This document shows positions 1 through 64,000 of a DNA stretch of 64,000 nt, one piece after another. The stretch spans positions 512,001-576,000 of the forward strand of contig OZ245742.1 of the NCBI GenBank assembly GCA_965227295.1. The letters run 5' to 3'. The notes below the pieces were generated by a model. The model had not been told where the DNA came from, did not search any database, and saw only the letters and a list, made by a program, of their open reading frames with translations. The DNA comes from Leptonemataceae bacterium (GTDB lineage Bacteria; Spirochaetota; Leptospiria; Leptospirales; Leptonemataceae). The stretch's first letter is position 1. The number at the start of each line of letters is the position of its first letter. The position numbers were made by a program, and so were the translations under genes.

Positions 1-458
1 ACTGGTTTCACTACGCCGGCGGCGCTGCATCTCCGCCGATTTCTGCCCGAGTCCGCGCCGTCGCCTATCTCGGGGTTCTCGCGGTAGTGATCGTCGGATT
101 TCGTTCACGACGCACCGGGACGAAACTCTGGTGTACGATCATGGCCATCTTCCTGGCCGCGAACGTCTTCTGGAATCATTACGTAGCTTTGTTTCTTCCG
201 GTGTTTGCCCCCGCCCTGCTCGGCCTCCGTCGCGAACATCCCATTTGGTTCGTCATCATATCGATCCTGGCACTGTTCACGTTTTTATTCAATCCGAACA
301 CGCAGGTTCTGGATCTAATGAACATGATTCGTCCGATCGTGCCGCCGGATTACCTGGAACGTGTTGCGGCCATCCCGGGACTCTTTGCGCCGATAGCCTT
401 GATCGCTACGTTCATCCTGCATATTCGGCGACGGCCGGCACGCCTCAACGTCACCTGA
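1..458 (+). CDS. 5'-truncated membrane protein, GT87/DUF2029-like glycosyltransferase paralog (C-terminal part)
   Basis: Open frame from position 3 (WFHYAGG...). Motif AIFLAANVFWNHY aligns with LFLLGNVFWDFY of the 20218 and 22058 ORFs. Several hydrophobic segments. Confidence 0.6.
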   Translation, partial: WFHYAGGAASPPISARVRAVAYLGVLAVVIVGFRSRRTGTKLWCTIMAIFLAANVFWNHYVALFLPVFAPALLGLRREHPIWFVIISILALFTFLFNPNTQVLDLMNMIRPIVPPDYLERVAAIPGLFAPIALIATFILHIRRRPARLNVT

Positions 459-526
459 CTCTGCGGACTCAGTGTTCAATCAGGGCAGCGATGTACGGCT
501 TGACCCGCACTAACTCGTCCTCTAAC

Positions 527-555
527 TTGACGATATTAGCGACTCCCCGCTAATA
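527..555 (+). promoter_or_regulatory. Candidate promoter/operator upstream of the giant Hint protein gene
   Basis: TTGACG at 527-532, followed by a perfect inverted repeat TATTAGCG-N6-CGCTAATA (534-555) that ends 43 bp before ATG 599. Confidence 0.4.
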
Positions 556-598
556 GTTTGCTAACACGGCCGGCTACGCCTGCCGGAAGAGTCCGTCC

Positions 599-3500
599 AT
601 GCGAATTCCGTCCAATTTCCGCCGCATCACCAGTGCCATCACCGCCGTCGCGCTGGCCCTGGCCACCGTCATCCCGCACCCGTCCCTGCTCGCGCAAACC
701 CCGGTGCCATCCCTCACCCCGCAAGGATTCGACGAGGCCGAGTACGCGGCCCTCTATAATAGTGCGGCGGGCGCGGGCAGTGTCTCCGAATGGCAGGCGT
801 TGATCGACCAGGGCCTGGCCACGTCGCCGCCCTGGGAGGCGACACTGGACACGGAAATCGCCGGCCACGTAGGCGCGGTGACGGACTCGGACGCGTACAA
901 CAACACCGCCGCCTATCAGGACTATCTGGCCGCCCAGCTCGAATTGCAGAAGGGCGCGGACGTGGCGCAGTGGAACGCGGGCTTGAGCGCGCAGGAGGAG
1001 TACCAGCGACAGGTGTATCTCGCCGCGCTCATGAGCAACTACAGCGACGAGATGGAGCAGGAGGCGAACGCCGCGGGCTCGAACGCAAGCTGGCAGGATC
1101 AGTTCGATTACGATTACTACCAGGGCTTAAGAGAATTTGAAACGGCCTTAAGCGCCGTGGACCAGGAGTACGCAACGACGATCAGCGAGCTGGATCAGCA
1201 GGATGCAATCTTCCAACAACGCCTGGCGGAGATCCAGCAGTACGAAGACACCGTGCGTTCGAACATTACGGCGCAGGTGACGAACCTCACGAACTTTCTT
1301 TCGAGCAGCGGCATGTTCTACGACGGCGGCGGCAACCTGAACGCCGCCGGCCTGCAATTGCAGACGCTCCTCGACGACGTCAACGACGGCCTGAACAACG
1401 GCACGGCACTGTCGACGATCAGCGATCAGATTGCCACGTACATGGAAGCGCGGGAAACGGACGCGTTGCAGGAGCAGGCGGACTGGACCGCGGCAAGCAC
1501 GTGGAACGCGAACACTTCGAACACGATCGCCATCGGCAGCCTGAGCGTCTGGTTGGATAGCTATCCGGAAGTCGTCGGGATCATGAACTACGTTCTCGAC
1601 GGGGATGCATCCACGGCCATCGACCAGATTCGCGGGTACATGGGATACGACTCGGCCGTTGATATTACCATCACCGGCGCGGACGCGATCGGTTTTTCGT
1701 ACAGCTATCCTCCTACGGCCCAATGGGGCGGCGAGACGCTTTCGAGTCTGCCTGATAACCCGCATGATTACTACGGAACGACCATCAGCACGAAGTGGGC
1801 GGCGTTCACGTACATCGCATCCGGCTGCTTCGGGCCGAACGTCTGGAATCCGGGGCCCTGCGGTTATCCGGCGAGCCTGCCGGAACAATACACGACAATC
1901 ACTTACGATTTCACCGCCACCGACACCAACGCCGTCGCCAACGCCGCCACCTGGGGCGGTTACGCTGCGGCGCTGGGGCCGATGGCAAACACCTGGCGAA
2001 ACGACGTCATCCCCGCGATTCAGAACTGGGAATCCCAGACCGCCGCCCTCGAAGCGAACTACAGCGCCTGGCAGGCCGAGGCGTCGTCGTTGCGTTCCCA
2101 GGCGGAGTCGCAGTACGCGCAGAGCCGCACGGCGATCCTGGGCGAACGCTCGCAGTGGCTCGGTGAGGTTACACGCATTGCGAACGCCGGCGAAAGCCTC
2201 AGTCGCTCGGCACAAACTTCTACGGAAGAAGAGTTAGCACCGGCGCCGTTACCGGTCGTTCCCCGCGTTACGGCGCAGAGCATCTATAACCGCAATCGCG
2301 ATTCGGAGAACAGCCTCGCCGCGGCCCGCAGCCTGGGCCGGGACACGCTGAGTAATCTTACTTCACCGGATACGAGCGCCCTCGAAAACTTTCTCGAAAC
2401 CACGCAACGCAGCCTCACCGGCCTGCAAAACCTCGCATATACCGAGTCGATTCAGCTCCAGGCCGAAGAGGCGCGGCAACAGACCATCGACATGCTCGTG
2501 GGTATGGTGACGCAGGACAACGTCCAGGAAGAACGCCAGGAGATCGATTACAACCCGTACGAAGACGTGCCGGTATTGCTGCGTCCGGAGGGCTGGGAGA
2601 ACGTCAAAGCGACGCGCCTCGAAACGAACGAGGAGATGCAGGAACGTATCGAGAACCAGCGCGCGCGAAACTACACCGACGTCAAGGTCGGCAAAGACGG
2701 CACGATCATTGCCAGCCGCGCGATCAAGACGGGCGAGGCCGTGTGGAACGGCGGCGATCTTACGAACACGGACGGCTACAGCGCCGCCTACGAAACCCAG
2801 ACCGTCACGATTCGCCCGCCCCAGGCCATCAAACTCGCGAGCGGCGGTGATTTGTTCGCGAGCTGGGACTACGACGAGCTACAAGAATCACATGAAGAGA
2901 ACTTAAGCGACTTCTACGCCGGTCTGGATCGCAAGGTCCAGGCGGCCCAGGGTCAACTCGCAAACGCGAACGAACTGTTCACCGCCCGCGAAACGGCCTT
3001 CCAGCAAAACGCGGCAAGCCAGGCGCAGACCTGGTCCATGATCAAGTCCCTCGTGACTTCGATGATGGGCGGCATGGACCTCGGCTCCGCCCTTGTTGAT
3101 TACGCGAAGAATCAGATCATCGGCCAGGTGGCTTCGCAGATCGAAACGATGACCGGCATTCCCGCGGGTTTCATGTCGAGTATTCTCGGCGGCGCAAATA
3201 TTGAGCAGGCGATGCAATCTTACGCCTGGCAGGTCGTGGGCAGTCACATCGATGAAGTCACCGGCATCTCGGGCCTCGGCTCACAACTCACGGGCATGCT
3301 GCAAAAGCAGATGGCGAAGAAAGCCGCGCGCAACGGGCCGATGGGCAAACTCGCGAACAGCATGGCCGCGATGACGATGGGCGGCGGTTTCGGCGCGATG
3401 GCCGGCTTTATGATGGGCGGGCCGATGGGCATGCTTGCGGGTGCGGCGATGGGTGCGGCTACCGGCGGCGCGATGAACGAGGCCGGCGCGGCCGGATTCG

Positions 3501-6415
3501 CGGCACCGATGGCGGATGTGTTTTATGAAAACCCCATGTTGATGGATGCAACGGCTTACGCAACGGCCAGCGCAACCGGCAACCCGGGCGTCTGGTACGG
3601 CTACCAGGCGATGAAGGGAAGTTACATGGGCGGCACTGTGGGTGCGCTAACGAGCATGGCGGACTCCGCGTTGATGGCGACGCAGTTGGTTGGGGTCGAT
3701 GCGAGTATTTCGTATACGTTCGATGACGGCTTCGGTGGGAGTCTGGGGATTGGCGGAGAGTACGGTAGCATCGGTGTTAATTACAGCGAGAGGAACGGCG
3801 TGGGGGCGTACGGACGCCTCGGCCAGGGTGAGGGATTGAGCATTGGGTTCAGCGTGAGTGAGCACGGCGGGAATTCGATTAACGCCGGATACAGCAGTGG
3901 TGGTGTGAACCTCGGGGTGAGTTATAGTGATCAGACGGGCTTTGGTGCGAACGCGGGATTTGGTGGCGAAATTGCGGATGGTGTGAACGGCAACCTCGGG
4001 TTGAGCTGGAGTGAGACGGAAGGTGTTGGAGCGAATGCGGGAATAACTTACGGCAACGGCGATATCGACAGCATGCTCGGCGGCGGACTCAGTTATACGC
4101 AGAACAGCGGGCTGTCCGCGAGCTTAACTGTCGCCGGTGGTACGTTAGGGACGATTACGGCGGACGGGTTTCAATACAACGCCAACTTCGCAAAAGACGC
4201 GGCCGGGGCGGCGTTGAAGAAGAAGTACGTGGAGGATCGGAAGGCGGAGCGGGCGGAGGAGTTGGAGAAGACGCTTGAGGAGAACCGCAAGAACATGTCG
4301 CCCGAAGAGCGGGCGGCATTCGATAAGCTGAAATCTGTGGAAGATAAGGTCGCGTTCTTGAAGGAGAAGGCCGAGCAAGGCGGCGATGATGCGGTGGTGA
4401 ATGATGCGTATGGGGAGTCGTGGGATAGTCAGGACGGGCTGACAGGATTGCTGGGGAGCTTTGATCTCGGGCAGGATATGCTCAATTTCGCGAATGAAAT
4501 CACAGGTACAAACAGCGACAATACCGGATACATTGATGAGCGAGGAGACTTTCATGTGCGGACATGTTTTCCGGCATGGATGCCCGTCACTGTGGAAGGC
4601 GGCCATCTCGAAGAAATTCAGAACGTGAGAGCCGGCGACCGCGTCCTGACCTTCAATGAAAAAACCGGCGAGTTCGAGTACAAACCAGTCCGCACAGTGT
4701 GGGAGCGCCAGACACACGAGTTCCACGAACTAACATTCGAAGACGGCGTTTTTGTCGAGACGACCTGGTCTCACCCTTTTTATGTAAAAGATCGCGGCTG
4801 GGTGCCGGCTCATAAGCTTCAGCCTGGAGATCTTGTACATACGCGCGCGAGCCTGGCCGCCCAGCAAAGACAGGACAATCTCATCCATAATATTCAACTC
4901 GCAAGTCTTAGCGAAGATAATCTGCGTGAGAGCGGCCTGGACCCGCCGTTGCGCCTGTTAACAGTGAATGTCACGCTGCGCTCGGAAACGGTCTATAACC
5001 TGGACGTCGAAGATAACGATAACTTCTTCGTAAGCTCGGCCCGCATCCTCGTTCACAACCAGAACCACTACGATGATGCCGGCTACGGCGGCGCAACGTT
5101 CTCCGCGGACGGCACCAGCGGATATGGAAACGAGGAGCGCGTCGGCGATGACTCCGGACCTACGGAATACGAACAATTCATCCGCGCTACGAACCAGCCG
5201 ATCATCGAAATCTTCCCGAACGAAGATGAGAACACGAGCACTCCCGCCGCGGAGCCGGAAGATACCGGGTCAGCCACCGCCGGCACCGATGGCGTACCGG
5301 CCGAAACCACTGACGCATCCCGACAACCAGACAATCCGCGCCCTCAGGAGCCGCGCGAAAATGCAACACCGGAATCATCCGCTCCTCAACCCGAAAAGGT
5401 GACTCCAGGCACTACTCTCTGGGAAGATGTCACTGAGTTCTTTACCGCGCCGATTGTGGGTAGCTCATCCATCGCAGACCTGGCTCTGGATTCGGTAGAA
5501 TTTATTCCGGTCGTGGGAGACATTGTGGGTGCGGCTCGCTCCGGAATCGAACTGGCAACGGCAGTCTCAAATGGTGATTGGCCCTCCGCCGGTTGGGCGG
5601 CCGCAGGCGTCGGGCTGAGTATCGTAGGATTGATTCCAGGCATTGGCGATGCCGCGACAGCGATTAAGCATAGCATGAAGCATGGCGCCGATGTTCTGAA
5701 ACACGGCGATGATGTTCTTAAGCACGGCGATGATGTTCTTAAGCACGGAGACGATATCATTCGGCATGCGGACGACTTGCCTACACGCGCCGGCCCGGAT
5801 GTGGCTCCCGGCGCGAATCGCCCGGGCGGCGAAGCGGCCCAGGAACTTCAAGATCGCCAGCGACGCGAGCAGATCGAGCGACAGGAGCGGTATGGTTCCG
5901 ATGAGGGTTCCGGGCAGACACAGCCGCAACCGCAACAACAGCAGCAGGCACCGGATGGAAGGCCGGAGTTTGGCCAGCGTGCGAATCAAGGCGCAATAGG
6001 AACTCAGAATGAACAATTGGGCCGTGGTAATGCTGGCGATCCCACAGGGCCAGGGTACACGCAAGCCCAAAGCCCGGGAGAGCCGAGACAACAAATCCCT
6101 GCAACTCCGAGCGACAATGTAAATCGCGGCGAGATTCCTCCTGCACGTGGATCGCAAAGCCCGACGGGGCGCAGCGAGAATACGAAATCTCAAGATGCAA
6201 CGACCACCGGTAGTGATCGCACGCAAGAGATGCGGGCACAACAACAACATCAGAAACAGGAGCAAATGCGACGCGAGGCCCAAAAAAAAGCGATAGAGCA
6301 GGAGCAACGGAGGCGGCAACAAAATGAGCTAATACAACAGCAAGAGAAACTGCGGAAAGCGCGAGAGCGGCAACAGCAATGGGAGAGCCAACAAAGGCAA
6401 AATATGCAAGACTAA
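599..6415 (+). CDS. Large secreted polymorphic protein (TIGR04388-like, Leptospira large structural protein family) with Hint domain and variable C-terminus
   Basis: Signal peptide (AVALALATVIPHPSLLA-Q), coiled-coil N-terminus and Gly/Met zipper. Gly-Ser beta-repeats, Hint CFPAWMPV...ETTWSHPFYV...VYNLDVEDNDNFFV...LVHN, and a pre-toxin-like DSVEFIPVVGDIV segment. Confidence 0.8.
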   Translation: MRIPSNFRRITSAITAVALALATVIPHPSLLAQTPVPSLTPQGFDEAEYAALYNSAAGAGSVSEWQALIDQGLATSPPWEATLDTEIAGHVGAVTDSDAYNNTAAYQDYLAAQLELQKGADVAQWNAGLSAQEEYQRQVYLAALMSNYSDEMEQEANAAGSNASWQDQFDYDYYQGLREFETALSAVDQEYATTISELDQQDAIFQQRLAEIQQYEDTVRSNITAQVTNLTNFLSSSGMFYDGGGNLNAAGLQLQTLLDDVNDGLNNGTALSTISDQIATYMEARETDALQEQADWTAASTWNANTSNTIAIGSLSVWLDSYPEVVGIMNYVLDGDASTAIDQIRGYMGYDSAVDITITGADAIGFSYSYPPTAQWGGETLSSLPDNPHDYYGTTISTKWAAFTYIASGCFGPNVWNPGPCGYPASLPEQYTTITYDFTATDTNAVANAATWGGYAAALGPMANTWRNDVIPAIQNWESQTAALEANYSAWQAEASSLRSQAESQYAQSRTAILGERSQWLGEVTRIANAGESLSRSAQTSTEEELAPAPLPVVPRVTAQSIYNRNRDSENSLAAARSLGRDTLSNLTSPDTSALENFLETTQRSLTGLQNLAYTESIQLQAEEARQQTIDMLVGMVTQDNVQEERQEIDYNPYEDVPVLLRPEGWENVKATRLETNEEMQERIENQRARNYTDVKVGKDGTIIASRAIKTGEAVWNGGDLTNTDGYSAAYETQTVTIRPPQAIKLASGGDLFASWDYDELQESHEENLSDFYAGLDRKVQAAQGQLANANELFTARETAFQQNAASQAQTWSMIKSLVTSMMGGMDLGSALVDYAKNQIIGQVASQIETMTGIPAGFMSSILGGANIEQAMQSYAWQVVGSHIDEVTGISGLGSQLTGMLQKQMAKKAARNGPMGKLANSMAAMTMGGGFGAMAGFMMGGPMGMLAGAAMGAATGGAMNEAGAAGFAAPMADVFYENPMLMDATAYATASATGNPGVWYGYQAMKGSYMGGTVGALTSMADSALMATQLVGVDASISYTFDDGFGGSLGIGGEYGSIGVNYSERNGVGAYGRLGQGEGLSIGFSVSEHGGNSINAGYSSGGVNLGVSYSDQTGFGANAGFGGEIADGVNGNLGLSWSETEGVGANAGITYGNGDIDSMLGGGLSYTQNSGLSASLTVAGGTLGTITADGFQYNANFAKDAAGAALKKKYVEDRKAERAEELEKTLEENRKNMSPEERAAFDKLKSVEDKVAFLKEKAEQGGDDAVVNDAYGESWDSQDGLTGLLGSFDLGQDMLNFANEITGTNSDNTGYIDERGDFHVRTCFPAWMPVTVEGGHLEEIQNVRAGDRVLTFNEKTGEFEYKPVRTVWERQTHEFHELTFEDGVFVETTWSHPFYVKDRGWVPAHKLQPGDLVHTRASLAAQQRQDNLIHNIQLASLSEDNLRESGLDPPLRLLTVNVTLRSETVYNLDVEDNDNFFVSSARILVHNQNHYDDAGYGGATFSADGTSGYGNEERVGDDSGPTEYEQFIRATNQPIIEIFPNEDENTSTPAAEPEDTGSATAGTDGVPAETTDASRQPDNPRPQEPRENATPESSAPQPEKVTPGTTLWEDVTEFFTAPIVGSSSIADLALDSVEFIPVVGDIVGAARSGIELATAVSNGDWPSAGWAAAGVGLSIVGLIPGIGDAATAIKHSMKHGADVLKHGDDVLKHGDDVLKHGDDIIRHADDLPTRAGPDVAPGANRPGGEAAQELQDRQRREQIERQERYGSDEGSGQTQPQPQQQQQAPDGRPEFGQRANQGAIGTQNEQLGRGNAGDPTGPGYTQAQSPGEPRQQIPATPSDNVNRGEIPPARGSQSPTGRSENTKSQDATTTGSDRTQEMRAQQQHQKQEQMRREAQKKAIEQEQRRRQQNELIQQQEKLRKARERQQQWESQQRQNMQD
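2451..4050 (+). repeat. Long direct repeat copy A, shared with 11609-13208
   Basis: Near-identical colinear DNA at a constant offset of 9158 bp, starting at ttcagctccaggccgaaga. Differences are mostly synonymous. Confidence 0.95.
4565..5059 (+). other. Hint (bacterial intein-like) autoprocessing domain 1
   Basis: Starts with Cys (TGT 4565). Block B TxxH (TWSH), block F VYNLDV, ends in His-Asn. The next residue is Gln. Confidence 0.9.
5678..5779 (+). repeat. 21-bp coding tandem repeat (KHGDDVL-type heptad, 4 clear copies plus 1 degenerate)
   Basis: aagcatggcgccgatgttctg / aaacacggcgatgatgttctt / aagcacggcgatgatgttctt / aagcacggagacgatatcatt / cggcatgcggacgac. Confidence 0.9.
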
Positions 6416-6445
6416 CTATGGTTTAATGTCCAACGTGACGCAAGT

Positions 6446-7465
6446 ATGGATCGCCAACACAGAATCTCAGAACTACGCGAGATTGTTCGCGCGAATCCAA
6501 ACGATGTAGAAAACTGGCTGGAGCTGGGTCTTGCACTAACGCAAGCCGGGCTTTATGACGAAGGAATCCTGGCGCTGACCAAGGCCTATGAACTTGCTCC
6601 GCATAATGCTGAGATCGGAAATTGGCTGGCATATTCTCTGAACGAAAGCGGTCAGTTCAAGGAGTCCTTATCCATCTCAACAGCTCTCGTATCTCAAACA
6701 CAGTCCGCAACTGCCCTTTACTATATGGGTTGGTCGTTACGAGAGCTGGGAGAATGGGAAGCAGCACTCAAGGCCTTTGAGAAAGGCATTCAGCAGGAAC
6801 CGGAGAGTCAGAACCTCTTCGGCGCTGCAACGGTATTTATACATCAGGGACGTCATGCAGAAGCCGCAGAGTACTTACGGAAGGCTCTGCAAGTAGATGG
6901 GGGGGAGAATCCAGAGATACTCTACTTGCTTGCCATGTCGGAAATTGAATTGGGTCAGCGCGAACAGGCCGTACAAAGCCTGGAACAATGTCTACAGGCC
7001 GCCCCAGACCACATAGCTGCAGCCAATGAATTGGGTCTTTTGTATACACAAGTCAATCGCATCCCGGATGCTTTGACACTCTTGAATGATACTCTGAAGC
7101 GCGATTCTGAGCACATTGTGACCCTCAACAATCTCGGCTATGCCTATTTCCTGGCGAGGTTATATAAGAAAAGTGAATTTTATCTGCGAAAGGCATTAGA
7201 TCAAGATCCGGATTACTCCAATGCCCTTTATGGACTCGGCAGTGTCTATGCAGAATCCGGGAACTACGAGGCTGCCGTCATAGAACTGGAGAAACTGGTC
7301 TCCGTGGCGCCGGACTTCATCCCCGGCTGGATCAGCTTGATTAACAGCTATGTGCAGAATAAGGATAGTAGGGAAGCCTCGGCAACCTTAAAGCGAGCAC
7401 TGCAGAGACACCCGGAATCCGAACAATTGAAAGGCCTGTCGCTGGAACCGGATTCCCAAGACTGA
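6446..7465 (+). CDS. TPR protein (type A), candidate immunity/chaperone
   Basis: Multiple TPR motifs (W..LG..L...G.Y.EA...L.KA.EL.P; LNNLGYAY). Lies 30 bp after the toxin stop. Confidence 0.85.
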   Translation: MDRQHRISELREIVRANPNDVENWLELGLALTQAGLYDEGILALTKAYELAPHNAEIGNWLAYSLNESGQFKESLSISTALVSQTQSATALYYMGWSLRELGEWEAALKAFEKGIQQEPESQNLFGAATVFIHQGRHAEAAEYLRKALQVDGGENPEILYLLAMSEIELGQREQAVQSLEQCLQAAPDHIAAANELGLLYTQVNRIPDALTLLNDTLKRDSEHIVTLNNLGYAYFLARLYKKSEFYLRKALDQDPDYSNALYGLGSVYAESGNYEAAVIELEKLVSVAPDFIPGWISLINSYVQNKDSREASATLKRALQRHPESEQLKGLSLEPDSQD

Positions 7466-7491
7466 ACCTTGAGTCCCCATAGTGAACCCCT

Positions 7492-8505
7492 ATGGATTTC
7501 GATAGGCGCATTTCTAAACTGAGAAGCCGGCTACAGGAATTTCCGGATGATCCGGAAAACTGGGTCGAGTTAGCGTTGGCTCTCGGAGAAAGTGGTGACC
7601 ACGCTAGCGCCGCCTTCGCGTTTACCAAGGCAAGCGAATTAGCCCCGGATTCCACGGTTCTTAGACTACGCCTGCTGACATCGCTGCGTAACGCTGAGCA
7701 ATATGAAGAAGCAGTGGCGTTGGCTGACAAAATTCTGGCAGAACACGAGTGCCCGGACGCCACCTATATAAAAGCGTGGAGCCTGAGAGAACTCGGGGAG
7801 CTGGAAAAAGCACTCGATCTATTTTTATCCGGCATTAATGATTATGGAGATGGACGCAACTTTACGGGGGCTGGAACAGCACACGCCCGAATGGGCAACT
7901 ATGAAGATGCCCTGCGTTGCTATGAGAAGGCAATAGAGGTTGAGCCTGCAAATCTCTCCGACTCTGAATTTTTATATACTGTAGCCATTGCCAAAATCGA
8001 AACAAACAACCCGACAGAAGCAATCCAATTGCTTTCACAAGCCCTTACACTTGATCCAGAGCACAGGGAGGCGGGAAATGAATTGGGCAAGCTCCTGGCA
8101 TATGAAGGGAAATACGATGCGGCCATTCAAACTTTTCTCAGGGTTCTTGATCATTATCCTTCTGATTCTGTCACCTTAAACAACATCGGTCATGCATACC
8201 TTTATGCGGGAATGCCGCAGAAGAGCCTAACGTACTTTGACGAAGCGATTGAAACGGCTCCGGACTATGTAAACTCCAGATTTGGAAGGGGTTCCGCCAG
8301 AATCTCGATCCACGATTTTGCCGGAGCTGTAGAAGACTTTAAGACGTGCATTGAACTTATGCCTGAGGAGGAATCCGGCTGGATAAACCTGGCCCGATGC
8401 CAACTTGAGCTAAGTGACACAGAAGCCGCCGAAGCAACAATCCAGAAGGGACTGGAGCTACACAATGATGCGCAAAAACTAAGGAGCCTTCTTAAGTATA
8501 TTTGA
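7492..8505 (+). CDS. TPR protein (type B), candidate immunity/chaperone
   Basis: TPR motifs. NNIGHAYLYAGMPQKSL is shared with the 10032 ORF. Confidence 0.85.
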   Translation: MDFDRRISKLRSRLQEFPDDPENWVELALALGESGDHASAAFAFTKASELAPDSTVLRLRLLTSLRNAEQYEEAVALADKILAEHECPDATYIKAWSLRELGELEKALDLFLSGINDYGDGRNFTGAGTAHARMGNYEDALRCYEKAIEVEPANLSDSEFLYTVAIAKIETNNPTEAIQLLSQALTLDPEHREAGNELGKLLAYEGKYDAAIQTFLRVLDHYPSDSVTLNNIGHAYLYAGMPQKSLTYFDEAIETAPDYVNSRFGRGSARISIHDFAGAVEDFKTCIELMPEEESGWINLARCQLELSDTEAAEATIQKGLELHNDAQKLRSLLKYI

Positions 8506-8571
8506 GAAGGCCATCCTGTTCACAGAATTTGCACGTCACCAATCCCCATCTTCCGCGCCCCTACCCGTCAC

Positions 8572-9594
8572 ATGGATCGCCAACACAGAATCTCAGAACT
8601 ACGCGAGATTGTTCGCGCGAATCCGAACGATCCAGAAAACTGGCTGGAGCTGGGTATTACTCTGACTCAGGCTGGCATATACGACGAAGCGACGGTGTCA
8701 CTCACCAAAGCCTATGAGATTGACCCCGATCAGATAGAGGCTGGCTACTGGTTGGCTTACACGTTAAACGAAATCGGCAATTTTGACGAATCCTTGCGAG
8801 TATCCAGCGATCTCGCGGCGCGAATCGGGTCTCCCTCGGCTTTCTACTATATGGGCTATTCCCTCCGGGAACTGGGGCGATTCGATGCCGCGCTTAAAGC
8901 GTTCGAGGACGGCATACAAGCAGGACCGGATAGCCGGAACCACTTCGGCGCAGCGACAGTTTACGCTCGTCAGGGTCTACATAGAAAAGCAGTAGATCTC
9001 ATGCGACAGGCCAGGGAAATGGAAGGAGGCGAAAGTCCAGAATTGCTCTACACACTCGCCATGTCTGAAATTGAACTGGGCCAAAAAGATCGCGCAGTGA
9101 GCAGCCTGGAGCGATGTCTCGACTTAGCACCGGGCCACATATCTGCCGCAAATGAGCTGGGTCTTCTTTACGCTCAGGTAAACAGAATTTCAGACGCACT
9201 GAGCCTGCTAAATACAATTCTGCGCTACGATACTGATAACATAATGACGATCAACAATCTCGGATACGTGTATTACCTGGCGGGACTCTATCAGAAGAGC
9301 GAGATTTTTCTGAAAGCGGCGCTGGAACAAAACCCAAACTATCCGAATGCTCACCTGGGATTAGGTCTCGTCTACGAAGCAATGGATAACTATTCGGCTG
9401 CCGTCGCCGAACTTGAGAAATTTGTTGCGATTAATCCTGGTTCCGCCGATGGATGGGCCAGTCTGGTGAAAGCATACATGCGCAAGGGTGATCTCCCCGG
9501 TGCACGAGAAACATTGGAACGAGCTTTGCAACGTCATCCGGAATCCACGCAATTGCAGGAACTATTGTCGGACCTACGCGCCAGCGATTCATAG
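8572..9594 (+). CDS. TPR protein (type A'), paralog of 6446 ORF
   Basis: First 53 nt are identical to 6446 (atggatcgccaacacagaatctcagaactacgcgagattgttcgcgcgaatcc). The proteins are colinear throughout. Confidence 0.85.
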   Translation: MDRQHRISELREIVRANPNDPENWLELGITLTQAGIYDEATVSLTKAYEIDPDQIEAGYWLAYTLNEIGNFDESLRVSSDLAARIGSPSAFYYMGYSLRELGRFDAALKAFEDGIQAGPDSRNHFGAATVYARQGLHRKAVDLMRQAREMEGGESPELLYTLAMSEIELGQKDRAVSSLERCLDLAPGHISAANELGLLYAQVNRISDALSLLNTILRYDTDNIMTINNLGYVYYLAGLYQKSEIFLKAALEQNPNYPNAHLGLGLVYEAMDNYSAAVAELEKFVAINPGSADGWASLVKAYMRKGDLPGARETLERALQRHPESTQLQELLSDLRASDS

Positions 9595-9636
9595 CGACCC
9601 GGTAACTTCCATGCGAAGACCCAGGGTTCCAATGAA

Positions 9637-10002
9637 ATGAATACTGACTTCAACTCTCTGCCATGGCATGATGCCACGCTGCTATCCATAAGCATAGATC
9701 GCTCTGATCCGGGCCACATAGACACCGTCTCGCTCGCCGTTCATTGGCCGAATGGCAGCAAGAACAACGTAGTCTTTCAGGATTGCTACATGCTGAATGC
9801 CCGAATGAATTTCGGGGTCGTCGCGGCGGAGAGCATTCTGAAAGGCGAGCATCTGGACGACGACCCTGAAATCACTGCGATCAAGAATAGATGGGAGCCG
9901 CTGGGAGTTCCTTTGCATAATTTGAGTTGCTATAGAATCGTCACAAATTCTACCAACAGCCAGATCCATATCTATTCCCTATCATATGCGCTGACGGCGT
10001 AA
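9637..10002 (+). CDS. Small hypothetical protein, possible orphan immunity protein (N-terminal xHDA motif reminiscent of Imm50-like proteins)
   Basis: 121 aa with motif SLPWHDATLLSISIDR. Located inside the post-toxin array, in more AT-rich DNA. Confidence 0.5.
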   Translation: MNTDFNSLPWHDATLLSISIDRSDPGHIDTVSLAVHWPNGSKNNVVFQDCYMLNARMNFGVVAAESILKGEHLDDDPEITAIKNRWEPLGVPLHNLSCYRIVTNSTNSQIHIYSLSYALTA

Positions 10003-10031
10003 ATCTCTATTAGAACCCGCACATTTCGGCC

Positions 10032-11039
10032 ATGGACCGGCAAATTCAAGAACTACGAGACGCAGTTCGTCAGGATCCGAACGATCCGGAGAACTGGTTG
10101 GAACTCGGCATTGCACTTCGAGAGTCTGGAGACGCAGAGGAAGCGATACTGGCGCTATCGAAGGCGCACGAACTCGCGCCTGAACATGACTTAACGGCAC
10201 TCAATCTCGCGTTAGCCCTGGGAGACGTCGATCGGCATCAGGAAGCCATTCGTGTCGCGGATGGTATTCTCGGTCGCAAAGATTCTGCCGATGCCCGTTA
10301 TCTGAAGGCCTGGTCATTGAATCAACTCGGGCAGTCCCAGGAGGCCCTGGAGATATTCCTGCGGGGTATCCAGAGCGAAGGGGATGCACGCAGCCACTCG
10401 GGCGCAGCCTCGGCCTATGCCCGACTCGGACGGTATCGAGAATCACTCAATGCCTATGAGCATGCCCTCGAACTGGACCCGGATTTCAACGAAGACGCTC
10501 AGTTTCTGTACGGCCTGGCATTGGCTCAATCTGCGCTGGGACAACGATCTGTCGCGATAGAAACCCTCACCCGCGCCTATGCGATGGCACCCCAAAACCG
10601 GAGCATCGGCAATGAATTAGGCAAGCTTCTCGGGTTGAGCGGCCAGTATACGAAAGCAATCGAGGTCCTGACTGAGGTATCGGAAAATTTTCCTGACGAT
10701 TACTTCCCCCTGAACAATCTCGCGCATGCATATCTCTACGCAGGTATGCCGCGCAAGAGCCTCCCGTACTTCGACCGCACGATCGAACTCGCCCCCGACT
10801 ATCCGAACTCCCGATTCGGCCGCGGTGATGCCCTGATGCAAGTCAAAGACTACGGCAGCGCAATTGATGATTTTCTCCAGGCCACACGAATCATGCCGGA
10901 AGTCGTCTACGGCTGGAAAAGCCTTGTGCAATGCTATCTTGAGCTGGGAAAAGTCAATGAGGCAAAGTCCGCGCTCGGTGAAGCACTACAACTTCATCCG
11001 GATGCCCGGGACCTGCTGGACATGCAACAGATCCTGTAG
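10032..11039 (+). CDS. TPR protein (type B'), paralog of 7492 ORF
   Basis: TPR motifs. NNLAHAYLYAGMPRKSL..FD..IE.APDY.NSRFGRG is shared with 7492. Confidence 0.85.
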   Translation: MDRQIQELRDAVRQDPNDPENWLELGIALRESGDAEEAILALSKAHELAPEHDLTALNLALALGDVDRHQEAIRVADGILGRKDSADARYLKAWSLNQLGQSQEALEIFLRGIQSEGDARSHSGAASAYARLGRYRESLNAYEHALELDPDFNEDAQFLYGLALAQSALGQRSVAIETLTRAYAMAPQNRSIGNELGKLLGLSGQYTKAIEVLTEVSENFPDDYFPLNNLAHAYLYAGMPRKSLPYFDRTIELAPDYPNSRFGRGDALMQVKDYGSAIDDFLQATRIMPEVVYGWKSLVQCYLELGKVNEAKSALGEALQLHPDARDLLDMQQIL

Positions 11040-11092
11040 CACTGAGACAGTTCGTTTCATCGGAGATCCTCGAATGGAAGCCGGGTGTTGGC

Positions 11093-11160
11093 TGGTACCG
11101 CGAAGAGAAAGGCCGTATCATCTTGCAGTTGGTCAAGGGCGAGAAGCAGCTCGTCGACGT
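11093..11160 (+). pseudogene. Possible fragment of an IS3-type OrfA/HTH transposase
   Basis: Translates as WYREEKGRIILQLVKGEKQLVDV, which resembles transposase N-terminal HTH openings. It is cut off by the ~420-bp repeat. Confidence 0.25.
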
Positions 11161-11581
11161 CCACCAATCCGGGGAGCCCACCCAAGAACTTCCCCTACCT
11201 GGGCCCAGATCCTTAATTTTTCGCGAGCATTGTCTTGCAAAAATTCATTCCCCAATCCATTCTGTGCTTTCCGCGCTCAACAAGCGCACCGGAATCTCGG
11301 TTCGTAACCGAACTCCGGCCATCCGTTCTTTAACAGAACGCAACGATTCTCGAACGGGTCCGTTGCGTAAAAGGCAAGCCCGCCTGGGCCGATACAAGCA
11401 ATTCCGCACACGTGTGCGGAATTCAAGGTCGCGCGCATCGCCACTGCTAACCTGTGAATAACAAGCGTTAGGGACACGCAGGGTGGCGAAGCCAGTCTCG
11501 CGCAGCGAGACCGAAGCGAAGCGGAGCCCGGAGTGGCCCGACGGCCCGCCGCCTCCGCGGCGCGGCGGGCCGGAACGCCCA
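11160..11581 (+). repeat. ~420-bp structured non-coding element, copy 1
   Basis: Colinear with 17555-17975. Contains TTGCAA-17bp-CATTCT, several hairpins, a perfect 24-bp palindrome (11400-11423) and a terminal GC-rich REP-like hairpin. Confidence 0.9.
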
Positions 11582-14500
11582 ATCAAACATCGTTACTGCT
11601 TCACCTCGTTCAGCTCCAGGCCGAAGAAGCCCGGCAACAGACCATCGACATGCTCGTGGGTATGGTGACGCAGGACAACGTCCAGGAAGAACGCCAGGAG
11701 ATCGATTACAACCCGTACGAGGACGTGCCGGTGTTGCTGCGTCCGGAGTGCTGGGAGAACGTCAAAGCGACGCGCCTCGAAACGAACGAGGAGATGCAGG
11801 AACGCATCGAGAACCAGCGCGCGCGAAACTACACCGACGTCAAAATCGGCAAGGACGGCACGATCATTGCCAGCCGCGCGATCAAGACCGGCGAGGCCGT
11901 GTGGAACGGCGGTGATCTTACGAACTCGGACGGCTACAGCGCCGCCTACGAAACCCAGACCGTCACGATTCGCCCGCCCCAGGCCATCAAACTCGCGAGC
12001 GGCGGTGATTTGTTCGCGAGCTGGGACTACGACGAGCTACAAGAATCACATGAAGAGAACTTAAGCGACTTCTACGCCGGTCTGGATCGCAAGGTCCAGG
12101 CGGCCCAGGGTCAACTCGCAAACGCGAACGAACTGTTCACCGCCCGCGAAACGGCCTTCCAGCAAAACGCGGCGAGCCAGGCGCAGACGTGGTCCATGAT
12201 CAAGTCGCTTGTGACTTCGATGATGGGCGGCATGGATCTCGGCTCCGCCCTCGTGGATTACGCGAAGAATCAGATCATCGGCCAGGTGGCTTCGCAGATC
12301 GAAACGATGACCGGCATTCCCGCGGGTTTCATGTCGAGTATTCTCGGCGGCGCAAATATTGAGCAGGCGATGCAATCTTACGCCTGGCAGGTCGTGGGCA
12401 GTCACATCGATGAAGTCACCGGCATCTCGGGCCTCGGCTCACAACTTACGGGCATGTTGCAAAAGCAGATGGCAAAGAAGGCCGCGCGCAACGGACCCAT
12501 GGGCAAACTCGCAAACAGTATGGCCGCGATGACGATGGGCGGCGGTTTCGGCGCGATGGCCGGCTTTATGATGGGCGGGCCGATGGGCATGCTTGCGGGT
12601 GCGGCGATGGGTGCGGCTACCGGCGGCGCGATGAACGAGGCCGGCGCGGCCGGTTTCGCGGCACCGATGGCGGATGTGTTTTATGAAAACCCGATGCTGA
12701 TGGATGCGACGGCCTACGCAACGGCCAGCGCAACCGGTAACCCTGGCGTCTGGTACGGCTACCAGGCGATGAAGGGAAGTTACATGGGCGGCACCGTTGG
12801 TGCGCTAACGAGCATGGCGGACTCGGCGCTGATGGCGACGCAGTTGGTGGGCGTGGATGCGAGTATTTCGTATACGTTCGATGACGGCTTCGGTGGAAGC
12901 CTGGGTTTCGGCGGGGAATACGGCAGCGTTGGTGTGAGTTACAGTGAGCGGGACGGCATGGGGGCGTACGGGCGTCTGGGGTCCGGCGACGGCTTGAGCA
13001 TTGGGTTTAATGTGAGTGAGCACGGCGGGAATTCGATTAACGCCGGATACAGCAGCGGCGGTGTGAACCTCGGGGTGAGTTATAGTGATCAGACCGGCTT
13101 TGGTGCGAATGCTGGGTTTGGTGGTGAAATTGCGGATGGCTTAAACGGCAATCTCGGGTTGAGCTGGAGTGAGACGGAAGGTGTTGGAGCGAATGCGGGA
13201 TTAACTTACGGTAACAGTGACTTAGGGAATGCCATGGGCGCGGGCCTGAGTTATACGCAGAACAGCGGACTCAGCGCGAACGTGAGTCTGGCCGGCGCCA
13301 CACTGGCCTCGATCGCCCAGGGCGGAAATTTGCAGTTTAACAGCAATTTCGCGAGCGATGCCGGGCGCGGGGTGTTGAAAGAAGAGTACGTTAAGCAACG
13401 GAAAGAAGAACGCCTCGATGGTCTGGAGGAAGCGCTGGATGACGCCGGTGAGCTGACGGAAGAAGAGAAGCAGTTTTTGAAAGAGAATCCTGGTAAACGA
13501 CAGGCGTTTTTGGAGAAGAAGGCGGCGGAGATTAAGGATCGCGTTGAGAAGCTTGGTGATAAGTCCTCGGAAGCGGATGATTACGGCAGCTCCTGGGATA
13601 ATCAAGGCGGCCTCACAGGGCTCCTCAGTTCGTTCGACCTTGGCAAAGATATTCTCAATTTCGCGAATGAGATTACGGGCACGAATAGCGATAATACCGG
13701 TTTCGTTGACTCCGAAGGTAAGTTCCACGTTCGGACTTGTTTTGTCGCCGGGACCCTGGTTCGTGTACGCAAAGATGCTCCTGGCGCTTTTGAAGAAGGC
13801 GGAGAATGGTTTAAGAAAATTGAGGATGTGGGTGTCGGCGATCATGTCCTGAGCTGGGACGAAAAATCCGGTGCCGTTAGCTTCCAGCCCGTGACGGAGC
13901 TGTTCCGACATGATGTGGAATTGATCTTCGAGATCGCGTACGTAGACGGCACGATAATTGAGACGACGTGGAACCACCCGTTCTTTGTGCCGGATGTCGG
14001 TTGGGTGGAAGCACGCCACCTTCGCGGCGGGGATCGCTCTTTGTCTGCGGCCGGGGAGATGCTGGTGATTGCGAGCGTGCGCGAAATGCGGCGTGAGGCG
14101 CGGGTATTTAACTTTGAGGTGAAGCGGAATCATACTTATTTTGTAGGGCCAGCGGGCGTGCTGGTGCATAACTATGATTTGCGGACCGGAACCGTGGATG
14201 AGGAACGTGACCTCAAAGAGGTCCTTGCCAAAGTTAATGAAGAATTGGGCCTTGATTATACTTTAGAGGAACTGGCCGATTTGAATGGTATTGAGCCGCA
14301 AGGTCATTGCCTGACATATGCCAGTGTCACATGCGATTATCCTATAGTTGAGGGACAACAGATCCTGACTGAGGAGCAATACAAGGACTTATCAGAAGAT
14401 GAGCGCACGAGCTTCTTTGATAACCCTAAGAATCCTAAGGAAACTGGAGTCTACCAGGTCACCCTAAGTGCAGGCGCGATGTTTTTTTCAGGGCATTACT

Positions 14501-14952
14501 GGGACATCGGGTTTGTCGATGAAACGACACATATTGGACGATTCACACAATCGCGGGGGCTACCGATCCAATCATATACTCGCACTATTGGCGAGGGCGG
14601 AGATATTACGGCGGGTATGACCATTCAAATGGTGGAAAACACAACAATTGAGGATTTTGTTTTTGGGAACGAACTATTCATGACTTCAGAAGTCGATGGC
14701 GGCCTTCCGTTCTGGAATCCAGGATTGATTATGCGTGCGAATAATAGCTACGCGGGTTGGCTCGCGAATTTCGGCCTGACCCCAGGCCTCGGAGTAGCGG
14801 TATCAAGTAACCAGACACCGGACCTGGCTGGAAATACAACTGCGCCCCTTGGAACAGGATGGTGGCCGGGTGGCCCCGCGACAATTTCAACGGAGCATTG
14901 TATCCTGAGTACGTCTCAAAAAACGGGACCAATAAGCGTGGATTGCCTTTGA
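11533..14952 (+). CDS. 5'-truncated (orphan/silent) cassette of the large Hint protein, with a different Hint and C-terminal domain
   Basis: From 11609 it matches residues ~618 onward of ORF 599 and lacks the signal peptide. Hint CFVAGTLV...ETTWNHPFFV...VFNFEV...LVHN-Y is followed by an unrelated C-terminus. Confidence 0.8.
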   Translation: MARRPAASAARRAGTPNQTSLLLHLVQLQAEEARQQTIDMLVGMVTQDNVQEERQEIDYNPYEDVPVLLRPECWENVKATRLETNEEMQERIENQRARNYTDVKIGKDGTIIASRAIKTGEAVWNGGDLTNSDGYSAAYETQTVTIRPPQAIKLASGGDLFASWDYDELQESHEENLSDFYAGLDRKVQAAQGQLANANELFTARETAFQQNAASQAQTWSMIKSLVTSMMGGMDLGSALVDYAKNQIIGQVASQIETMTGIPAGFMSSILGGANIEQAMQSYAWQVVGSHIDEVTGISGLGSQLTGMLQKQMAKKAARNGPMGKLANSMAAMTMGGGFGAMAGFMMGGPMGMLAGAAMGAATGGAMNEAGAAGFAAPMADVFYENPMLMDATAYATASATGNPGVWYGYQAMKGSYMGGTVGALTSMADSALMATQLVGVDASISYTFDDGFGGSLGFGGEYGSVGVSYSERDGMGAYGRLGSGDGLSIGFNVSEHGGNSINAGYSSGGVNLGVSYSDQTGFGANAGFGGEIADGLNGNLGLSWSETEGVGANAGLTYGNSDLGNAMGAGLSYTQNSGLSANVSLAGATLASIAQGGNLQFNSNFASDAGRGVLKEEYVKQRKEERLDGLEEALDDAGELTEEEKQFLKENPGKRQAFLEKKAAEIKDRVEKLGDKSSEADDYGSSWDNQGGLTGLLSSFDLGKDILNFANEITGTNSDNTGFVDSEGKFHVRTCFVAGTLVRVRKDAPGAFEEGGEWFKKIEDVGVGDHVLSWDEKSGAVSFQPVTELFRHDVELIFEIAYVDGTIIETTWNHPFFVPDVGWVEARHLRGGDRSLSAAGEMLVIASVREMRREARVFNFEVKRNHTYFVGPAGVLVHNYDLRTGTVDEERDLKEVLAKVNEELGLDYTLEELADLNGIEPQGHCLTYASVTCDYPIVEGQQILTEEQYKDLSEDERTSFFDNPKNPKETGVYQVTLSAGAMFFSGHYWDIGFVDETTHIGRFTQSRGLPIQSYTRTIGEGGDITAGMTIQMVENTTIEDFVFGNELFMTSEVDGGLPFWNPGLIMRANNSYAGWLANFGLTPGLGVAVSSNQTPDLAGNTTAPLGTGWWPGGPATISTEHCILSTSQKTGPISVDCL
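11609..13208 (+). repeat. Long direct repeat copy B
   Basis: Near-identical to 2451-4050. Confidence 0.95.
13738..14172 (+). other. Hint autoprocessing domain 2
   Basis: Cys start (TGT 13738), TWNH, VFNFEV, terminal His-Asn. The next residue is Tyr. Confidence 0.9.
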
Positions 14953-14965
14953 TTCGGTTGCATGA

Positions 14966-15322
14966 ATGATGAACCTGGGGACAAGACGAATTCTATGCAT
15001 TACGGGTTTTGGATTGAGCCTGTTTCTAGCCAGCCAGTGGGCTTCTCCGCAGCAGATTGAGACCAATGCATTACTTGTCGTGCCAGGTGGCTATTGTATC
15101 GTCGGAGCATACGAATACAATGGGATACTAGAGAAAGAACAGGCTTTCTCTTACTGTGCTTCAGGCGTGCTGCAAGGTGGCGATGGGCACGGGATTCGAG
15201 AGTATCATAAGATTGCGGAAATCTGGGTTCCTTATCCAAAGGTTGTCGAAATCCGTGATTTCCCGGAGTGCTTACATGTACTAGCCAACACCCGATCTGA
15301 CACTCCTGCCTGTCAGATATGA
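14966..15322 (+). pseudogene. Putative cognate immunity/partner gene of cassette 2, interrupted by IS481 (last ~15 codons are IS-derived)
   Basis: Starts 13 bp after the cassette stop. N-terminal hydrophobic segment and LLVVPGGYC motif. The IS terminal repeat begins at 15277, inside the ORF. Confidence 0.55.
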
Positions 15323-16431
15323 TCAGGTCGATACCTGATGCTGTTTATGCAGCATCTTTTCACGCGCCACGGCGATGGATTCAGCGAACGTTTGCGCCGG
15401 CGTCTTGCCGAAGCAGTACTTGCCGCTGTGCGTCCGTTCCTGGTTATACTCGAGCATCCATTCATCCAGATCGGCTTGCAGCTCCTCGATGCTTGAGTAA
15501 AGTTTCTTGCGAAACGCGACGGCGTAGAATTCTTCCTGAATCGTCTTGTGAAAGCGTTCGCAGACGCCGTTCGTTTGCGGATGCCGCGCTTTGGTTTTGG
15601 TGTGATCGATGTCCTCCATCGCGAGGTACAACTCGTACTCGTGATTCTCCGGCTTGCCGCAGTACTCCGTGCCGCGATCGGTGAGCACGCGCAGCAGCGG
15701 GATGTTGTAGTCCGCGTAGAACGGCAACACACGATCGTTCAGCAAGTCGGCCGCCGTCAGTGCGTTCTTGCGATCGTAAAGTTTTGCAAAGCCGACCTTA
15801 GCGTACGTGTCGATGAAGGTCTGCTGGTAGATCCGCCCCACGCCCTTGATATTGCCCACGTAATACGTGTCCTGCGAGCCCAGATAGCCGGGGTGGTGCG
15901 ATTCGACCTCGCCGTGCGCTTCTTTGTCCTGGCGGCCTTTCTCAAGCGCCGCGACCTGTGCCTCGGTGAGAATGATCCCCTCTTGCGCGACGCGGGCTTC
16001 CAGGGCCTTCAGACGCTTCTTGAACGTCTCCATGTCGTGCCGCAACCAGACCTGACGCACGCCGCCCGGTGAGATCGAAACGCCGCGCTTGCGCAGCTCA
16101 TTCGACACGCGCAATTGACCGTGCGCCGGCTTCTCGAACGTGAACTCGATCACCGCGTCTTCCACATCCGCCGGAATCCGGTTCTTCTTGTTCGGCTTGC
16201 GCCGCGTGAGATCCTTCAGGGCCTCTTCGCCTCCGGTCTCGTACAACCGCTGATACCGGTAGAACGTATCGCGTGATACGCCCATCACCCGGCAAGCCTC
16301 TGCAACGTTATTCAGAGTACGGGCCAGCCTCAAGATGCCCACCCGGTGCTTTACGATTTTTTGTTCTGCTGTCATCTCTTTCCTCCGATACAAATTATAT
16401 CGGAGTGTCAGATGGAATCTTGACTATTTCA
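15277..16431 (-). mobile_element. IS481-family insertion sequence
   Basis: Imperfect terminal IRs tgtactagccaacacccgatctgacactcc vs tgaaatagtcaagattccatctgacactcc (23/30). Single DDE transposase. gcttaca occurs at 15270-15276 and 16437-16443. Confidence 0.85.
15323..16375 (-). CDS. IS481-family transposase
   Basis: HTH (NVAEACRVMGVSRDTFYRY) and rve integrase core (QDTYYVG, LTDRGTEY, PQTNGVCERFHKT). ATG with a GGAGG RBS at 16375. Confidence 0.93.
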   Translation of the reverse strand: MTAEQKIVKHRVGILRLARTLNNVAEACRVMGVSRDTFYRYQRLYETGGEEALKDLTRRKPNKKNRIPADVEDAVIEFTFEKPAHGQLRVSNELRKRGVSISPGGVRQVWLRHDMETFKKRLKALEARVAQEGIILTEAQVAALEKGRQDKEAHGEVESHHPGYLGSQDTYYVGNIKGVGRIYQQTFIDTYAKVGFAKLYDRKNALTAADLLNDRVLPFYADYNIPLLRVLTDRGTEYCGKPENHEYELYLAMEDIDHTKTKARHPQTNGVCERFHKTIQEEFYAVAFRKKLYSSIEELQADLDEWMLEYNQERTHSGKYCFGKTPAQTFAESIAVAREKMLHKQHQVST

Positions 16432-16707
16432 AGTGAGCTTACAAAGCGTCTTGCTCAAGCACGCTTTACCGGTTGGCGCCTTATTGGAATAGCAGATCTG
16501 ACGGCGTATCCAGTTTCATTACACATATCCAGTATAGCTTTAGCTACTCTTGAAAAAGAAGGAACGACACTGACATTGTTGTTTGAAATTTCTCATAAAA
16601 GGGCTCTCCGAATTCGAGCGTTTGCAGCTGATTTTAGCAATCAAACGCATTTTGTAGCATCGGAGGGGCTCTTCTACCCATGAGACGGCCAGAGATCTCG
16701 TGCAGTT

Positions 16708-16760
16708 TTACGCCACTTTCCTTAATTTTTTCCCGGCCATTTTCTTGCAGAAATTCATTC
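16708..16760 (+). repeat. Partial third copy of the promoter-proximal part of the 420-bp element
   Basis: ttacgccactttccttaattttttcccggccattttcttgcagaaattcattc resembles 17594-17646 and 11210-11250. Confidence 0.7.
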
Positions 16761-16942
16761 TAAAGTGCGACTAGTATATTTCATCTCTGAACAAATGGAG
16801 AAAGGTGTACTTATTGAAAAAACACAGATACTTACTTTGCATGGCGACAGGCTCCAGAGGCTGGAATCATATCCGGGAAATTTTGGAGGGGCCAGTGCTT
16901 ATTTCATGATCCCACTCGTTCTCTTGGGTCAGAGCGAGAAGG

Positions 16943-17392
16943 GTGCTAAGGAACCATAACGTGACGCTCAAAGCATCCCGATTTTGCTTCTTTATTGGTT
17001 TGGGTCTTGTTTTTACGGGCATAGTATATTTCCTCCAAGGCTTGCGGACGGCAGAAGTGCAAAGTCCCGAAAGCCTTCTGTTGCAGCCCGGAATTTACTG
17101 CGTTTTCCAGTCTGGCAAACTGCCTTCGCAGGGCTCTCAATTTTGTATGAAAGGTTACTGGAACAAGAGCTATGGAACTCTCTACTACCATCATACACTG
17201 CTTGTCATTGTGCCGCAGGTGTGGCCCGGGAGGCAAAGTCGGATCGGAAGGCAGATTAAGCACGAGCCTCTTTATGTCAGTGCGTCTATGTATCATTCTG
17301 GGTTCGGTCTGTCGATTCTCGTTCTGGGGCTTTTCTTGCTGAGGCGAGGGTATGAATTTTTTAAGTGGCTCCTCATTCGGCTACTTAGCTGA
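16943..17392 (+). CDS. Membrane protein (2 TM), apparent paralog of the 14966 ORF; candidate orphan immunity protein
   Basis: N- and C-terminal hydrophobic helices. LLLQPGIYC...FCMKG...YHH...VIVP mirrors LLVVPGGYC...YCASG...YHK...IWVP. The start may be GTG 16961. Confidence 0.5.
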   Translation: MLRNHNVTLKASRFCFFIGLGLVFTGIVYFLQGLRTAEVQSPESLLLQPGIYCVFQSGKLPSQGSQFCMKGYWNKSYGTLYYHHTLLVIVPQVWPGRQSRIGRQIKHEPLYVSASMYHSGFGLSILVLGLFLLRRGYEFFKWLLIRLLS

Positions 17393-17393
17393 G

Positions 17394-17554
17394 GATAACG
17401 TCCCGAATCTTTCGCGAAAAGGTGGGTTCTCCTCACCTGACCTCCGGCGATCATTTGTTCCTTCAGCACCTCCCGCAACAGGTCGATGTTGAGATACTTG
17501 CGTGAACTCCAGTTCGTCGCCGCCACATGCCGCGCCGCGACCAACGCCAGGCCA
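17394..17554 (-). pseudogene. IS256-family transposase 3' remnant with right end
   Basis: The minus strand translates as LALVAARHVAATNWSSRKYLNIDLL, like IS256 C-termini. The end gataacgtcccgaatctttcgc resembles IS256-type terminal IRs. Confidence 0.55.
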
Positions 17555-17975
17555 TCCACCAATCCGGGGAGTCCGCCCAAGGACTTCCCCCACTTACGCC
17601 ACTTTCCTGACATTTTTCGCAAGCATTGTCTTGCAAAAATTCATTCCCCAATCCATTCTATGTCTTCGCGCTCAACAAGCGCGCCGGATTCTCGGTTCGT
17701 AACCAAACTCCGGCCATCCGTTCTTTAACAGAACGCAACGAATCCCGAACGGGTCCGTTGCGTAAAAACAAGCCGCCCTCGCCCGGCGTTAGCAATTCCG
17801 CACACGTGTGCGGAATTCAAGGTCGCGCGCATCACCACTGCTAACCTGTGAATAACAAGCGTTAGGGACACGCAGGGTGGCGAAGCCAGTCTCGCGCAGC
17901 GAGACCGAAGCGAAGCGGAGCCCGGAGTGGCCCGACGGCCCGCCGCCTCCGCGGCGCGGCGGGCCGGAACGCCCA
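17555..17975 (+). repeat. ~420-bp structured non-coding element, copy 2
   Basis: Colinear with 11160-11581. Palindrome aattccgcacacgtgtgcggaatt at 17794-17817. Confidence 0.9.
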
Positions 17976-17977
17976 GA

Positions 17978-18071
17978 GAAGTCACCGGCATCTCCGGCCT
18001 CGGCTCGCAACTCACGGGCATGTTGCAGAAGCAGATGGCAAAGAAAGCCGCGCGCAACGGGCCGATGGGCA
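17978..18071 (+). pseudogene. 94-bp internal fragment of the large Hint protein gene (third, vestigial cassette)
   Basis: Matches 3254-3347 and 12412-12505, and encodes EVTGISGLGSQLTGMLQKQMAKKAARNGPMG. Confidence 0.9.
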
Positions 18072-18209
18072 CCTTACCAGGCATCAGTCTTTTCTTTTCT
18101 CCGACGAAACTCGAAAGTACCGAAAGATTGACGTCCACGAAACCGTAGCACAAAAGATCCATCGGCGCGCCGATGAAGCCGTTGCCACGCCGAAGGAGAC
18201 GAACACGAA

Positions 18210-18923
18210 TTGCGCCACACCCTCCTCCCGGCCCTCCTCTTCCTCGTCGCCTGTCACGCCGGCAATCCCCTGGTCCGTCCGGACGATCCCGGAAATCCGG
18301 ACGCCGCTTACGTAGTCTTCCGCCTCGTCTACGGACACGGCGAGACGCCGTTGCATTTCGGAAACTACTTCCGCGAGCGCATGCGGCGTTACGTGCCCGT
18401 GTCGCAGCCCATCCACAATTACGCGTCAACCCTGGCGATCACCAGCCCGTACGGCCGCCGGCACAAACTCGAGGTCCAGAACGAATGGTACATCCTGCGA
18501 TTTGAGGACGGCGGCAGCGGACGCAGCGTCTATCTGCGCGAACTACAGGCACAACTCACGTACAGCGGCAGCGAAATCGCCGGGAACCCGTTCACCGAAC
18601 TATTCACGGCGGAACGATCCTTTCGTTACGAAGAAGTACGCCAGGGCGAAACAACCGTACGCCAGGAAGTTCCCATCGTGCGGTTCACAAAAACGATTCC
18701 CATTCATACAACCATCGCCGTACTCCCGCGCACCCTGGTCTACGGCGGCGATCTCTACATCAGCGAAGATCCGCAACGACCGAATACAGACTTGCGCTGT
18801 AGATGGGAACCGGGTATGAATGACGAAACTCTGCGCCGCTTCTTAAGCGAACGTTATCTTTACACCGGGCTCGCGGACTTACCCCGCCGGCACCGTCCCA
18901 TGCAGAGCCCCTGTCAGTCATGA
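18210..18923 (+). CDS. Hypothetical lipoprotein
   Basis: Signal with lipobox LLFLVA-C. AAGGAG upstream. Overlaps the next gene at ATGA. Confidence 0.7.
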   Translation: MRHTLLPALLFLVACHAGNPLVRPDDPGNPDAAYVVFRLVYGHGETPLHFGNYFRERMRRYVPVSQPIHNYASTLAITSPYGRRHKLEVQNEWYILRFEDGGSGRSVYLRELQAQLTYSGSEIAGNPFTELFTAERSFRYEEVRQGETTVRQEVPIVRFTKTIPIHTTIAVLPRTLVYGGDLYISEDPQRPNTDLRCRWEPGMNDETLRRFLSERYLYTGLADLPRRHRPMQSPCQS

Positions 18924-19582
18924 AGCATCTCAACTTTCTCATCCAACCATCCGCGTACTTCGCAAACACCCACACGCCGCGCGCCGGCTTTCTCATCGTC
19001 GGTATCGTCATCGGCGTCATGACGCTGCTCGTGCTCATCAGCGAGTTTCTGCCGCGCGTGGAGTCCTCCGCGACGGACGGCTCCGCAAATTCAGAACAGT
19101 TCGAGGAAATCCGCAACTCCGCGGACTTCGATCTGCCGCCGACTGCCGGTGCTTCGCGCTGGTACGTGAAGCCGTTGTTCTTTCCAATTTTGTGGATGAT
19201 CTTTCTTGCGTACTGCAGTGGGGCGCGTCTGCTCTTCGCAACGATTCTCGGCGAAACGAAGGCCGCGGGCCGCGGCCTGCTTGCGAGCGGCAGCGTCAGC
19301 GTTCTCGCCGCCGTGCCCATCGTCATTGCCGGCGGTCTCCTGAGCGCGTACACCACAATCGTCCCGCACGGCAGCCTGGCCGGCGGCGACGTTGCGGACC
19401 TGGCCGCGCGGCTCTCGCTCAGCTTCGGCGCGTTGTTTCTCGCGTTTCTGTGGGAAGGGCTGATCGCCGTCGCCGGTTACCGCGCGGTACTGGAACAGAA
19501 TCGCGGCCGGGCCGTGCTCATGTGGCTCGTCCCGTACTTCGGCTGCGTCGGAATTGCGATTCTGTTGAATCTCTTCACATAA
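18920..19582 (+). CDS. Yip1-like multi-pass membrane protein
   Basis: Five hydrophobic segments, N-terminal LIQPSAYF, and translational coupling. Confidence 0.6.
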   Translation: MKHLNFLIQPSAYFANTHTPRAGFLIVGIVIGVMTLLVLISEFLPRVESSATDGSANSEQFEEIRNSADFDLPPTAGASRWYVKPLFFPILWMIFLAYCSGARLLFATILGETKAAGRGLLASGSVSVLAAVPIVIAGGLLSAYTTIVPHGSLAGGDVADLAARLSLSFGALFLAFLWEGLIAVAGYRAVLEQNRGRAVLMWLVPYFGCVGIAILLNLFT

Positions 19583-19648
19583 TCCGGGACGCTCCGTCCC
19601 CTAAAAGAACGCTTGCATCGGCCGTGTACACGCCGGACATTGGAACGG

Positions 19649-20221
19649 ATGCGGAAGATCCTGCTCCTCGTCGCCGCGGCGCTCACGGCCGCCGTCTCCC
19701 TCGTTGCCGACTACGGAAGCTCCCGCTACCTCAATCACGACTACAGCGTCTACGTACCGGCCCATCCGGAGACCGTCGCGAGTTTCATCCTCGATCCGTC
19801 CCGGCAGGCCGAGTGGGTCCGCGTGCCGCGCTTTCGTCTACAGCGGGTCGAGGTCGTCGACGCCGACGCCGGCCAATTGATCTACCACCTCAATCCCGAA
19901 TCCCCGGGGCCCGGCACGCCTCCGAACGTTGCGGTTCCCGTCGAAAGCCGACGCGTGGATCTGCCCGGACGCGTGCGCATTCTCTTCATATTACAGTATC
20001 CGGGCGGACCGAACGGCGAGACGATGCTGGTCTATCAGTTCCAGTTAAAACAGGTCAACGATCTCACCTACGTGAACCTCCTGTTAAGTGAGGACCAGAA
20101 GGAGTACGCCCTGGCTTACAAGATTCTGCAACGCAAGCCACGCCTGGACGAACTCGAACCGGCCGGCCGGGCCACTCAGAAAAATCTGCTGCGCATCATT
20201 GAAGCCGGAGCCGCGCGGTGA
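19649..20221 (+). CDS. Exported hypothetical protein, possibly SRPBCC/START-like (paralog of 21513)
   Basis: Signal MRKILLLVAAAL. VPAHPETVASFILD..RQAEW and LLLSED match the 21513 ORF. Confidence 0.6.
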   Translation: MRKILLLVAAALTAAVSLVADYGSSRYLNHDYSVYVPAHPETVASFILDPSRQAEWVRVPRFRLQRVEVVDADAGQLIYHLNPESPGPGTPPNVAVPVESRRVDLPGRVRILFILQYPGGPNGETMLVYQFQLKQVNDLTYVNLLLSEDQKEYALAYKILQRKPRLDELEPAGRATQKNLLRIIEAGAAR

Positions 20222-21516
20222 ACGAAGTCCCGAACAAAACCGTGCGCCCCCTGGACGTAATCTTGCTCATCGCCTGCGGGCTGATCGCGCTCTCCGCCAT
20301 TACGCATCGTTTCGCCACGACGTTCATGGGCGGCCAGCCGGACTTCATCCCCGTCTACGTCGCCGCACAACTCTACAATCGCGGGGACATCGCGGCGATC
20401 TACGATCACACACCCTACGGAACGCACAAGGCCGACGAGTGGGTCGAGGTGGAAAGCCAGGTGCCTAACGGCAACTGGCAGACGGTTTATCCGTACGCGC
20501 CGGTCTATCTGCTGCCCGTCGCGGCGCTGGTACAGTTCGTCAGTTATCATACCGCGGTCATCGTGCTCTACAGCTTCAACGCGGCCCTGGTGCTCGGGCT
20601 CTCCGTGGGCCTGGCCTTATATCTGCCGTTGCCGAACATTACGGCCCGGGCGGCCCTGGTCATCTTTCTCTGCACGGCCCATGCCGCGGTGAACGTGCTC
20701 TGGCTCGGCCAGAACTTCATGGTCTGCCTGCTGGGACTCGCGCTCTTCGGACGGGATTATCTGCACGGACAAACCTGGCGCGCCGCGCTCTGGTTTTTAC
20801 TGGCCAACGTTTCGAAACCCTGGGCCGCCGCGTTTCTCCTGTTGCCGTTCCTGCGCCGCGACTACAAAAGCACCGCGCTCTACGGCGGCGCGTTGCTGTT
20901 CTTCTTTGGCGTCCAGTACCTCTGGCAACCCGAGCTCGTACAGGGATACATCGAAATCACGCGATCGCATACGGGCATTACGATTCTGGCCGCGAACAAT
21001 CACAGCCTCTCCGCCGGACTCACGCGTTTGCTGGTCCCGGGCTGGACCGCGTTCTACGACTGGACCAACGCCGGGGCGGAGTTTTTCAGCGCGAAGTTCA
21101 TTCGCTACGCGCTGATTCCGCCGGTGGTGCTGGTCGGCTGGATCACCCGGGACGATCGCCTGCGCGCCCATGCCACGGTGCTCACGCTCTTTTTACTCGG
21201 GAACGTATTCTGGGATTTTTACGGCCTGCTCATGTTGCCCTTCGTCATGTACACGATCGTCGAAACCAGACAGCCCGCCTACCGCGTATTGCTTCTGATC
21301 GGCGTGTTCATCACCTACTGGCTTTCCCACATCGTCGTGTATCAAATCGCCGCGGAGACTTTGCTCAGTCGCGTTAGCTTACGCCAGGCAGAAGTTACCG
21401 TCGCACTCTACTCATTGGTACCCGCCGCGCTCTACGGTTTCTCGTTCGTGCATCACATCCGGCGGAGCGGCAAACTCAACTGGCGCGAGCGCCTCTTTGA
21501 TTTTCGGTCCGCATGA
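20218..21516 (+). CDS. GT87/DUF2029-like polytopic membrane glycosyltransferase (GT-C fold)
   Basis: DF...Y.AA, YPYAP, LGQN, KP and NHSL motifs, with many TM helices. Confidence 0.7.
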   Translation: MNEVPNKTVRPLDVILLIACGLIALSAITHRFATTFMGGQPDFIPVYVAAQLYNRGDIAAIYDHTPYGTHKADEWVEVESQVPNGNWQTVYPYAPVYLLPVAALVQFVSYHTAVIVLYSFNAALVLGLSVGLALYLPLPNITARAALVIFLCTAHAAVNVLWLGQNFMVCLLGLALFGRDYLHGQTWRAALWFLLANVSKPWAAAFLLLPFLRRDYKSTALYGGALLFFFGVQYLWQPELVQGYIEITRSHTGITILAANNHSLSAGLTRLLVPGWTAFYDWTNAGAEFFSAKFIRYALIPPVVLVGWITRDDRLRAHATVLTLFLLGNVFWDFYGLLMLPFVMYTIVETRQPAYRVLLLIGVFITYWLSHIVVYQIAAETLLSRVSLRQAEVTVALYSLVPAALYGFSFVHHIRRSGKLNWRERLFDFRSA

Positions 21517-22061
21517 TGCAGCGTTATCTGCCGACATACCTCATCGTGCTCGCCGTCTGCGGTGGCACCTACGCGGTGACGAACTACCAGCAGGCCGGTA
21601 TGTTCATGGATCGCCGGGTCTACGCCGATGTCGCACCGGCCGTCGTCGCGGATACGATCTTCGACGTACGCACGCACCGGAACTGGCTGCGTATTCCGGA
21701 GCATACGATCACGAGCGCCGCACGTACCGAGGCCGGGCACGGCGTCGATTACACCCTGGCACCGAACGACGGCGGGGCGGAAATTACGGCGCGGGCGGAG
21801 CTCCAGGCCATCAACGAGGATCGACACCACATCGCACTGATCCTTCCCGTAGCCGACCGGCGCTACGCCTACCGCTTCGTACTCAAGGCCGTGGGCGAGC
21901 GCACCGTCATCCAGATGCTGCTCAGTGAAGACCTGAGCCGCACGTCCGCGGAGCGCCGGTTGTTTCCGCATCTCGTTTTGCCCCTGCTCGAAGACGTCAC
22001 CGAAGACAGCCAGAACGCCCTGCTGGAATTCCTGGCGACACGCTCCGGAGACAACGAATGA
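21513..22061 (+). CDS. Exported hypothetical protein, paralog of 19649
   Basis: N-terminal hydrophobic anchor, ADVAPAVVADTIFD..HRNW and MLLSED. Confidence 0.6.
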   Translation: MMQRYLPTYLIVLAVCGGTYAVTNYQQAGMFMDRRVYADVAPAVVADTIFDVRTHRNWLRIPEHTITSAARTEAGHGVDYTLAPNDGGAEITARAELQAINEDRHHIALILPVADRRYAYRFVLKAVGERTVIQMLLSEDLSRTSAERRLFPHLVLPLLEDVTEDSQNALLEFLATRSGDNE

Positions 22062-23338
22062 GCGCGCAATTCCGTCAGAACGCGTTCTTGCTGGCGTGCG
22101 TACTCACGGCCTTAGCTCCGTTTCTGTACAACTTAAGCTACTCCCGCAGCGTCGGCCAGACGGACCTCGTGCCCGTCATCACCGCGGCGCACCTCTTTAA
22201 CGCGGGGGAGTACGCCGCCATCTACGACCACGCCCCGTACGAAAATACCACGCCCGAGGCCTGGATCGCAGTCGAAAAGACGCTGCCCAACGGCACCTGG
22301 CAGACGGTCTATCCGTACACCCCGGCCTACCTGCTGCCGTTCGCGCTGCTGGTCCGTCTGTTCGAGTACATGACCGTCGTACAAATCGTATTTCTCCTGA
22401 ACTTAGCGATCGTCGGCGCCGGGGCCGTCCTCGCCGCGCGTCGGCTGAGTGATCGGCCGCTGGTCCAGGGCCTGGTCATCTGGTTCATTTGCTCGTCCAC
22501 GGCGGCCGGCGCGCCGGTAAAACTCGGACAGAATTTTCTCATCTGTGCGGCGGCGCTCTACGGATTCACGACGGCCTACCTGAACGATCGCCGCGGCCGG
22601 GCCGTGCTCTGGTTTCTCATCGCCGCCGCGGCGAAACCCTGGGCCGCCGCGTTCTTAATGTTGCCGTTTCTGCGCCGCGACTACAAAAGCACCGCTCTCT
22701 TCGCCGGAACGCTCTGCGCTTTCGTCGGCGCCCAGTATCTCTGGAACCCCGAACTCTTTCACGGCTACATTCACATCACACGCTCGCATACGGCGCTGTC
22801 GATTCTCGCCGCGAACAATCACAGCCTCTCCGCCGGACTCACGCGCCTGCTCACTCCCGGCTGGCCCGCTTTTAACACCTACGCAAACGCCGGCGCCGAA
22901 ATGCTCGCCACGAAACTCATTCGTTACGCGCTCATCCTGCCGGTCATTGCGGCCGGCTGGATTGCCCGCCATGATCGCATCCGGGTGCAGGCGACGGTGA
23001 CGGTGATCTTTCTGCTCGGCAACGTGTTCTGGGATTTTTACGGCCTGCTGCTCATGCCGTTCTTTTTACTGACGGCGCTGGAAACGCGACATCGCGGCGC
23101 GGCCGTCCTGTGGTGGCTGCTCGGTTTCGCGACGTTGTGGATCTGGCACGCGCACATCTACGAGGCCGCCGCCCGACACCTGGTGTATCGCATGGAACTG
23201 CGCAGTGTCGAAATCATTGTGGCGTTGTACTCGCTGCTGCCCGCGGCCCTTTATCTGGGCATGTTCGTCGAACAATGCCGGCGCAACGACGTGTTTTCAC
23301 GGGGCTGGTTGCAGAGATTGTTTGTATTGCGAGATTAA
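22058..23338 (+). CDS. GT87/DUF2029-like membrane glycosyltransferase, paralog of 20218
   Basis: Shares WQTVYPY, LGQNF, KPWAAAFL, ILAANNHSLSAGLTRLL and GNVFWDFYGLL with 20218. Confidence 0.7.
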   Translation: MSAQFRQNAFLLACVLTALAPFLYNLSYSRSVGQTDLVPVITAAHLFNAGEYAAIYDHAPYENTTPEAWIAVEKTLPNGTWQTVYPYTPAYLLPFALLVRLFEYMTVVQIVFLLNLAIVGAGAVLAARRLSDRPLVQGLVIWFICSSTAAGAPVKLGQNFLICAAALYGFTTAYLNDRRGRAVLWFLIAAAAKPWAAAFLMLPFLRRDYKSTALFAGTLCAFVGAQYLWNPELFHGYIHITRSHTALSILAANNHSLSAGLTRLLTPGWPAFNTYANAGAEMLATKLIRYALILPVIAAGWIARHDRIRVQATVTVIFLLGNVFWDFYGLLLMPFFLLTALETRHRGAAVLWWLLGFATLWIWHAHIYEAAARHLVYRMELRSVEIIVALYSLLPAALYLGMFVEQCRRNDVFSRGWLQRLFVLRD

Positions 23339-23353
23339 GTTTGCAGGGTTGAT

Positions 23354-24283
23354 TCATCGCGCAATCGCTTCGTAAAAAACGCCCGGGTGTTCCCGGTACA
23401 TCGCCTCGCGGCCGTAGCGCTGCACGAAGTTCGCCCGTGCGTAGTTCGCGTTGCGCTCGTGATCCTCGTAAGCGACGGCGAACGTAAGTTTAGAGCGCGT
23501 CCAGTCGAACACGAAGAAGTAGTCGTCCGTATTCGCGGGACGCAGCGCCGCGGCCAGGGCGCCGTCGCTGAAGAACGCGATGGGCGTCGGCGGCAGACCG
23601 CGGCGGCGATAGGCGTTGTACGGCGAGTCGAACTTCAGATCGTCCAGCAACAGGAACGCGCGATGATAACCCAGGGCATACTCCACGGTCGGGCACGACC
23701 CCAGGTAATCGTTCTTCGCCAGGCGATTCACAAAAACCGAGGCCACACGTTCGTAACGCCGATTCGCCACGGCCTCTTTCTCGACGATGCTCGCGAGGAC
23801 CAGGCGTTCGTACGGGCTCAGTTGCAATCGCGGCGCGCCGGCACCGGCGGCGTTCTCCATTCCCGCGAATCGAGCGGCACCGCGTTCCAGCATCGCGCGC
23901 AGCATGTCCGGCGCGCGCTCCCCGGCTTCGAAACGATATCGTCCGGGTACAAACAATCCTTCGAAGCGAGCCAGGGCGTCCGGCGCGCCCTCCGTGAGAG
24001 CCGGCGGCGTGTAGGGCAGGCCGTCGAAGATCGCGTTGTCCCGCGCGATTTCGGCGACGACGGAACAACGGAGCGGCGTATCATCCAGGCGCGCGCACCA
24101 TCGCGAGACTCGTTCGCCCGCGCGGATTTCGAAATCCAGCGGGCCTCCGGCAATGTACTCCGGCGGATCGGCCTCGCCGCAGGTACACAGTGCGATCAGC
24201 AGAAAAATCGGACCGGTGGTCCACTTTTTCCGGGATTCGGACCACCTGGTAAAAAAACGGTTGCATCGAAACGGAAACATCAT
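23354..24283 (-). CDS. mltG: Endolytic transglycosylase MltG-like protein (start uncertain)
   Basis: EGLF.P..Y, LASIVEKEA, VASVFVNRL, SPYNAY...GLPPTPI and AALRPA..DYFFFV. Confidence 0.75.
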   Translation of the reverse strand: MMFPFRCNRFFTRWSESRKKWTTGPIFLLIALCTCGEADPPEYIAGGPLDFEIRAGERVSRWCARLDDTPLRCSVVAEIARDNAIFDGLPYTPPALTEGAPDALARFEGLFVPGRYRFEAGERAPDMLRAMLERGAARFAGMENAAGAGAPRLQLSPYERLVLASIVEKEAVANRRYERVASVFVNRLAKNDYLGSCPTVEYALGYHRAFLLLDDLKFDSPYNAYRRRGLPPTPIAFFSDGALAAALRPANTDDYFFVFDWTRSKLTFAVAYEDHERNANYARANFVQRYGREAMYREHPGVFYEAIAR

Positions 24284-24317
24284 TCTATTCCGGGTAACAT
24301 CTTTCCGGGAGACCAGC

Positions 24318-25787
24318 GTGGCAAACGAAACTCACAAGCAACACGGCATCGCCGTTGCCGGCGTACCGAACACTTCCGCCGATGATATCCGGCGCACCTT
24401 CGAGCTACAGCGTCCCGTGCGCATCGCCCTGCGTTCCAGCACGGCGAAGCAGCGCATCCGGAAACTCAAGGCCCTCAAGAAAGCCGTCCTGTCCACGAAA
24501 CACGAACTCGAACAGGCCCTGGTGGACGACTTCCGCAAACCGCCCGTGGAAACCGACCTCACCGAAACCATGCTGGTCATCTCCGAAATCAACGCCGCCG
24601 TGCGCGAGCTGCGCCACTGGATGCGTCCGCAACGCGTGGGCACGCCCATGACCCTGCTGGGCACCCGTTCCGAGCTGCGCTACGAACCCCGCGGCACCGT
24701 GCTCATCATCGCCCCGTGGAACTATCCGTTCCAGCTCGCGCTCGCGCCGCTGGTGGCGTCCATCGCCGCGGGCAACACAAACATCGTCAAACCGTCCGAG
24801 TTTACGCCGCATACGTCGGCCTACATTAAGAAACTCATCGCCATGGTTTTTACGGAGGACGAGTGCGCCGTCCTGGAAGGCGACCACACGGTTTCGCAGG
24901 AACTGCTCAAGCTCCCGTTCGATCACATCGTGTTCACCGGCTCCACGAACATCGGCAAAGTGGTCATGGAGGCCGCCTCTAAACATCTGTCCACCGTAAC
25001 CTTAGAACTGGGCGGCAAATCACCGGCAATCATCGACGACACGGCGGACCTCAAGACCGCGGCGAAACGCATCATGTGGGGTAAGTTCGTGAACGGCGGA
25101 CAAACCTGCGTGGCCCCGGACTACGTGCTCATCCCCGACGATCGCGTCGACGAGTTCGTGCAGCACGCGTCATACTGGACCGAGGAATACTACGGCAAAC
25201 ACGGCGCGGAGCTCCAGCAGAGCGCCGACTTCTGCCGCATCATCAGCAAGAAGCACTACCAGCGTCTCACCGGTCTTTTGCACGAGGCCATGGAAGGCGG
25301 CGCGAAGGTCGCCATGGGCGGCGAAACGGACGGCGACGAAAACTACATCGCGCCCACCATCCTCACCGGCATCACACCGGACGCGAAAATCATGCAGGAA
25401 GAAATCTTCGGGCCCATCCTCCCGGTGCTCACGTACCGCAAGCTGGAAGATGCGCTGGCCTTCATCAACGAACGCGACAAACCCCTGGCCATGTACATCT
25501 TTTCGCACAGGGACCGAACCATCGAAACCATGCTTAAGGCCACGTCCTCGGGCGGCACGGTAATCAACGACACGCTCATCCACGCGGCGAACCACCACCT
25601 GCCCTTCGGCGGTGTCAACCACAGCGGCCACGGCTCGTATCACGGCTTCTTCGGATTCCGGGAGCTCTCCCACGAACGCGCGGTATTGCGGCAGTCCCGT
25701 TTCTTTTCGGCGCTGGACCTCCTGTACCCGCCGTACACCGGTTTCGCAAAACGCGTGGCTGATCTCACCCGGCGCTTCTTAGTTTAA
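24318..25787 (+). CDS. Aldehyde dehydrogenase (ALDH3/fatty aldehyde type)
   Basis: PWNYP, KPSE, FTGS, LELGGKSP, GQTCVAPDY, EEIFGP and PFGGVNHSG. GTG start with a GGAGA RBS. Confidence 0.93.
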   Translation: MANETHKQHGIAVAGVPNTSADDIRRTFELQRPVRIALRSSTAKQRIRKLKALKKAVLSTKHELEQALVDDFRKPPVETDLTETMLVISEINAAVRELRHWMRPQRVGTPMTLLGTRSELRYEPRGTVLIIAPWNYPFQLALAPLVASIAAGNTNIVKPSEFTPHTSAYIKKLIAMVFTEDECAVLEGDHTVSQELLKLPFDHIVFTGSTNIGKVVMEAASKHLSTVTLELGGKSPAIIDDTADLKTAAKRIMWGKFVNGGQTCVAPDYVLIPDDRVDEFVQHASYWTEEYYGKHGAELQQSADFCRIISKKHYQRLTGLLHEAMEGGAKVAMGGETDGDENYIAPTILTGITPDAKIMQEEIFGPILPVLTYRKLEDALAFINERDKPLAMYIFSHRDRTIETMLKATSSGGTVINDTLIHAANHHLPFGGVNHSGHGSYHGFFGFRELSHERAVLRQSRFFSALDLLYPPYTGFAKRVADLTRRFLV

Positions 25788-25813
25788 GCTGCTTCGTAGT
25801 TAGCAACGGAACG

Positions 25814-26653
25814 ATGGGTTTTCGCTTCCGAACCGGCGCCGACGTTCCGCGCGAAGTGTACGGCGAGAACGGCGACGCAGCCTACCGCATCGTCTTCGTC
25901 TTCCAGAACGGCGCGCGCCTCATAGACCGCGAGCAGGGCGTAGAACAGGACGTCCCCGCCCCCGGCGCGGCCGCAATTCCACCGCACTGCGACGCGCGCA
26001 TCGAACTCACCGAACCGGCCGGCGCCGTGGTTCTCGAGTACACCGAGGATTTCTTCTGCCTGGGCGACGATCCGGCCGGCCGGCGTTCCACGCTGCTGGA
26101 GCATCCCGTCTTCCGGCAACCCACCGCCCTCGGGCTTCCGGAAACGTCCGTGACGTACCTGCGCGACGTCCTCGAACGATTGCGTGAGGACTGCGAAGAC
26201 GACGGCGAGCAGCGCGACGAACTCAGCCGGGCGCATCTTACAATCATCTTACTAAAACTCAGCAAGCTGGTACTAACGCCGCAACCGCTCACCGGCGACG
26301 CCGCCCTCGCTTCGAACCAGGACCGCGGCCGCTTCGAGGAATTTCGTCGATTGGTCGACGCCTCGTTTCGTGAACTGCACCGCCCGGGCGAGTACGCGGA
26401 TCGCCTCTTTTTATCGACGAAGTGCCTGAACGAAATCGTTCGCAAAATCGCCGGCAAGAATCCCACGCAGATGATTCAGGATCGTATCGTGCTGGAAGCG
26501 AAACGCGAACTGCGCAACGGAACGGCGGGAATAAAAGAGATCGCGCGCGACCTGGGCTTCGATGATCCGCAGTACTTCAGTCGTTGGTTCAAAAAAGCGA
26601 CCGGCCTCTCGCCCATGGAGTATCGAGACGATATTGTCCGCGGACGAGCATGA
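25814..26653 (+). CDS. AraC-family transcriptional regulator
   Basis: C-terminal IKEIARDLGFDDPQYFSRWFKKATGLSP. Confidence 0.9.
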   Translation: MGFRFRTGADVPREVYGENGDAAYRIVFVFQNGARLIDREQGVEQDVPAPGAAAIPPHCDARIELTEPAGAVVLEYTEDFFCLGDDPAGRRSTLLEHPVFRQPTALGLPETSVTYLRDVLERLREDCEDDGEQRDELSRAHLTIILLKLSKLVLTPQPLTGDAALASNQDRGRFEEFRRLVDASFRELHRPGEYADRLFLSTKCLNEIVRKIAGKNPTQMIQDRIVLEAKRELRNGTAGIKEIARDLGFDDPQYFSRWFKKATGLSPMEYRDDIVRGRA

Positions 26654-26662
26654 CCTCCCGGA

Positions 26663-26692
26663 ATTCGTCCACGTAAAACTCCGATTCGTCCA
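26663..26692 (+). promoter_or_regulatory. Candidate AraC-type binding site (direct repeat, 21-bp period) upstream of pirin
   Basis: attcgtcca at 26663-26671 and 26684-26692. Confidence 0.45.
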
Positions 26693-26754
26693 TGTCCGCT
26701 AATGCGACGTCCTCGTATCTTAAGCATCATAACGGCTGACAAACGGAGGACGTC

Positions 26755-27471
26755 ATGAAAACCATCGTACACAAAAGCGAAAGCCGCGGGGCCGCGGACT
26801 TCGGCTGGCTCAAAAGCCGCCACACGTTCAGCTTCGCGAACTACTACAATCCCGAGCGGATCCACTTCGGCATGCTGCGCGTTCTCAACGATGATCACGT
26901 CGCTCCCGGCGCCGGCTTCGACGCGCACCCGCACCGGGACATGGAAATCGTTTCGATTCCGCTGGCCGGGGCGCTGGAGCACAAGGACAGCATGGGCACC
27001 GGTTCGATCATCCGGCCGGACGAGGTGCAGATCATGTCGGCGGGCACGGGCATCGTGCACTCGGAGTACAACGCGTCCAGCGAAGAAGAAGTGAACTTCC
27101 TGCAAATCTGGGTGCTGCCGAAGCGCGCCGGCATCCCGCCGCGGTACGAACAAAAGCAGTACGCGCCGGAGGATCGCAAGAATCGTTTCGTCACCGTGGT
27201 GTCGCCGGAAGAAAACAGCGGCGGCGTCTGGATCAACCAGGACGCCTACTTTTCTCTGGGCGATTTCGACGCGGGCACGTCAACGGAGTACACGCTCAAG
27301 AACGCCGGCCACGGAGCGTACGTTTTCGTCATCCACAGTGACGGCGAGGTGCTTATCGCCGGAGAGTCCGCGGGCAAACGCGACGCCGTGGGTGTCTACG
27401 ACACCGAACGGTTCACCATCGAAGCGAAAGCCGCAAGCAGGCTGTTGGTGATCGAAGTGCCCATGAACTGA
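26755..27471 (+). CDS. Pirin family protein (YhhW-like)
   Basis: GWLKSRHTFSFA, LRVLNDD, HPHRDMEI, MSAGTGIVHSEYN and FLQIW. Confidence 0.93.
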   Translation: MKTIVHKSESRGAADFGWLKSRHTFSFANYYNPERIHFGMLRVLNDDHVAPGAGFDAHPHRDMEIVSIPLAGALEHKDSMGTGSIIRPDEVQIMSAGTGIVHSEYNASSEEEVNFLQIWVLPKRAGIPPRYEQKQYAPEDRKNRFVTVVSPEENSGGVWINQDAYFSLGDFDAGTSTEYTLKNAGHGAYVFVIHSDGEVLIAGESAGKRDAVGVYDTERFTIEAKAASRLLVIEVPMN

Positions 27472-27518
27472 GGCGAATAAACCTTGCATCAATCAGGCAT
27501 CCGGGCCTTATTGCCCGG

Positions 27519-28538
27519 ATGTCTTCCGATCAACGGAGTCTCCTCCTGGAAGCCCACGTCGCTTACGAACTGGCGCGTTTTCAGGACGATCGCCTGGCGC
27601 TGCTCTTCGATACCGAAGCCGGCGCACTCTACGATCATGTCGCAAGTGTCAGCGTTCGAAACCTGCTCCCCCGCGACGTTCTGCGACCGGCCATCATCGC
27701 GCGGCTCACCGAAAACCGCGAACCGCCGCCGGAAATCGCGGCCTTCGTACAAACATGCGCCGGGAAACTCTTAGCGTCTCTGGAGCAGCGCACGGAAAGC
27801 GGGGCGGATCTGCTCTCCCGGGAGGCCTACGATCTGCTCGTGGAAGATTTTTCCGGAGACGAGAACCTGCGCAACGCCGCGCTTCACGGCACGCTGAACA
27901 ACGCCGTGTTCTCGCTGCTCATCTCCGAAATCCTCTACACCGGCATCACCGAGTTCATGACCGAGTCCCGCGTGGCGAAGAACCTGCCGGGCATGCAGGC
28001 CATGTTGAAGTTCGGCACGAGCCTGCTCAATCAGGCCGCGCCGGGCCTCACCGAAACCATGGGCAAGTCCATCAAAGAGTTCATCCGCGAAAACGCCGGC
28101 AGCATCGTCCGTAGTTCCGAGGCCGTGTTGCACAAGAGTCTCACGCCGCAAACCATTCGCGAAGCCGCGGACCAGCTCTGGAACGATCTTGCGTCGCGAC
28201 GGGTGAGCGAGACCACGCAGTTTCTTTCGGGCAGCGGCAAGCTGAATCGGTACCGCGCGGCCCTTACGGCCGCCCTCGAGTTCTTTCGCCGCACCGATCT
28301 CTTTCGCGAACACACCGGCCTGCTCATCGATACGTTCTACGAAAGCTACGGGGATGCGCCGCTCGCAAAGTTGATCACGGACGCCGGACTGGACCGCGAA
28401 CGCATTCTGGACGATCTGCGCGAACCATTGCTGCACGGCCTGCGTTCGCTGCGTGACGACGGTTATCTCGAAAGTGTGATTCGCCGCAACTTAAGCGAGT
28501 TCTACGAATCCGAAGCGGCGCGATCCGTTCTGGATTAA
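27519..28538 (+). CDS. Conserved hypothetical helical protein
   Basis: 339-aa ORF with host-like codon usage, converging on the next gene. Confidence 0.7.
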   Translation: MSSDQRSLLLEAHVAYELARFQDDRLALLFDTEAGALYDHVASVSVRNLLPRDVLRPAIIARLTENREPPPEIAAFVQTCAGKLLASLEQRTESGADLLSREAYDLLVEDFSGDENLRNAALHGTLNNAVFSLLISEILYTGITEFMTESRVAKNLPGMQAMLKFGTSLLNQAAPGLTETMGKSIKEFIRENAGSIVRSSEAVLHKSLTPQTIREAADQLWNDLASRRVSETTQFLSGSGKLNRYRAALTAALEFFRRTDLFREHTGLLIDTFYESYGDAPLAKLITDAGLDRERILDDLREPLLHGLRSLRDDGYLESVIRRNLSEFYESEAARSVLD

Positions 28539-29608
28539 CGTCCCCGCCCGAAGGCCGTAACTTCGTTCTTGTTCTCACTGAGCCGCCGCAGAAAAAACTC
28601 GGCCGCGTGTTCCGCGAGCATCGCTTTGAACTTACCCAGCACGGCGTAATCTTCGGCGCCGCGAAACTTAACGGTAACACAAAAGTTCCGGCACCGGCCC
28701 CGGCTTAACCAGCGCTCAAGCAGCGTAAAAATCCGATCCGGAAAGGCGATTACGTCCGAAAGCAACCAGTCCACGGGGCGCTCCGGTTCGAACGCGAAGG
28801 CGTCGCCCTTTACAAAACGCAGCCCCTCGTGCTGCATGAGATCCTTCCGCAACTCGCTCCGGTCCACGGCGATCACGGAAGCGCCGGCCTGCAGGGCCAC
28901 CCAGGTCCAGCCGCCCGGGCTCGCCCCCAGATCCGCGCAAACTTCTCCTGCCTGGATCTTACGGCCGAACTGGAGCTGCGCCTCTTCCAGCTTGCGGTAC
29001 GCCCGGGACGGCGGCACCTTGTTCTCCGGCAGCTCGCACCATCCGGCGAGACACGGCGAAAGATTCATGCGTTGTTCGTGCTCCCGCACGTTCGGAACGA
29101 TCGACAGATAACCGCGGTCTTCGGCAATCAGCACAAGTTGAACCAGACCCTCGCGTTCCGTGAAGGCCGCGTCGGCGGCGTCGGCCGGGCGCAGTTGCTT
29201 CAACAAAGATCGGCGGCGTTTCTTGAGGGTATCGCGCACGGCGGCCTCAATCAACTTCGTGCGCCGGGACCGCCGCGGATAGCCCCCGGCGCCGTAGACG
29301 TGCAGGCGCCAGGGAGATGTGTCTGCCAGCCCGGCGATCAGTCGATCACTAACATCTCGTGCGACAACATTAATCGAGGGAACCGCAAGCTCAGCGGCTT
29401 CCGGCAAACACTGCGAAGCGAAGGCCGCGGGTCCCGGCGCACCGTCCGCTGCGAACAGGTCCGGCGCAAGTTCGCGCGCGGTGCGGGACAGTTCGCTCTG
29501 CAATGCGCCGGCATCGGAATGACTCAAGAAGATGTGCACGAGAATCCAGGGCGCCGGAAATTGAAGGAACTCGCAAGCGGTTTCCACCACGTTCGTGTTG
29601 ACAATCAT
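28535..29608 (-). CDS. rlmM: SAM-dependent rRNA 2'-O-methyltransferase, RlmM-like (start uncertain)
   Basis: PPSRAYRKLEEA, DLGASPGGWT, AVD, DAF.F.P, DWLLSD and V.FR. Confidence 0.65.
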   Translation of the reverse strand: MIVNTNVVETACEFLQFPAPWILVHIFLSHSDAGALQSELSRTARELAPDLFAADGAPGPAAFASQCLPEAAELAVPSINVVARDVSDRLIAGLADTSPWRLHVYGAGGYPRRSRRTKLIEAAVRDTLKKRRRSLLKQLRPADAADAAFTEREGLVQLVLIAEDRGYLSIVPNVREHEQRMNLSPCLAGWCELPENKVPPSRAYRKLEEAQLQFGRKIQAGEVCADLGASPGGWTWVALQAGASVIAVDRSELRKDLMQHEGLRFVKGDAFAFEPERPVDWLLSDVIAFPDRIFTLLERWLSRGRCRNFCVTVKFRGAEDYAVLGKFKAMLAEHAAEFFLRRLSENKNEVTAFGRGR

Positions 29609-29631
29609 CCACAAGCCACGGGAGTTACGAT

Positions 29632-30522
29632 ATGAGCGAAACTCCCTCGAACCCATATTCGGCGCCCGACGCCCCCCTCGACACACCCTCCGGCGGAAAG
29701 AACCGGGGCGGCGCCGACTTTAACATCAGCGAGACCATGCGCCTTGCCTGGGATGCGACCACGACGCACTGGCTCTACGGATCCCTGGCCATGTTTGTGT
29801 TGATGGTTCTCATCGTGTTGGTGTACATCGTCGCGGCCCTGGCAGCCAGCCCGCTGAATCCGTCCTTTACGGAAGAAAGCCTCTACGGCTCCCTCGTTAC
29901 GAACGTGTTGCAGACCATTATGCAGGCGCCGATTTCCATGAGCATCATCTGGGTTTGTTACCTCGCGGTCTTCAGTTATCGCAAAGCCGTCACCACCGAA
30001 TTTTCGGTGGGGGCCATCAGCAAAGGTTTCGAAATGATCGGCGCGGCCGTGTTGATCGTCCTGCTCATTAACTTCGTTTACCTCGTCGTGGCGCTGCCCG
30101 GCGGTATCATCACCGGCATTCTGGCCTACGCCATGCTGGACGGGAATCTGGAAAACCTGGCCAACCCCGCGGGCGACCCTGGCTCCTTCGGTCTCATCTA
30201 TCTCGCCATCTTTATTCTGGTCGGTCTTCCGGCCATTTACGTGGGCTTGCGTCTGCTCTTTTCCATGTACATCTGCGCCGAACGCAACCTGGGCGTCGTG
30301 GATTCGGTGAAAGCCAGTTGGGCGTTGACCGAGGGACGCGTGCTTCAAATGTTCCTGTACTATCTGCTCATCGCAGTGCTTTTTATCGTCGCTTCGCCGC
30401 TGCTCGCCATCGGCATCCTCCTTACGTGCGGCCTCGGCATTCTGCCCCTCACGTTTCTGACGGGCAATCTCACGGCGGCGCTTTATTACAACCTCAGCCG
30501 CGGCGGGAGCGAGAAATATTAA
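29632..30522 (+). CDS. Integral membrane protein (DUF975/YciC-like)
   Basis: NPYSAP N-terminus, DSVKASWALTEG, LLTCGLGIL, and 5-6 TM segments. Confidence 0.75.
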   Translation: MSETPSNPYSAPDAPLDTPSGGKNRGGADFNISETMRLAWDATTTHWLYGSLAMFVLMVLIVLVYIVAALAASPLNPSFTEESLYGSLVTNVLQTIMQAPISMSIIWVCYLAVFSYRKAVTTEFSVGAISKGFEMIGAAVLIVLLINFVYLVVALPGGIITGILAYAMLDGNLENLANPAGDPGSFGLIYLAIFILVGLPAIYVGLRLLFSMYICAERNLGVVDSVKASWALTEGRVLQMFLYYLLIAVLFIVASPLLAIGILLTCGLGILPLTFLTGNLTAALYYNLSRGGSEKY

Positions 30523-31328
30523 CGTACACTCAGTACATCTTTAAGGATCGCCCGCGTTATGTCCTTGCGCGCGGCGGCGAATTTCTCGAACTCTACAGCT
30601 TCCACCGGCGCCGCAATGTTCAACGCGAACAGCACGGCGCCGGACTTCGTTTCCACCCAGCCGACCCACCAGCCGATCCAACCGCCGTCCTGTTTCGTAA
30701 GACCGGTCTTCGCATGCCAGGTACGATCGCCGTCTTGCTCCACGATCATCATCTCGCGCACGATCGCCTGACTGCGTTCCGAAAACGGCAGCGTGCCGCG
30801 ACGCAGCTTGCGCAAAAAATCCAACTGTTCTTCCGGTGAAATGCGAAAGTCCCCGCGCAACCAGAACTGATCGATGCCCGCCCTGAGGGCATCGTTACCG
30901 TACTTCGCCCGCCGCAAATGTTCCAGCATGCGCTCTTCCCCGATACGCCGCGCGATCTCCTGATAGTACCACACCGTGGAATCGCGCATGGCCGTGTGCA
31001 ACGTATGATCGCGGTTCCAGGCCTCGTACTCGCGGCGCACGCCGTCCCAGGCAATCTTAAAGTCGGCGCTCTCCGCAACGCCGGTATCGAGGGCAATGAG
31101 GGCGTTCATGACCTTGAACGTGGACGCGGGCAGGTATCCCTGCCGGCAATGATCGGCGTTGTAGTGATGTTTCTTTTGTGAACGCGTGTCGTAGAGGGTG
31201 ATGCAGCCGCGAACGTTGCGCGAAGTGAAGTGTTCTTCCCAGGCGGGATGATCACTGGAGGCTGGAGTGCAGGTTGTCAGGACGATGCAGATCGAAACAA
31301 AAATGAACGTGGAAAGACGAAAACGCAT
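30519..31328 (-). CDS. blaOXA: Class D (OXA-type) beta-lactamase
   Basis: PASTFK, S-T-V, YGN, DQFWL and KTG motifs, with an N-terminal signal ending LTTC. Confidence 0.85.
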   Translation of the reverse strand: MRFRLSTFIFVSICIVLTTCTPASSDHPAWEEHFTSRNVRGCITLYDTRSQKKHHYNADHCRQGYLPASTFKVMNALIALDTGVAESADFKIAWDGVRREYEAWNRDHTLHTAMRDSTVWYYQEIARRIGEERMLEHLRRAKYGNDALRAGIDQFWLRGDFRISPEEQLDFLRKLRRGTLPFSERSQAIVREMMIVEQDGDRTWHAKTGLTKQDGGWIGWWVGWVETKSGAVLFALNIAAPVEAVEFEKFAAARKDITRAILKDVLSVR

Positions 31329-31427
31329 GCGCTAAGAAATTTCATTGGGATGCATCGTCGAGCGAATTCAGTGCGCCAGAAACCCGCTTGACTCATCACC
31401 CCGCCGCATCTAAACTTCGCCTGCCCC

Positions 31428-32600
31428 ATGCATCCCGACATCAGCATTCGCAGCTTCCCCGACGATCCCCATCCCCCTGTCGAAGTGGCCTGGTTCTCCG
31501 ATCTCTGCAACGGCGACTATGAATTCCTCGGCGTGCCCGACGGCGACCTCCGCTCGTCCTTCGAGCACTGTCGGGACATTGTAACCACCGCCGATCGTCT
31601 GGGTTACGAAAACATCTTATTGCCGTCTTCGTATCAAGTGGGCCAGGACGTTACGGCCTTCGCGTCCGCCGTCGGTCCCATGACGCAACAAATCTCGCTG
31701 CTTACGGCGTTGCGCATGGGCGAGAATCATCCGCCCATGCTCGCGCGCTCCATCTCCACGCTGGATCACATCCTGAAAGGTCGGCTTACGGTCAACATCA
31801 TCTCCTCCGATCTCCCGGGCACTAAGGTTTCTTCAGAAGAACGTTACGCACGGTCCCGCGAGGTCATTCAGATCCTGCTCCAGGCCTGGGAACCCGGTCG
31901 CGAACGCATTCAGTTCAAAGGCGACTTCTACGACATCGATCTGCCCACGGATCCGGTGAAGCCCTACCAGCAAAACGGCGGCCCGCTCCTGTACTTCGGC
32001 GGCATCAGCGAGCCGGCCAGGGAACTCTGCGCCGAGTTCTGCGACGTCTTTTTGATGTGGCCGGAAACGGAAGATCGCATCGCCGACACCATGAAGGACA
32101 TGTCCGCCCGCGCCGCGAAGTACGGGCGCAAAATCGACTTCGGCTATCGAGTGCACATGATCGTTCGCGACACCGAAGAAGAAGCGCGGGCCTGCGCACG
32201 GCGCCTGGTCTCCAAACTCGACGCCGGCCGCGGCGAAGAGATCAAGCACCGTTCCCTGGACTCGAAGTCCGCCGGCGTCATGCGCCAGGACGCCCTGCGC
32301 GAAACCGCCGACGCCGAGGGATACATCGAACCGCATCTCTGGAGCGGCATCGGTCAGGCGCGTTCCGGCTGCGGCAGCGCCATCGTCGGCGATCCGGAGC
32401 AGGTGCGCGCGAAGTTGCAACGCTACATCGATCTGGGCTGCCGCGCCTTCATACTTTCGGGCTATCCCTTAATCGAGGAATGCGAACACTTTGCGAAGCA
32501 CGTCCTGCCGCACATGCAAACGGTCCGTCTCGCGAAGGCCCAGGGTCGCCTGCCGGAGTCGGAGCCGGTCACGCCGCTGACCACCGGAGAACGCAAATGA
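31428..32600 (+). CDS. smoC: LLM-class flavin-dependent monooxygenase, sulfoquinovose monooxygenase (SmoC/SquD)-like
   Basis: [57 protein letters not shown] and TPL..GER match my recollection of Agrobacterium SmoC. Confidence 0.7.
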
Positions 32601-33523
32601 GCAAGAGTATTCCCCGCATACAAATGTCCGGCAGCGCCGGCGGCCCCGAGGTCTCACGCTTAGCTTACGGTGTGTGGCGGTTAACGGAGGACCCCGACGG
32701 CCACACACCGGCCCGTGTCCTTGCAAAGATCGACGCCTGCCTCGAAGCCGGCATCACCACCTTCGATCACGCCGACATCTACGGCGGCTACGCCTGCGAA
32801 GAAGCCTTCGGACGCGCCGTCAGAGAACGCCCGGAGCTGAAAGACCAAATCGAAATCATAACGAAGTGCGGCATCATGCTGGTCGACCCCGCGCGGCCGC
32901 ACAACCGCATCAAACACTACAACCTCACTTCGAAGCACATCATCGAAAGCGCCGATCGTTCGTTGCAGAACATCGGCGTGGACACTCTGGACGTGTTGCT
33001 GCTGCACCGCCCGTCCCCCATGATGGACCCGGACGCGGCGGCCTCGGCGTTCACGATCCTCAAACAACAGGGCAAGATCCAACACGCCGGCGTTTCGAAC
33101 TTCACGCCGGCGCAGTTTGCAGTGTTACAATCGCGCCTGGACTTCCCCCTCGTTACAAACCAAATCGAAATCCATCTGCTGCGCCTGGACCCGTTCCTGG
33201 ACGGCAGCCTGGATCAGTGCCAGGAGTATCGCATCGCGCCCATGGCCTGGAGCCCCACCGGCGGCGGGCGCGTGTTTACCGGCACGGGAGTACGCGAGAT
33301 TCGCGTGCGTAACATGCTGGAAGGCCTGGCAAATAAATACAATGCGCGTCCTGATCAAATTCTGTACGCCTGGTTGCACAAACATCCTGCGAACATCGTG
33401 ACGGTGCTCGGGACGAACAACGTGGAGCGCATCCGATCCGCGGCCGGCAGCTTCGGCGTGGACCTGGAGTTGCAGGATTGGTTCGAATTATGGAGCGCGA
33501 GCACCGGCGAAGAGGTGCCGTGA
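32597..33523 (+). CDS. smoB: Aldo/keto reductase (YdhF/SmoB-like; possible 6-oxo-glucose reductase)
   Basis: [37 protein letters not shown] and PMAWSP. ATGA overlap with the monooxygenase. The AKR call is strong; the smoB call depends on context. Confidence 0.65.
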
Positions 33524-33533
33524 GTCATTTATC

Positions 33534-33941
33534 ATGGCCGGTTACTCAGGCACACCGCTCGTTAAGAAGCTCGGCATCAAGGCCGGCACGTCTGTCTACA
33601 TCAAAAACGCGCCGGTCGATTACGCGACACTCGTCCCCGGAATCCCCGCGGACACCGTCATCGCGGCGCGCCTTAAGAAAGGTCTCGACTTCGCGCACGT
33701 CTTCTTCAAGAAACGCGCGGAGCTCGACGCGTTCTTAAAGAAGGCGCGCGCTTCGATCGCCGTGGACGGCTGTGTGTGGGTTTCCTGGCCGAAGAAAGCG
33801 TCCGGCGTAACGACGGACATCACCGAAGACGTGATCCGCGAGCTGGCGTTGCCGCTGGATTTCGTGGACGTGAAAGTCTGCGCGGTGGATGAAACGTGGT
33901 CCGGGCTGAAGCTGATGATTCGCAAGGAGAAGCGAATGTAA
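33534..33941 (+). CDS. DUF3052-domain protein
   Basis: GYSGTPLVKKLGIK, WVSWPKKAS and VDVKVCAVDETWSGLK. Confidence 0.85.
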   Translation: MAGYSGTPLVKKLGIKAGTSVYIKNAPVDYATLVPGIPADTVIAARLKKGLDFAHVFFKKRAELDAFLKKARASIAVDGCVWVSWPKKASGVTTDITEDVIRELALPLDFVDVKVCAVDETWSGLKLMIRKEKRM

Positions 33942-34042
33942 TTGACAGAATTCCACGATCCTCTAAGGCACAGCATCTGCGGCGGTGCAGATTTTTGAAG
34001 AGGCCGTTCCTTGTTCCGGGCAGCCTCTCATCCTCCTGTGAC

Positions 34043-34726
34043 CTATCTTTCACCAAACTCCTTCGCCGACGCGCTCTCCCGACTCACAATCGCCGGCGCC
34101 TCGTGAATCAATTCGTCGTTCGTCAGCGCCTCCACCATAAACAAAGCAAAGTCCACCCGCCGCGTGATGTTGCTCTTCAACACGGGGTCCTGCACATGCC
34201 GCGACCAAAGCGGCAAGCCCTGAGACGGCCCCTCCTCGAGATCACTGCCGCGCACCACGGTCCAGCGCGTGTCGCTTGCGAAAATGCGCCGGCACGCTTC
34301 CACCTGATCGTCGATCTCCACGAGCCTTAACATCTTCACAATCGCACCTACCACGGCCAGCGTCGCCCGAAACAGCCGGGAGTACTCGTCCTTGCCGTCC
34401 TTCGAAATGTGCCAGCCGCAGGAAAAGATCAAGCGCGCGTCGGGCTTCGCGAAGTCGAGCACCGCCTGGGCCGTGCCGGAAGAATACTGCTGCACGCCCC
34501 AGGGCACCAGCACCGTAAGCACGCCGGCGCAACCGTCGACGGCTTCGCGAATCACTTCGCGATCATTGGTCTTGCCGGGCACGATCGTCATGCGATCGGC
34601 AAACTCTTCGAGCTTCGGCACACTCTTTTCGCGGCACACGCCCACGACCTCGTAACCGCGATCCAGGCAGTGTTGGATCATGTAACGCCCGAGTTTTCCG
34701 GAAGCGCCGACAATGCAAACTTTCAT
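34043..34726 (-). CDS. NAD(P)-dependent oxidoreductase (atypical SDR/flavin reductase-like)
   Basis: MKVCIVGASGKLG Rossmann motif, WTVVR and RVDFALFM. The upstream in-frame extension lies in repeat DNA. Confidence 0.85.
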   Translation of the reverse strand: MKVCIVGASGKLGRYMIQHCLDRGYEVVGVCREKSVPKLEEFADRMTIVPGKTNDREVIREAVDGCAGVLTVLVPWGVQQYSSGTAQAVLDFAKPDARLIFSCGWHISKDGKDEYSRLFRATLAVVGAIVKMLRLVEIDDQVEACRRIFASDTRWTVVRGSDLEEGPSQGLPLWSRHVQDPVLKSNITRRVDFALFMVEALTNDELIHEAPAIVSRESASAKEFGER

Positions 34727-34782
34727 ACAAGAAGCAACTGTGCGCGGCATCACACGGTCAAGAGATTCCCGTGCAAGAACAG

Positions 34783-35981
34783 GAATAGAGCGGGGCTCCG
34801 GAGCGCACCTTCGCTTGCCGTATCTTAAAATCAGGACGCCGTTCCGGTGCGCGCCCCACCTTTCCCCGGCACAACCTCCGTGGGTGGGGAACATCTGCCG
34901 CGGCCACGACAAGCGTGGCCTTGCCCCTGGAACCAGCCGTGACCATAAAAGGCTAATGTACACTGGCCGACACTTACACCACGATTCAGAGCGTGCTCGA
35001 ACGAACAAAACTTCCCGGTAGTTCAAGAGCCGCGGTTCGAGGCGGTTGCCGCAAGAAACATGAAGTAAACTGCGCAACCGTGAAGGGCCTTTTTGGGCTA
35101 CGGCTCTACGGAGTTGTGGTATGTCGTTTTGCAAAGAACGCGGGATTCGACCCGGACGTCGGTTGTGCGACTCAGCTATCGCGAATCCGCACCCGCTCCG
35201 CCCCGCGGATAGAGCGGGGCTCCGGGGTGCGGATTCGCTTGATGTGCACTTTCAATTTTTGAGGCTCAGACACCGGGAACATACCGTACCGTTTCTCACG
35301 GTGGAGACGCCGTTCCGGTGCGCCTTACCACATTCCCCGGCATAACCTCCGTTCATCTGCTGGAACCAGCCGTACCCATAAAAGGCTTAATGCACACTGG
35401 CCGCCACTTACACCACGACTCGGGGCATGCTCGAACGAATAAAGCTTTCCGGTAATCCAGGAGCCGCGGTTCGCTACCGTCGTCGTGAGAAACAGGAAGT
35501 AAGTTGCGCAACGGTAAAGGGATTTGTATGGCTACGGCTTTGCGGGAGTTGTGGATTTTCGTTTTGTTAAGATGGTCCGCTTCGACCCGGACGTCGGTTT
35601 GTGACTCAGCTATCGCGAATCCGCACCCGCTCCGCCCCGCGAATAGAGCGGGGCTCCGGAGCGCACCTTCGCTTGCCGTATCTTAAAATCAAGACGCCGT
35701 TCCGGTGCGCCTTACCACGCTCCCCGGTGCTGGAACCAGCCGTACCCAAAAAAGGCTTAATGTAAACTGGCCGCCACTTACACCACGATTCGGGGCATGC
35801 TCGAACGAATAAAGCTTTCCGGTAATCCAGGAGCCGCGGTTCGTAACGGTTGCTGCAAGAAACATGAAGTAAGTTGCGCAACGGTAAAGGGATTTGTATG
35901 GCTACGGCTTTGCGGGAGTTGTGGAATTTCGTTTTGCAAAGAACGCCGACTTCGACCCGGACGTCGGATTGCGGCTCAGCT
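34783..35981. repeat. Three degenerate tandem copies of a ~340-434-bp non-coding unit
   Basis: Units start at g(a/g)atagagcggggctccgg at 34783, 35207 and 35641. Shared blocks include ctggaaccagccgt, cacttacaccacga, gagccgcggttcg, ttcgacccggacgtcgg and ctcagct. Confidence 0.9.
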
Positions 35982-36026
35982 CCGTATTCCACTTGCCGTG
36001 CGCGAACGGAATTCCGTCAATGATCC

Positions 36027-36242
36027 GTGACGTCCGACTATCGCATCCAGATCGGCTTCGCCGGGGAACATCGCGCGACCGCCGCACGCCTGTACGCGGA
36101 GGCGTTTCGGGGTAAATTCGCCAACGTCCTCGGCGACGTCGACGCAGTCGCATGGCCGTTCCGACGACTCGTCGGCGTGAGCGGAGTCACCACGATGATC
36201 AAGCAACTACAGAATAAAGTCGGACAAAAACACTTTCCATAA
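36027..36242 (+). pseudogene. Possible N-terminal fragment of a GNAT acetyltransferase
   Basis: IQIGFAGEHRATAARLYAEAFRGKF resembles GNAT N-termini, but the ORF ends at 71 aa without an acetyl-CoA motif. Confidence 0.3.
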
Positions 36243-36269
36243 TAACACACCAACATAGACTTCCGCAGA

Positions 36270-38066
36270 ATGTTCGCCACGCTGGATCTCGCTATCTTCG
36301 TCCTCTTCCTCGCCCTCGTCATGGCCGTGGGTCTCATCGCCGGGCGGCGGGAGGATTCCAGCGAGGACTACTTCCTGGCCGGCCGCTCCATCCCCTGGTG
36401 GGGCGTCGCGGGCTCCATCTTCGGCACGAACGTCAGCGCGAATCACATCGTCGGCATGATGGGCATCGGCTTTTCCATCGGCTTCGCGCAAACGCACTTC
36501 GAAATCGGCGCGGTACTTGCGCTTTTGATTCTCGCGTACATCTTTTTGCCGGTTTACCTGAACCTGCGCATCTTTACGCTCAGCGAATACCTCGGCAAAC
36601 GCTACGGCCAGACGGCTTCGTTGCTCTACACGATCATCCTCATCGTACTCATCCTCGTACAAATGACGGCGGCTTTTTACATCGGCTCTCGCTCGCTCAT
36701 CTTACTGCTCCAGGGAACCATGATCGAACCGTCCTACATCGGCGGCGTGTGGATCCTGGTCTTCATCACCAGCGCGTATACGATCTTCGGCGGACTCAAG
36801 GCCGTGGTCTGGACCGACGTCATCCAATCGGCGTTGTTGCTCATCGCCGGGATCATCGTGGCGGTGCTGACGTTCGCGCAGCCGGAGGTCGGCGGCTGGA
36901 GCGGCATGATGGCGGCGGACGCCGCCCGCCCCGCCGCCGAACAAAAGATGCATCTGTATCTGCCGTCGGATCATCCGGAACTGCCCTGGACCGGCGCGCT
37001 CACCGGGCTGTTGTTTCTGCACGTCTTCTTCTGGGGAACGAACCAGTACCTCGTCCAGCGGGCTCTCGCGGCGAAGAGCGTCGCCGAAGCCCGCGTGGGC
37101 ATCTTCACCGGCGGTTTCCTTAAGTTACTCGTACCGTTCTTTAGCATAGCCGGTGGAATCGCCGCGGCGCAGTTGTTTACACAACGCCTGGACGTCCTCC
37201 CCGATCCGGACGAAACCTTCCCCGTCCTCGTAAGCCTCGTCATACCCCAGGGCTACGGTATCGTCGGCATCGTGCTCGCCGGTTTGATGGGCGCCATCAT
37301 CTCCACCATCGACTCCATGATGAACTCCGCGGCCACGTTGACGACCATCGACATCTACAAACGTTACTTCAATCCGAACGCCGACGACACGAAGATGATC
37401 CTCGTCGGCCGGCTGACCATCGCAGCCATCGTCCTCGCGGCGGCCCTGGCGGCGATCACGACCTACGATCCGAGCTCCAACGACAACTTCTTCCTGGCAG
37501 TGTCGGCGCAATCATCCTACTTCACGCCGGGCCTCGTGGCGGCTTTCGTACTGGGCATGTTCTATCGCGGAGCGCGCCCCACCGGCGCCGTCGCGGCCAT
37601 CGTGGCCACGCCCTTCGTGTCCGTCGGCATCCAGTTCTTCTACAATCATGTACTCGCCGAAACGGCGTTGTCGACTTACCTCGGCGCGGAGCTGAACTTC
37701 ATGCACCGCGTCGCCTTCGTAACCGTTGCCATGCTTCTGTTACACGTCGTCGTGAGCGCCTTCGAAACCAGGCAGCAAGAACGCGAACAGTATCTCTGGA
37801 TCGAAGCCACCGACGCCACCGCGGCCGGTATGCGCCGCATCCTCACGGGCTTCGGCGTCTTTTTGATCTTTCACATCGTCCTGGCCACGTTAATGGTAAA
37901 CGAGGCCGTCGTCTCGTCCGTAGCCGCCTGGATCAGCGCCGTGTTTACGCTGTCCCTCTTCATCGTAAACATGCGCCGTTCTCCGGCGGATTTCTACCGC
38001 GACGATCGTTTCTTCGCGGGCCTGTTATCCGCGGGGGCCATGTTTATCATGTTCTATTTTTACTAA
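36270..38066 (+). CDS. Sodium:solute symporter (SSS/SLC5, sugar/inositol-type)
   Basis: EDYFLAGRS, YTIFGGLKAVVWTDVIQ, NQYLVQRALAAKS and DSMMNSAATLTTIDIY. Confidence 0.92.
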   Translation: MFATLDLAIFVLFLALVMAVGLIAGRREDSSEDYFLAGRSIPWWGVAGSIFGTNVSANHIVGMMGIGFSIGFAQTHFEIGAVLALLILAYIFLPVYLNLRIFTLSEYLGKRYGQTASLLYTIILIVLILVQMTAAFYIGSRSLILLLQGTMIEPSYIGGVWILVFITSAYTIFGGLKAVVWTDVIQSALLLIAGIIVAVLTFAQPEVGGWSGMMAADAARPAAEQKMHLYLPSDHPELPWTGALTGLLFLHVFFWGTNQYLVQRALAAKSVAEARVGIFTGGFLKLLVPFFSIAGGIAAAQLFTQRLDVLPDPDETFPVLVSLVIPQGYGIVGIVLAGLMGAIISTIDSMMNSAATLTTIDIYKRYFNPNADDTKMILVGRLTIAAIVLAAALAAITTYDPSSNDNFFLAVSAQSSYFTPGLVAAFVLGMFYRGARPTGAVAAIVATPFVSVGIQFFYNHVLAETALSTYLGAELNFMHRVAFVTVAMLLLHVVVSAFETRQQEREQYLWIEATDATAAGMRRILTGFGVFLIFHIVLATLMVNEAVVSSVAAWISAVFTLSLFIVNMRRSPADFYRDDRFFAGLLSAGAMFIMFYFY

Positions 38067-38105
38067 TATGATGTGATGTGAATGTGCCCGGGCATGCCGT
38101 GTGAC

Positions 38106-38450
38106 TTATCCCCGCTTCCACAACGGCAACGCCGTCCCGCGCCGCTCCACAATCCGCACCCGCGCGCCCCGCATCACGCACTCCATATTCCAACCGACCA
38201 AATCCACGTCCGCTAAGTTCTTCTCCGCACGCCTTAAGAGCCGTCCGGCCCCGTACTCGTTCTTCCGCGTCCAGTGTAAGAGCGCCGCGGCGAGTTGCAC
38301 CAGGCCCTGATAGACCCGGGACGCCTCGCCTTCCCGACGGCCGTGCAGAATCCACAGTTCCTCCATCTTCTCGTGCGCCGCATAAAAGTCCCCCGCGTTA
38401 AACAAGCGCACGTATTCATGAAGCAAAGGATGATCGCTTTCAATCTTCAT
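38106..38450 (-). CDS. DUF309-domain protein
   Basis: LFNAGDFYAAHE..EELW and YQGLVQLAAALLH. Confidence 0.85.
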   Translation of the reverse strand: MKIESDHPLLHEYVRLFNAGDFYAAHEKMEELWILHGRREGEASRVYQGLVQLAAALLHWTRKNEYGAGRLLRRAEKNLADVDLVGWNMECVMRGARVRIVERRGTALPLWKRG

Positions 38451-38595
38451 CTGAGCAGGCTGTGCAGGACATAATCCCGGGCGTAAAAATTTGCACGGTT
38501 ACACGGATTCGAGGGGTTTCCGTTGCAAAAAACGCTGACGTTCCGTCTTATAGTATAATACCAGGCAGCGCCGATCTGTCCGCCCGGGTTATGCT

Positions 38596-39516
38596 ATGAT
38601 CTCATCCACCGCCGCAGCAGATTCCCCCCGTTCGGTCCGCCCGTCGGATCTCATGGGGCAGCGCGGCTGGTTATCGCTGGCATTGATCGCTCTGGAATGG
38701 ACCCTCGTCGTCGGGCTTGCGGTGCTCGGCGAAATCGTTCCCCGCCCCTGGTCGTTTGCAGTCTACCCCGTCATCGCCTTTCTCATCGGCGGCCGCATGA
38801 TCTCCCTCGCCGAGGTCATCGGACACGACTCGGTGCACAACAATCTCTTCAAACATCGCGGCCTCAACCGCCACCTGGACTTTCTCTGGTTCCTGCCGCT
38901 CTTCGAAACCTGGGACTCGTATCGCGAGGCCCACGAACGCCATCACGCGTTTCTCCTGAGCCCGCAGGATCCGGCTTACCAGGACTACGAGCGCTGGGGT
39001 CTCTTCCGGCCGAACGTGAACTGGTTTTACGTCTGGTTCATCCGCCCGTTCTTATTCTTCGACACGCTCTACATGATCCGCAGCATCGCGGAGGGACTGT
39101 GGACCGACGCGGCCTATCGCCGGCGCCTCCTGGCGTTCTGGATTCCCGTCACCGCCGCCTGCGCCTACTTCGGCGCTCTGGACCTGCTCTTCTGGTACTG
39201 GCTGCTCCCGCTCTTCTGGGCCTACCCGGCCATCCTCTTCTGGTCCGAAACGGGCGAGCACTTCCGCACGCCCGTCGGCGATTCCCGCAATACCTTCGGC
39301 CTGCTCGAATACTGCATGATCAGCCCGCACTACGATCGCTATCACGCGGTGCACCATCGCTATCCGCGCATTCCCTGGTTTCGACTCAAGCAGGCCACCC
39401 GGATGCTCGCCGGCCCCGGCGACGCCTCGCGGTCGAGCGGCTTTCTGGATCTCTACCGGCAAATGCGAAACGAAAGCCTGCCGCGAATTGCGAAGCGTAC
39501 TTCGCGCGCGGCCTGA
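38596..39516 (+). CDS. Membrane fatty acid desaturase-family protein
   Basis: His boxes HDSVH, HERHH and HAVHH.YP.IPW, plus TM segments. Confidence 0.85.
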   Translation: MISSTAAADSPRSVRPSDLMGQRGWLSLALIALEWTLVVGLAVLGEIVPRPWSFAVYPVIAFLIGGRMISLAEVIGHDSVHNNLFKHRGLNRHLDFLWFLPLFETWDSYREAHERHHAFLLSPQDPAYQDYERWGLFRPNVNWFYVWFIRPFLFFDTLYMIRSIAEGLWTDAAYRRRLLAFWIPVTAACAYFGALDLLFWYWLLPLFWAYPAILFWSETGEHFRTPVGDSRNTFGLLEYCMISPHYDRYHAVHHRYPRIPWFRLKQATRMLAGPGDASRSSGFLDLYRQMRNESLPRIAKRTSRAA

Positions 39517-39533
39517 GGCGCGAAGAGTCTCTA

Positions 39534-39573
39534 AAAACAAAAACGGCCCGCTTGGATGGCAAGCGCGCCGTTT
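39534..39573 (-). terminator. Intrinsic terminator downstream of tRNA-Val (possibly bidirectional)
   Basis: Minus strand: aaacggcgcgcttg-ccatc-caagcgggccgttt followed by a T-rich tract. Confidence 0.65.
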
Positions 39574-39576
39574 CTG

Positions 39577-39650
<74 letters not shown>

Positions 39651-39803
39651 ATCATCCAGATGTCAGAGTACTGGAAACAATCCGGGGCGTGCTTCCGGCG
39701 TCAATTGATATATTCTTGACACGATCTGAAAAACGGATGAACTCGGAGTTCGTTTTGCGCATCCAACCCCACGCAGGGCGCTGCACACACAGGAAGCACC
39801 ATC

Positions 39804-41249
39804 ATGAAAAAGATTCTCATCATCGCCGGTTCCGTCATCGGCGTCATCCTCGTCATTCTCATCGGCGTTTCGATGTATGTCTCATCGCTCATTAACGAAG
39901 ACTTCGTCGTGCAGCAGGTCGAGGGCACATTCAATCTTCGCGCCGAACTCGCCGAATTGAATGTCGGTCTCTTCTCCGGCGCGAGCGTAGAACTCCGGGG
40001 TGTCGCCCTGGGACCGCGGGATTCCTACGCGAACAAGGGCACGCCCCTCAGCGAGCGGAAGCCCATGACGAACAAAACCATCTCCGCCGACAACGTGAAA
40101 CTATCCCTGCAGCTGTTTCCGCTCATGGACGGGCGGCTGGTCGTTGAGGAGTTCATCTTCCGCAAACCGGTGGTCAACCTGGTCATGTACCGCAGCGGCT
40201 CCAATAACCTGGGCGGCCTCTTCACCACGCCCAGAGTCGTAAACGGCGAACGCAATCCCGCGCTGGACGCCCCGAAGCAACAACCCGCCGAACCGGAAGA
40301 GGGAGCCGACGAACCGTTCCAGGCCAAACACCTCGGCCTGGCCGGCACCATCGATACCGCCGGCATCGAAAACGGCACCCTCAACATGCGCCTGGCCGCC
40401 GGCGACAAACTCGAATTCCGCGGCCTGGAACTCTGGCTCACGGACATCGACATCGATCCCGAGGATCTCGAGAACCACAACTCCGCGTATCTCAGTCTGG
40501 ATACAGTGGTACACGCCATCAGCCGTCAGGGTCAGGAAGTCGGTAAGTTCATCCTTGAGTCCGACGGCAAAATCGTACCGTTCGATCCTAAAACCGGCGA
40601 GGTGGCGCTGAACATCCGCTACGATCTAAATCTCGCCCAGAGTTCCTTCGTCACCGGCTTCGCGGTGGTCGACAAACTCGCCGGCGATCTGCCGGACCTG
40701 CGCCAGGCCGGCGTGAAAATGAACGATCTCGCGAAAAAGGCCGAACTCATTCGTGACGTGAAGCTGAACGTAGAGTACGGTCGCGGCCTGTTAAAGTTTC
40801 TCGACGACTCCATGCTGCCGACGAAGCACTACGATTTCGGATTACAAAAGGGCAGTACCATCCGCCTCGCCGACAGCACGCACCGCTTCCGCGGACAATT
40901 GCTCGCATCCGAAAGCGAAACCGACGTCGCCCTGGCCGGCCTGGACCGCGAACTCACGAACGCCCTCAAAGGTACCGGCGCCGATCCCAAAGAAATTCGC
41001 AACAAAGCCCTGGCTCAGGTCATCAAGGACGGGCGCCTGCACTTCAACTTTCTCTCTTCCGGCCCTCTCGCCAACCCGAACGTGGATCTGCTCGCGGAAA
41101 TTCCTTCCATCACGGCCATGATCAAGAGCGCCGGCGGCGACGTTCTGCGTTCGAAACTGGACTCCGAGCTCAAGAAAGTACTCCCGGGCAAACTGGGGGA
41201 CGACATCGGGGATGAAGCGAAGGATCTGATCAACAAGTTCGGCTTCTAA
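39804..41249 (+). CDS. AsmA-family-like periplasmic protein
   Basis: N-terminal anchor, LSLQLFPLMDG.L.V....KP.VNL signature and beta-rich body. Confidence 0.65.
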   Translation: MKKILIIAGSVIGVILVILIGVSMYVSSLINEDFVVQQVEGTFNLRAELAELNVGLFSGASVELRGVALGPRDSYANKGTPLSERKPMTNKTISADNVKLSLQLFPLMDGRLVVEEFIFRKPVVNLVMYRSGSNNLGGLFTTPRVVNGERNPALDAPKQQPAEPEEGADEPFQAKHLGLAGTIDTAGIENGTLNMRLAAGDKLEFRGLELWLTDIDIDPEDLENHNSAYLSLDTVVHAISRQGQEVGKFILESDGKIVPFDPKTGEVALNIRYDLNLAQSSFVTGFAVVDKLAGDLPDLRQAGVKMNDLAKKAELIRDVKLNVEYGRGLLKFLDDSMLPTKHYDFGLQKGSTIRLADSTHRFRGQLLASESETDVALAGLDRELTNALKGTGADPKEIRNKALAQVIKDGRLHFNFLSSGPLANPNVDLLAEIPSITAMIKSAGGDVLRSKLDSELKKVLPGKLGDDIGDEAKDLINKFGF

Positions 41250-41286
41250 CTTAACTGTTACGCCGCTTAACTTACTGTGTAGCGGC

Positions 41287-42030
41287 TCAACCCGCGGCGC
41301 GCACCTGTTCCCAGAACGGCGGCAGTATCTCGCCGGCCTTGCCCTGCAGAAAAAAGCGGGCGAGGCCGGTCGCGCCCGAGCGCTCCGGATTCACGTCGAC
41401 GGCCACAGCCCCGCGTTCCACCGCCTGCTGGGCCAGGTAAACCGGCATCGGCACCATGCCCGAGGTTCCAATGATGAACACCAGGTCCGCTTCCGCCAGG
41501 AAATCCAGGGAGCGGCCTAACTTCTCATGATCGTAACTTTCACCGAACCACACAACGTCCGGCCGGGCCGGCGCTCCCTCCGCGAACGGACTGAGCGGCG
41601 GCAGTTCCGCTAACGGCGGCGGCGGCAGATCAAACGTTTTCCCCGTACGCGTACACCGCCCGCGCAGAATGCTGCCGTGAATCTCGACGATCTCCCGGCT
41701 GCCGGCACGCGCGTGCAGGCCGTCCACGTTCTGGGTAATCAGCAAGAATTCCGGATAGTAGTCTTCCATGGCAAGCACCGTGCGATGGGCCGCGTTGGGT
41801 TCGGCCTGCGCGCAGACTTCGCGGCGCCAGTCGTACCACTCCCACACGAGCTTCGGATCCCGCTCGAAGGCCCCCGGCGTGGCCAGGTCTTCGGCGCGGA
41901 AGTTCCGCCACAGCCCGCCCTCGCCCCGAAACGTGGGAATCCCGCTCTCGCTGGAAATGCCCGCCCCGGTAATAACGGCAACGCGCCGCGCTCCGGCGGC
42001 GATCTCGATTAACTCCGCATCAAATTGCAT
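41287..42030 (-). CDS. cobB: NAD-dependent protein deacylase (sirtuin, class III)
   Basis: TGAGISSESGIPTFRG, WY..RR, TQNVDGLH.RAG, HGS, RPDVVWFGE and GTS. Confidence 0.9.
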   Translation of the reverse strand: MQFDAELIEIAAGARRVAVITGAGISSESGIPTFRGEGGLWRNFRAEDLATPGAFERDPKLVWEWYDWRREVCAQAEPNAAHRTVLAMEDYYPEFLLITQNVDGLHARAGSREIVEIHGSILRGRCTRTGKTFDLPPPPLAELPPLSPFAEGAPARPDVVWFGESYDHEKLGRSLDFLAEADLVFIIGTSGMVPMPVYLAQQAVERGAVAVDVNPERSGATGLARFFLQGKAGEILPPFWEQVRAAG

Positions 42031-42680
42031 TAGTGTTTCCCGAGATTACGTTTGCGGTAACGCACAAACAGCCAGATCAACACGGCAACGCTGATCACCG
42101 AAACGGCGACCTGACTGTAGAGCTTCACCCAGTGTACGACCAGCTCCCAGTTTTCTCCGAGGGCGTAGCCGCCACCGAGGAGCAGCACGTTCCATATGGA
42201 CACGGCCACGGAAAAACTCAACAGGAAGATCGCCATGTTCATGCGCGAAAGACCGGCCACCACCACCACGAAGATGCGAATGCCCGCAAGAAAACGCGAG
42301 ATCACCACCAGCCAGGCGCCCCGGCGACGGAACCACACCCGAGTCTTTTCCAGTTCCTTCTTCGAAAAGACGTCCCCCAGCCAGCGACGAATGAAGCGCG
42401 GCCGTCGCAGCCGTCGACGAATGCCGTAGACCAGGCCCACCACGTAGGTTCCGGCATAGTACATGATCAGTCCGCTCAGGATATTGCCTATGAGCGAAGC
42501 AATGAAAGAAGCCGGCAGCGTGAGCACCTCATGCGCGGACAAAAAGCCGGCGAATACGATGAAGACGTCCCCGGGCCACGGCGGAAACAGGTTCTCCAGC
42601 ATGGACGAGATGCACAAAAAGGCGTAGATGCCCCAATCCGGCAGGGTCCGCAACCATTCAATGATGTCGTAAGCGTCCAT
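42030..42680 (-). CDS. DedA-family membrane protein
   Basis: ENLFPPWPGD, SRFLAGIR and LGENW. Confidence 0.88.
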   Translation of the reverse strand: MDAYDIIEWLRTLPDWGIYAFLCISSMLENLFPPWPGDVFIVFAGFLSAHEVLTLPASFIASLIGNILSGLIMYYAGTYVVGLVYGIRRRLRRPRFIRRWLGDVFSKKELEKTRVWFRRRGAWLVVISRFLAGIRIFVVVVAGLSRMNMAIFLLSFSVAVSIWNVLLLGGGYALGENWELVVHWVKLYSQVAVSVISVAVLIWLFVRYRKRNLGKH

Positions 42681-42714
42681 GTTTCAGATCAATTTAACAT
42701 CATCTCAAAAACAG

Positions 42715-43812
42715 CTAATCGAAAATTTCCAGACGGCGGGCCAGCAGCATCGCGAAGTTCTCGAAAATGCGCTCGGCGTCCGCGTCGTAGCGTTCCAGCC
42801 GACGCCGCTGTTCGTCGACGATGCGTGCGTTGAGGTCAGCGTCGTCGAGGATGCGGGCGGCCAGCTCCGCCACACGCACGGGATCGAAGCGCCGAAACAG
42901 AACGCCGGCACCGTCGAGGGTCTCTTCGACGGCGGAACGCGGCGAACCGTCGGGCCCGTCACCGGCGTACGCCAGCACCGGTAAGCCGGCCCGCATGGCC
43001 TCCAGCAACGGTACGCCGAAGCCCTCGTGCCGCGACGCCGAAAGAAACATCGAAGCCCGGGCGTAAAGATCCTGCAGTTCGTCGTCGCTTACGTAGCCGC
43101 GCAATTCCACCGCATCGTTCAGTCGCAATTCGTTCCGCAGGCGATCCAGTTCCCGGCGAAAGCTTTCCATGCCGGGGATTTCCGTGCCGGCAATGACCAG
43201 GCGCAGCTCCGGTCGCAGGCGTCGCAGGTAATAAAAAATCTTAAACAATTCCGGCAGACCCTTGTTCGGCGCAATGCGACCGACGAACAAAACCACCGGC
43301 TCCCGCCGCGGAGACGGGCCCTGCTGTCGCCGGTGAAACGGAAATAACAACGGGAGGACGGCCACCTCATCGTAGCCGAGCATTTGCAGTTCCGAAGCGT
43401 TGAAGCGAGAAACGGCGAAGCTTGCTTCGAAACAGCGGCGCAGGCTGCGCAATTCGCGGCGGGCACGTTCCAGGCGACCGGAAATGAACAGGGAGTACGG
43501 CCGGAAGTACTTCGCGGGCGTAACGTTGTGGTACATCAAAAAACGCGGAACGCTCCAGGAAGAGATGCGATCGTTGATCCCCGAGGCAATACCGTAGTGA
43601 TACAGAATGACATCGTCGGGGCGAGGCCGGTAGCGACGCACAAGACCCGCGTCAAAGCCCACGTCGCCGATGTTCTCGGCGAAGATTGCCGTCTCCTGAA
43701 ACGGCAGGGCCGCGGACGACGTGCGGAACATCTGATCCAGCAGACGGATTTCGTTGGTGATCGCGTCACCGGGATTCAGGCCGGGCGCAATTTGCACAAG
43801 GCGGCTCTTCAT
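42715..43812 (-). CDS. Glycosyltransferase family 4
   Basis: GDAI, YHNVTP, FVGRIAPNKG and S.HEGFGVPLLEAM. Confidence 0.9.
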   Translation of the reverse strand: MKSRLVQIAPGLNPGDAITNEIRLLDQMFRTSSAALPFQETAIFAENIGDVGFDAGLVRRYRPRPDDVILYHYGIASGINDRISSWSVPRFLMYHNVTPAKYFRPYSLFISGRLERARRELRSLRRCFEASFAVSRFNASELQMLGYDEVAVLPLLFPFHRRQQGPSPRREPVVLFVGRIAPNKGLPELFKIFYYLRRLRPELRLVIAGTEIPGMESFRRELDRLRNELRLNDAVELRGYVSDDELQDLYARASMFLSASRHEGFGVPLLEAMRAGLPVLAYAGDGPDGSPRSAVEETLDGAGVLFRRFDPVRVAELAARILDDADLNARIVDEQRRRLERYDADAERIFENFAMLLARRLEIFD

Positions 43813-43817
43813 GCAGC

Positions 43818-44858
43818 TCAGGGAATCTTTTCGAGCAGGAGCTCGAAGGAACCGTCTTTCAATTCCTGGGGAAGGTTTTCCGTGACGATGCGGAACCCCA
43901 GCCCCTCGCAGAGTTTCTTGAAGACGACGAAGTCTACGTCGTACAGCCCGCCCCGGGAAAAAGGAGACGAACGCAAGCCGCGGTCGGCGCGAGCGTACAG
44001 GTATCCACCCGGCTTAAGTTTACGTGCGCATAACTCAGGCAGGAGCTCCACGAGACCGCTGGTTTCGCAGAGGTTCGGCACCAGCACGGCGGCTACCGAG
44101 ACGTCGTTATGCCGGGAAAGCAGCGCGTCGGCCGCCAGGCGTTCCACCCGGTCCGGGTATGCCCCCTGCAATCGTAGATACGTCCCATGATCGTCGGCGT
44201 GCAGGAAAAGATCGTTTCGACTGAAACCGGCGGCACTCAGCGCGGCAGCCAGCCCGCCGTTGCGATCGTCCAGACAGAGCAACGGCCCGTCCGGAAAACC
44301 GGAGGCTTCGCGAAGTTCTCGGGCCACAGCGTCGTTCATGGAACGAACAGCCTCGGGTAGTTCCGGCAGCGCCGGCCCGGCAACCCCGGCGTCCGTGCCC
44401 CGGTTGCCGTCACTGAGGGAAGCCAGCCGCGACCGGAGTTCGAAGTTTTCCCCGGAAACACTCTCCAGGCGACTCTGCATGCGCTCCAGGCGATAGTTCA
44501 CGGCAATGAGTTCATGCACTACGTTATAGAAGGCCTGGATCTTATTCTGGCTGAGCTTGTCGTGGAGACTTGAGAAAAAGTTAAAGAGCAGACGGGCAAA
44601 GGTCTTCAGCGGACCACGAAAGCGCCGGTACTTGGGGCTGCGAAAATCAGGAGCGGGGACCGGGCGCTCGAAGAGCTCGGACGTAACCGCGGGATCGAAG
44701 ACGTGTTCGGAAGCGGGGGAAACCGGAGCAAACGAAAGACGTTCGATGCGGCGCTGCTCGTCGAGATCATAGCCGCGTTCCTGAACTCGGTTTTCTATAG
44801 TTTCGACAATTTCCTGTGAATCGATGCCGGGAGCGTGTATCTCAAATATATCTTTCAC
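43818..44858 (-). CDS. Hypothetical protein (coiled coil plus degenerate methyltransferase-like C-terminus)
   Basis: 346-aa ORF co-oriented with GT4. IFEI...ID..EI...IE N-terminus and LKPGGYL motif. Confidence 0.6.
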   Translation of the reverse strand: MKDIFEIHAPGIDSQEIVETIENRVQERGYDLDEQRRIERLSFAPVSPASEHVFDPAVTSELFERPVPAPDFRSPKYRRFRGPLKTFARLLFNFFSSLHDKLSQNKIQAFYNVVHELIAVNYRLERMQSRLESVSGENFELRSRLASLSDGNRGTDAGVAGPALPELPEAVRSMNDAVARELREASGFPDGPLLCLDDRNGGLAAALSAAGFSRNDLFLHADDHGTYLRLQGAYPDRVERLAADALLSRHNDVSVAAVLVPNLCETSGLVELLPELCARKLKPGGYLYARADRGLRSSPFSRGGLYDVDFVVFKKLCEGLGFRIVTENLPQELKDGSFELLLEKIP

Positions 44859-44968
44859 CAGCCGTTCCGGTTCCGGGAAAGGTCGCGCCTGACCACCGCC
44901 GGGTCAAGCCAAATCCGCGAGAATATAGTTTACACCGAAGCCGTGAGAACCGGACGCTATCCGCAATC

Positions 44969-45388
44969 GTGCGGATCACCAGCAAAGGCAGATACGGCCT
45001 CAAGGCCATGATGGAACTCGCCGCCCCGGAAAACCAGGGCAGCCTGCTCAAGACGCGGGAGATCTCCGAACGCCGGGACATCCCGCTGAAGTACCTCGAA
45101 CAAATCATAAACACCCTTAAGAAACAAAACCTGGTCGCCAGCGTGCGCGGCTCCGAAGGCGGTTATCGCCTGGCCCGGGCTCCCCACGAAATCACCGTCT
45201 ACGAAATCCTCAACTGCCTTGAAGGCGACCTCAGCATCATCGATAAAAACGATCCGACCTGGGGTCGCGACCAGGGCGTGTTCTGGACCGAGCTGGAAGA
45301 TCAGATCCGCCGCATCCTCGACGTCCCCCTCTCGGATTTCATTACCCGCCACGACGAGGCGTCCCAGAATCTTATGTATTACATTTAG
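44969..45388 (+). CDS. Rrf2-family transcriptional regulator (CymR-like, no three-Cys Fe-S motif)
   Basis: ITSKGRYGLKAMMELA, YLEQI..L, SVRG..GGYRLAR and ITVYEI...LEG. Confidence 0.88.
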   Translation: MRITSKGRYGLKAMMELAAPENQGSLLKTREISERRDIPLKYLEQIINTLKKQNLVASVRGSEGGYRLARAPHEITVYEILNCLEGDLSIIDKNDPTWGRDQGVFWTELEDQIRRILDVPLSDFITRHDEASQNLMYYI

Positions 45389-46397
45389 TACAAAGGCGTA
45401 CGAGCACCGGCGCAGCGTAGTAGTACCAAAACGCCGCGACCTCACGCAGCATGTACACCGGCAGGAAACGCAAAATGCGGCTCTGCTTTGCCGGCACGGT
45501 ATAGACCTCGGTGCCCGCGCGCAGGTAAGCCAGCTTAATGCGCGGAAGATGATAGAACTGCGACACGGCCAGCACGGTTCGCAGATCGTGCTCACGAAAC
45601 ATGGCGACAGTCTCATCCACGGTGGCCTGGGTGCTGAGCCCGTTCCGATCCAGAAGGATGTGCCGGTCCTTTACACCGTGGCGCAGGGCATAACGGCGCA
45701 TAGCCTCAGTTTCGTGCATGTCGCCGTCGGCGGGACCGCCGCTCAGGATGAGCCGATCCACCGTGCCGTCGTTGTAAAGGTCCACGGCCGTGCGAATGCG
45801 ATCGTACAACGCGGTGGAAAGACGGCCGTCCGCATAGGCGCGCGCCCCGAAAACGACGGCGACATCGGCGGGACGGCGGTAGTTCGTCGAGCCGAAACAA
45901 AGCATCTGCAACAAGGGAAAGAGCACCGCAATCACGGCGAGCGCAAACGCGGCCCACAGGCGGCCAATCGCACTAATCTCTTTCCATCGCAAGTTAGCCG
46001 CCCGGAAGGGGCGATTCTCACCGGAGCGGCGAATCTGCCGCAACATGAACACTACCGGCAGCAACAAAAAGAGCGACAACGGCACGGGAAACCAGGTATC
46101 GATGAAGCCGTAGTACAGGAGTCCGTAGTATTGCAGTACGTTCTGTGCCAGGAACAACCCCAGAAATCCCAGGCCGCCGACGATGAACCAGCGCCCCGGG
46201 CCGCCTGAGGGCACACCGATGACGTACGCCGCCAGCACAAGGGCGACCAGGATCAGAGCAAAGAACGGCAGCGGTGCCGGCAGAAGGCGGAAGTCCACCC
46301 ACCAGATGTTCGCATCGAAGCCGGGCAGCACCAGGTCCAGGCCCAGATTCAGCAGCGAAAATCCCGCGAAAAAGAGCGCCGTGGTTCTGAGCAACAT
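45372..46397 (-). CDS. YdcF/SanA (DUF218) membrane protein
   Basis: VVFGA, L.DRI..A, LILSGG, E.EAM, G.ST, VSQFYHLPR and LREVAA. Confidence 0.85.
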   Translation of the reverse strand: MLLRTTALFFAGFSLLNLGLDLVLPGFDANIWWVDFRLLPAPLPFFALILVALVLAAYVIGVPSGGPGRWFIVGGLGFLGLFLAQNVLQYYGLLYYGFIDTWFPVPLSLFLLLPVVFMLRQIRRSGENRPFRAANLRWKEISAIGRLWAAFALAVIAVLFPLLQMLCFGSTNYRRPADVAVVFGARAYADGRLSTALYDRIRTAVDLYNDGTVDRLILSGGPADGDMHETEAMRRYALRHGVKDRHILLDRNGLSTQATVDETVAMFREHDLRTVLAVSQFYHLPRIKLAYLRAGTEVYTVPAKQSRILRFLPVYMLREVAAFWYYYAAPVLVRLCTKCNT

Positions 46398-46435
46398 ATC
46401 CGTCTACAGGTGCAACCGAAAGGCAGCGGCCGATC

Positions 46436-47098
46436 TTACCAGGGAAGCACTTCGCCCTGGGCGTGCCAGAAGGTACCGCTGTTGTCGAGGTTGAGCCCGT
46501 CCATGCGTTGAATCAGATGCGCGGCAGACTCGTCCGGCGTCACGTTCCCGTTGCCGCCGGTCATGTCCGTTTTCACGAAACCGGGATGCAGAATCCCCAC
46601 GGCCACTCCGCGATCCTTGAGATCGTGGGCCAGGGACATGCCGGCCATGTTCAGCGCGGCCTTGGACATGCGATAGCCGTACATGCCGCCGGACGTGTTA
46701 TCCGCGATCGAGCCCATCCGCGAAGTAATCAGCGCCACTTTGGAGGGCTTCGCCAGAAGATGCAACAAGGCGTGTACGGTGCGCAACGGACCGACGGCGT
46801 TCACGTCGAATTGCTCGCGGATCGTGTCCAGGTCCAGGTCGTTCAGGCCGCCGCCGCGCAGAATGCCGGCATTGTTCACGAGCAGATCTAGACTGACGTC
46901 ATGCAAGCGCCCGGCCAGGTCCGCGAGGGAACCCGGCTGGGTTACGTCGATGCCGTGTTCGACGCGAACGCCCAGGGCGTCCAACGCCTCCGAAGATGTG
47001 CGGCAAACCGCGATGACGTCATCGCCGCGTTGTTTCAATTGTTTGCAAATCTCAAGGCCGATGCCGCGATTTGCTCCGGTGACCAGTGCCGTTGCCAT
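46436..47098 (-). CDS. Short-chain dehydrogenase (CsgA-like)
   Basis: TGANRGIG, NNAG, SRMGSI.DN, YRMSKAALNM and HPG.V.TDM. Confidence 0.92.
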   Translation of the reverse strand: MATALVTGANRGIGLEICKQLKQRGDDVIAVCRTSSEALDALGVRVEHGIDVTQPGSLADLAGRLHDVSLDLLVNNAGILRGGGLNDLDLDTIREQFDVNAVGPLRTVHALLHLLAKPSKVALITSRMGSIADNTSGGMYGYRMSKAALNMAGMSLAHDLKDRGVAVGILHPGFVKTDMTGGNGNVTPDESAAHLIQRMDGLNLDNSGTFWHAQGEVLPW

Positions 47099-47130
47099 AA
47101 TAAATGCTCCTGAGTTATGTTCAATGTAAG

Positions 47131-48291
47131 TTAATGGCCGGGGCCGAGCTTCAGCACGGAACCCGTGCCGTAGTCCACGACGTAGAGTTCGCCGGCGGCG
47201 TCCTCGCCGAAGCTCGCCCAATTGCCGCCGCCGTTTCGGAGGACCTCGGCGGGACCGGCGGCCCGCCCCGCCTTATTCAACGGCAACGCCCAGATCTTGC
47301 CGCTCACAAAGTCCGCGAAGAAGTACTGACCGTAACGCCCGCCGAGGGTCTTGCCGCGATAGACGAAACCGCCGGTAATGCTCTGCCCCTCGTCATGGGA
47401 GTACTCGTGGATCGGATCCACCAGGCCGGGACGTTCACATTTCGTCTTCGGATTATAGCAGTGATTGCCTTCTTTCAAACGCCAGCCGAGATTATCGCCG
47501 GCAGCAATGAGATCGATTTCCTCCCACGCGTTTTGCCCGACGTCACCGGCGTAGAGCCGCCCCGTCTCGCGATCGAAGCTGAAGCGCCAGGGATTGCGGA
47601 GGCCGTAGGCGTAAGTTTCGGGCAGGAAACCTTTGCGAGTCAACAGGGGATTGTCCGGCGGGACGCGGTATCCCTTTGTGCGGCCCGGACGCGGATCGAT
47701 GCGCAAAATCTTGCCGAGGTACGTGGCCGGGTCCTGGCCGGCGTTCAACGGATCGCCGGCGGATCCGCCGTCGCCGGTGCCGATGTAGAGTTTGCCATCG
47801 GGACCGAACACAACGAGGCCGCCGTTGTGATTGCGATACGGCTGGCGGAACTTCAAGAGAATGCGGCGCGCTTTTTCACGAGCCCGCGGCGGCTGACCGC
47901 TGCGAAAATCCACCGGAATCTCTGCGATGTGCGAAAACGACGGACGTCCCGCCGTGTAGTTTACGTAGACCGGGGCCTCGCCCGCGGCTTTGCCCTCAAC
48001 ATAGCCCGGCGAAAATGCCATCGACAGCAGGCCTTCTTCGCCGCTGCCACTGTTAATGACTTTGCTCAGATCCAGAAAGAGACTGCGCTGTTCGCCGGCA
48101 ATGCGATGGACCTTGCCGCCCTGCTCGACGACGTACATCACGTCGCTGCGTTGCGGCGGAAACACGACCTGGAGCGGCTTCTGAAAACCGCTCGCGACTT
48201 TTCGCAAGACCACGCTCCCGCTCTCGCCGCGGGCTTTGTCGCAGCCGAAGATGCCGACGATCAGCGTAAAGAACACAAGGACTCGCATCAT
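47131..48291 (-). CDS. PQQ-dependent sugar dehydrogenase (GSDH family), lipoprotein-like signal
   Basis: EEGLLSMAF, NHNGG, FGPDGKLY, GKILRID, YGLRNPWR and DVGQ. Confidence 0.9.
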   Translation of the reverse strand: MMRVLVFFTLIVGIFGCDKARGESGSVVLRKVASGFQKPLQVVFPPQRSDVMYVVEQGGKVHRIAGEQRSLFLDLSKVINSGSGEEGLLSMAFSPGYVEGKAAGEAPVYVNYTAGRPSFSHIAEIPVDFRSGQPPRAREKARRILLKFRQPYRNHNGGLVVFGPDGKLYIGTGDGGSAGDPLNAGQDPATYLGKILRIDPRPGRTKGYRVPPDNPLLTRKGFLPETYAYGLRNPWRFSFDRETGRLYAGDVGQNAWEEIDLIAAGDNLGWRLKEGNHCYNPKTKCERPGLVDPIHEYSHDEGQSITGGFVYRGKTLGGRYGQYFFADFVSGKIWALPLNKAGRAAGPAEVLRNGGGNWASFGEDAAGELYVVDYGTGSVLKLGPGH

Positions 48292-48334
48292 CTCCTGGAA
48301 AGTTAACAAGCCCTCACGTCACGTCCACGGTTTT

Positions 48335-48370
48335 AAAAAACAAAACGGGCCCCCTTTCGGGCGCCCGTTC
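48335..48370 (-). terminator. Intrinsic terminator of the ribosomal superoperon
   Basis: Minus strand gaacgggcgccc-gaaa-gggggcccgttttgtttttt, downstream of rplQ. Confidence 0.75.
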
Positions 48371-48401
48371 GTCTTCGTTGCGATTCGCCGGAGCGATGTC
48401 G

Positions 48402-48962
48402 TTATTCGCTGTCGCGCTTTTTGCGACGGAAACGATCGTACCACTTGCCCTTGCGATCGTCGCCGCGATCCGGTCCTCTGGAATCGCCCTTTTTCGATTC
48501 GCCGTCCGTTGCGTCCGTGCCGTCTTTTTTCTTCTTCGGCTTCGCTTTGGCTTTCTTCTCCGGCACTTTGCGGATTTTCTCTTTGCGATCCACGAGCTCG
48601 ATGATGCTCATCTCCGCCGAATCCGACTGGCGATCCGGAAGGTGAATAATACGCGTATACCCGCCGTTGCGATCTTTGAAACGCGGCGCAATGTCTTCAA
48701 AGAGTTTCTTTACAACGTCGCGATCGCGCAGATGGCGCATGACCTCACGTTTGTTGTGCAGCTCTTTGTGCGCGTCGGCGTCACTCAGATTCTTTTTCGC
48801 GCGGGTAATGAGTTTCTCGGAATAACCGCGGAGGGCCTTCGCCTTCGCCCGGGTGGTCACGATGCGTTCGTGCTCGAACAATGAAGTCGCCATATTGCGC
48901 ATCATCGCCTTGCGATGCGAGTGCGTGCGATTGAGTTGTGCGACGGAATTACGTTTGCGCAT
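48402..48962 (-). CDS. rplQ: 50S ribosomal protein L17 with charged C-terminal extension
   Basis: [19 protein letters not shown] and GGYTRI. Confidence 0.97.
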
Positions 48963-49003
48963 GGTTGTTGTTTCCTATTCGGCTTACGCCGGCTTGCGTC
49001 CGA

Positions 49004-49996
49004 TTAGTCCCGCGTGGCAAAGAAATCCCGCATGCCGAATTCCAGATTCATTTCGGCGAGCTTTTGTTTGATTTCGTCCACGCACTGAGTGGAGTAGTGA
49101 CGGGATTTTTTCAGTTCCTCTTCGGTCCGCTTGACCAGATCGGCGACGAATTCAATTTCCAGGCTCTTCAGCACGGACAGGGAACGCACGGACAGGTCGA
49201 GTTCCTCGACGTGTTTTTCGAGGTTTTGCCGCAGCGTCTCCTCGATCTCGTTCGTATCCTCGTCGAAATCGTCGTCTTCTTCTTCGAAGTTGATGAATAC
49301 CGTAAGGTGTTCTTTGAGAATCTTAGCGGCCTGAGCCAGGGCGTCTTCCGGAGCCAGGGAGCCGTCGGTCCAGATCTCCATGATCAGCTTGTCGTAGTCC
49401 GTACGCTGGCCGACACGGGTTTCCGTGACCTCGAAGTTCACGCGTTTCACCGGCGAGAACAGCGCGTCCACCGGAATGGTGCCGATTTCGTCGATGTTCT
49501 TCTTGAGGATTTCAGCGGGAACGTAGCCGCGGCCGCGCTCGAACTGAATATCCATAACCAGTTCTGCGTCTTCGTTCAGGGTGGCAATGTGCAGATCAGG
49601 GTTGAGGATCTGAATCGAAGAGTCCACGGCCAGGTCGCCGGCGCGGAAGATGCCCGCGCCGCGTTTTTCAACATGGATCACTTTCGGTTCGTCACGGCTC
49701 TCGGACTCGTAGTGAGCCCGCACCTGCTTCAGGTTCAGGATGAGGCGAACGACATCCTCGGCGATGCCCTCGATCGTAGAGAACTCGTGCGGGACGTTCT
49801 CGATCTTTACGGCGGTGATGGCGGTGCCTTCAATCGAAGACATCAGCGTGCGACGCAGGGAGTTCCCGATGGTCGTGCCGAAGCCGCGCTCAAAGGGCTC
49901 CGCCGTAAATCGGCCGTAACCGGGTTGGGCCGCATCCTGGGCAAATTCAATCTGTCTCGGGCGCTTCAGGCCGCGTAGGAGGTATTTCGGTGACAA
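49004..49996 (-). CDS. rpoA: RNA polymerase alpha subunit
   Basis: [17 protein letters not shown] and [14 protein letters not shown] start at 49996 with an AGGAG RBS. Confidence 0.97.
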
Positions 49997-50096
49997 CTCT
50001 GATCTCCTGGGCCGGTTCGCTGTTTCGCGATGCCGGCTGTGCTCTGACAATCTACAGTAAAACCAAGCCGCGCTCAAATGAGCGCGACACGATGAA

Positions 50097-50477
50097 TCAA
50101 ACCCGACGCCGTTTGCGCGGGCGGCAACCGTTGTGCGGTAGCGGCGTTACGTCTTTAATGGTGCGAACGGAGATACCTTCGTTCGCAATGCCACGAATGG
50201 CTGACTCGCGGCCGATGCCCGGGCCCTTGACGAATACGTCGACTTCTTTGAGGCCTTGCTCGCGGGCTTTCTCCGCGGCATCCCGGGCCGCCTGCTGGGC
50301 CGCGTACGGCGTGGACTTCCGCGAACCGCGGAAGTTCATGTGGCCGGCGCTCGACCAGGCAATGACATTCCCCGACGGATCGGTGATCGTAACGATGGTG
50401 TTGTTGAACGACGCCTGGACGTAGACGCGACCGCGTGGTACGTTGCGTTTTTCTTTTTTCTTTGCTGCCTGGGCCAT
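50097..50477 (-). CDS. rpsK: 30S ribosomal protein S11
   Basis: [20 protein letters not shown] and PHNGCRP. Confidence 0.98.
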
Positions 50478-50490
50478 TTACGATTCCTGC

Positions 50491-50868
50491 TTATTTAGTG
50501 GGCTTCTTCTTGCCGGCGACGGTTTTGCGACGCCCTTTCCGGGTGCGCGCGTTGGTCCGGGAACGCTGGCCGCGTGCCGGAAGACCGAGGCGATGACGAA
50601 GACCGCGATACGAGCCGATGTCCATCAGCCGCTTGATGTTGAGCTGCACCTCGGTACGAAGGTCCCCTTCCACACGATACTTGTCGGAGATGATGCCGCG
50701 GATCGTGTTGACCTGCTGGTCGTCGAGATCCTTGCAGCGGATGGTCTCATCGATCCCCGCTTCGTTCAAGATCTTCTCGGACGTGGTGCGACCGATTCCG
50801 AAAATATACGTGAGCCCGACGACAACTCGTTTGTCGTTCGGGAGTTCTACACCTGATATACGCGCCAT
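50491..50868 (-). CDS. rpsM: 30S ribosomal protein S13
   Basis: MARISGV, YRGLRH and [14 protein letters not shown]. Confidence 0.98.
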
Positions 50869-50916
50869 GCCTTAGCTACCTTCTATAACCTTTTGATCGT
50901 GTCGGATCGCCAACGA

Positions 50917-51030
50917 TCAGCCCTGCCGTTGCTTGTGGCGGGGGTTCTTGCAGATGACGCGTACAATGCCTTTGCGGCGGATTACGCGACAGTCGCTGCA
51001 GATTTTCTTAACGGAAACGCGGACTTTCAT
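50917..51030 (-). CDS. rpmJ: 50S ribosomal protein L36 (not in ORF track)
   Basis: Translated by hand: [37 protein letters not shown]. Confidence 0.97.
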
Positions 51031-51079
51031 TATTCGTCTCGTCTTGCTCTTAAGAGTTATTCAGTAATAATTACCGTTC

Positions 51080-51298
51080 TTACTTCCTGCGATACGTGAT
51101 GCGCCCGCGACTCAGGTCGTAAGGCGACAATTCCACCGTAACGCGATCCCCGGGCAGAATGCGGATGTAGTGCATGCGCATTTTACCGGAAATGTGGGCG
51201 AGGACCTTGTGTCCGTTCTCCAGCTCCACGCGAAACATCGCGTTAGGGAGAGGCTCGATCACGGTACCCTCGACTTCAATCGCTTCTTCTTTTGCCAC
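51080..51298 (-). CDS. infA: Translation initiation factor IF-1
   Basis: [14 protein letters not shown] and VELSPYDL. Confidence 0.98.
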
Positions 51299-51390
51299 TC
51301 AATAGTGCCTCTCGCCCAAACCGGGCGAATCTGCCATGATTTTGGACCCACCCGGATTCGTCAGCAACCTTCCAGGAATCCCTGCCGATC

Positions 51391-51966
51391 TCAGCCCTCC
51401 TGGATCTCCTTCAGAATCGCCCGAATGCGGGCCGTAATCTCATCCATTGCCCCCAGTCCGTCGATGCTCTTCAGAATACCCTTCTTCTGATAGTAATCGA
51501 TCAGCGGGGCCGTCTGTTCCTGATAGGTCTTCAGGCGATTTTTGATGACCGGTTCGGTATCGTCCGCGCGGCCGTCTTTCTGGGCGCGATCCAGCAGTCG
51601 CTTGATGAGCTCCTCATCCGGAACTTCCAGATTCAGAGCGGCATCGAGCTTCTGGCCCATGTCCGCCAGGAGCTTTTCCAGGGCGTCGGCCTGCTCGATG
51701 GTACGGGGGAAACCATCCAGGACGTAGCCGTTTTGCGCGTCGCTCTCCTTCAGCCGCTCCCGCACAATTCCGATGACAATGTCATCCGACACGAGCTTGC
51801 CGGCATCCATGAGCGCCTTCGCCTGTTTGCCCAGTTCCGTACCGTTCTTCACGGCAGCCCGCAGAATCTCACCCGTAGAAATCTGCGGGATGTTGTAATC
51901 ATCGCAAATGATCTGCGCCTGGGTTCCTTTGCCGGCCCCCGGGGGGCCCATAAACAACAGCTTCAA
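51391..51966 (-). CDS. adk: Adenylate kinase (short LID type)
   Basis: GPPGAGKGTQA, LDGFPRT and GRADD. Confidence 0.97.
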   Translation of the reverse strand: MKLLFMGPPGAGKGTQAQIICDDYNIPQISTGEILRAAVKNGTELGKQAKALMDAGKLVSDDIVIGIVRERLKESDAQNGYVLDGFPRTIEQADALEKLLADMGQKLDAALNLEVPDEELIKRLLDRAQKDGRADDTEPVIKNRLKTYQEQTAPLIDYYQKKGILKSIDGLGAMDEITARIRAILKEIQEG

Positions 51967-51987
51967 AACTTTCCCCCGCTCCGTTTT

Positions 51988-53349
51988 TCAGGTCCGACCT
52001 TTGATCCGGCCCTTTTTCATAAATCCTTCGTAGTTCCGCATGAGCAGTTGAGACTCCACCTGCTTCAGCGTATCCAATCCGACGCCCACGATAATGAGCA
52101 GCGACGTTCCGCCGAAGGTGTAGGCGAGGCCCTGTATGTTCTGGTTCTCTTCGAGATCCAGCATGTTGATCAAAAAGTACGGGGCGAGCGCGAGACCCGC
52201 GAGGAAGATTGCCCCCGGCAGGGTGATGCGATTCAGCACATACTCGATGTACTCCCGGGTATGCGTGCCGGGACGAATGCCCGGAATGAATCCGCCGTAC
52301 TTCTTCAGGTTCTCCGCCAGATCCTGCGGATTGATCTGGATGGCGGTGTAGAAGTACGCGAAGAAGATGATCAACGCGGTGTAGATGAAGTAATACGGGA
52401 TTTGCTGGTACCAGACAGGCGAGAACGGGTTCAGCCACTCGTTCATAATGCGCCAGCCGATCCAGGTTTCGGTGCCGCCCTGGCCGAGCACACCGAAGAC
52501 CGTCTGCGGAAACAGCAGCAACGACGACGCGAAGATGATCGGCATAACGTTCGCCGAGTTCAACTTAAACGGAATGCTCTGCGAACGGGCCTGCACCATG
52601 CGGCGGCCCTGCATCTTCTTGCCGTACTGAAGTGGGACCTTGCGCACGCCGGTGGACAGCACCACGGTCAGCGCGATCAGAATCACAAACACGATCAAAA
52701 GAATAATGATAATGAAGAAATCCACGCGCTCGTCTTTGACCATCATCCAGAGCATGGCCGGCAACTGCGCAATAATGCCGGCGAAGATGATCAACGACAC
52801 ACCGTTGCCGATGCCCCGCTCGGTAATCTGCTCGCCCATCCACATTAACAGAATGGTGCCGGTGGTAATCGTCAGAATGCCGATCACGAAGAACATGAAC
52901 GGCGACACGTCCGCGGAAACCAGCGGTTCGCCGACGCGGTTCGTCTGGGACTGCGCGTTCAGCAGAATGAAGTACGACTGCACCGCGCACAGCACGATCG
53001 TGCCGTAGCGGGTATACTGGTTGATCTTCTTACGGCCCTCTTCGCCTTCACGTTGCAGGCGCGCCAGCGGTGGGATGACCACGGTCAGCAGGTTCATGAT
53101 GATCGAGGCCGAGATGTACGGCATGATGCCGAGAGAAAAGACCGAGAGTTTGAAGAGCGCCCCGCCCGAGAAGACGTTGACCACGTCGAGAAAGGACTGC
53201 CCCTCGGGACGCGCCAGGGCCACCGCCACCGGGTTTACGCCCGGGATCGTAACGAAAATCCCGAAGCGGTAGAGAATCAACATGCCCAGGGTGAACAGGA
53301 TCTTGCTGCGCAGTTCGGGAATGCGGAAGATGTTGATGATCGAACTCAT
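51988..53349 (-). CDS. secY: Preprotein translocase SecY
   Basis: [28 protein letters not shown] and FGGTSLLI. Confidence 0.98.
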
Positions 53350-53407
53350 AGAAATTCAGGTATGTGGTAAGGCGAACGGAGGTCGGCTGAAAGCAGGATG
53401 CGGATCC

Positions 53408-54010
53408 CTACTTCGCCTCGCCCTGTTTCACCGATTTGCGAGCCGCGCGCTTCGCTTCAGTAATCTCTTTGCGCAGTTGCCTCGGCTCGCGCAGACTTAC
53501 CGAACCGCCGGCCGCCTCGATTTTCTTTTTCGCGCTTTCGGAAACGGCGTCGGCCGTGATCTGTAGCCCGGCCTTAATCTCACCGGTGCCGAGGATCTTC
53601 ACTTTCTGCAACGCGTCGCGAATGAGACCCTTCGCCGCCAGCTCCGCCGGACCCACGGCCCCGGAAAGGCCGGCACGATCCAGGCGGAACAGGTTTACTT
53701 CCTGGTAGTCGACGCTCCAGATATTCGTAAAACCGCGCTTCGGTACCCGACGGTGCAGCGGCATTTGACCGCCTTCAAAACCCGCGGTATGTGAATAGCC
53801 CGAGCGAGACTTCTGGCCCTTCTGGCCGCGGCTGGAGGTCTTGCCCATGCCGCTGCTGCGCCCGCGACCCACGCGCTTACGTTCTTTGCGACTGCCTTTC
53901 GGCGGCGCAATGGGTTCCTGAACGCCGGTGCGATCGTTCTCTTTGCGCTTCCGGTCGCTGTGCAGCGAACCATAGTTCAGGTTCTCGCTCTTTTGTTTCT
54001 GTTCGCTCAT
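53408..54010 (-). CDS. rplO: 50S ribosomal protein L15 with terminal extensions
   Basis: RVGRG..SG.GKT..RG.KGQ and FEGGQMPL.RR.PKRGF. Confidence 0.95.
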   Translation of the reverse strand: MSEQKQKSENLNYGSLHSDRKRKENDRTGVQEPIAPPKGSRKERKRVGRGRSSGMGKTSSRGQKGQKSRSGYSHTAGFEGGQMPLHRRVPKRGFTNIWSVDYQEVNLFRLDRAGLSGAVGPAELAAKGLIRDALQKVKILGTGEIKAGLQITADAVSESAKKKIEAAGGSVSLREPRQLRKEITEAKRAARKSVKQGEAK

Positions 54011-54035
54011 GGCAATATTACTCAACAGAGGACGC

Positions 54036-54221
54036 TCAGGCGTCCTCGACTTTGATCAGGTACTCGACCTGTTTGATCATGCCCTGGATCACCGGGCTCA
54101 GCGTATGCTCGCGCACCGCGCCGATCTTGCGCAGGCCGAGGGCGCGCAACGTCGCCCGATGTTTCGGGATGCGACCGATGCCGCTGCGAATTTGCGTGAC
54201 TTTTACTTTCTTACCGCTCAT
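54036..54221 (-). CDS. rpmD: 50S ribosomal protein L30
   Basis: VTQIRSGIG...ATLRALGLRK. Confidence 0.96.
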   Translation of the reverse strand: MSGKKVKVTQIRSGIGRIPKHRATLRALGLRKIGAVREHTLSPVIQGMIKQVEYLIKVEDA

Positions 54222-54249
54222 AGGATTTCCGTCTTTTCGGCTTCGTTTC

Positions 54250-54768
54250 TCAGTACTCGTCGCCGAAGAGCTGCGTCATGGTAATGCCGCGTTTCTTCGC
54301 CGACACGACAGGTGTTTCCAACTGCGCCAGCGCGTCCATCGTCGCCCGCACTACGTTAATGGTATTCTTCGAACCCACCACTTTAGAAAGCACGTCGTGT
54401 ACACCGGCCTGTTCGACCACGGCACGCACCGCTTCCCCGGCGATGATTCCCGTTCCCGGCGTGGCCGGACGCAGCATCACGCGCGTCGACTTGAATGTGC
54501 CGACCACTTCGTGGGGCAGCGTGCCCTTGCGCGTGAGATGCACGTCGATCATGGTCCGCCGGGCGGTTTCGATGGCTTTCCGAATCGCGTCGGGAACCTC
54601 GTTGGCTTTGCCGAGACCGATGCCCACCCGACCCGCGGTGTCACCGACTACCGCGAGTGAGTTGAACGAAAAGCGCCGACCGCCCTTTACTACTTTAGAA
54701 ACACGATTGATCTTAACGACTTTCTCGACTAACTCGCGTTCCGCATCCTGCGTTGCCGGTTGCATCAT
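54250..54768 (-). CDS. rpsE: 30S ribosomal protein S5
   Basis: [16 protein letters not shown] and GTGIIAG. Confidence 0.98.
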
Positions 54769-54771
54769 AAC

Positions 54772-55131
54772 TTAAAACTCCAGTCCTTTTTCCCGCGCGG
54801 CGTCCGCGAAGGCGGCGATCTTGCCGTGATAGAGAAAACCGCGGCGGTCCAGAACCACCTGCTTCACACCCTTGTCGACGGCGCGCTGAGCAATCAGCTC
54901 TCCGAGGGCTTTCGCGGCTTCTTTGTTCTTACCCTTCGTCGGGAAGCTCTTCTCGTTCGTGGCAGCCGCGCACAGCGTCTTGCCGCTCACGTCGTCGATG
55001 ATCTGCACGGCGAGGAAACGATTCGAGCGATTGATGACCAGCCGCGGACGGGTGGTCTTCGGGCGAATCGCATGGCGGACCCGGGTGACCCGGCGCCGCA
55101 GTCGTGCGCGTTTGTCCTGTACTCTGTTCAT
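54772..55131 (-). CDS. rplR: 50S ribosomal protein L18
   Basis: RPRL...RSN, DR.GFLYHG and AREKGLEF. Confidence 0.97.
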   Translation of the reverse strand: MNRVQDKRARLRRRVTRVRHAIRPKTTRPRLVINRSNRFLAVQIIDDVSGKTLCAAATNEKSFPTKGKNKEAAKALGELIAQRAVDKGVKQVVLDRRGFLYHGKIAAFADAAREKGLEF

Positions 55132-55167
55132 AATGGCGTTCCCTGAATCCGATCGCTTAAATCTTAC

Positions 55168-55716
55168 TTACTTTTTACCGGCCTTGCCCGCCTTACCGGC
55201 TTTGCGGCGGATGTGCTCGTCAGCGTACTTCACGCCTTTGCCCTTGTAGGGCTCCGGCGGGCGCAGCGCGCGCAGTTCCGAGGCAACCTGGCCCAGCTTT
55301 TGTTTGTCGATGCTCGTGAGTTCGACCTTGGTCTGGTCCGTTACGGTAGCCTTCACCGCGTCGGGCAGAGGATAGCGAACCTCGTGGGAATAGCCCAGGG
55401 ACAGAACGAGTTCGTTGCCCTTGAGCTGCGCCCGATAACCTACGCCGACCAGTTCCATACGGCGGCTCCAGCCTTTGCTCACGCCTTCAATGCAATTCGC
55501 GAGCAACGCCCGCGTCGTGCCGTGCAGAGCTCGCAATTTACGCGAGTCGTCGGCACGTTTAATGAAAACCCGGCCGTCGTTTTCTTCAAACGTAATGCCT
55601 TCGGGCAGCGGAGCACTCAGTTGTCCCTGCGCCCCCTTCACGACGATCTCGCCGTTCGCGGCTTTCAGTTCCACGCCGTTCGGCACTGCAATAGAGGCAT
55701 TTCCTACTCGTGACAT
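55168..55716 (-). CDS. rplF: 50S ribosomal protein L6
   Basis: GVGYRA and RPPEPYKGKGV. Confidence 0.98.
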   Translation of the reverse strand: MSRVGNASIAVPNGVELKAANGEIVVKGAQGQLSAPLPEGITFEENDGRVFIKRADDSRKLRALHGTTRALLANCIEGVSKGWSRRMELVGVGYRAQLKGNELVLSLGYSHEVRYPLPDAVKATVTDQTKVELTSIDKQKLGQVASELRALRPPEPYKGKGVKYADEHIRRKAGKAGKAGKK

Positions 55717-55747
55717 GATATCGTTCTCCAGATGAAGCCGCGCGATC

Positions 55748-56143
55748 TTACCATACGCGGCAGAGGATCTCGCCCCCGATGTTCAGCTTCTTCGCTTTGC
55801 GCCCCGTCATCACGCCCTGGGACGTGGAAACGATGGCGATGCCCATGTTATTCCGCACCGGACGCATTTCCCGGCCTTTCACGTAGTAGCGGCGGCCCGG
55901 GCTCGACACACGCTCCAGTTGACGGATGACCGGAGTTTTGCCGGCATACTTCAACTGGACTTCGATGTCCGCTTTGCGGTTCTCGGTCTTCATCTCGAAC
56001 CCCGCGATAAAACCCTCGCGCTTGAGGATATCGAGAATGGCGACCTTTAACTTCGATCCCGGGAAACTTACTGTACGGTGCCCGGCCCGCGATCCGTTCC
56101 GGATTCGCGTCAACATATCTGCAATGGGATCAGAAAGACTCAT
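55748..56143 (-). CDS. rpsH: 30S ribosomal protein S8
   Basis: MSLSDPIADMLTRIRN and GGEILC.VW. The true start is internal to the track ORF. Confidence 0.97.
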   Translation of the reverse strand: MSLSDPIADMLTRIRNGSRAGHRTVSFPGSKLKVAILDILKREGFIAGFEMKTENRKADIEVQLKYAGKTPVIRQLERVSSPGRRYYVKGREMRPVRNNMGIAIVSTSQGVMTGRKAKKLNIGGEILCRVW

Positions 56144-56156
56144 AATGACCTCTATC

Positions 56157-56342
56157 TTACCAGGATGATTTAACCACACCCGGAACGTGGCCCTTGCCGG
56201 CCAGTTGGCGGAAACAAATCCGGCACATATCAAAGCGGCGCATATAGCCGCGAGGGCGTCCGCATAACGGGCAGCGGTTGTACGCCCGGACCGCAAACTT
56301 CGGTTTACGGCGTTGTTTTTCTTCGAGTGACTTCTTCGCCAT
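56157..56342 (-). CDS. rpsN: 30S ribosomal protein S14 (type Z, zinc-binding)
   Basis: RCPLCGRP...CRICFR. Confidence 0.97.
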
Positions 56343-56363
56343 GTTCTTGCGCCTTTCTTGCTA

Positions 56364-56921
56364 TTAGCCTTCTTTCTCTTTCTTTTTGCGGAACGGCAGC
56401 CCCAGCTTCGTGAAGAGTGAGTGCGCCTCGGTGTCGTTCACCGCGGTGGTGACCATCGTGATATTCATCCCGTGGTAGCTATCCACCTTATCCACGTCGA
56501 TTTCGGGAAAGATGATTTGTTCTTTGATACCCATGTTGTAGTTGCCGCGGCCGTCAAAACCGTTCGGGTTCAGACCCTTAAAGTCCCGAACCCGCGGCAA
56601 CGCAACGCCGACGAGACGTTCGAGGAATTCGAACATCCGGCGACCACGCAACGTAACCCGCGCGCCCACGGCCATGCCTTCGCGCAGTTTAAAACCGGCG
56701 ATGGACTTGCGCGCCGCGGTCTTGACCGGGCGCTGGCCCGTGATGGCCGCCAGTTCTTCCAGAGCCACTTCCAGACCCTTGGGGTTACCCGAGGCGTCGC
56801 CCATGCCGACGTTCAGCACGATTTTTTCCAGGCGCGGCACCTGCATAATGGACTTGTACTGGAACTCCTGGTGCAGTTCCGGCACGATCGTCTCTTTGTA
56901 TTTCTGCATTAAAGCGCTCAT
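56364..56921 (-). CDS. rplE: 50S ribosomal protein L5
   Basis: KIVLNVG, LPRVRDF and FDGRGNY. Confidence 0.98.
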
Positions 56922-56948
56922 GTTACGCTGACCTTACTCAAAATAACC

Positions 56949-57332
56949 TTACTTGTCTTTGTCCTTAATCTCCCGGACTTCGCCTTTGCCGAGGCGCATC
57001 ACGCGAGATTTGGAACCCTTATCGTCCGTCTTGTAGCCCAAACGACGCCCCTGCTTGCTCTTCGAATCGTAGTACATCACGTTCGAAATGTGCAGACCGC
57101 TTTCCACTTCAATAGCGCCGCCCTGGGGATTCTCCTGGGTGGGACGCTGGAAACGTTTGATCTTGTTCACGCCCTGGACCACAACGCGATCCCGACGCTT
57201 GTCGATGAACATGATCTCACCGCGTTTGCCTTTTTCGCGGCCGGCGATGACGACAACCTCGTCGCCGATCTTCAGCTTCACGCGACGGTGCTTCGCGACC
57301 TCAGGATCGATGTATTTCTTGTTCTCAGCCAT
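56949..57332 (-). CDS. rplX: 50S ribosomal protein L24
   Basis: GDEVVVIAGREKGKRG and HISNV. Confidence 0.97.
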   Translation of the reverse strand: MAENKKYIDPEVAKHRRVKLKIGDEVVVIAGREKGKRGEIMFIDKRRDRVVVQGVNKIKRFQRPTQENPQGGAIEVESGLHISNVMYYDSKSKQGRRLGYKTDDKGSKSRVMRLGKGEVREIKDKDK

Positions 57333-57364
57333 TCTCGTTCTCTACTTTTGGTCCGGCGCGAGCC

Positions 57365-57757
57365 TCAAAGGACTTCCGGCGCCAGCGAAACGATCTTCAT
57401 GAACTTGCGGTCCCGCAGTTCCCGGGCCACCGGCCCGAAGATCCGCGTGCCGCGCGGGTTCATCTTTTCGTCGATGATGGCGCAGGCGTTGTCGTCGAAA
57501 CGAATGTACGATCCGTCCGGACGCCGAATTTCTTTGCGGGTGCGAACGACTACCGCCTTCTGCACGGCCTTGTTATGCACCTTCTTACCGGTACTGTCCT
57601 TAATGCCGTAGGCCGGAACGCTGTCCTTCACCGCCACGACGATGACGTCACCCACGGTGGCGTAACGCCGACGGGTGCCGCCCAGTACCTTAATGCACTG
57701 CACGCGACGGGCGCCGGTGTTGTCGGCTACATCCAGAAAAGATTCTACCTGAATCAT
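57365..57757 (-). CDS. rplN: 50S ribosomal protein L14 (Leptospiraceae-type insertion)
   Basis: VADNTGA, IRFDDNA and [12 protein letters not shown]. Confidence 0.98.
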
Positions 57758-58023
57758 TGCGCACGCTCCACGATCTTATGCAGACGATGACGTTTCTCTT
57801 TGGAAAGGCGACGCGTTTCGATAGCCAGGACCACGTCTCCGACGTTCGCTTCATTGCGCTCGTCATGGATCTTGATCCGCCGCGAACGGCGCATACTCTT
57901 GTGGAACAACGGGTGACGGATCAGCGTTTCCACGAGAATAATGCGGGTCTTGTCGTTCTTCGCAGAGACGACCTTGCCCCGAATGATCTTAAAGTTTTTA
58001 CTGCGTTCTTTTTGCGTCGCCAT
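57754..58023 (-). CDS. rpsQ: 30S ribosomal protein S17
   Basis: [15 protein letters not shown] and ETRRLSK. Confidence 0.96.
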
Positions 58024-58064
58024 ATGCGCCCATCGCGTCTACGCCGGCGAACCGGCGGATGCTC

Positions 58065-58289
58065 TTACGATTTCTTCTTCCCTGTAATCTCGATGCCCTT
58101 CTTGCGGGCGTTGCGCACGGTCAAAATCCGTGCGATGTTCTTCTTCAGTTGTCCCACTCGTGAGGGATTCTGGAGTGAACGGGCCACGGCAAAGTGGAAC
58201 CGCAGGTCCATGAGTTCGCGACGGGCGTTCTCAAGCTGCTTGCCCAGTTCTTCGTCCGTCATATCGTGAAATGAAGTCGACTTTGCCAT
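58065..58289 (-). CDS. rpmC: 50S ribosomal protein L29
   Basis: EL.DLRF and KKNIARILT. Confidence 0.95.
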   Translation of the reverse strand: MAKSTSFHDMTDEELGKQLENARRELMDLRFHFAVARSLQNPSRVGQLKKNIARILTVRNARKKGIEITGKKKS

Positions 58290-58293
58290 GATC

Positions 58294-58707
58294 TTACACG
58301 AGCTCCTTCTTTACGAAGGTGGTCTTGAGCGGGAGCTTAAACGCCGCCAGCTCCAGGGCTTCGCGGGCCACCGCTTCGTCTACGCCGCTCATTTCGAAGA
58401 GCATCCGGCCCGGGCGAATCTGAGCCACCCAGTACTCCGGAGAGCCCTTACCGCTACCCATTCGGGTCTCGGCCGGCTTCTTCGTGACCGGACGATCCGG
58501 GAAGATGCGAATCCACATCTTACCACCCCGCTTCACGCGGCGGGTCATGGCCCGGCGAGCAGCTTCGATCTGCCGTGCGGTAAGATAACCGGAAGTGACG
58601 GCCTTCAGACCGAACTCTCCGAACGATACCTTATTCCCGCGGTTGGCATTGCCCTTAAGGCGACCGCGCTGCCGCTTACGAAATTTAACTCTCTTCGGCG
58701 CTAACAT
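58294..58707 (-). CDS. rplP: 50S ribosomal protein L16
   Basis: QIEAARR and ETRMGSGKG. Confidence 0.98.
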
Positions 58708-58716
58708 AAGATTGCA

Positions 58717-59394
58717 TCAACCGGTACGACGACGAACCGCGTACTGGTCTTCCTCCTCTTTCTCGAGTCCCGGAAGCAGGTCGCCGTGATAGGTCCACAC
58801 CTTCACGCCGATCATGCCGTAGGTGGTCTTCGCTGCGCTGTTAGCGTATTCGACTTTCGCGCGCAGTGTATGCAGCGGCACACGACCGTCCTTGTAGGAC
58901 TCGGCCCGGGCCATATCCGCACCGTTCAGACGACCACCCACCGCGATCTTCACTCCCTCGATGCCGCCGCGCATCGCGCCGCGTAGAGCCTGCTTCATCA
59001 CCCGACGGAACGGCATGCGCTGCTCCAGTTGCTGGGCGATGGTGTCGGCGATGATCTGAGCGACCGTCTCGGGCTTCTTCACCTCGACGATGCTGATGGA
59101 CAGCGGGCGCTCGACCTTCTTCTTAAGATCGGCTTTGAGCGCTTCGATGGAAGAACCCTTCTGCCCGATGATCACCCCCGGACGAACCGTGTGGATGTTG
59201 ATGTTGATCTTTTCGGGAAAACGCTCGATGACGATCTTCACGATTCCGGCGCGCTTGAAGCGGCCGTTGATCTCCCGGCGAATCATCAGATCTTCGTGGA
59301 GGTTCTTTTTATAGTCTTCCCCCGCGTACCAGATGGAATCCCAGCTCCGGGTGATCCCCAGTCGCAGTCCCGTTGGATTTACTTTTTGACCCAT
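58717..59394 (-). CDS. rpsC: 30S ribosomal protein S3
   Basis: MGQKVNP.GLRLG and [10 protein letters not shown]. Confidence 0.98.
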
Positions 59395-59436
59395 AGATAA
59401 GTTCCGTGTTTCTCTTTGATGTGCCGACGCGGGATC

Positions 59437-59775
59437 TTACTGATCGTCGCTCAACACCACCGTAATATGACTCGTCGGCTTCAGGATGCGGACACCGCGT
59501 CCCCGGGCCCGCGGGCGCCAGCGCTTCAGCGTCGGGCCGGCGTCTACGTACAACTTCTTAATGTAGAGATCCTCGTCCTTGAGGCCCTCGTTGACCTGCG
59601 CCGCATTCGCGCGTGCCGACTTCAGCAGCGTACCGAGAAAACCCGCCGCTTTCTTCGGAATGAACCGCAGCATGTCTACGGCTTCCGAGTAAGTGAACCC
59701 ACGAATCTCGTCCGCCACCAGGCGGACCTTGCGGGGACTGATCAAAAGAAACCGTGCTGTCGCTTTACTTTCCAT
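59437..59775 (-). CDS. rplV: 50S ribosomal protein L22
   Basis: SPRKVRLVAD and PRARGR. Confidence 0.98.
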   Translation of the reverse strand: MESKATARFLLISPRKVRLVADEIRGFTYSEAVDMLRFIPKKAAGFLGTLLKSARANAAQVNEGLKDEDLYIKKLYVDAGPTLKRWRPRARGRGVRILKPTSHITVVLSDDQ

Positions 59776-59794
59776 CTCTCTTCAGTACTCCCGC

Positions 59795-60073
59795 TCAGCG
59801 TTTGCCTTTTTTATCCAGGCTCGTGTGTCCGCGATACGTGCGAGTCGGCGCGAACTCACCAAGTTTGTGGCCGACCATGTTCTCGTTGATATATACCGGC
59901 ACGAACTTGTTGCCGTTGTGAACGAGAACCGTGTGTCCGATCATTTCCGGGAAGATTGTAGATCTCCGGGACCAGGACTTAAACGGCTTCCTGTTGTTCT
60001 CGCCGTTCATCTTCGTGATCTTCGTCATCAGATGATCGTCGATGAACGGGCCTTTTTTAATCGAACGCGCCAT
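59795..60073 (-). CDS. rpsS: 30S ribosomal protein S19
   Basis: RSIKKGPF and [11 protein letters not shown]. Confidence 0.98.
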
Positions 60074-60107
60074 GTCTTAGTATTCCTGCATCTCAAGCTA
60101 AGCGATC

Positions 60108-60953
60108 TTAACGACCGATGCGCTTGTTGATTCTCCGTTGAATGATGAAACGATCCGACGGCTTGTTTTTCTTTCGCGTCTTGTAACCACGCGTGGGCTG
60201 CCCCCACGGCGTCACAGGGTGACGACCACCGGAACTGCGGCCCTCGCCGCCGCCCAGGGGGTGATCCACCGGGTTCATGACCACACCACGCACGTTCGGG
60301 CGCTTGCCTTTCCAACGGTTCCGACCGGCCTTACCGATCTTCACGAGGTTGTGCTCCCGGTTGCCGACGACACCGACGGTTGCATAACAGGTGCGCAGAA
60401 CCTTGCGTGTTTCCCCCGACGGCATTTTCAGAATGATGTACTGTCCGTCGGACCCCGCGATGGTCGCGAAGACCCCCGCCGAACGCGCGATTTGTCCGCC
60501 GCGGCCCGGCTCCATCTCAATGTTGTGCACCATGGTACCAACGGGGATGTTTCCCATCGGCAGGGCGTTGCCCGCGCGAATCGGAGCCTCAGGGCCCGCC
60601 AGGACTTCGCCGCCCTTCTCCAGACCGTCCGGAGCCAGGATGTAGCGATATTCGCCGTCCAGATACTTGATGAGTGCAATGTGCGCAGAACGGTTCGGAT
60701 CGTAGTGCAGAGCCGCCACGACACCTTTCACACCGTGCTTGTTGCGCTTGAAGTCGATCTTGCGATACTTGCGCTTGTGACGGCCGCCACGCTGCCACAT
60801 GGTGACCCGACCCTGATCGTTCCGGCCGGCGGTGTAGTTCAGGTTCTCAAGCAGCTTCTTCGGCGCGGGCACGTCATGATCGAGACCACTGAAATCCAGA
60901 ACGGTCTTGGTGCGGCTTGCGTGAGTGTACGGTTTGTATTTCTTAATCGCCAT
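60108..60953 (-). CDS. rplB: 50S ribosomal protein L2
   Basis: YDPNRSA.IAL and MNPVDHP.GGGEG. Confidence 0.98.
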
Positions 60954-60967
60954 AGTCGTTTATACCG

Positions 60968-61270
60968 TCAGGGATTCTGCATGAAGTCGATGCTCTGCCC
61001 CGGCTCCAGGGTAACGATCGCCTTTTTCCAGCGCGGTAACTTGTAAAAATCCATCCGAAAGCGCTTACGCTTACCCGGCACTACAATCGTGTTTACTTTC
61101 ACCGCCTTCACTTTGAAGACGTGAAAGAGCGCCTGCTTGATCAGCTCTTTGTTCGCATCCGGATGAACCTTCAGCGTGTAGCGATTTACGTTCTCGTCAC
61201 CGCGGGGATGCTTGATCTCCTCGGTCTTTTCCGTAATCAACGGCGCGATAATGACATTGTGCAGATCCAT
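60968..61270 (-). CDS. rplW: 50S ribosomal protein L23
   Basis: PLITEK, ANK..IK and WKKAIVTL. Confidence 0.97.
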   Translation of the reverse strand: MDLHNVIIAPLITEKTEEIKHPRGDENVNRYTLKVHPDANKELIKQALFHVFKVKAVKVNTIVVPGKRKRFRMDFYKLPRWKKAIVTLEPGQSIDFMQNP

Positions 61271-61923
61271 CAGGCTGCTCCACTCCGGCGCGACACCTTA
61301 CGGTAGCGCTCTTCCAAATCGGCGAGAGCCGGCTCCGCGATCACCACCTGGGACGCGTAGTACAACTCCGGTGCCGTAACCCGCGACGCGCTGATAAAAC
61401 GCACGTTGGGGATGTTCGACATGGACTTCTTCAGGTGTTCGTCCTCCCGGGACGTAACAAAGACCACGGAAGATTCCTTCGCGAAGCCCATCGCTTTGAA
61501 AACGTCGAAGACGGCTTTCGTGCTGAAGCTCTCAACGGCGAAGTCTTCGAGGAGATTGACCACGCCGTCTTTCGCCTTGCTGGAGAAGATCGAACGGATA
61601 CCCGCGCGACGAACCTTCTCCGGCAGATCGATGCGATAGCTACGCGGGCGCGGTCCGAACACCGTTCCACCGCCGCGCCACTGGGCCGCGCGAATGGAGC
61701 CCTGACGGGCGTTACCGGTGCCTTTCTGGCGCCACGGCTTCTTGCCGCCGCCGGAGACCTCGGCGCGTTCCTTCGTCTTGTGGTTGCCCTGACGACGGTT
61801 TGCCTGCTCCGCGCGGACGACGGCATAGATGGCCGACTTGCTGAAGTTCTCGTTGAAGAGATCCGCGGGAAGTTCGGTTTCGCCCTGTTTCTTTCCGCTC
61901 TTGTCGAATTTTACGGCTTTCAT
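61270..61923 (-). CDS. rplD: 50S ribosomal protein L4
   Basis: KPWRQKGTGNARQGS and GGG.VFGP.PR. Confidence 0.98.
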   Translation of the reverse strand: MKAVKFDKSGKKQGETELPADLFNENFSKSAIYAVVRAEQANRRQGNHKTKERAEVSGGGKKPWRQKGTGNARQGSIRAAQWRGGGTVFGPRPRSYRIDLPEKVRRAGIRSIFSSKAKDGVVNLLEDFAVESFSTKAVFDVFKAMGFAKESSVVFVTSREDEHLKKSMSNIPNVRFISASRVTAPELYYASQVVIAEPALADLEERYRKVSRRSGAA

Positions 61924-61949
61924 TGTTCTAAACTTACGATAACTAACAA

Positions 61950-62561
61950 TTACATGGCTTCGATCTTCACGTAGCCGGTCCGCGGACCGGGGATCGAACC
62001 CTTAATGAAAATGAGACCCTGCTGAGCGTCCACATCCATCACCGTGAGGTGCGTGGTGGTTACCCGGCGAGCGCCTTTGTGACCCGGCAGCTTCTTGCCC
62101 TTGAAGACGCGCGACGGATACGCCGATGCGTTCAAAGAACCCGGTGCCCGGTGAAAACCGGAACCGTGGGTCTTCCGACCACCGCCGAAGCCGTGGCGCT
62201 TAATGGCACCGGCGAAGCCCTTACCCTTCGAGGTGCCGGTCACTTTTACGCGAGCGCCTTTCTCGAAGATGTCCGCGCGAACTTCCTGGCCGACTTCGTA
62301 GTCGCCGGCATCGCGAAACTCTTTGAGAATGCGATACGGTTGCTCGACGCCTTTCTGGTGTCCGCGCTCGGCTTTGCTGACGAGAGCCGGACGCACCGGA
62401 TCAAAGCCCAACTGCACGGCGCTGTACTGATCCTTCTCCGGCGTCTTCACCTGAAGCACGCGACAGGGACCCGCTTCCAGTACCGTAACGGGAATGGAGG
62501 CACCGCCCTCATCGAAGAGGCGGGTCATCCCGAGTTTCTTTGCGATCAATCCTCTGGCCAT
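61950..62561 (-). CDS. rplC: 50S ribosomal protein L3
   Basis: KKLGMT, SKGKGFAG.IKR and KGSIPG. Confidence 0.98.
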   Translation of the reverse strand: MARGLIAKKLGMTRLFDEGGASIPVTVLEAGPCRVLQVKTPEKDQYSAVQLGFDPVRPALVSKAERGHQKGVEQPYRILKEFRDAGDYEVGQEVRADIFEKGARVKVTGTSKGKGFAGAIKRHGFGGGRKTHGSGFHRAPGSLNASAYPSRVFKGKKLPGHKGARRVTTTHLTVMDVDAQQGLIFIKGSIPGPRTGYVKIEAM

Positions 62562-62566
62562 TTCCG

Positions 62567-62872
62567 TTAGCTCTTGATGTCAACGCTTACACCGGCCGGC
62601 AACTGCAGCTTCATCAGCGCATCCACCGTATCGGGGTTCGTATTCATAATGTCGATGAGGCGCTTATGCGTGCGCACCTCGAACTGCTCCCGGCTCTTCT
62701 TGTTCACGTGCACCGAGCGCAGAATCGTGAATTTTTCGATCCGGGTAGGCAGAGGAATCGGACCGGAGATCTCAGCGCCCGTACGCCGGGCGGTGGCGAC
62801 AATCTCCTGCGCCGACTTATCGATCAGCTTGTGATCGAATGCCTTGAGTTTGACTCTAATTCGCGTGGCCAT
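62567..62872 (-). CDS. rpsJ: 30S ribosomal protein S10
   Basis: GPIPLPT and [14 protein letters not shown]. Confidence 0.98.
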
Positions 62873-62895
62873 GATTCCTCTGCTTGCCTCGTCTC

Positions 62896-64000
<1,105 letters not shown>

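Follow-up and report, generated by a model that had tools for sequence, protein, structure and literature searches.

A gene for a very large protein in a Leptonemataceae bacterium is followed, on the same strand, by a second copy of itself which lacks the 5' part and ends differently, and then by a short remnant of a third. What such incomplete copies might be kept for, and how they come to be joined one behind another, is the question raised by this locus. We studied it in a window of 64,000 nucleotides (contig OZ245742.1, positions 512,001 to 576,000; coordinates below are those of the window unless a genome position is indicated) and across the genome. The polymorphic-toxin idea for this protein family and the existence of cassette arrays are already known (PMC4751964 and PMC3482391). 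We consider it probable that the locus is an array of this type, in which one expressed gene is followed by reserve cassettes, and it is the architecture of the locus that supports this assignment.

Results

The full-length gene and tip A

Gene 1 (599..6415, + strand) is a complete open reading frame of 1938 codons and encodes a full-length member of the TIGR04388 (Lepto_longest) family, as a previous sequence-only reading had suggested; it scores 291.1 bits over residues 36-637 and further stretches (NCBIfam cut-off, 45). The protein is composed of a signal-peptide-like N-terminus, a helical body, a glycine-rich region (residues ~1000-1150), a coiled-coil linker, a PT-HINT domain and a C-terminal tip, here called tip A. 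Read by eye, the N-terminus has the basic, hydrophobic and AxA-like parts of a Sec-type signal peptide. PT-HINT (PF07591) was matched at residues 1337-1414 with 53.5 bits (Pfam cut-off, 27.7), and the Pfam ranges of PT-HINT, Intein_splicing and Hint taken together place the Hint domain at residues 1319-1487 (4553..5059, +). By inspection, its motifs are Cys1 in HVRTC, TxxH in the form TWSH, and a terminal HN followed by Q; Cys1, TxxH and HN were found in both Hint copies of the locus.

Tip A (5063..6412, +; 450 residues by translation) combines an acidic, proline-rich linker with a hydrophobic stretch resembling PT-TG, with HGDDVLK repeats, and with a low-complexity and coiled-coil tail rich in Q, E and R. 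It shows no recognisable toxin domain, and Pfam gave only a sub-threshold DUF4112 match. Its nearest protein-atlas cluster is PT-TG (0.91, with 134 shared language-model features), which constitutes a feature-level lead; the PT-TG profile itself (PF14449), a search for which had been proposed in the sequence-only reading, was unmatched even at E<=10. A region search with tip A returned only tip A itself among 768 candidates. Past the PT-TG-like stretch, low-complexity sequence occupies the usual place of a toxin domain.

No close relative of gene 1 was found in the collections searched: a region search with the body returned three proteins, all from this genome, and in a search of 40 relatives the best match reached ~30-33% identity. 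The closest paralogue shares the body (60% identity over residues 640-1150, 43.5% over residues 8-1190), and its Hint domain and tip are not shared. Downstream of gene 1 lie the partner genes of module A (6446..11039, +), identified as open reading frames and by profiles. They comprise four genes for cytoplasmic TPR proteins (6446-7465, 7492-8505, 8572-9594 and 10032-11039), which form two diverged pairs of 62% and 45% identity, and an ORF of 121 codons (9637-10002).

The orphan cassette, tip B and the remnant

Orphan cassette 2 (11606..14952, +; delimited by ORF, BLASTN and profile matches) lacks residues 1 to ~617 of gene 1. It shares with gene 1 a block of 1.66 kb, whose first copy, the left homology arm, lies at 2447..4110 (+) and aligns by BLASTN with 11606-13268 at an offset of 9158 and 94.0% identity over 1668 columns; the alignment starts at residue ~617-618, where the sequence-only reading had placed it. 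The frame is intact, its longest ORF (11533-14952, 1139 codons) starting within the REP-like repeat described below, and its middle region scores 100.3 bits against TIGR04388. Codon differences between both copies of the block are mostly silent, with 62 synonymous against 13 non-synonymous changes over residues 653-1152, and 22 against none over residues 753-1002. Past residue ~1152, amino-acid identity drops to 38-70% per 50-residue bin. A separate PT-HINT match follows at ~13738-14172 (74.3 bits, cut-off 27.7), and the profile search that had been proposed finds this domain in both copies. Behind it comes tip B (14176..14949, +; by translation), which has no similarity to tip A. A full-length gene followed by a 5'-truncated cassette with a different Hint domain, a second C-terminus and its own downstream gene had indeed been described from the sequence, and all of these parts are present.

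A word-based search with tip B returned only itself among 2212 candidates of 626-1994 residues, and the protein atlas placed it in no family (best score, 0.83). A full HMMER search of 1.84 billion representatives gave two matches, Kelch/SprB-type repeat proteins, which align with a short repeat-like stretch and were rejected as non-homologous. An AlphaFold model built from the single sequence had a pLDDT of 35.8, too low for the model to be of use. No full-length parent gene bearing tip B exists in this genome.

The next gene, the module B partner, encodes 118 residues with an N-terminal hydrophobic segment (14966..15322, +), the last ~15 codons being derived from an insertion sequence. This IS481-family element (15277..16431, - strand; transposase 15323-16393, NF033577 at 284.6 bits, and BLAST) cuts the 3' end of the partner gene; the genome contains five more copies, with 94-99.9% identity to it, and a 1155-nt read contig of high depth matches it. 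Further downstream, an ORF of 149 codons with hydrophobic segments (16943..17392, +), for which no family and no paralogue were found, may serve module B as a second partner or as an immunity gene. Small or TPR-encoding ORFs follow each tip, and an immunity family was matched for none of the partner genes in Pfam or NCBIfam.

The remnant of a third cassette (17978..18071, +) consists of 94 bp corresponding to residues 886-917 of gene 1 and begins 2 nt past the end of a REP-like repeat. BLAST identity to both larger copies (94.7% to 3254-3347 and 92.6% to 12412-12505) bears out its earlier identification. The long matches between the copies at this locus are far beyond chance.

Support for the assembly

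The sequence-only reading had allowed for an assembly artefact, and 1.66-kb repeats of 94% identity can be mis-assembled. The two copies differ, however, at ~100 positions and run on into different unique sequence. Contigs of two public sequencing runs cover all unique parts of positions 1-19000, the listed pieces without differences, and contain both variants of the duplicated block; an artefact is for this reason extremely improbable. The 9158-bp deletion, or any other recombinant junction, appears in none of the read contigs; these contigs break at repeats, however, and the short ones cannot resolve a deletion junction within a repeat of 94% identity. The depth of the unique parts looked even, depth per contig being no valid measure here. 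In one contig of run X2, positions 11287 and 17708 are linked by 24 other letters; its shorter side is only 33 letters long, and it may represent either a leader variant or a leader-to-leader deletion.

A leader and a REP-like repeat precede the truncated copies

Apart from the IS481 element in the 3' end of the partner gene and four further arrays in the genome, the sequence-only reading had missed a non-coding module of ~420 bp which lies 5' of both truncated copies (11160-11581 and 17555-17975, 91.7% identical). The module consists of a leader and a REP-like repeat. In leader copy 1 (11160..11455, +), a box resembling a promoter (TTGCAA, 17 nt, CATTCT) is accompanied by four or five hairpins and by a palindrome (11400-11426) that is invariant. 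It is followed by copy 1 of the cassette subfamily of the REP-like repeat (11456..11586, +; nhmmer, 112.7 bits), whose 3' end (...ACGCCCA) is complete at 11582. Copy 2 of the module (17555..17979, +; BLAST and nhmmer) is made up of a leader at 17555-17849 and a REP at 17850-17979. A third, partial copy, of the promoter-like box, is located at 16726..16781 (+), upstream of the 149-codon membrane ORF.

Each of the nine leader copies immediately precedes a 5'-truncated cassette; these copies, spread over five loci, are the only ones in the genome. The leader is absent from 40 relatives by BLAST and covariance model, and its palindrome from both contig collections searched (genomes and metagenomes). 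As no copy outside this genome was found, conservation of the leader was judged from the nine paralogous copies, among which nearly all compensatory changes come from one split, between the two window copies and the other seven. Rfam 15 scans of 10900-18300 (E<=1) and of the array of a relative described below gave no match save one sub-threshold RNaseP_arch, taken as chance. In a consensus promoter scan no site passed, the leader box reaching 8/12 at best. A comparison of sense and antisense folding did not decide the strand; the antisense fold is the more stable one in the two window copies.

The REP-like repeat is ~130 nt long, with several hairpins, and according to nhmmer has 213 copies in the genome, many of them arranged as adjacent pairs on opposite strands. 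Its cassette-side copies (n=12) are 88.7% alike, as against 74% identity to the other 142 full-length copies, and among their 36 nearest neighbours 35 are again cassette copies, from across the loci. A RAYT-based interpretation was rejected: the RAYT profile PF01797 was unmatched in the genome, while a control search found it in six of 14 control genomes. An integron was rejected as well, TIGR02249 scoring no more than 85.6 bits (cut-off, 265) and the boundary repeat being multi-hairpin and not attC-like. Two identical group II introns are inserted 4 nt before a REP end, one of them within a cassette-side REP. Both group II introns and IS481 copies sit in these array loci, and five of the ten reverse transcriptase genes of the genome lie within ~15 kb of such loci in our reading of the coordinates. 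The presence of a leader/REP module before each orphan appears to be new; we found it reported for no orphan array in the literature searched.

Junctions in five arrays

Counting the window locus, this genome contains five such arrays; it has 59.8% GC and belongs to another family-level group than sixteen genomes of the same order (3.4-4.7 Mb, 99-100% complete). The TIGR04388 N-terminus is present in 13 genes and PT-HINT in 14 frames, of which ten are at least 1847 and four 558-1164 residues long. The sequence-only reading had called for comparing C-termini among homologues; within this genome they do differ, the tips of the 14 frames being mostly unrelated and matched in Pfam only by DUF6973 (twice) and a weak ParB_N. 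A second array family with the same module boundary has an Ntox30 tip, behind which lies a HEAT-repeat gene. All ten larger orphans of the five loci are open, for 558-1508 residues. In four of the five loci, the BLASTP alignments of orphans are confined to C-terminal regions of the full-length genes; in the fifth, BLASTP found no alignment of the orphan to the full-length gene, and a local alignment scored 129.

At nine of 11 junctions, homology to the full-length protein of the locus resumes 2-12 nt past the REP end, and at the remaining two at 26 and 113 nt. The joints fall at differing positions in the gene (residues 618 and 886 in the window; 1234, 1314, 3265, 3474 and 3574 elsewhere). Eight distinct junction types come from five loci, whose proteins belong to two or more unrelated families. 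Their orientation is the same throughout, and several junctions are duplicates of others (the L3 pair, and L2-A and L2-B twice each). The REP end is not invariably the joining point, because the leader copy at genome position 2362793 is joined to its orphan without a REP. Open frames lead from REP or leader into the orphan in window copies 2 and 3, both L3 junctions, L4-a, the L2 junction at 2285634 and L5; stop codons intervene between REP and orphan in two junction types. The codon phase relative to the REP end is the same in six of the eight types, for which we estimate a binomial probability of ~0.06 for any one phase.

An array in another genome of the order (G040, 38.5% GC) contains two unrelated classes of hairpin-ended trailers which abut five different continuations. 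No match to RVT_1 was found in this relative with analogous trailer-bounded junctions (completeness, 99%). A homology of its trailers to the module described here, by way of the hairpin GCCTAAC, 12 nt, GTTAGGC, was considered and rejected: the motif occurs four times in G040 only and is at chance level elsewhere, and for that reason we claim only an analogy between elements of unrelated sequence.

Discussion

According to the model we propose, the product of gene 1 would be exported, and its PT-HINT domain, with Cys1, TxxH and terminal His-Asn and no +1 nucleophile, would most likely cut off the C-terminal tip. Candidate protective partners would be the TPR array and the 121-residue protein for tip A, and the 118- and 149-residue membrane proteins for tip B. 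The polymorphic-toxin assignment made in the sequence-only reading stands as far as the family, PT-HINT and the cassette layout are concerned; its other part, the toxin and immunity functions, found no counterpart among the families matched. Orphan copy 2 is, in our opinion, rather likely to be a former or reserve 3' end that has been kept intact. One crossover in the 1.66-kb block would delete 9158 bp and place tip B on the body of gene 1, with the loss of tip A and the TPR array; the geometry of the direct repeats permits such an in-frame deletion, as was suggested before. An alternative route would be a two-sided exchange, with the 1.66-kb block as the left arm and the ~420-bp leader/REP module (11160-11581, 17555-17975) as the right one, by which module A would be swapped out and the reserve retained.

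The array itself may have grown by the joining of units, each comprising a tip, its partner genes and a trailer, one after another into the resident gene. Every unit would close with the conserved non-coding trailer, the last hairpin of which would mark the joint, so that the older cassette, displaced and truncated at its 5' end, would start a few nucleotides behind the trailer. We put forward, tentatively and as a rather improbable proposal in its full form, that the leader/REP module is a dedicated cassette adaptor: its hairpin end would set the joining site, it would provide the right homology arm, and it may give the fragment transcription and an in-frame start; the same principle, with unrelated sequences, would operate in a distant genus.

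Several known systems share parts of this organisation. [quoted passage not shown] In the parts of PMC3967940 and PMC7043789 that deal with main Rhs genes and orphan rhs-CT/rhsI modules, a full-length delivery gene is likewise followed by a 5'-truncated fragment with some conserved body, a different tip and its own protective gene, the shared stretch being the recombination site at which the orphan tip is installed; orphans can also be expressed internally. The body here, in contrast, is of the TIGR04388 type and not built of YD repeats, no T6SS context was seen, the exchanged unit takes in the whole Hint domain and linker, a dedicated leader/REP module, whose end is precise, stands before each orphan, and the tips are putative toxins. 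The polymorphic toxins of Zhang et al. 2012 (PMC3482391) resemble gene 1 in signal peptide, long body, HINT autoprocessing and variable C-terminus, and the locus in the toxin-immunity cassettes arrayed downstream and the strings of partner genes after the full gene, whereas the tips and partners of this locus fall outside all Tox, Ntox and Imm families in Pfam (for the tips, at E<=10). Closest in family is LA_3725 of Leptospira interrogans, a TIGR04388 'Lepto_longest' protein, equally very large, with an N-terminal membrane or signal segment and PT-HINT near the C-terminus, a combination already read as a polymorphic-toxin feature; the section of PMC4751964 devoted to it treats a single gene and reports no orphan arrays.

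An explanation that could coexist with the reserve-cassette one is that orphans are expressed independently, their promoter and structured 5' UTR coming from the leader and an in-frame start from the REP. The cell would then produce a truncated Hint-tip protein and, most importantly, the products of the protective genes, resulting either in internal toxin-antitoxin-like expression or in standing immunity against toxins of neighbours. TTGCAA and a -10-like hexamer 17 nt further on are kept in all nine leaders, the third copy of the box precedes the 149-codon gene, frames are open from REP or leader into the orphan at several junctions, with one phase common to most junction types, and translation would fit both the intact frames and the synonymous-biased divergence. 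On the other hand, the box falls below consensus in the promoter scan, two junction types have stops, the ATG with which other REP copies start is missing from those of the window, a Shine-Dalgarno sequence is not apparent, and terminator-like hairpins lie on the opposite strand, which in two window copies also folds more stably. We regard such expression as possible but less probable than not. It may also be asked whether the tips are toxins at all. In pilE/pilS of Neisseria and vlsE of Borrelia, an expression site is accompanied by promoterless partial copies, conserved short flanking repeats serve as recombination arms, and a surface antigen is varied by segmental conversion. A variable surface protein or adhesin, whose exposed tip is swapped for antigenic or binding variation, would suit the similar layout of the window locus, with flanking repeats, the largely disordered and repetitive tip A, and the lack of a match to toxin or immunity families there. 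The units here, however, are whole modules with partner genes, which antigenic variation would not need, and conversion was not observed; PT-HINT is by its Pfam definition a pre-toxin processing domain, a self-cleaving domain in the variable unit would release the tip and not display it, and arrays of the same module in this genome include the Ntox30 tip with its HEAT-repeat partner. A surface antigen is, then, quite unlikely.

Two further possibilities concern the module at the boundary. A high-copy, hairpin-rich repeat at a cassette border and a group II intron at the hairpin end are reminiscent of REP/REPIN elements and integron attC sites, group IIC introns being known to target terminators and attC sites. 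Unlike in those systems, neither a RAYT nor an integron integrase above cut-off is present, the repeat has many hairpins in place of the single imperfect palindrome of attC, and the cassettes are fragments and not whole genes. The module could nevertheless be a mere non-autonomous mobile repeat, MITE- or REPIN-like, in plastic islands, having obtained its position by segmental duplication, and the inverted pairs among 213 copies, the duplicated junctions, and the IS481 copies and group II introns in the same loci are what would be expected. It is difficult to reconcile with eight distinct junction types in one orientation, nearly all at the exact 3' end of the repeat, with a cassette-side subfamily spread across loci, with a leader confined to these sites, or with the missing RAYT-type transposase; moreover, no 5' half of a gene lies upstream of any module, unlike after simple insertion into a gene. 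We consider it unlikely. Group IIC introns have also been proposed to take part in the genesis of integron cassettes, and cassettes might by analogy be retro-copies, a reverse transcriptase having copied toxin-immunity mRNAs that end at the REP hairpin and the cDNA having been joined at the REP end. Variable 5' truncation with complete 3' ends, joints a few nucleotides past a terminal hairpin, the introns at the REP end and the neighbouring reverse transcriptase genes agree with this; the relative that has analogous junctions and lacks an RVT_1 match, the absence of a full-length tip-B parent, and the chance that the introns simply target the hairpin make it very unlikely.

The origin and use of orphan toxin cassettes have so far been described in outline, as displacement by incoming DNA and occasional recombination. 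If the adaptor proposal is true, joining directed by a hairpin end would be a general way in which such arrays are built. The five arrays of this genome, with at least eight independent joints, offer a testable handle on the joining step, on transcription of the reserve, and on exchange without its loss. For TIGR04388, the 'longest protein' family, the polymorphic-toxin interpretation would be extended to a lineage outside Leptospira, whose tips and partner genes, almost all of them outside known families, may represent a reservoir of candidate toxin and immunity folds.

Architecture of the locus

The window occupies positions 512001-576000 of one 5.94-Mb contig (GC 59.8%), and gene 1, which the sequence-only reading had described as a complete 1938-aa gene with a Hint domain, is indeed an ORF of that length (599-6415, plus strand). 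Its TIGR04388-like label holds as well, as the profile search scored 291 bits (cut-off 45), and residues 1319-1487 match PT-HINT, Intein_splicing and Hint in Pfam. The second copy, said to lie at an offset of 9158 and to carry a different Hint and C-terminus, was recovered both by BLASTN (2447-4110 against 11606-13268, 94.0% identity over 1668 columns) and by a repeat finder, which agreed on the offset. This orphan lies in an open frame of 1139 aa (11533-14952, plus strand), has its own PT-HINT domain (74.3 bits) and ends in a 258-aa post-Hint region, tip B, unrelated to tip A of gene 1. The 94-bp remnant was also found (17978-18071, 94.7% identical to 3254-3347 by BLASTN). Contigs from two public sequencing runs cover all unique parts and represent both variants of the duplicated block; thus the duplication is not an assembly artefact, a danger which the same reading had pointed out.

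Gene 1 and the orphan were compared codon by codon, with protein identity calculated in 50-residue bins. Similarity starts at about residue 618, and identity is 96-100% across most of residues 653-1152 (one bin, 86%), falling past ~1152 to 38-70% per bin. The low-identity stretch comprises a coiled-coil linker and the entire Hint domain, so that the exchanged unit is linker, Hint and tip rather than the post-Hint domain alone. In the shared block 62 synonymous differences stand against 13 non-synonymous ones (22 against 0 in residues 753-1002). Judged by these counts, the orphan has not decayed as a pseudogene; it diverged under selection at the protein level, as expected if an allele that worked once ended in it or if it is still in use. 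On inspection of the translations, both Hint domains retain Cys1 (within HVRTC), the TxxH motif and, at the end, His-Asn with Gln or Tyr after it, which, on established intein/BIL chemistry, fits predicted C-terminal cleavage without splicing.

Tip A has a PT-TG-like hydrophobic stretch, then short repeats and finally a long tail rich in Q, E and R. The profile search for PT-TG that had been suggested gave nothing: the stretch has no Pfam match at E<=10, and the sole pointer to PT-TG is a neighbour at the level of features (0.91). Tip B was assigned to no family, its predicted structure model was unusable, and neither a word-based search nor HMMER run in full against 1.84 billion representatives gave homologues, two HMMER matches being rejected as repeat proteins. 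The partners in module A (6446-11039) are four cytoplasmic TPR genes, with a 121-aa ORF among them; they make up two tandem pairs whose members have diverged (identity 62% between a and a', 45% between b and b', and 33-36% between a and b). TPR genes of a weaker kind also lie 3' of two or more further TIGR04388 paralogues (genome ~4078955 and ~5095500), and TPR proteins may recur as partners across this family. Tip B is followed by ORFs of 118 and 149 aa, both with hydrophobic segments; an IS481-family element (15277-16431), one of six genome copies 94-99.9% identical, lies at the 3' end of the 118-aa gene and supplants its last ~15 codons. No immunity-family match was obtained among the partner genes of either tip.

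The leader/REP module at cassette boundaries

Directly 5' of each truncated copy lies a module that the first reading did not mention, 11160-11581, repeated at 17555-17975 with 91.7% identity. Its last ~130 nt belong to a multi-hairpin REP-like family with 213 genome copies, many in adjacent inverted pairs; neither a RAYT (Y1) transposase nor an integron integrase was found in the genome. The REP copies at cassette boundaries (n=12, five loci) form their own subfamily, 88.7% alike as against 74% to other copies, and other cassette copies account for 35 of the 36 neighbours nearest to them. The preceding ~260 nt, the leader, occur in exactly nine genome copies, every one directly 5' of a 5'-truncated cassette. 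The leader matched no Rfam family and turned up in none of 40 relatives; it carries an invariant 26-bp palindrome, which was found in neither of the contig collections searched. Several hairpins are predicted, with both-side changes at 7 of 47 pairs against 2.6 expected from shuffles, nearly all of them from one split, between the two window copies and the other seven. The leader also has a promoter-like box consisting of invariant TTGCAA, 17 nt and a -10-like hexamer, sub-threshold in a consensus promoter scan. A partial third copy of this box (16726-16781) lies upstream of the 149-aa membrane ORF (16943-17392), which suggests that the box may serve repeatedly as a promoter module. In one of the public runs, X2, a short contig agrees with leader copy 1 as far as 11287 and, after 24 letters that differ, with leader copy 2 from 17708 onwards; it would be a third variant of the leader or else the product of recombination between leaders in the sample.

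Homology to the full-length protein of the locus restarts 2-12 nt past the complete 3' end of the repeat at nine of the eleven junctions, and at 26 and 113 nt at the remaining two. The joints fall at varying positions (in gene 1 at residues 618 and 886; elsewhere at 1234, 1314, 3265, 3474 and 3574), giving eight distinct junction types, six of which have a common codon phase relative to the repeat, while stop codons intervene at two. The repeat is missing where one leader copy meets its orphan. Two identical group II introns with a 471-aa reverse transcriptase and maturase ORF (genome 2367840-2369723 and 2020597-2022480), one of them at a cassette boundary, are each inserted in a repeat copy 4 nt short of its 3' end, the last hairpin evidently being the homing site of both.

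Related arrays

Four further arrays, at genome 2275792-2296600 (-), 2349489-2382615 (+), 5005085-5026602 (-) and 750677-770664 (+), consist of a giant full-length gene (4255-4422 aa in three of them), then 5'-truncated orphans, with the leader/REP module at the boundaries. The first of these, a second TIGR04388 locus at genome 2.28 Mb, comprises a full gene, three orphans and one remnant. The giant proteins have only a Gly-rich segment in common with the TIGR04388 family (gene 1 residues ~1002-1150); one of 4255 aa, full-length, terminates in an Ntox30 toxin domain and is followed by a HEAT-repeat gene. The TIGR04388 N-terminus is found in 13 genes of this genome and PT-HINT in 14 frames, whose post-Hint tips are mostly unrelated, with Pfam matches only to DUF6973 (twice) and, weakly, ParB_N. 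A 1142-aa paralogue (genome 3928824-3931367), with N-terminal and middle family parts only, is a 3'-truncated counterpart of the orphans. Ten reverse-transcriptase genes are present, five within ~15 kb of polymorphic-toxin-type loci (coordinates read: 40883, 32821, 765390, 2368575, 5028782).

Gene 1 is matched in 31 of the 41 genomes searched, its own included, and the family is widespread in the order; the closest match outside this genome is only ~30-33% identical, and a search of 5.8 billion proteins gave none beyond this genome's own. In G040, a 38.5%-GC relative of the same order, an array of at least 10 Hint-containing orphans (C2:290001-329000) has before each orphan one of two unrelated conserved non-coding trailers, ending in an AT-rich or a GC hairpin and adjoining five different continuations, one inside Hint.

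Discussion

For Rhs, CdiA and MafB, as for PT-HINT toxins, both the layout and this reading of it are established (PMC3482391), and a Leptospira TIGR04388-type protein with PT-HINT was previously interpreted as polymorphic-toxin-like (PMC4751964). The window locus has the layout of Rhs, CdiA and MafB loci, and it is from this architecture that we infer toxicity and immunity. The polymorphic-toxin reading proposed earlier stands as regards architecture and mostly unrelated tips, and the genome context favours it; against it, the tips and partners here contain no recognised toxin or immunity family.

We propose that the locus is an expression site of the polymorphic-toxin type, with further cassettes in reserve. 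The array would be extended each time tip, partner genes and trailer (the module seen as the end of the preceding unit) are joined as one unit into the resident gene, displacing the older 3' end downstream, with the trailer's terminal hairpin marking the right-hand end of the incoming unit. This hairpin might act through breakage or stalling, as a site for a palindrome-recognising recombinase, or as a transcript end. A reverse transcriptase-based origin of the cassettes is weakened, because no reverse transcriptase match was found in the G040 genome. A reserve tip might return by one crossover within the shared 1.66 kb, deleting 9158 bp and keeping the frame, a route experimentally demonstrated for rhs orphans (PMC3967940), or by two-sided exchange through this block and the ~420-bp module after each unit. 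Rhs orphans are expressed internally (PMC7043789), and by likeness to them the orphan here, together with its partner genes, may be expressed from the leader.

A full-text literature search, not exhaustive, found no description of a dedicated leader/REP module with near-exact junctions, so that the novelty would lie in this module rather than in the locus layout as first described. It appears to be an undescribed element, recurring in five loci that belong to at least two protein families, with an analogue in a distant genus (G040).

Follow-up and report, generated by a model that had tools for sequence, protein, structure and literature searches.

The window analysed here is a 64,000-nucleotide stretch of a single-contig Leptonemataceae genome that is 93.5% complete by marker count. 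It carries a full-length polymorphic toxin gene and, further downstream, two truncated toxin sequences, each headed by a copy of an element of about 420 bases. The only Rfam match in the whole window is a tRNA. The array consists of the following features:

599..6415, + strand: full-length polymorphic toxin gene, the "main" gene of the window array (1938 aa, PT-HINT; PF07591, 3.9e-14)
11160..11234, + strand: upstream segment common only to the two window copies of the element (77% identity; repeat search, MAFFT)
11235..11263, + strand: promoter-like boxes TTGCAA (11235-11240) and CATTCT (11258-11263) with a 17-nt spacer; predicted start at ~11270, putative function
11265..11399, + strand: module A (covariance model R2, compensatory changes), with hairpins H1 11273-11287, H2 11289-11318, H3 11324-11341 (only in the window type, W-type), H4 11340-11367 and H5 11378-11389
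11400..11423, + strand: perfect palindrome AATTCCGCACACGTGTGCGGAATT (9 genome sites)
11424..11463, + strand: linker; its hairpin CTAAC...GTTAG (11447-11471) extends into the start of module C (sequence, BLAST)
11464..11581, + strand: module C, a dispersed structured MITE/REPIN-like repeat ending in ...GGAACGCCCA (nhmmer, covariance model R1, covariation)
11609..14952, + strand: 5'-truncated toxin cassette with its own PT-HINT and C-terminal part, homologous from main-protein residue 618 onwards (sequence comparison)
14966..15322: small AT-rich ORF after the cassette, from its position a likely immunity gene
15277..16431, - strand: insertion sequence behind the cassette, with an rve/HTH transposase ORF at 15323-16393 (HTH_29, rve_3)
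16707..16760, + strand: third, partial copy, with the W-type upstream and -35 segment only, ahead of AT-rich ORFs
17555..17975, + strand: second full element copy (boxes 17631-17636 and 17654-17659; R2 match 17659-17821; palindrome 17794-17817; module C 17858-17975)
17978..18071, + strand: 94-nt toxin stub, main-protein residues 886-918, the last toxin remnant of the window array (sequence comparison)

The initial annotation had described the two element copies as colinear, structured and absent ahead of the full-length gene, and these observations are borne out. The stretches 11160-11581 and 17555-17975 align colinearly with sharp ends on both sides (MAFFT; BLAST query 1-422, 92% identity, E 1.9e-170). 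By repeat search, identity between them is 77% over 11160-11221, 95% over 11272-11372 and 94% over 11370-11581, and the last ~140 nt are identical on reading of the alignment blocks. Toxin-gene DNA follows each copy after 2-27 nt and, as had been claimed, starts at different points of the gene: 11609-11908 corresponds to positions 2451-2750 of the full gene at 97% identity and 17978-18071 to positions 3254-3347 at 95%, i.e. in the PT-HINT protein of 1938 aa the toxin homology begins at residue 618 and residue 886, respectively. No copy lies ahead of the full-length gene: between genome positions 480,8xx and 523,4xx, neither nhmmer nor R1 or R2 gives a match. The listed stems and the perfect 24-nt palindrome are present in the sequence. 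The sense-strand fold of 11268-11585 reaches -143.9 kcal/mol (z = -4.59, 0 of 100 shuffles as good), while the antisense fold has z = -2.95, with 1 of 100 shuffles as good; covariation, given below for the two parts separately, also speaks for a structured element.

What did not stand is the notion of one dedicated unit. When the element is compared with the genome by BLAST, its positions 1-240 occur at 2 sites, 241-305 at 9, and ~306-422 at ~100. The element is thus very probably a composite, in which an array-specific module A/B (the ~230 nt upstream of module C) is fused to a copy of a MITE-like repeat. The proposed MITE/REP-like nature consequently applies to module C, not to the element as a whole.

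Module C makes up the last ~118 nt of the element, the 3' third, and family copies measure ~105-140 nt. With nhmmer, 175 matches are found in the genome, 84 on the forward and 91 on the reverse strand, and 154 of them lie outside gene calls, as drawn by a crude ORF filter made for this analysis. The covariance model R1 scores 134.6 bits at window positions 11464..11581; for some other copies, the BLAST match already begins in the linker, at element position 278. In a fold of 73 copies, 96.7% of the cells are paired, against 35-50% in slid controls, and both partners have changed in 16 of 25 pairs. Such double changes fill 238 cells, a count reached in 0 of 500 shuffles; the alignment used for counting, like the one for A/B, was fitted to its structure. 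A G-U pair that persists in 68 of 72 rows identifies the sense strand as the folded strand. Helix 1 joins 5' GCGTT with 3' AACGC and covaries, and there is no clean long inverted repeat. Some ~70-80% of 144 copies keep the flanks TCTT and AAAAGA; reading these revealed no target-site duplication, and a non-exhaustive search identified no parent transposon or transposase. Wherever two copies are neighbours within 400 nt, they have inverted orientation (21 of 21 pairs; 8 head-to-head and 13 tail-to-tail). Replication strands are used without the bias that single-strand transposition would lead one to expect (94 vs 81, P = 0.36). Relative to genes, there is a mild bias for the sense orientation in tandem gaps (58 vs 35 antisense, P = 0.02), and convergent gaps hold more copies than divergent ones (39 vs 22, P = 0.04). 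The 3' end is sharp and is followed by variable sequence. Here, the terminal GC hairpin is succeeded by GGAACGCCCA and A-rich sequence; the hairpin lacks the U-tract that an intrinsic terminator would have.

Correia, ERIC and REP are bacterial repeats of the MITE/REP type, and Leptospirales are reported to be MITE-rich (PMC11602168). Module C resembles such elements: it is short (~120-135 nt), non-coding, mostly intergenic and present in many copies, its ends pair, it is present or absent between species, and it forms inverted doublets. It differs from MITEs and REPINs in that it folds into a multi-helix form with long-range stems instead of one hairpin, in that searches gave neither a partner transposase nor a RAYT and its flanks show no target duplication, and in that one of its subfamilies is fused to A/B and fixed at the starts of toxin cassettes.

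Within Leptospirales the module C family goes far back, and its burst in this genome is recent. Relatives give a match in 111 of 151 Leptospirales genomes. Of 150 candidates scored per genome, 149 match here and 2 in each of two same-genus species, and both orthologous intergenic sites tested (2/2) are free of module C in the two same-genus genomes. Module C represents a structured repeat family that spans the order Leptospirales and is absent from Rfam. At toxin loci of other Leptospirales (34 loci, 404 kb), only 1 weak, non-adjacent match was detected.

Module A/B has a very different distribution. There are 9 copies in the genome, all ahead of 5'-truncated polymorphic-toxin cassettes, in five arrays. 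R2, which was built from the 7 copies outside the window, aligns full-length to both window copies with 51 and 50 bits (E 8e-15 at the 11265..11399 copy), where the palindrome alone gives ~24-27 bits; it has exactly 9 full-length sites in the genome. Window A/B and the other 7 copies yield no BLAST alignment except for the palindrome. Six pairs with compensatory changes lie in H1, H2 and H4, a covariation drawn from two lineages only, i.e. the W-type versus the other 7. The palindrome measures 24 nt in the window copies and 26 nt, with G/C ends, in the others. With up to 2 mismatches allowed, the genome has 9 sites, each within one of the 9 long elements, and raising the limit to 4 adds none; between these sites the palindrome differs by at most 1 base. 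Outside this genome, A/B was found neither by BLAST (0 of 41 family genomes) nor by R2 with stricter filters (0 of 150 other Leptospirales genomes). For the palindrome, the genome-contig database gives 0 matches, and 3 metagenome contigs carry the bare palindrome 20-mer only, accompanied by neither A/B nor C.

The initial annotation had pointed to promoter-like boxes. They are present. All 9 long copies preserve TTGCAA and a spacer of 17 nt, the sequence of which varies (TTGCAA-N17-CATNCT); however, the boxes match the sigma-70 consensus at 7-8 of 12 positions by our own count, and a generic scan, which needs 9, did not call them. A sigma-54 reading of TTGCAA was rejected by reading, there being no GG at the required distance (consensus as given in the accessible part of PMC5243855). 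So was a leader peptide in A/B: the other variant has a frame of 11-17 codons, and the window copies lack an AUG. We tentatively regard A/B as a transcribed promoter and leader, and place this slightly below the point of balance. That the array-specific A/B is conserved implies that it has a part in the expression or exchange of silent cassettes.

The element is closely tied to truncated toxin genes. Starting from the toxin side, the search shows that the element heads 13 of 13 truncated toxin fragments in the genome, in keeping with the earlier suggestion that it marks cassettes. Twelve junctions lie at the exact 3' end of module C and 1 at the A/B end; 11 fragments have module C within 114 nt, 1 has a module C that is split by a group II intron, and 1 has A/B only. 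From the element side, 11 of 175 module C copies have toxin homology within 900 nt downstream, beginning 3-27 nt past the end in 10 of them. Upstream toxin homology exists in just 1 of 175 copies and represents the C-terminus of the preceding cassette; on this ground we rejected the idea that the element had merely inserted itself into toxin genes that were intact. The breakpoints are situated at residues 618, 886, 1219/1220, 1298, 1220 (of another gene), 2776, 3174, 3247/3249, 3429 and 3529; at least 10 are distinct, and they have no common microhomology. Several junctions are shared by descent, so that ~10 independent events have to be assumed, not 13. The initial annotation had named many dispersed copies, with no enrichment next to these genes, as the outcome that would speak against it. 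Module C does consist of dispersed generic copies, but its enrichment at toxin cassettes holds nonetheless (rough binomial P of 5e-13 to 3e-17), and the link between element and cassettes is almost certainly non-random. Two exceptions qualify the pattern. Five of 14 array copies (b2279, b2282, b2289, c5011, e42) have module C but no A/B, hence the promoter is not universal; in a2362, A/B is joined directly to toxin DNA with no C in between, hence the end of C is not the sole junction.

The same association is visible in the comparison between species. The sister species that lack the repeat burst also show no short-frame toxin fragments and have no detectable orphans: PT-HINT matches above the cut-off fall into frames shorter than 1782 aa in 0 of 11 cases there, versus 4 of 14 here.

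Taken together, the explanation we favor has three steps, and we judge its chances of being right overall to be evenly poised. First, the 3' end of the mobile repeat would be a recombining end that clips copies of toxin genes, either by an adjacent deletion of the transposase type, with a hypothetical enzyme, or by illegitimate joining at a hairpin-protected DNA end. That the cassette junctions were made by the end of a mobile repeat is a proposal to which we give about equal weight for and against. Second, direct repeats and the retained toxin homology would allow arrays to expand and shuffle by ordinary homologous recombination, which would explain why breakpoints recur within an array. Third, A/B would provide a promoter and a structured sense leader of ~200 nt, read through C into the cassette, which has no other promoter, and into its likely immunity gene; for the invariant palindrome, the role would be that of a site for a sequence-specific protein or RNase.

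A simpler account would regard the element as a passive hitch-hiker. Here, C would be an ordinary MITE behind the first toxin operon and A/B a neutral spacer, both copied along, as arrays duplicated and swapped segments, without any role in making or expressing cassettes. Several observations agree with this: copies are most alike within an array (90-95% in array a, 92% in the window), some breakpoints recur inside one array, module C is generic, and two giant main genes are 98% identical, which indicates that whole loci duplicate. On the other hand, ~10 different breakpoints all adjoin the same element end, and the diverged window A/B still keeps the box spacing, three helices with compensatory changes and the unchanged palindrome. 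Moreover, the type of A/B does not track the toxin family, as b2285, with a toxin related to that of the window, carries the other type. We therefore consider passive copying unlikely.

Less probable still is a dedicated cassette-switching device formed by A/B and C. The promoter might fire through the palindrome and the GC-rich multi-hairpin repeat into the homology segment of the silent cassette, and recombination with the expressed main gene might be targeted by this transcription or by structure, through an R-loop, a stalled fork or cleavage of a hairpin; new cassettes would meanwhile arise where the mobile repeat ends. Silent-cassette systems with a cis-acting structured or transcribed element exist in Neisseria, where the pilE G4 sequence has a small RNA and is accompanied by pilS copies, and in the immunoglobulin switch regions, with their germline promoters. 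By analogy only, these systems share with the present arrays 5'-truncated silent copies that recombine with one expressed gene, and a promoter and GC-rich, structure-prone sequence beside the recombining segment; their sequences are unrelated, and a stimulus of recombination by transcription or structure is hypothetical here.

We assign a similarly low probability to a stand-alone small RNA gene, in which the promoter would drive a structured RNA of ~310 nt. Its 3' end would be the terminal hairpin of C, and it would work in trans, for instance on toxin/immunity expression, with the position at cassettes being secondary. The conserved boxes with a 5' hairpin directly behind them, the G-U pairs that mark the sense strand, and the strong GC hairpin at the 3' end would suit such a gene. 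So would the group II intron found 6 nt behind the terminal hairpin in two separate module C copies, as class C group II introns insert at terminator-like stem-loops. But the hairpin has no U-tract, and the promoter part is missing in five array copies. Nor is there a family match: against Rfam 15 at E up to 10, the element gives two chance-level matches only, and the other variant 0.

Integrons consist of promoterless cassettes that are separated by folded attC sites, variable in sequence but conserved in structure, with a promoter at the head. As an equivalent, the element or its 26-bp palindrome could serve a recombinase as a site of the attC/attI, dif or hix type, where cassettes are inserted, excised or shuffled. 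A repeated, folded site indeed delimits successive promoterless cassettes, and the palindrome is invariant in variable surroundings; its size and symmetry are those of a recombinase core site. However, the serine recombinase domain (PF00239) has 0 matches in the genome, with positive controls in 12 of 14 genomes, the 4 tyrosine recombinases (PF00589) all lie away from the arrays, and no recombinase or IntI-type integrase is found among 86 scanned array ORFs. In addition, the palindrome is located ~160 nt inside the element, away from the junction. Integrons carry complete ORFs at a fixed core site, whereas the cassettes here are pieces of a single gene family, severed at arbitrary positions (residues 618 to 3529), and each has promoter-like boxes of its own. 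Site-specific capture is accordingly very improbable, and the attC or REP-RAYT type of machinery that had been envisaged from the hairpins is unsupported. Least probable of all is an IS200/IS605-type PATE, a REP-RAYT element or a guide-RNA scaffold with the toxin 3' flank as guide: hairpin-rich ends lacking the usual terminal inverted repeats, inverted doublets and the sharp 3' end before variable sequence would fit, but neither Y1/HUH domains (RAYT, TnpA; PF01797, controls positive in 6 of 14 genomes) nor the TnpB zinc ribbon (PF07282, controls positive) have any match in this single-contig genome, and a replication-strand bias is absent.

The three-step explanation, with the repeat end at its core, can be set against what is known of orphan toxin-immunity modules. 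For CDI, Rhs and T6SS effector genes, switching is accepted to proceed by homologous recombination between orphan and main gene, in the parts of the literature accessible to us (PMC3150448, PMC3967940, PMC5361080). The arrays described here are of the same kind, as judged from these partial texts: 5'-truncated fragments downstream of a full-length gene retain a conserved stretch (75-98% identical to the main gene), beyond which lie a divergent C-terminal part and then a small ORF. The difference is that every orphan here begins at the same element end, while in the available text of the same papers no structured repeat or promoter module heads the described orphans. Likewise, none of the listings and passages returned by a full-text literature search describes a repeat or leader ahead of orphan cassettes. 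How strings of such cassettes arise has so far been explained only by rare, homology-facilitated illegitimate recombination, with neither an integrase nor other machinery known, according to the portion of PMC5361080 that was available. The element end at the starts of truncated genes hints at how silent toxin arrays are built. Because all 13 truncated cassettes adjoin one element, and sister species have neither the burst nor the orphans, the repeat is a concrete and testable candidate for the cutting and joining step.

Some minor observations concern the assembly. The assembled contigs of three runs on window positions 1-20000 break at repeats and give no independent view of the junctions. 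One short contig, X2, joins 11287 to 17708 with 24 other letters in between and is too short to interpret. The insertion sequence at 15277..16431 appears as a contig of 1155 nt at about five-fold depth.

The element is composite in make-up, a fusion of an upstream module (A/B) and a 3' module (C). With its 422 nt as a BLAST query against the whole genome (a single contig of 5.94 Mb), positions 1-240 match the two window copies only; the palindrome region has 9 matching sites, while about a hundred match positions ~306-422. The features of the window concerned are:

599-6415: full-length toxin gene; product of 1938 aa with a PT-HINT domain; four TPR proteins come next
11160-11581: first copy of the element
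promoter-like boxes to about 11463: module A/B
11464-11581: module C
11533-14952: truncated toxin frame with its own PT-HINT domain
17555-17975: second copy of the element

Alignment and BLAST agree with the initial annotation that the two copies are colinear; both ends are sharp and the identity is 92%. They are least alike upstream of the promoter-like boxes (77%, repeat family D11), and 94-95% identical beyond (families D8 and D4). All the stems named there and the 24-nt palindrome can be found in the sequence, no copy lies upstream of the full-length gene, and toxin-gene DNA does follow both copies from different points of the gene: 11609-11908 corresponds to 2451-2750 of the full-length gene (97% identity), and 17978-18071 to 3254-3347 (95%). 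The sense-strand fold of the element beats 100 of 100 shuffles (z = -4.59); the antisense fold stands out less (z = -2.95). At 16707-16760, in front of AT-rich ORFs, the upstream segment of the window type recurs a third time as a partial copy that contains the first box.

Both modules are conserved in structure. An nhmmer profile detects 175 copies of module C in the genome, 84 on the plus and 91 on the minus strand, and 154 of them are intergenic by crude ORF-based gene calls. The copies have a common architecture, not a common sequence: a closing helix joins both ends, two further helices are long-range, and the local hairpins, three to four in number, vary in sequence between copies. Covariation was scored on 73 copies aligned to a covariance model of module C (R1), an alignment that is fitted to the model and hence favours structure. 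Here, 96.7% of cells pair (35-50% in slid controls), and both-side changes occur at 16 of 25 pairs (238 cells), a level reached in none of 500 shuffles. One G-U pair is retained in 68 of 72 distinct rows, which indicates that the folded strand is the strand given. The copies scanned here have no match in Rfam.

By its SecY relatives, the genome groups with uncultured Leptospirales close to Leptonemataceae. With 21 candidates scored per genome, R1 has matches in 111 of the 151 Leptospirales genomes; the alignments in Leptospira-like genomes retain the same helices. At 150 candidates per genome, at least 149 matches are found in this genome versus 2 in each of two same-genus species, both of which lack module C at two intergenic sites that are orthologous to occupied ones here. 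Module C is a mobile repeat with a conserved structure, distributed across the order. Leptospirales are reported among the orders richest in MITEs (PMC11602168). The genome-wide copies have no replication-strand bias; behind genes, the sense orientation is mildly preferred.

Neighbouring copies less than 400 nt apart are inverted in 21 of 21 cases genome-wide and never direct (e.g. 342952-343151 and 4838657-4838877), 8 of them head-to-head with gaps of 19-32 nt and 13 tail-to-tail. Such pairs form REPIN-like doublets; no RAYT is detectable in the genome. One copy of module C harbors a group II intron (locus L174, 5840-7725; genome 2367840-2369725) with matches to Rfam RF02001, RF01998 and RF00029 and an ORF for a 471-aa reverse transcriptase/maturase. 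It is inserted 6 nt behind the terminal hairpin (...GGAACG|GTGTG...). Because a second genomic copy (2020597) occupies the same relative site in another module C, it seems that the repeat is a homing target of the intron.

Module A/B is confined to the toxin arrays and known from a single genome. Seven further long copies of ~400 nt lie near genome positions 768,005, 2,285,639, 2,362,780, 2,367,438, 2,377,198, 2,381,103 and 5,007,916. Their mutual identity is 79-95%, and BLAST similarity to the window copies is limited to the palindrome and module C. When aligned, all nine long copies open with TTGCAA, separated by 17 nt of varying sequence from a second box that reads CAT(A/T)CT or nearly so; hairpins, palindrome and module C follow in this order, except that a2362 (array a, ~2362 kb) is without module C. 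A covariance model (R2; 188 nt, 45 pairs), built solely from the seven non-window copies and covering the stretch between the second box and the end of the palindrome, recovers both window copies at full length with 51 and 50 bits, versus ~24-27 for the palindrome alone, and detects nine full-length sites genome-wide, no more. Between the two variants, which represent two lineages only, six pairs in three helices show compensatory changes, and wobble pairs point to the sense strand. Across the nine sites, the palindrome varies by no more than one base, and no other site in the genome matches it at up to 4 mismatches. A/B was found neither by BLAST in 41 family genomes nor by R2 in 150 Leptospirales genomes; a search of one genome per GTDB species gave no match to the palindrome core, and three metagenome contigs carry the bare palindrome only. 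The pattern of what A/B has conserved, although the divergence left no sequence similarity, speaks for a function. The simplest reading would be a sense-strand promoter plus leader; five array copies are without A/B.

The genome contains at least 17 full-length toxin genes in two size classes (~1100-2600 aa and ~4300 aa) and, according to tblastn, 13 toxin fragments without the 5' part. Module C ends 0-114 nt upstream of 11 of these. In another one it is split by the group II intron, behind which the repeat's last bases and toxin DNA continue, and one is headed by A/B alone. A fourteenth array copy, d768 (~768 kb), heads an 836-aa frame with weak similarity to the toxin. At the level of sequence, the junction of the element with toxin fragments is exact and repeated: toxin homology lies within 900 nt downstream of 11 of the 175 copies, starting 3-27 nt past the end in 10. 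The breakpoints in the toxin are:

window: residues 618 and 886
array a: residues 2776, 3174, 3247 and 3249
array b: residues 1219/1220 and 1298
array c: residues 3429 and 3529
array e: residue 1220

No microhomology is common to these breakpoints. In three arrays, only a short toxin stub (99, 255 or 168 nt) follows the last element copy. The initial annotation had contrasted such a link with many dispersed copies lacking enrichment; module C is indeed dispersed, but its enrichment at toxin cassettes still stands. Module C occupies 152 of the 4525 intergenic gaps (crude gene calls); on this basis, its presence at 12 of 13 cassettes, or in 9 of 10 independent cases, has a rough probability of about 1e-17 to 1e-13. 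In the two same-genus species, each of the 11 PT-HINT matches above the cut-off belongs to a frame of at least 1782 aa; in this genome, 4 of 14 belong to frames of 558-1164 aa. In 34 toxin loci from other Leptospirales, 404 kb in total, the only module C match is weak and non-adjacent.

Simple insertion of the element into intact toxin genes is ruled out, since toxin homology precedes only 1 of 175 copies, where it is the C-terminus of the preceding cassette. For the origin of the junctions we infer two possible routes, transposase-driven adjacent deletion or illegitimate joining at a DNA end that is structured and protected; a precise element end, many positions without microhomology and a repeat-burst genome are as expected from either. 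The latter would fit the homology-facilitated illegitimate recombination that PMC5361080 proposes for orphan toxin arrays. The arrays may later have expanded by homologous recombination, with which breakpoints recurring within arrays and closest copies within one array are compatible; for Rhs orphans, such expansion is shown in PMC3967940. The search for a RAYT/HUH or integron integrase suggested by the initial annotation revealed no Y1/RAYT transposase in the genome, nor TnpB or a serine recombinase, and none of the four tyrosine recombinases lies at a toxin array. The 86 ORFs of five arrays comprise only IS transposases, a reverse transcriptase from a group II intron, and small ORFs of typical kind.

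One tyrosine recombinase gene (2989756-2990193) lies upstream, at a distance of ~3 kb, of the full-length toxin gene 2993199-2998730, for which the search detected no truncated fragments. At 5063716-5126799, five paralogous toxin genes of full length cluster on one strand, with none of the detected truncated fragments inside; tandem full-length copies, the substrate that an adjacent-deletion model requires, hence exist in the genome. Behind the first truncated cassette, the window contains an insertion sequence of 1155 bp (15277-16431) with an HTH + rve transposase and about five-fold contig depth; the same transposase occurs within array a (genome 2375233-2376303). Downstream of the window array, ORFs 20218-21516 and 22058-23338 are neighbouring paralogues (73-78% identical, 20758-21201 versus 22577-23020). 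Another local repeat family, unrelated to the element, occupies 34783-35981 (D1, D7, D9, D10), with units of 64-254 nt spaced 370-470 nt.
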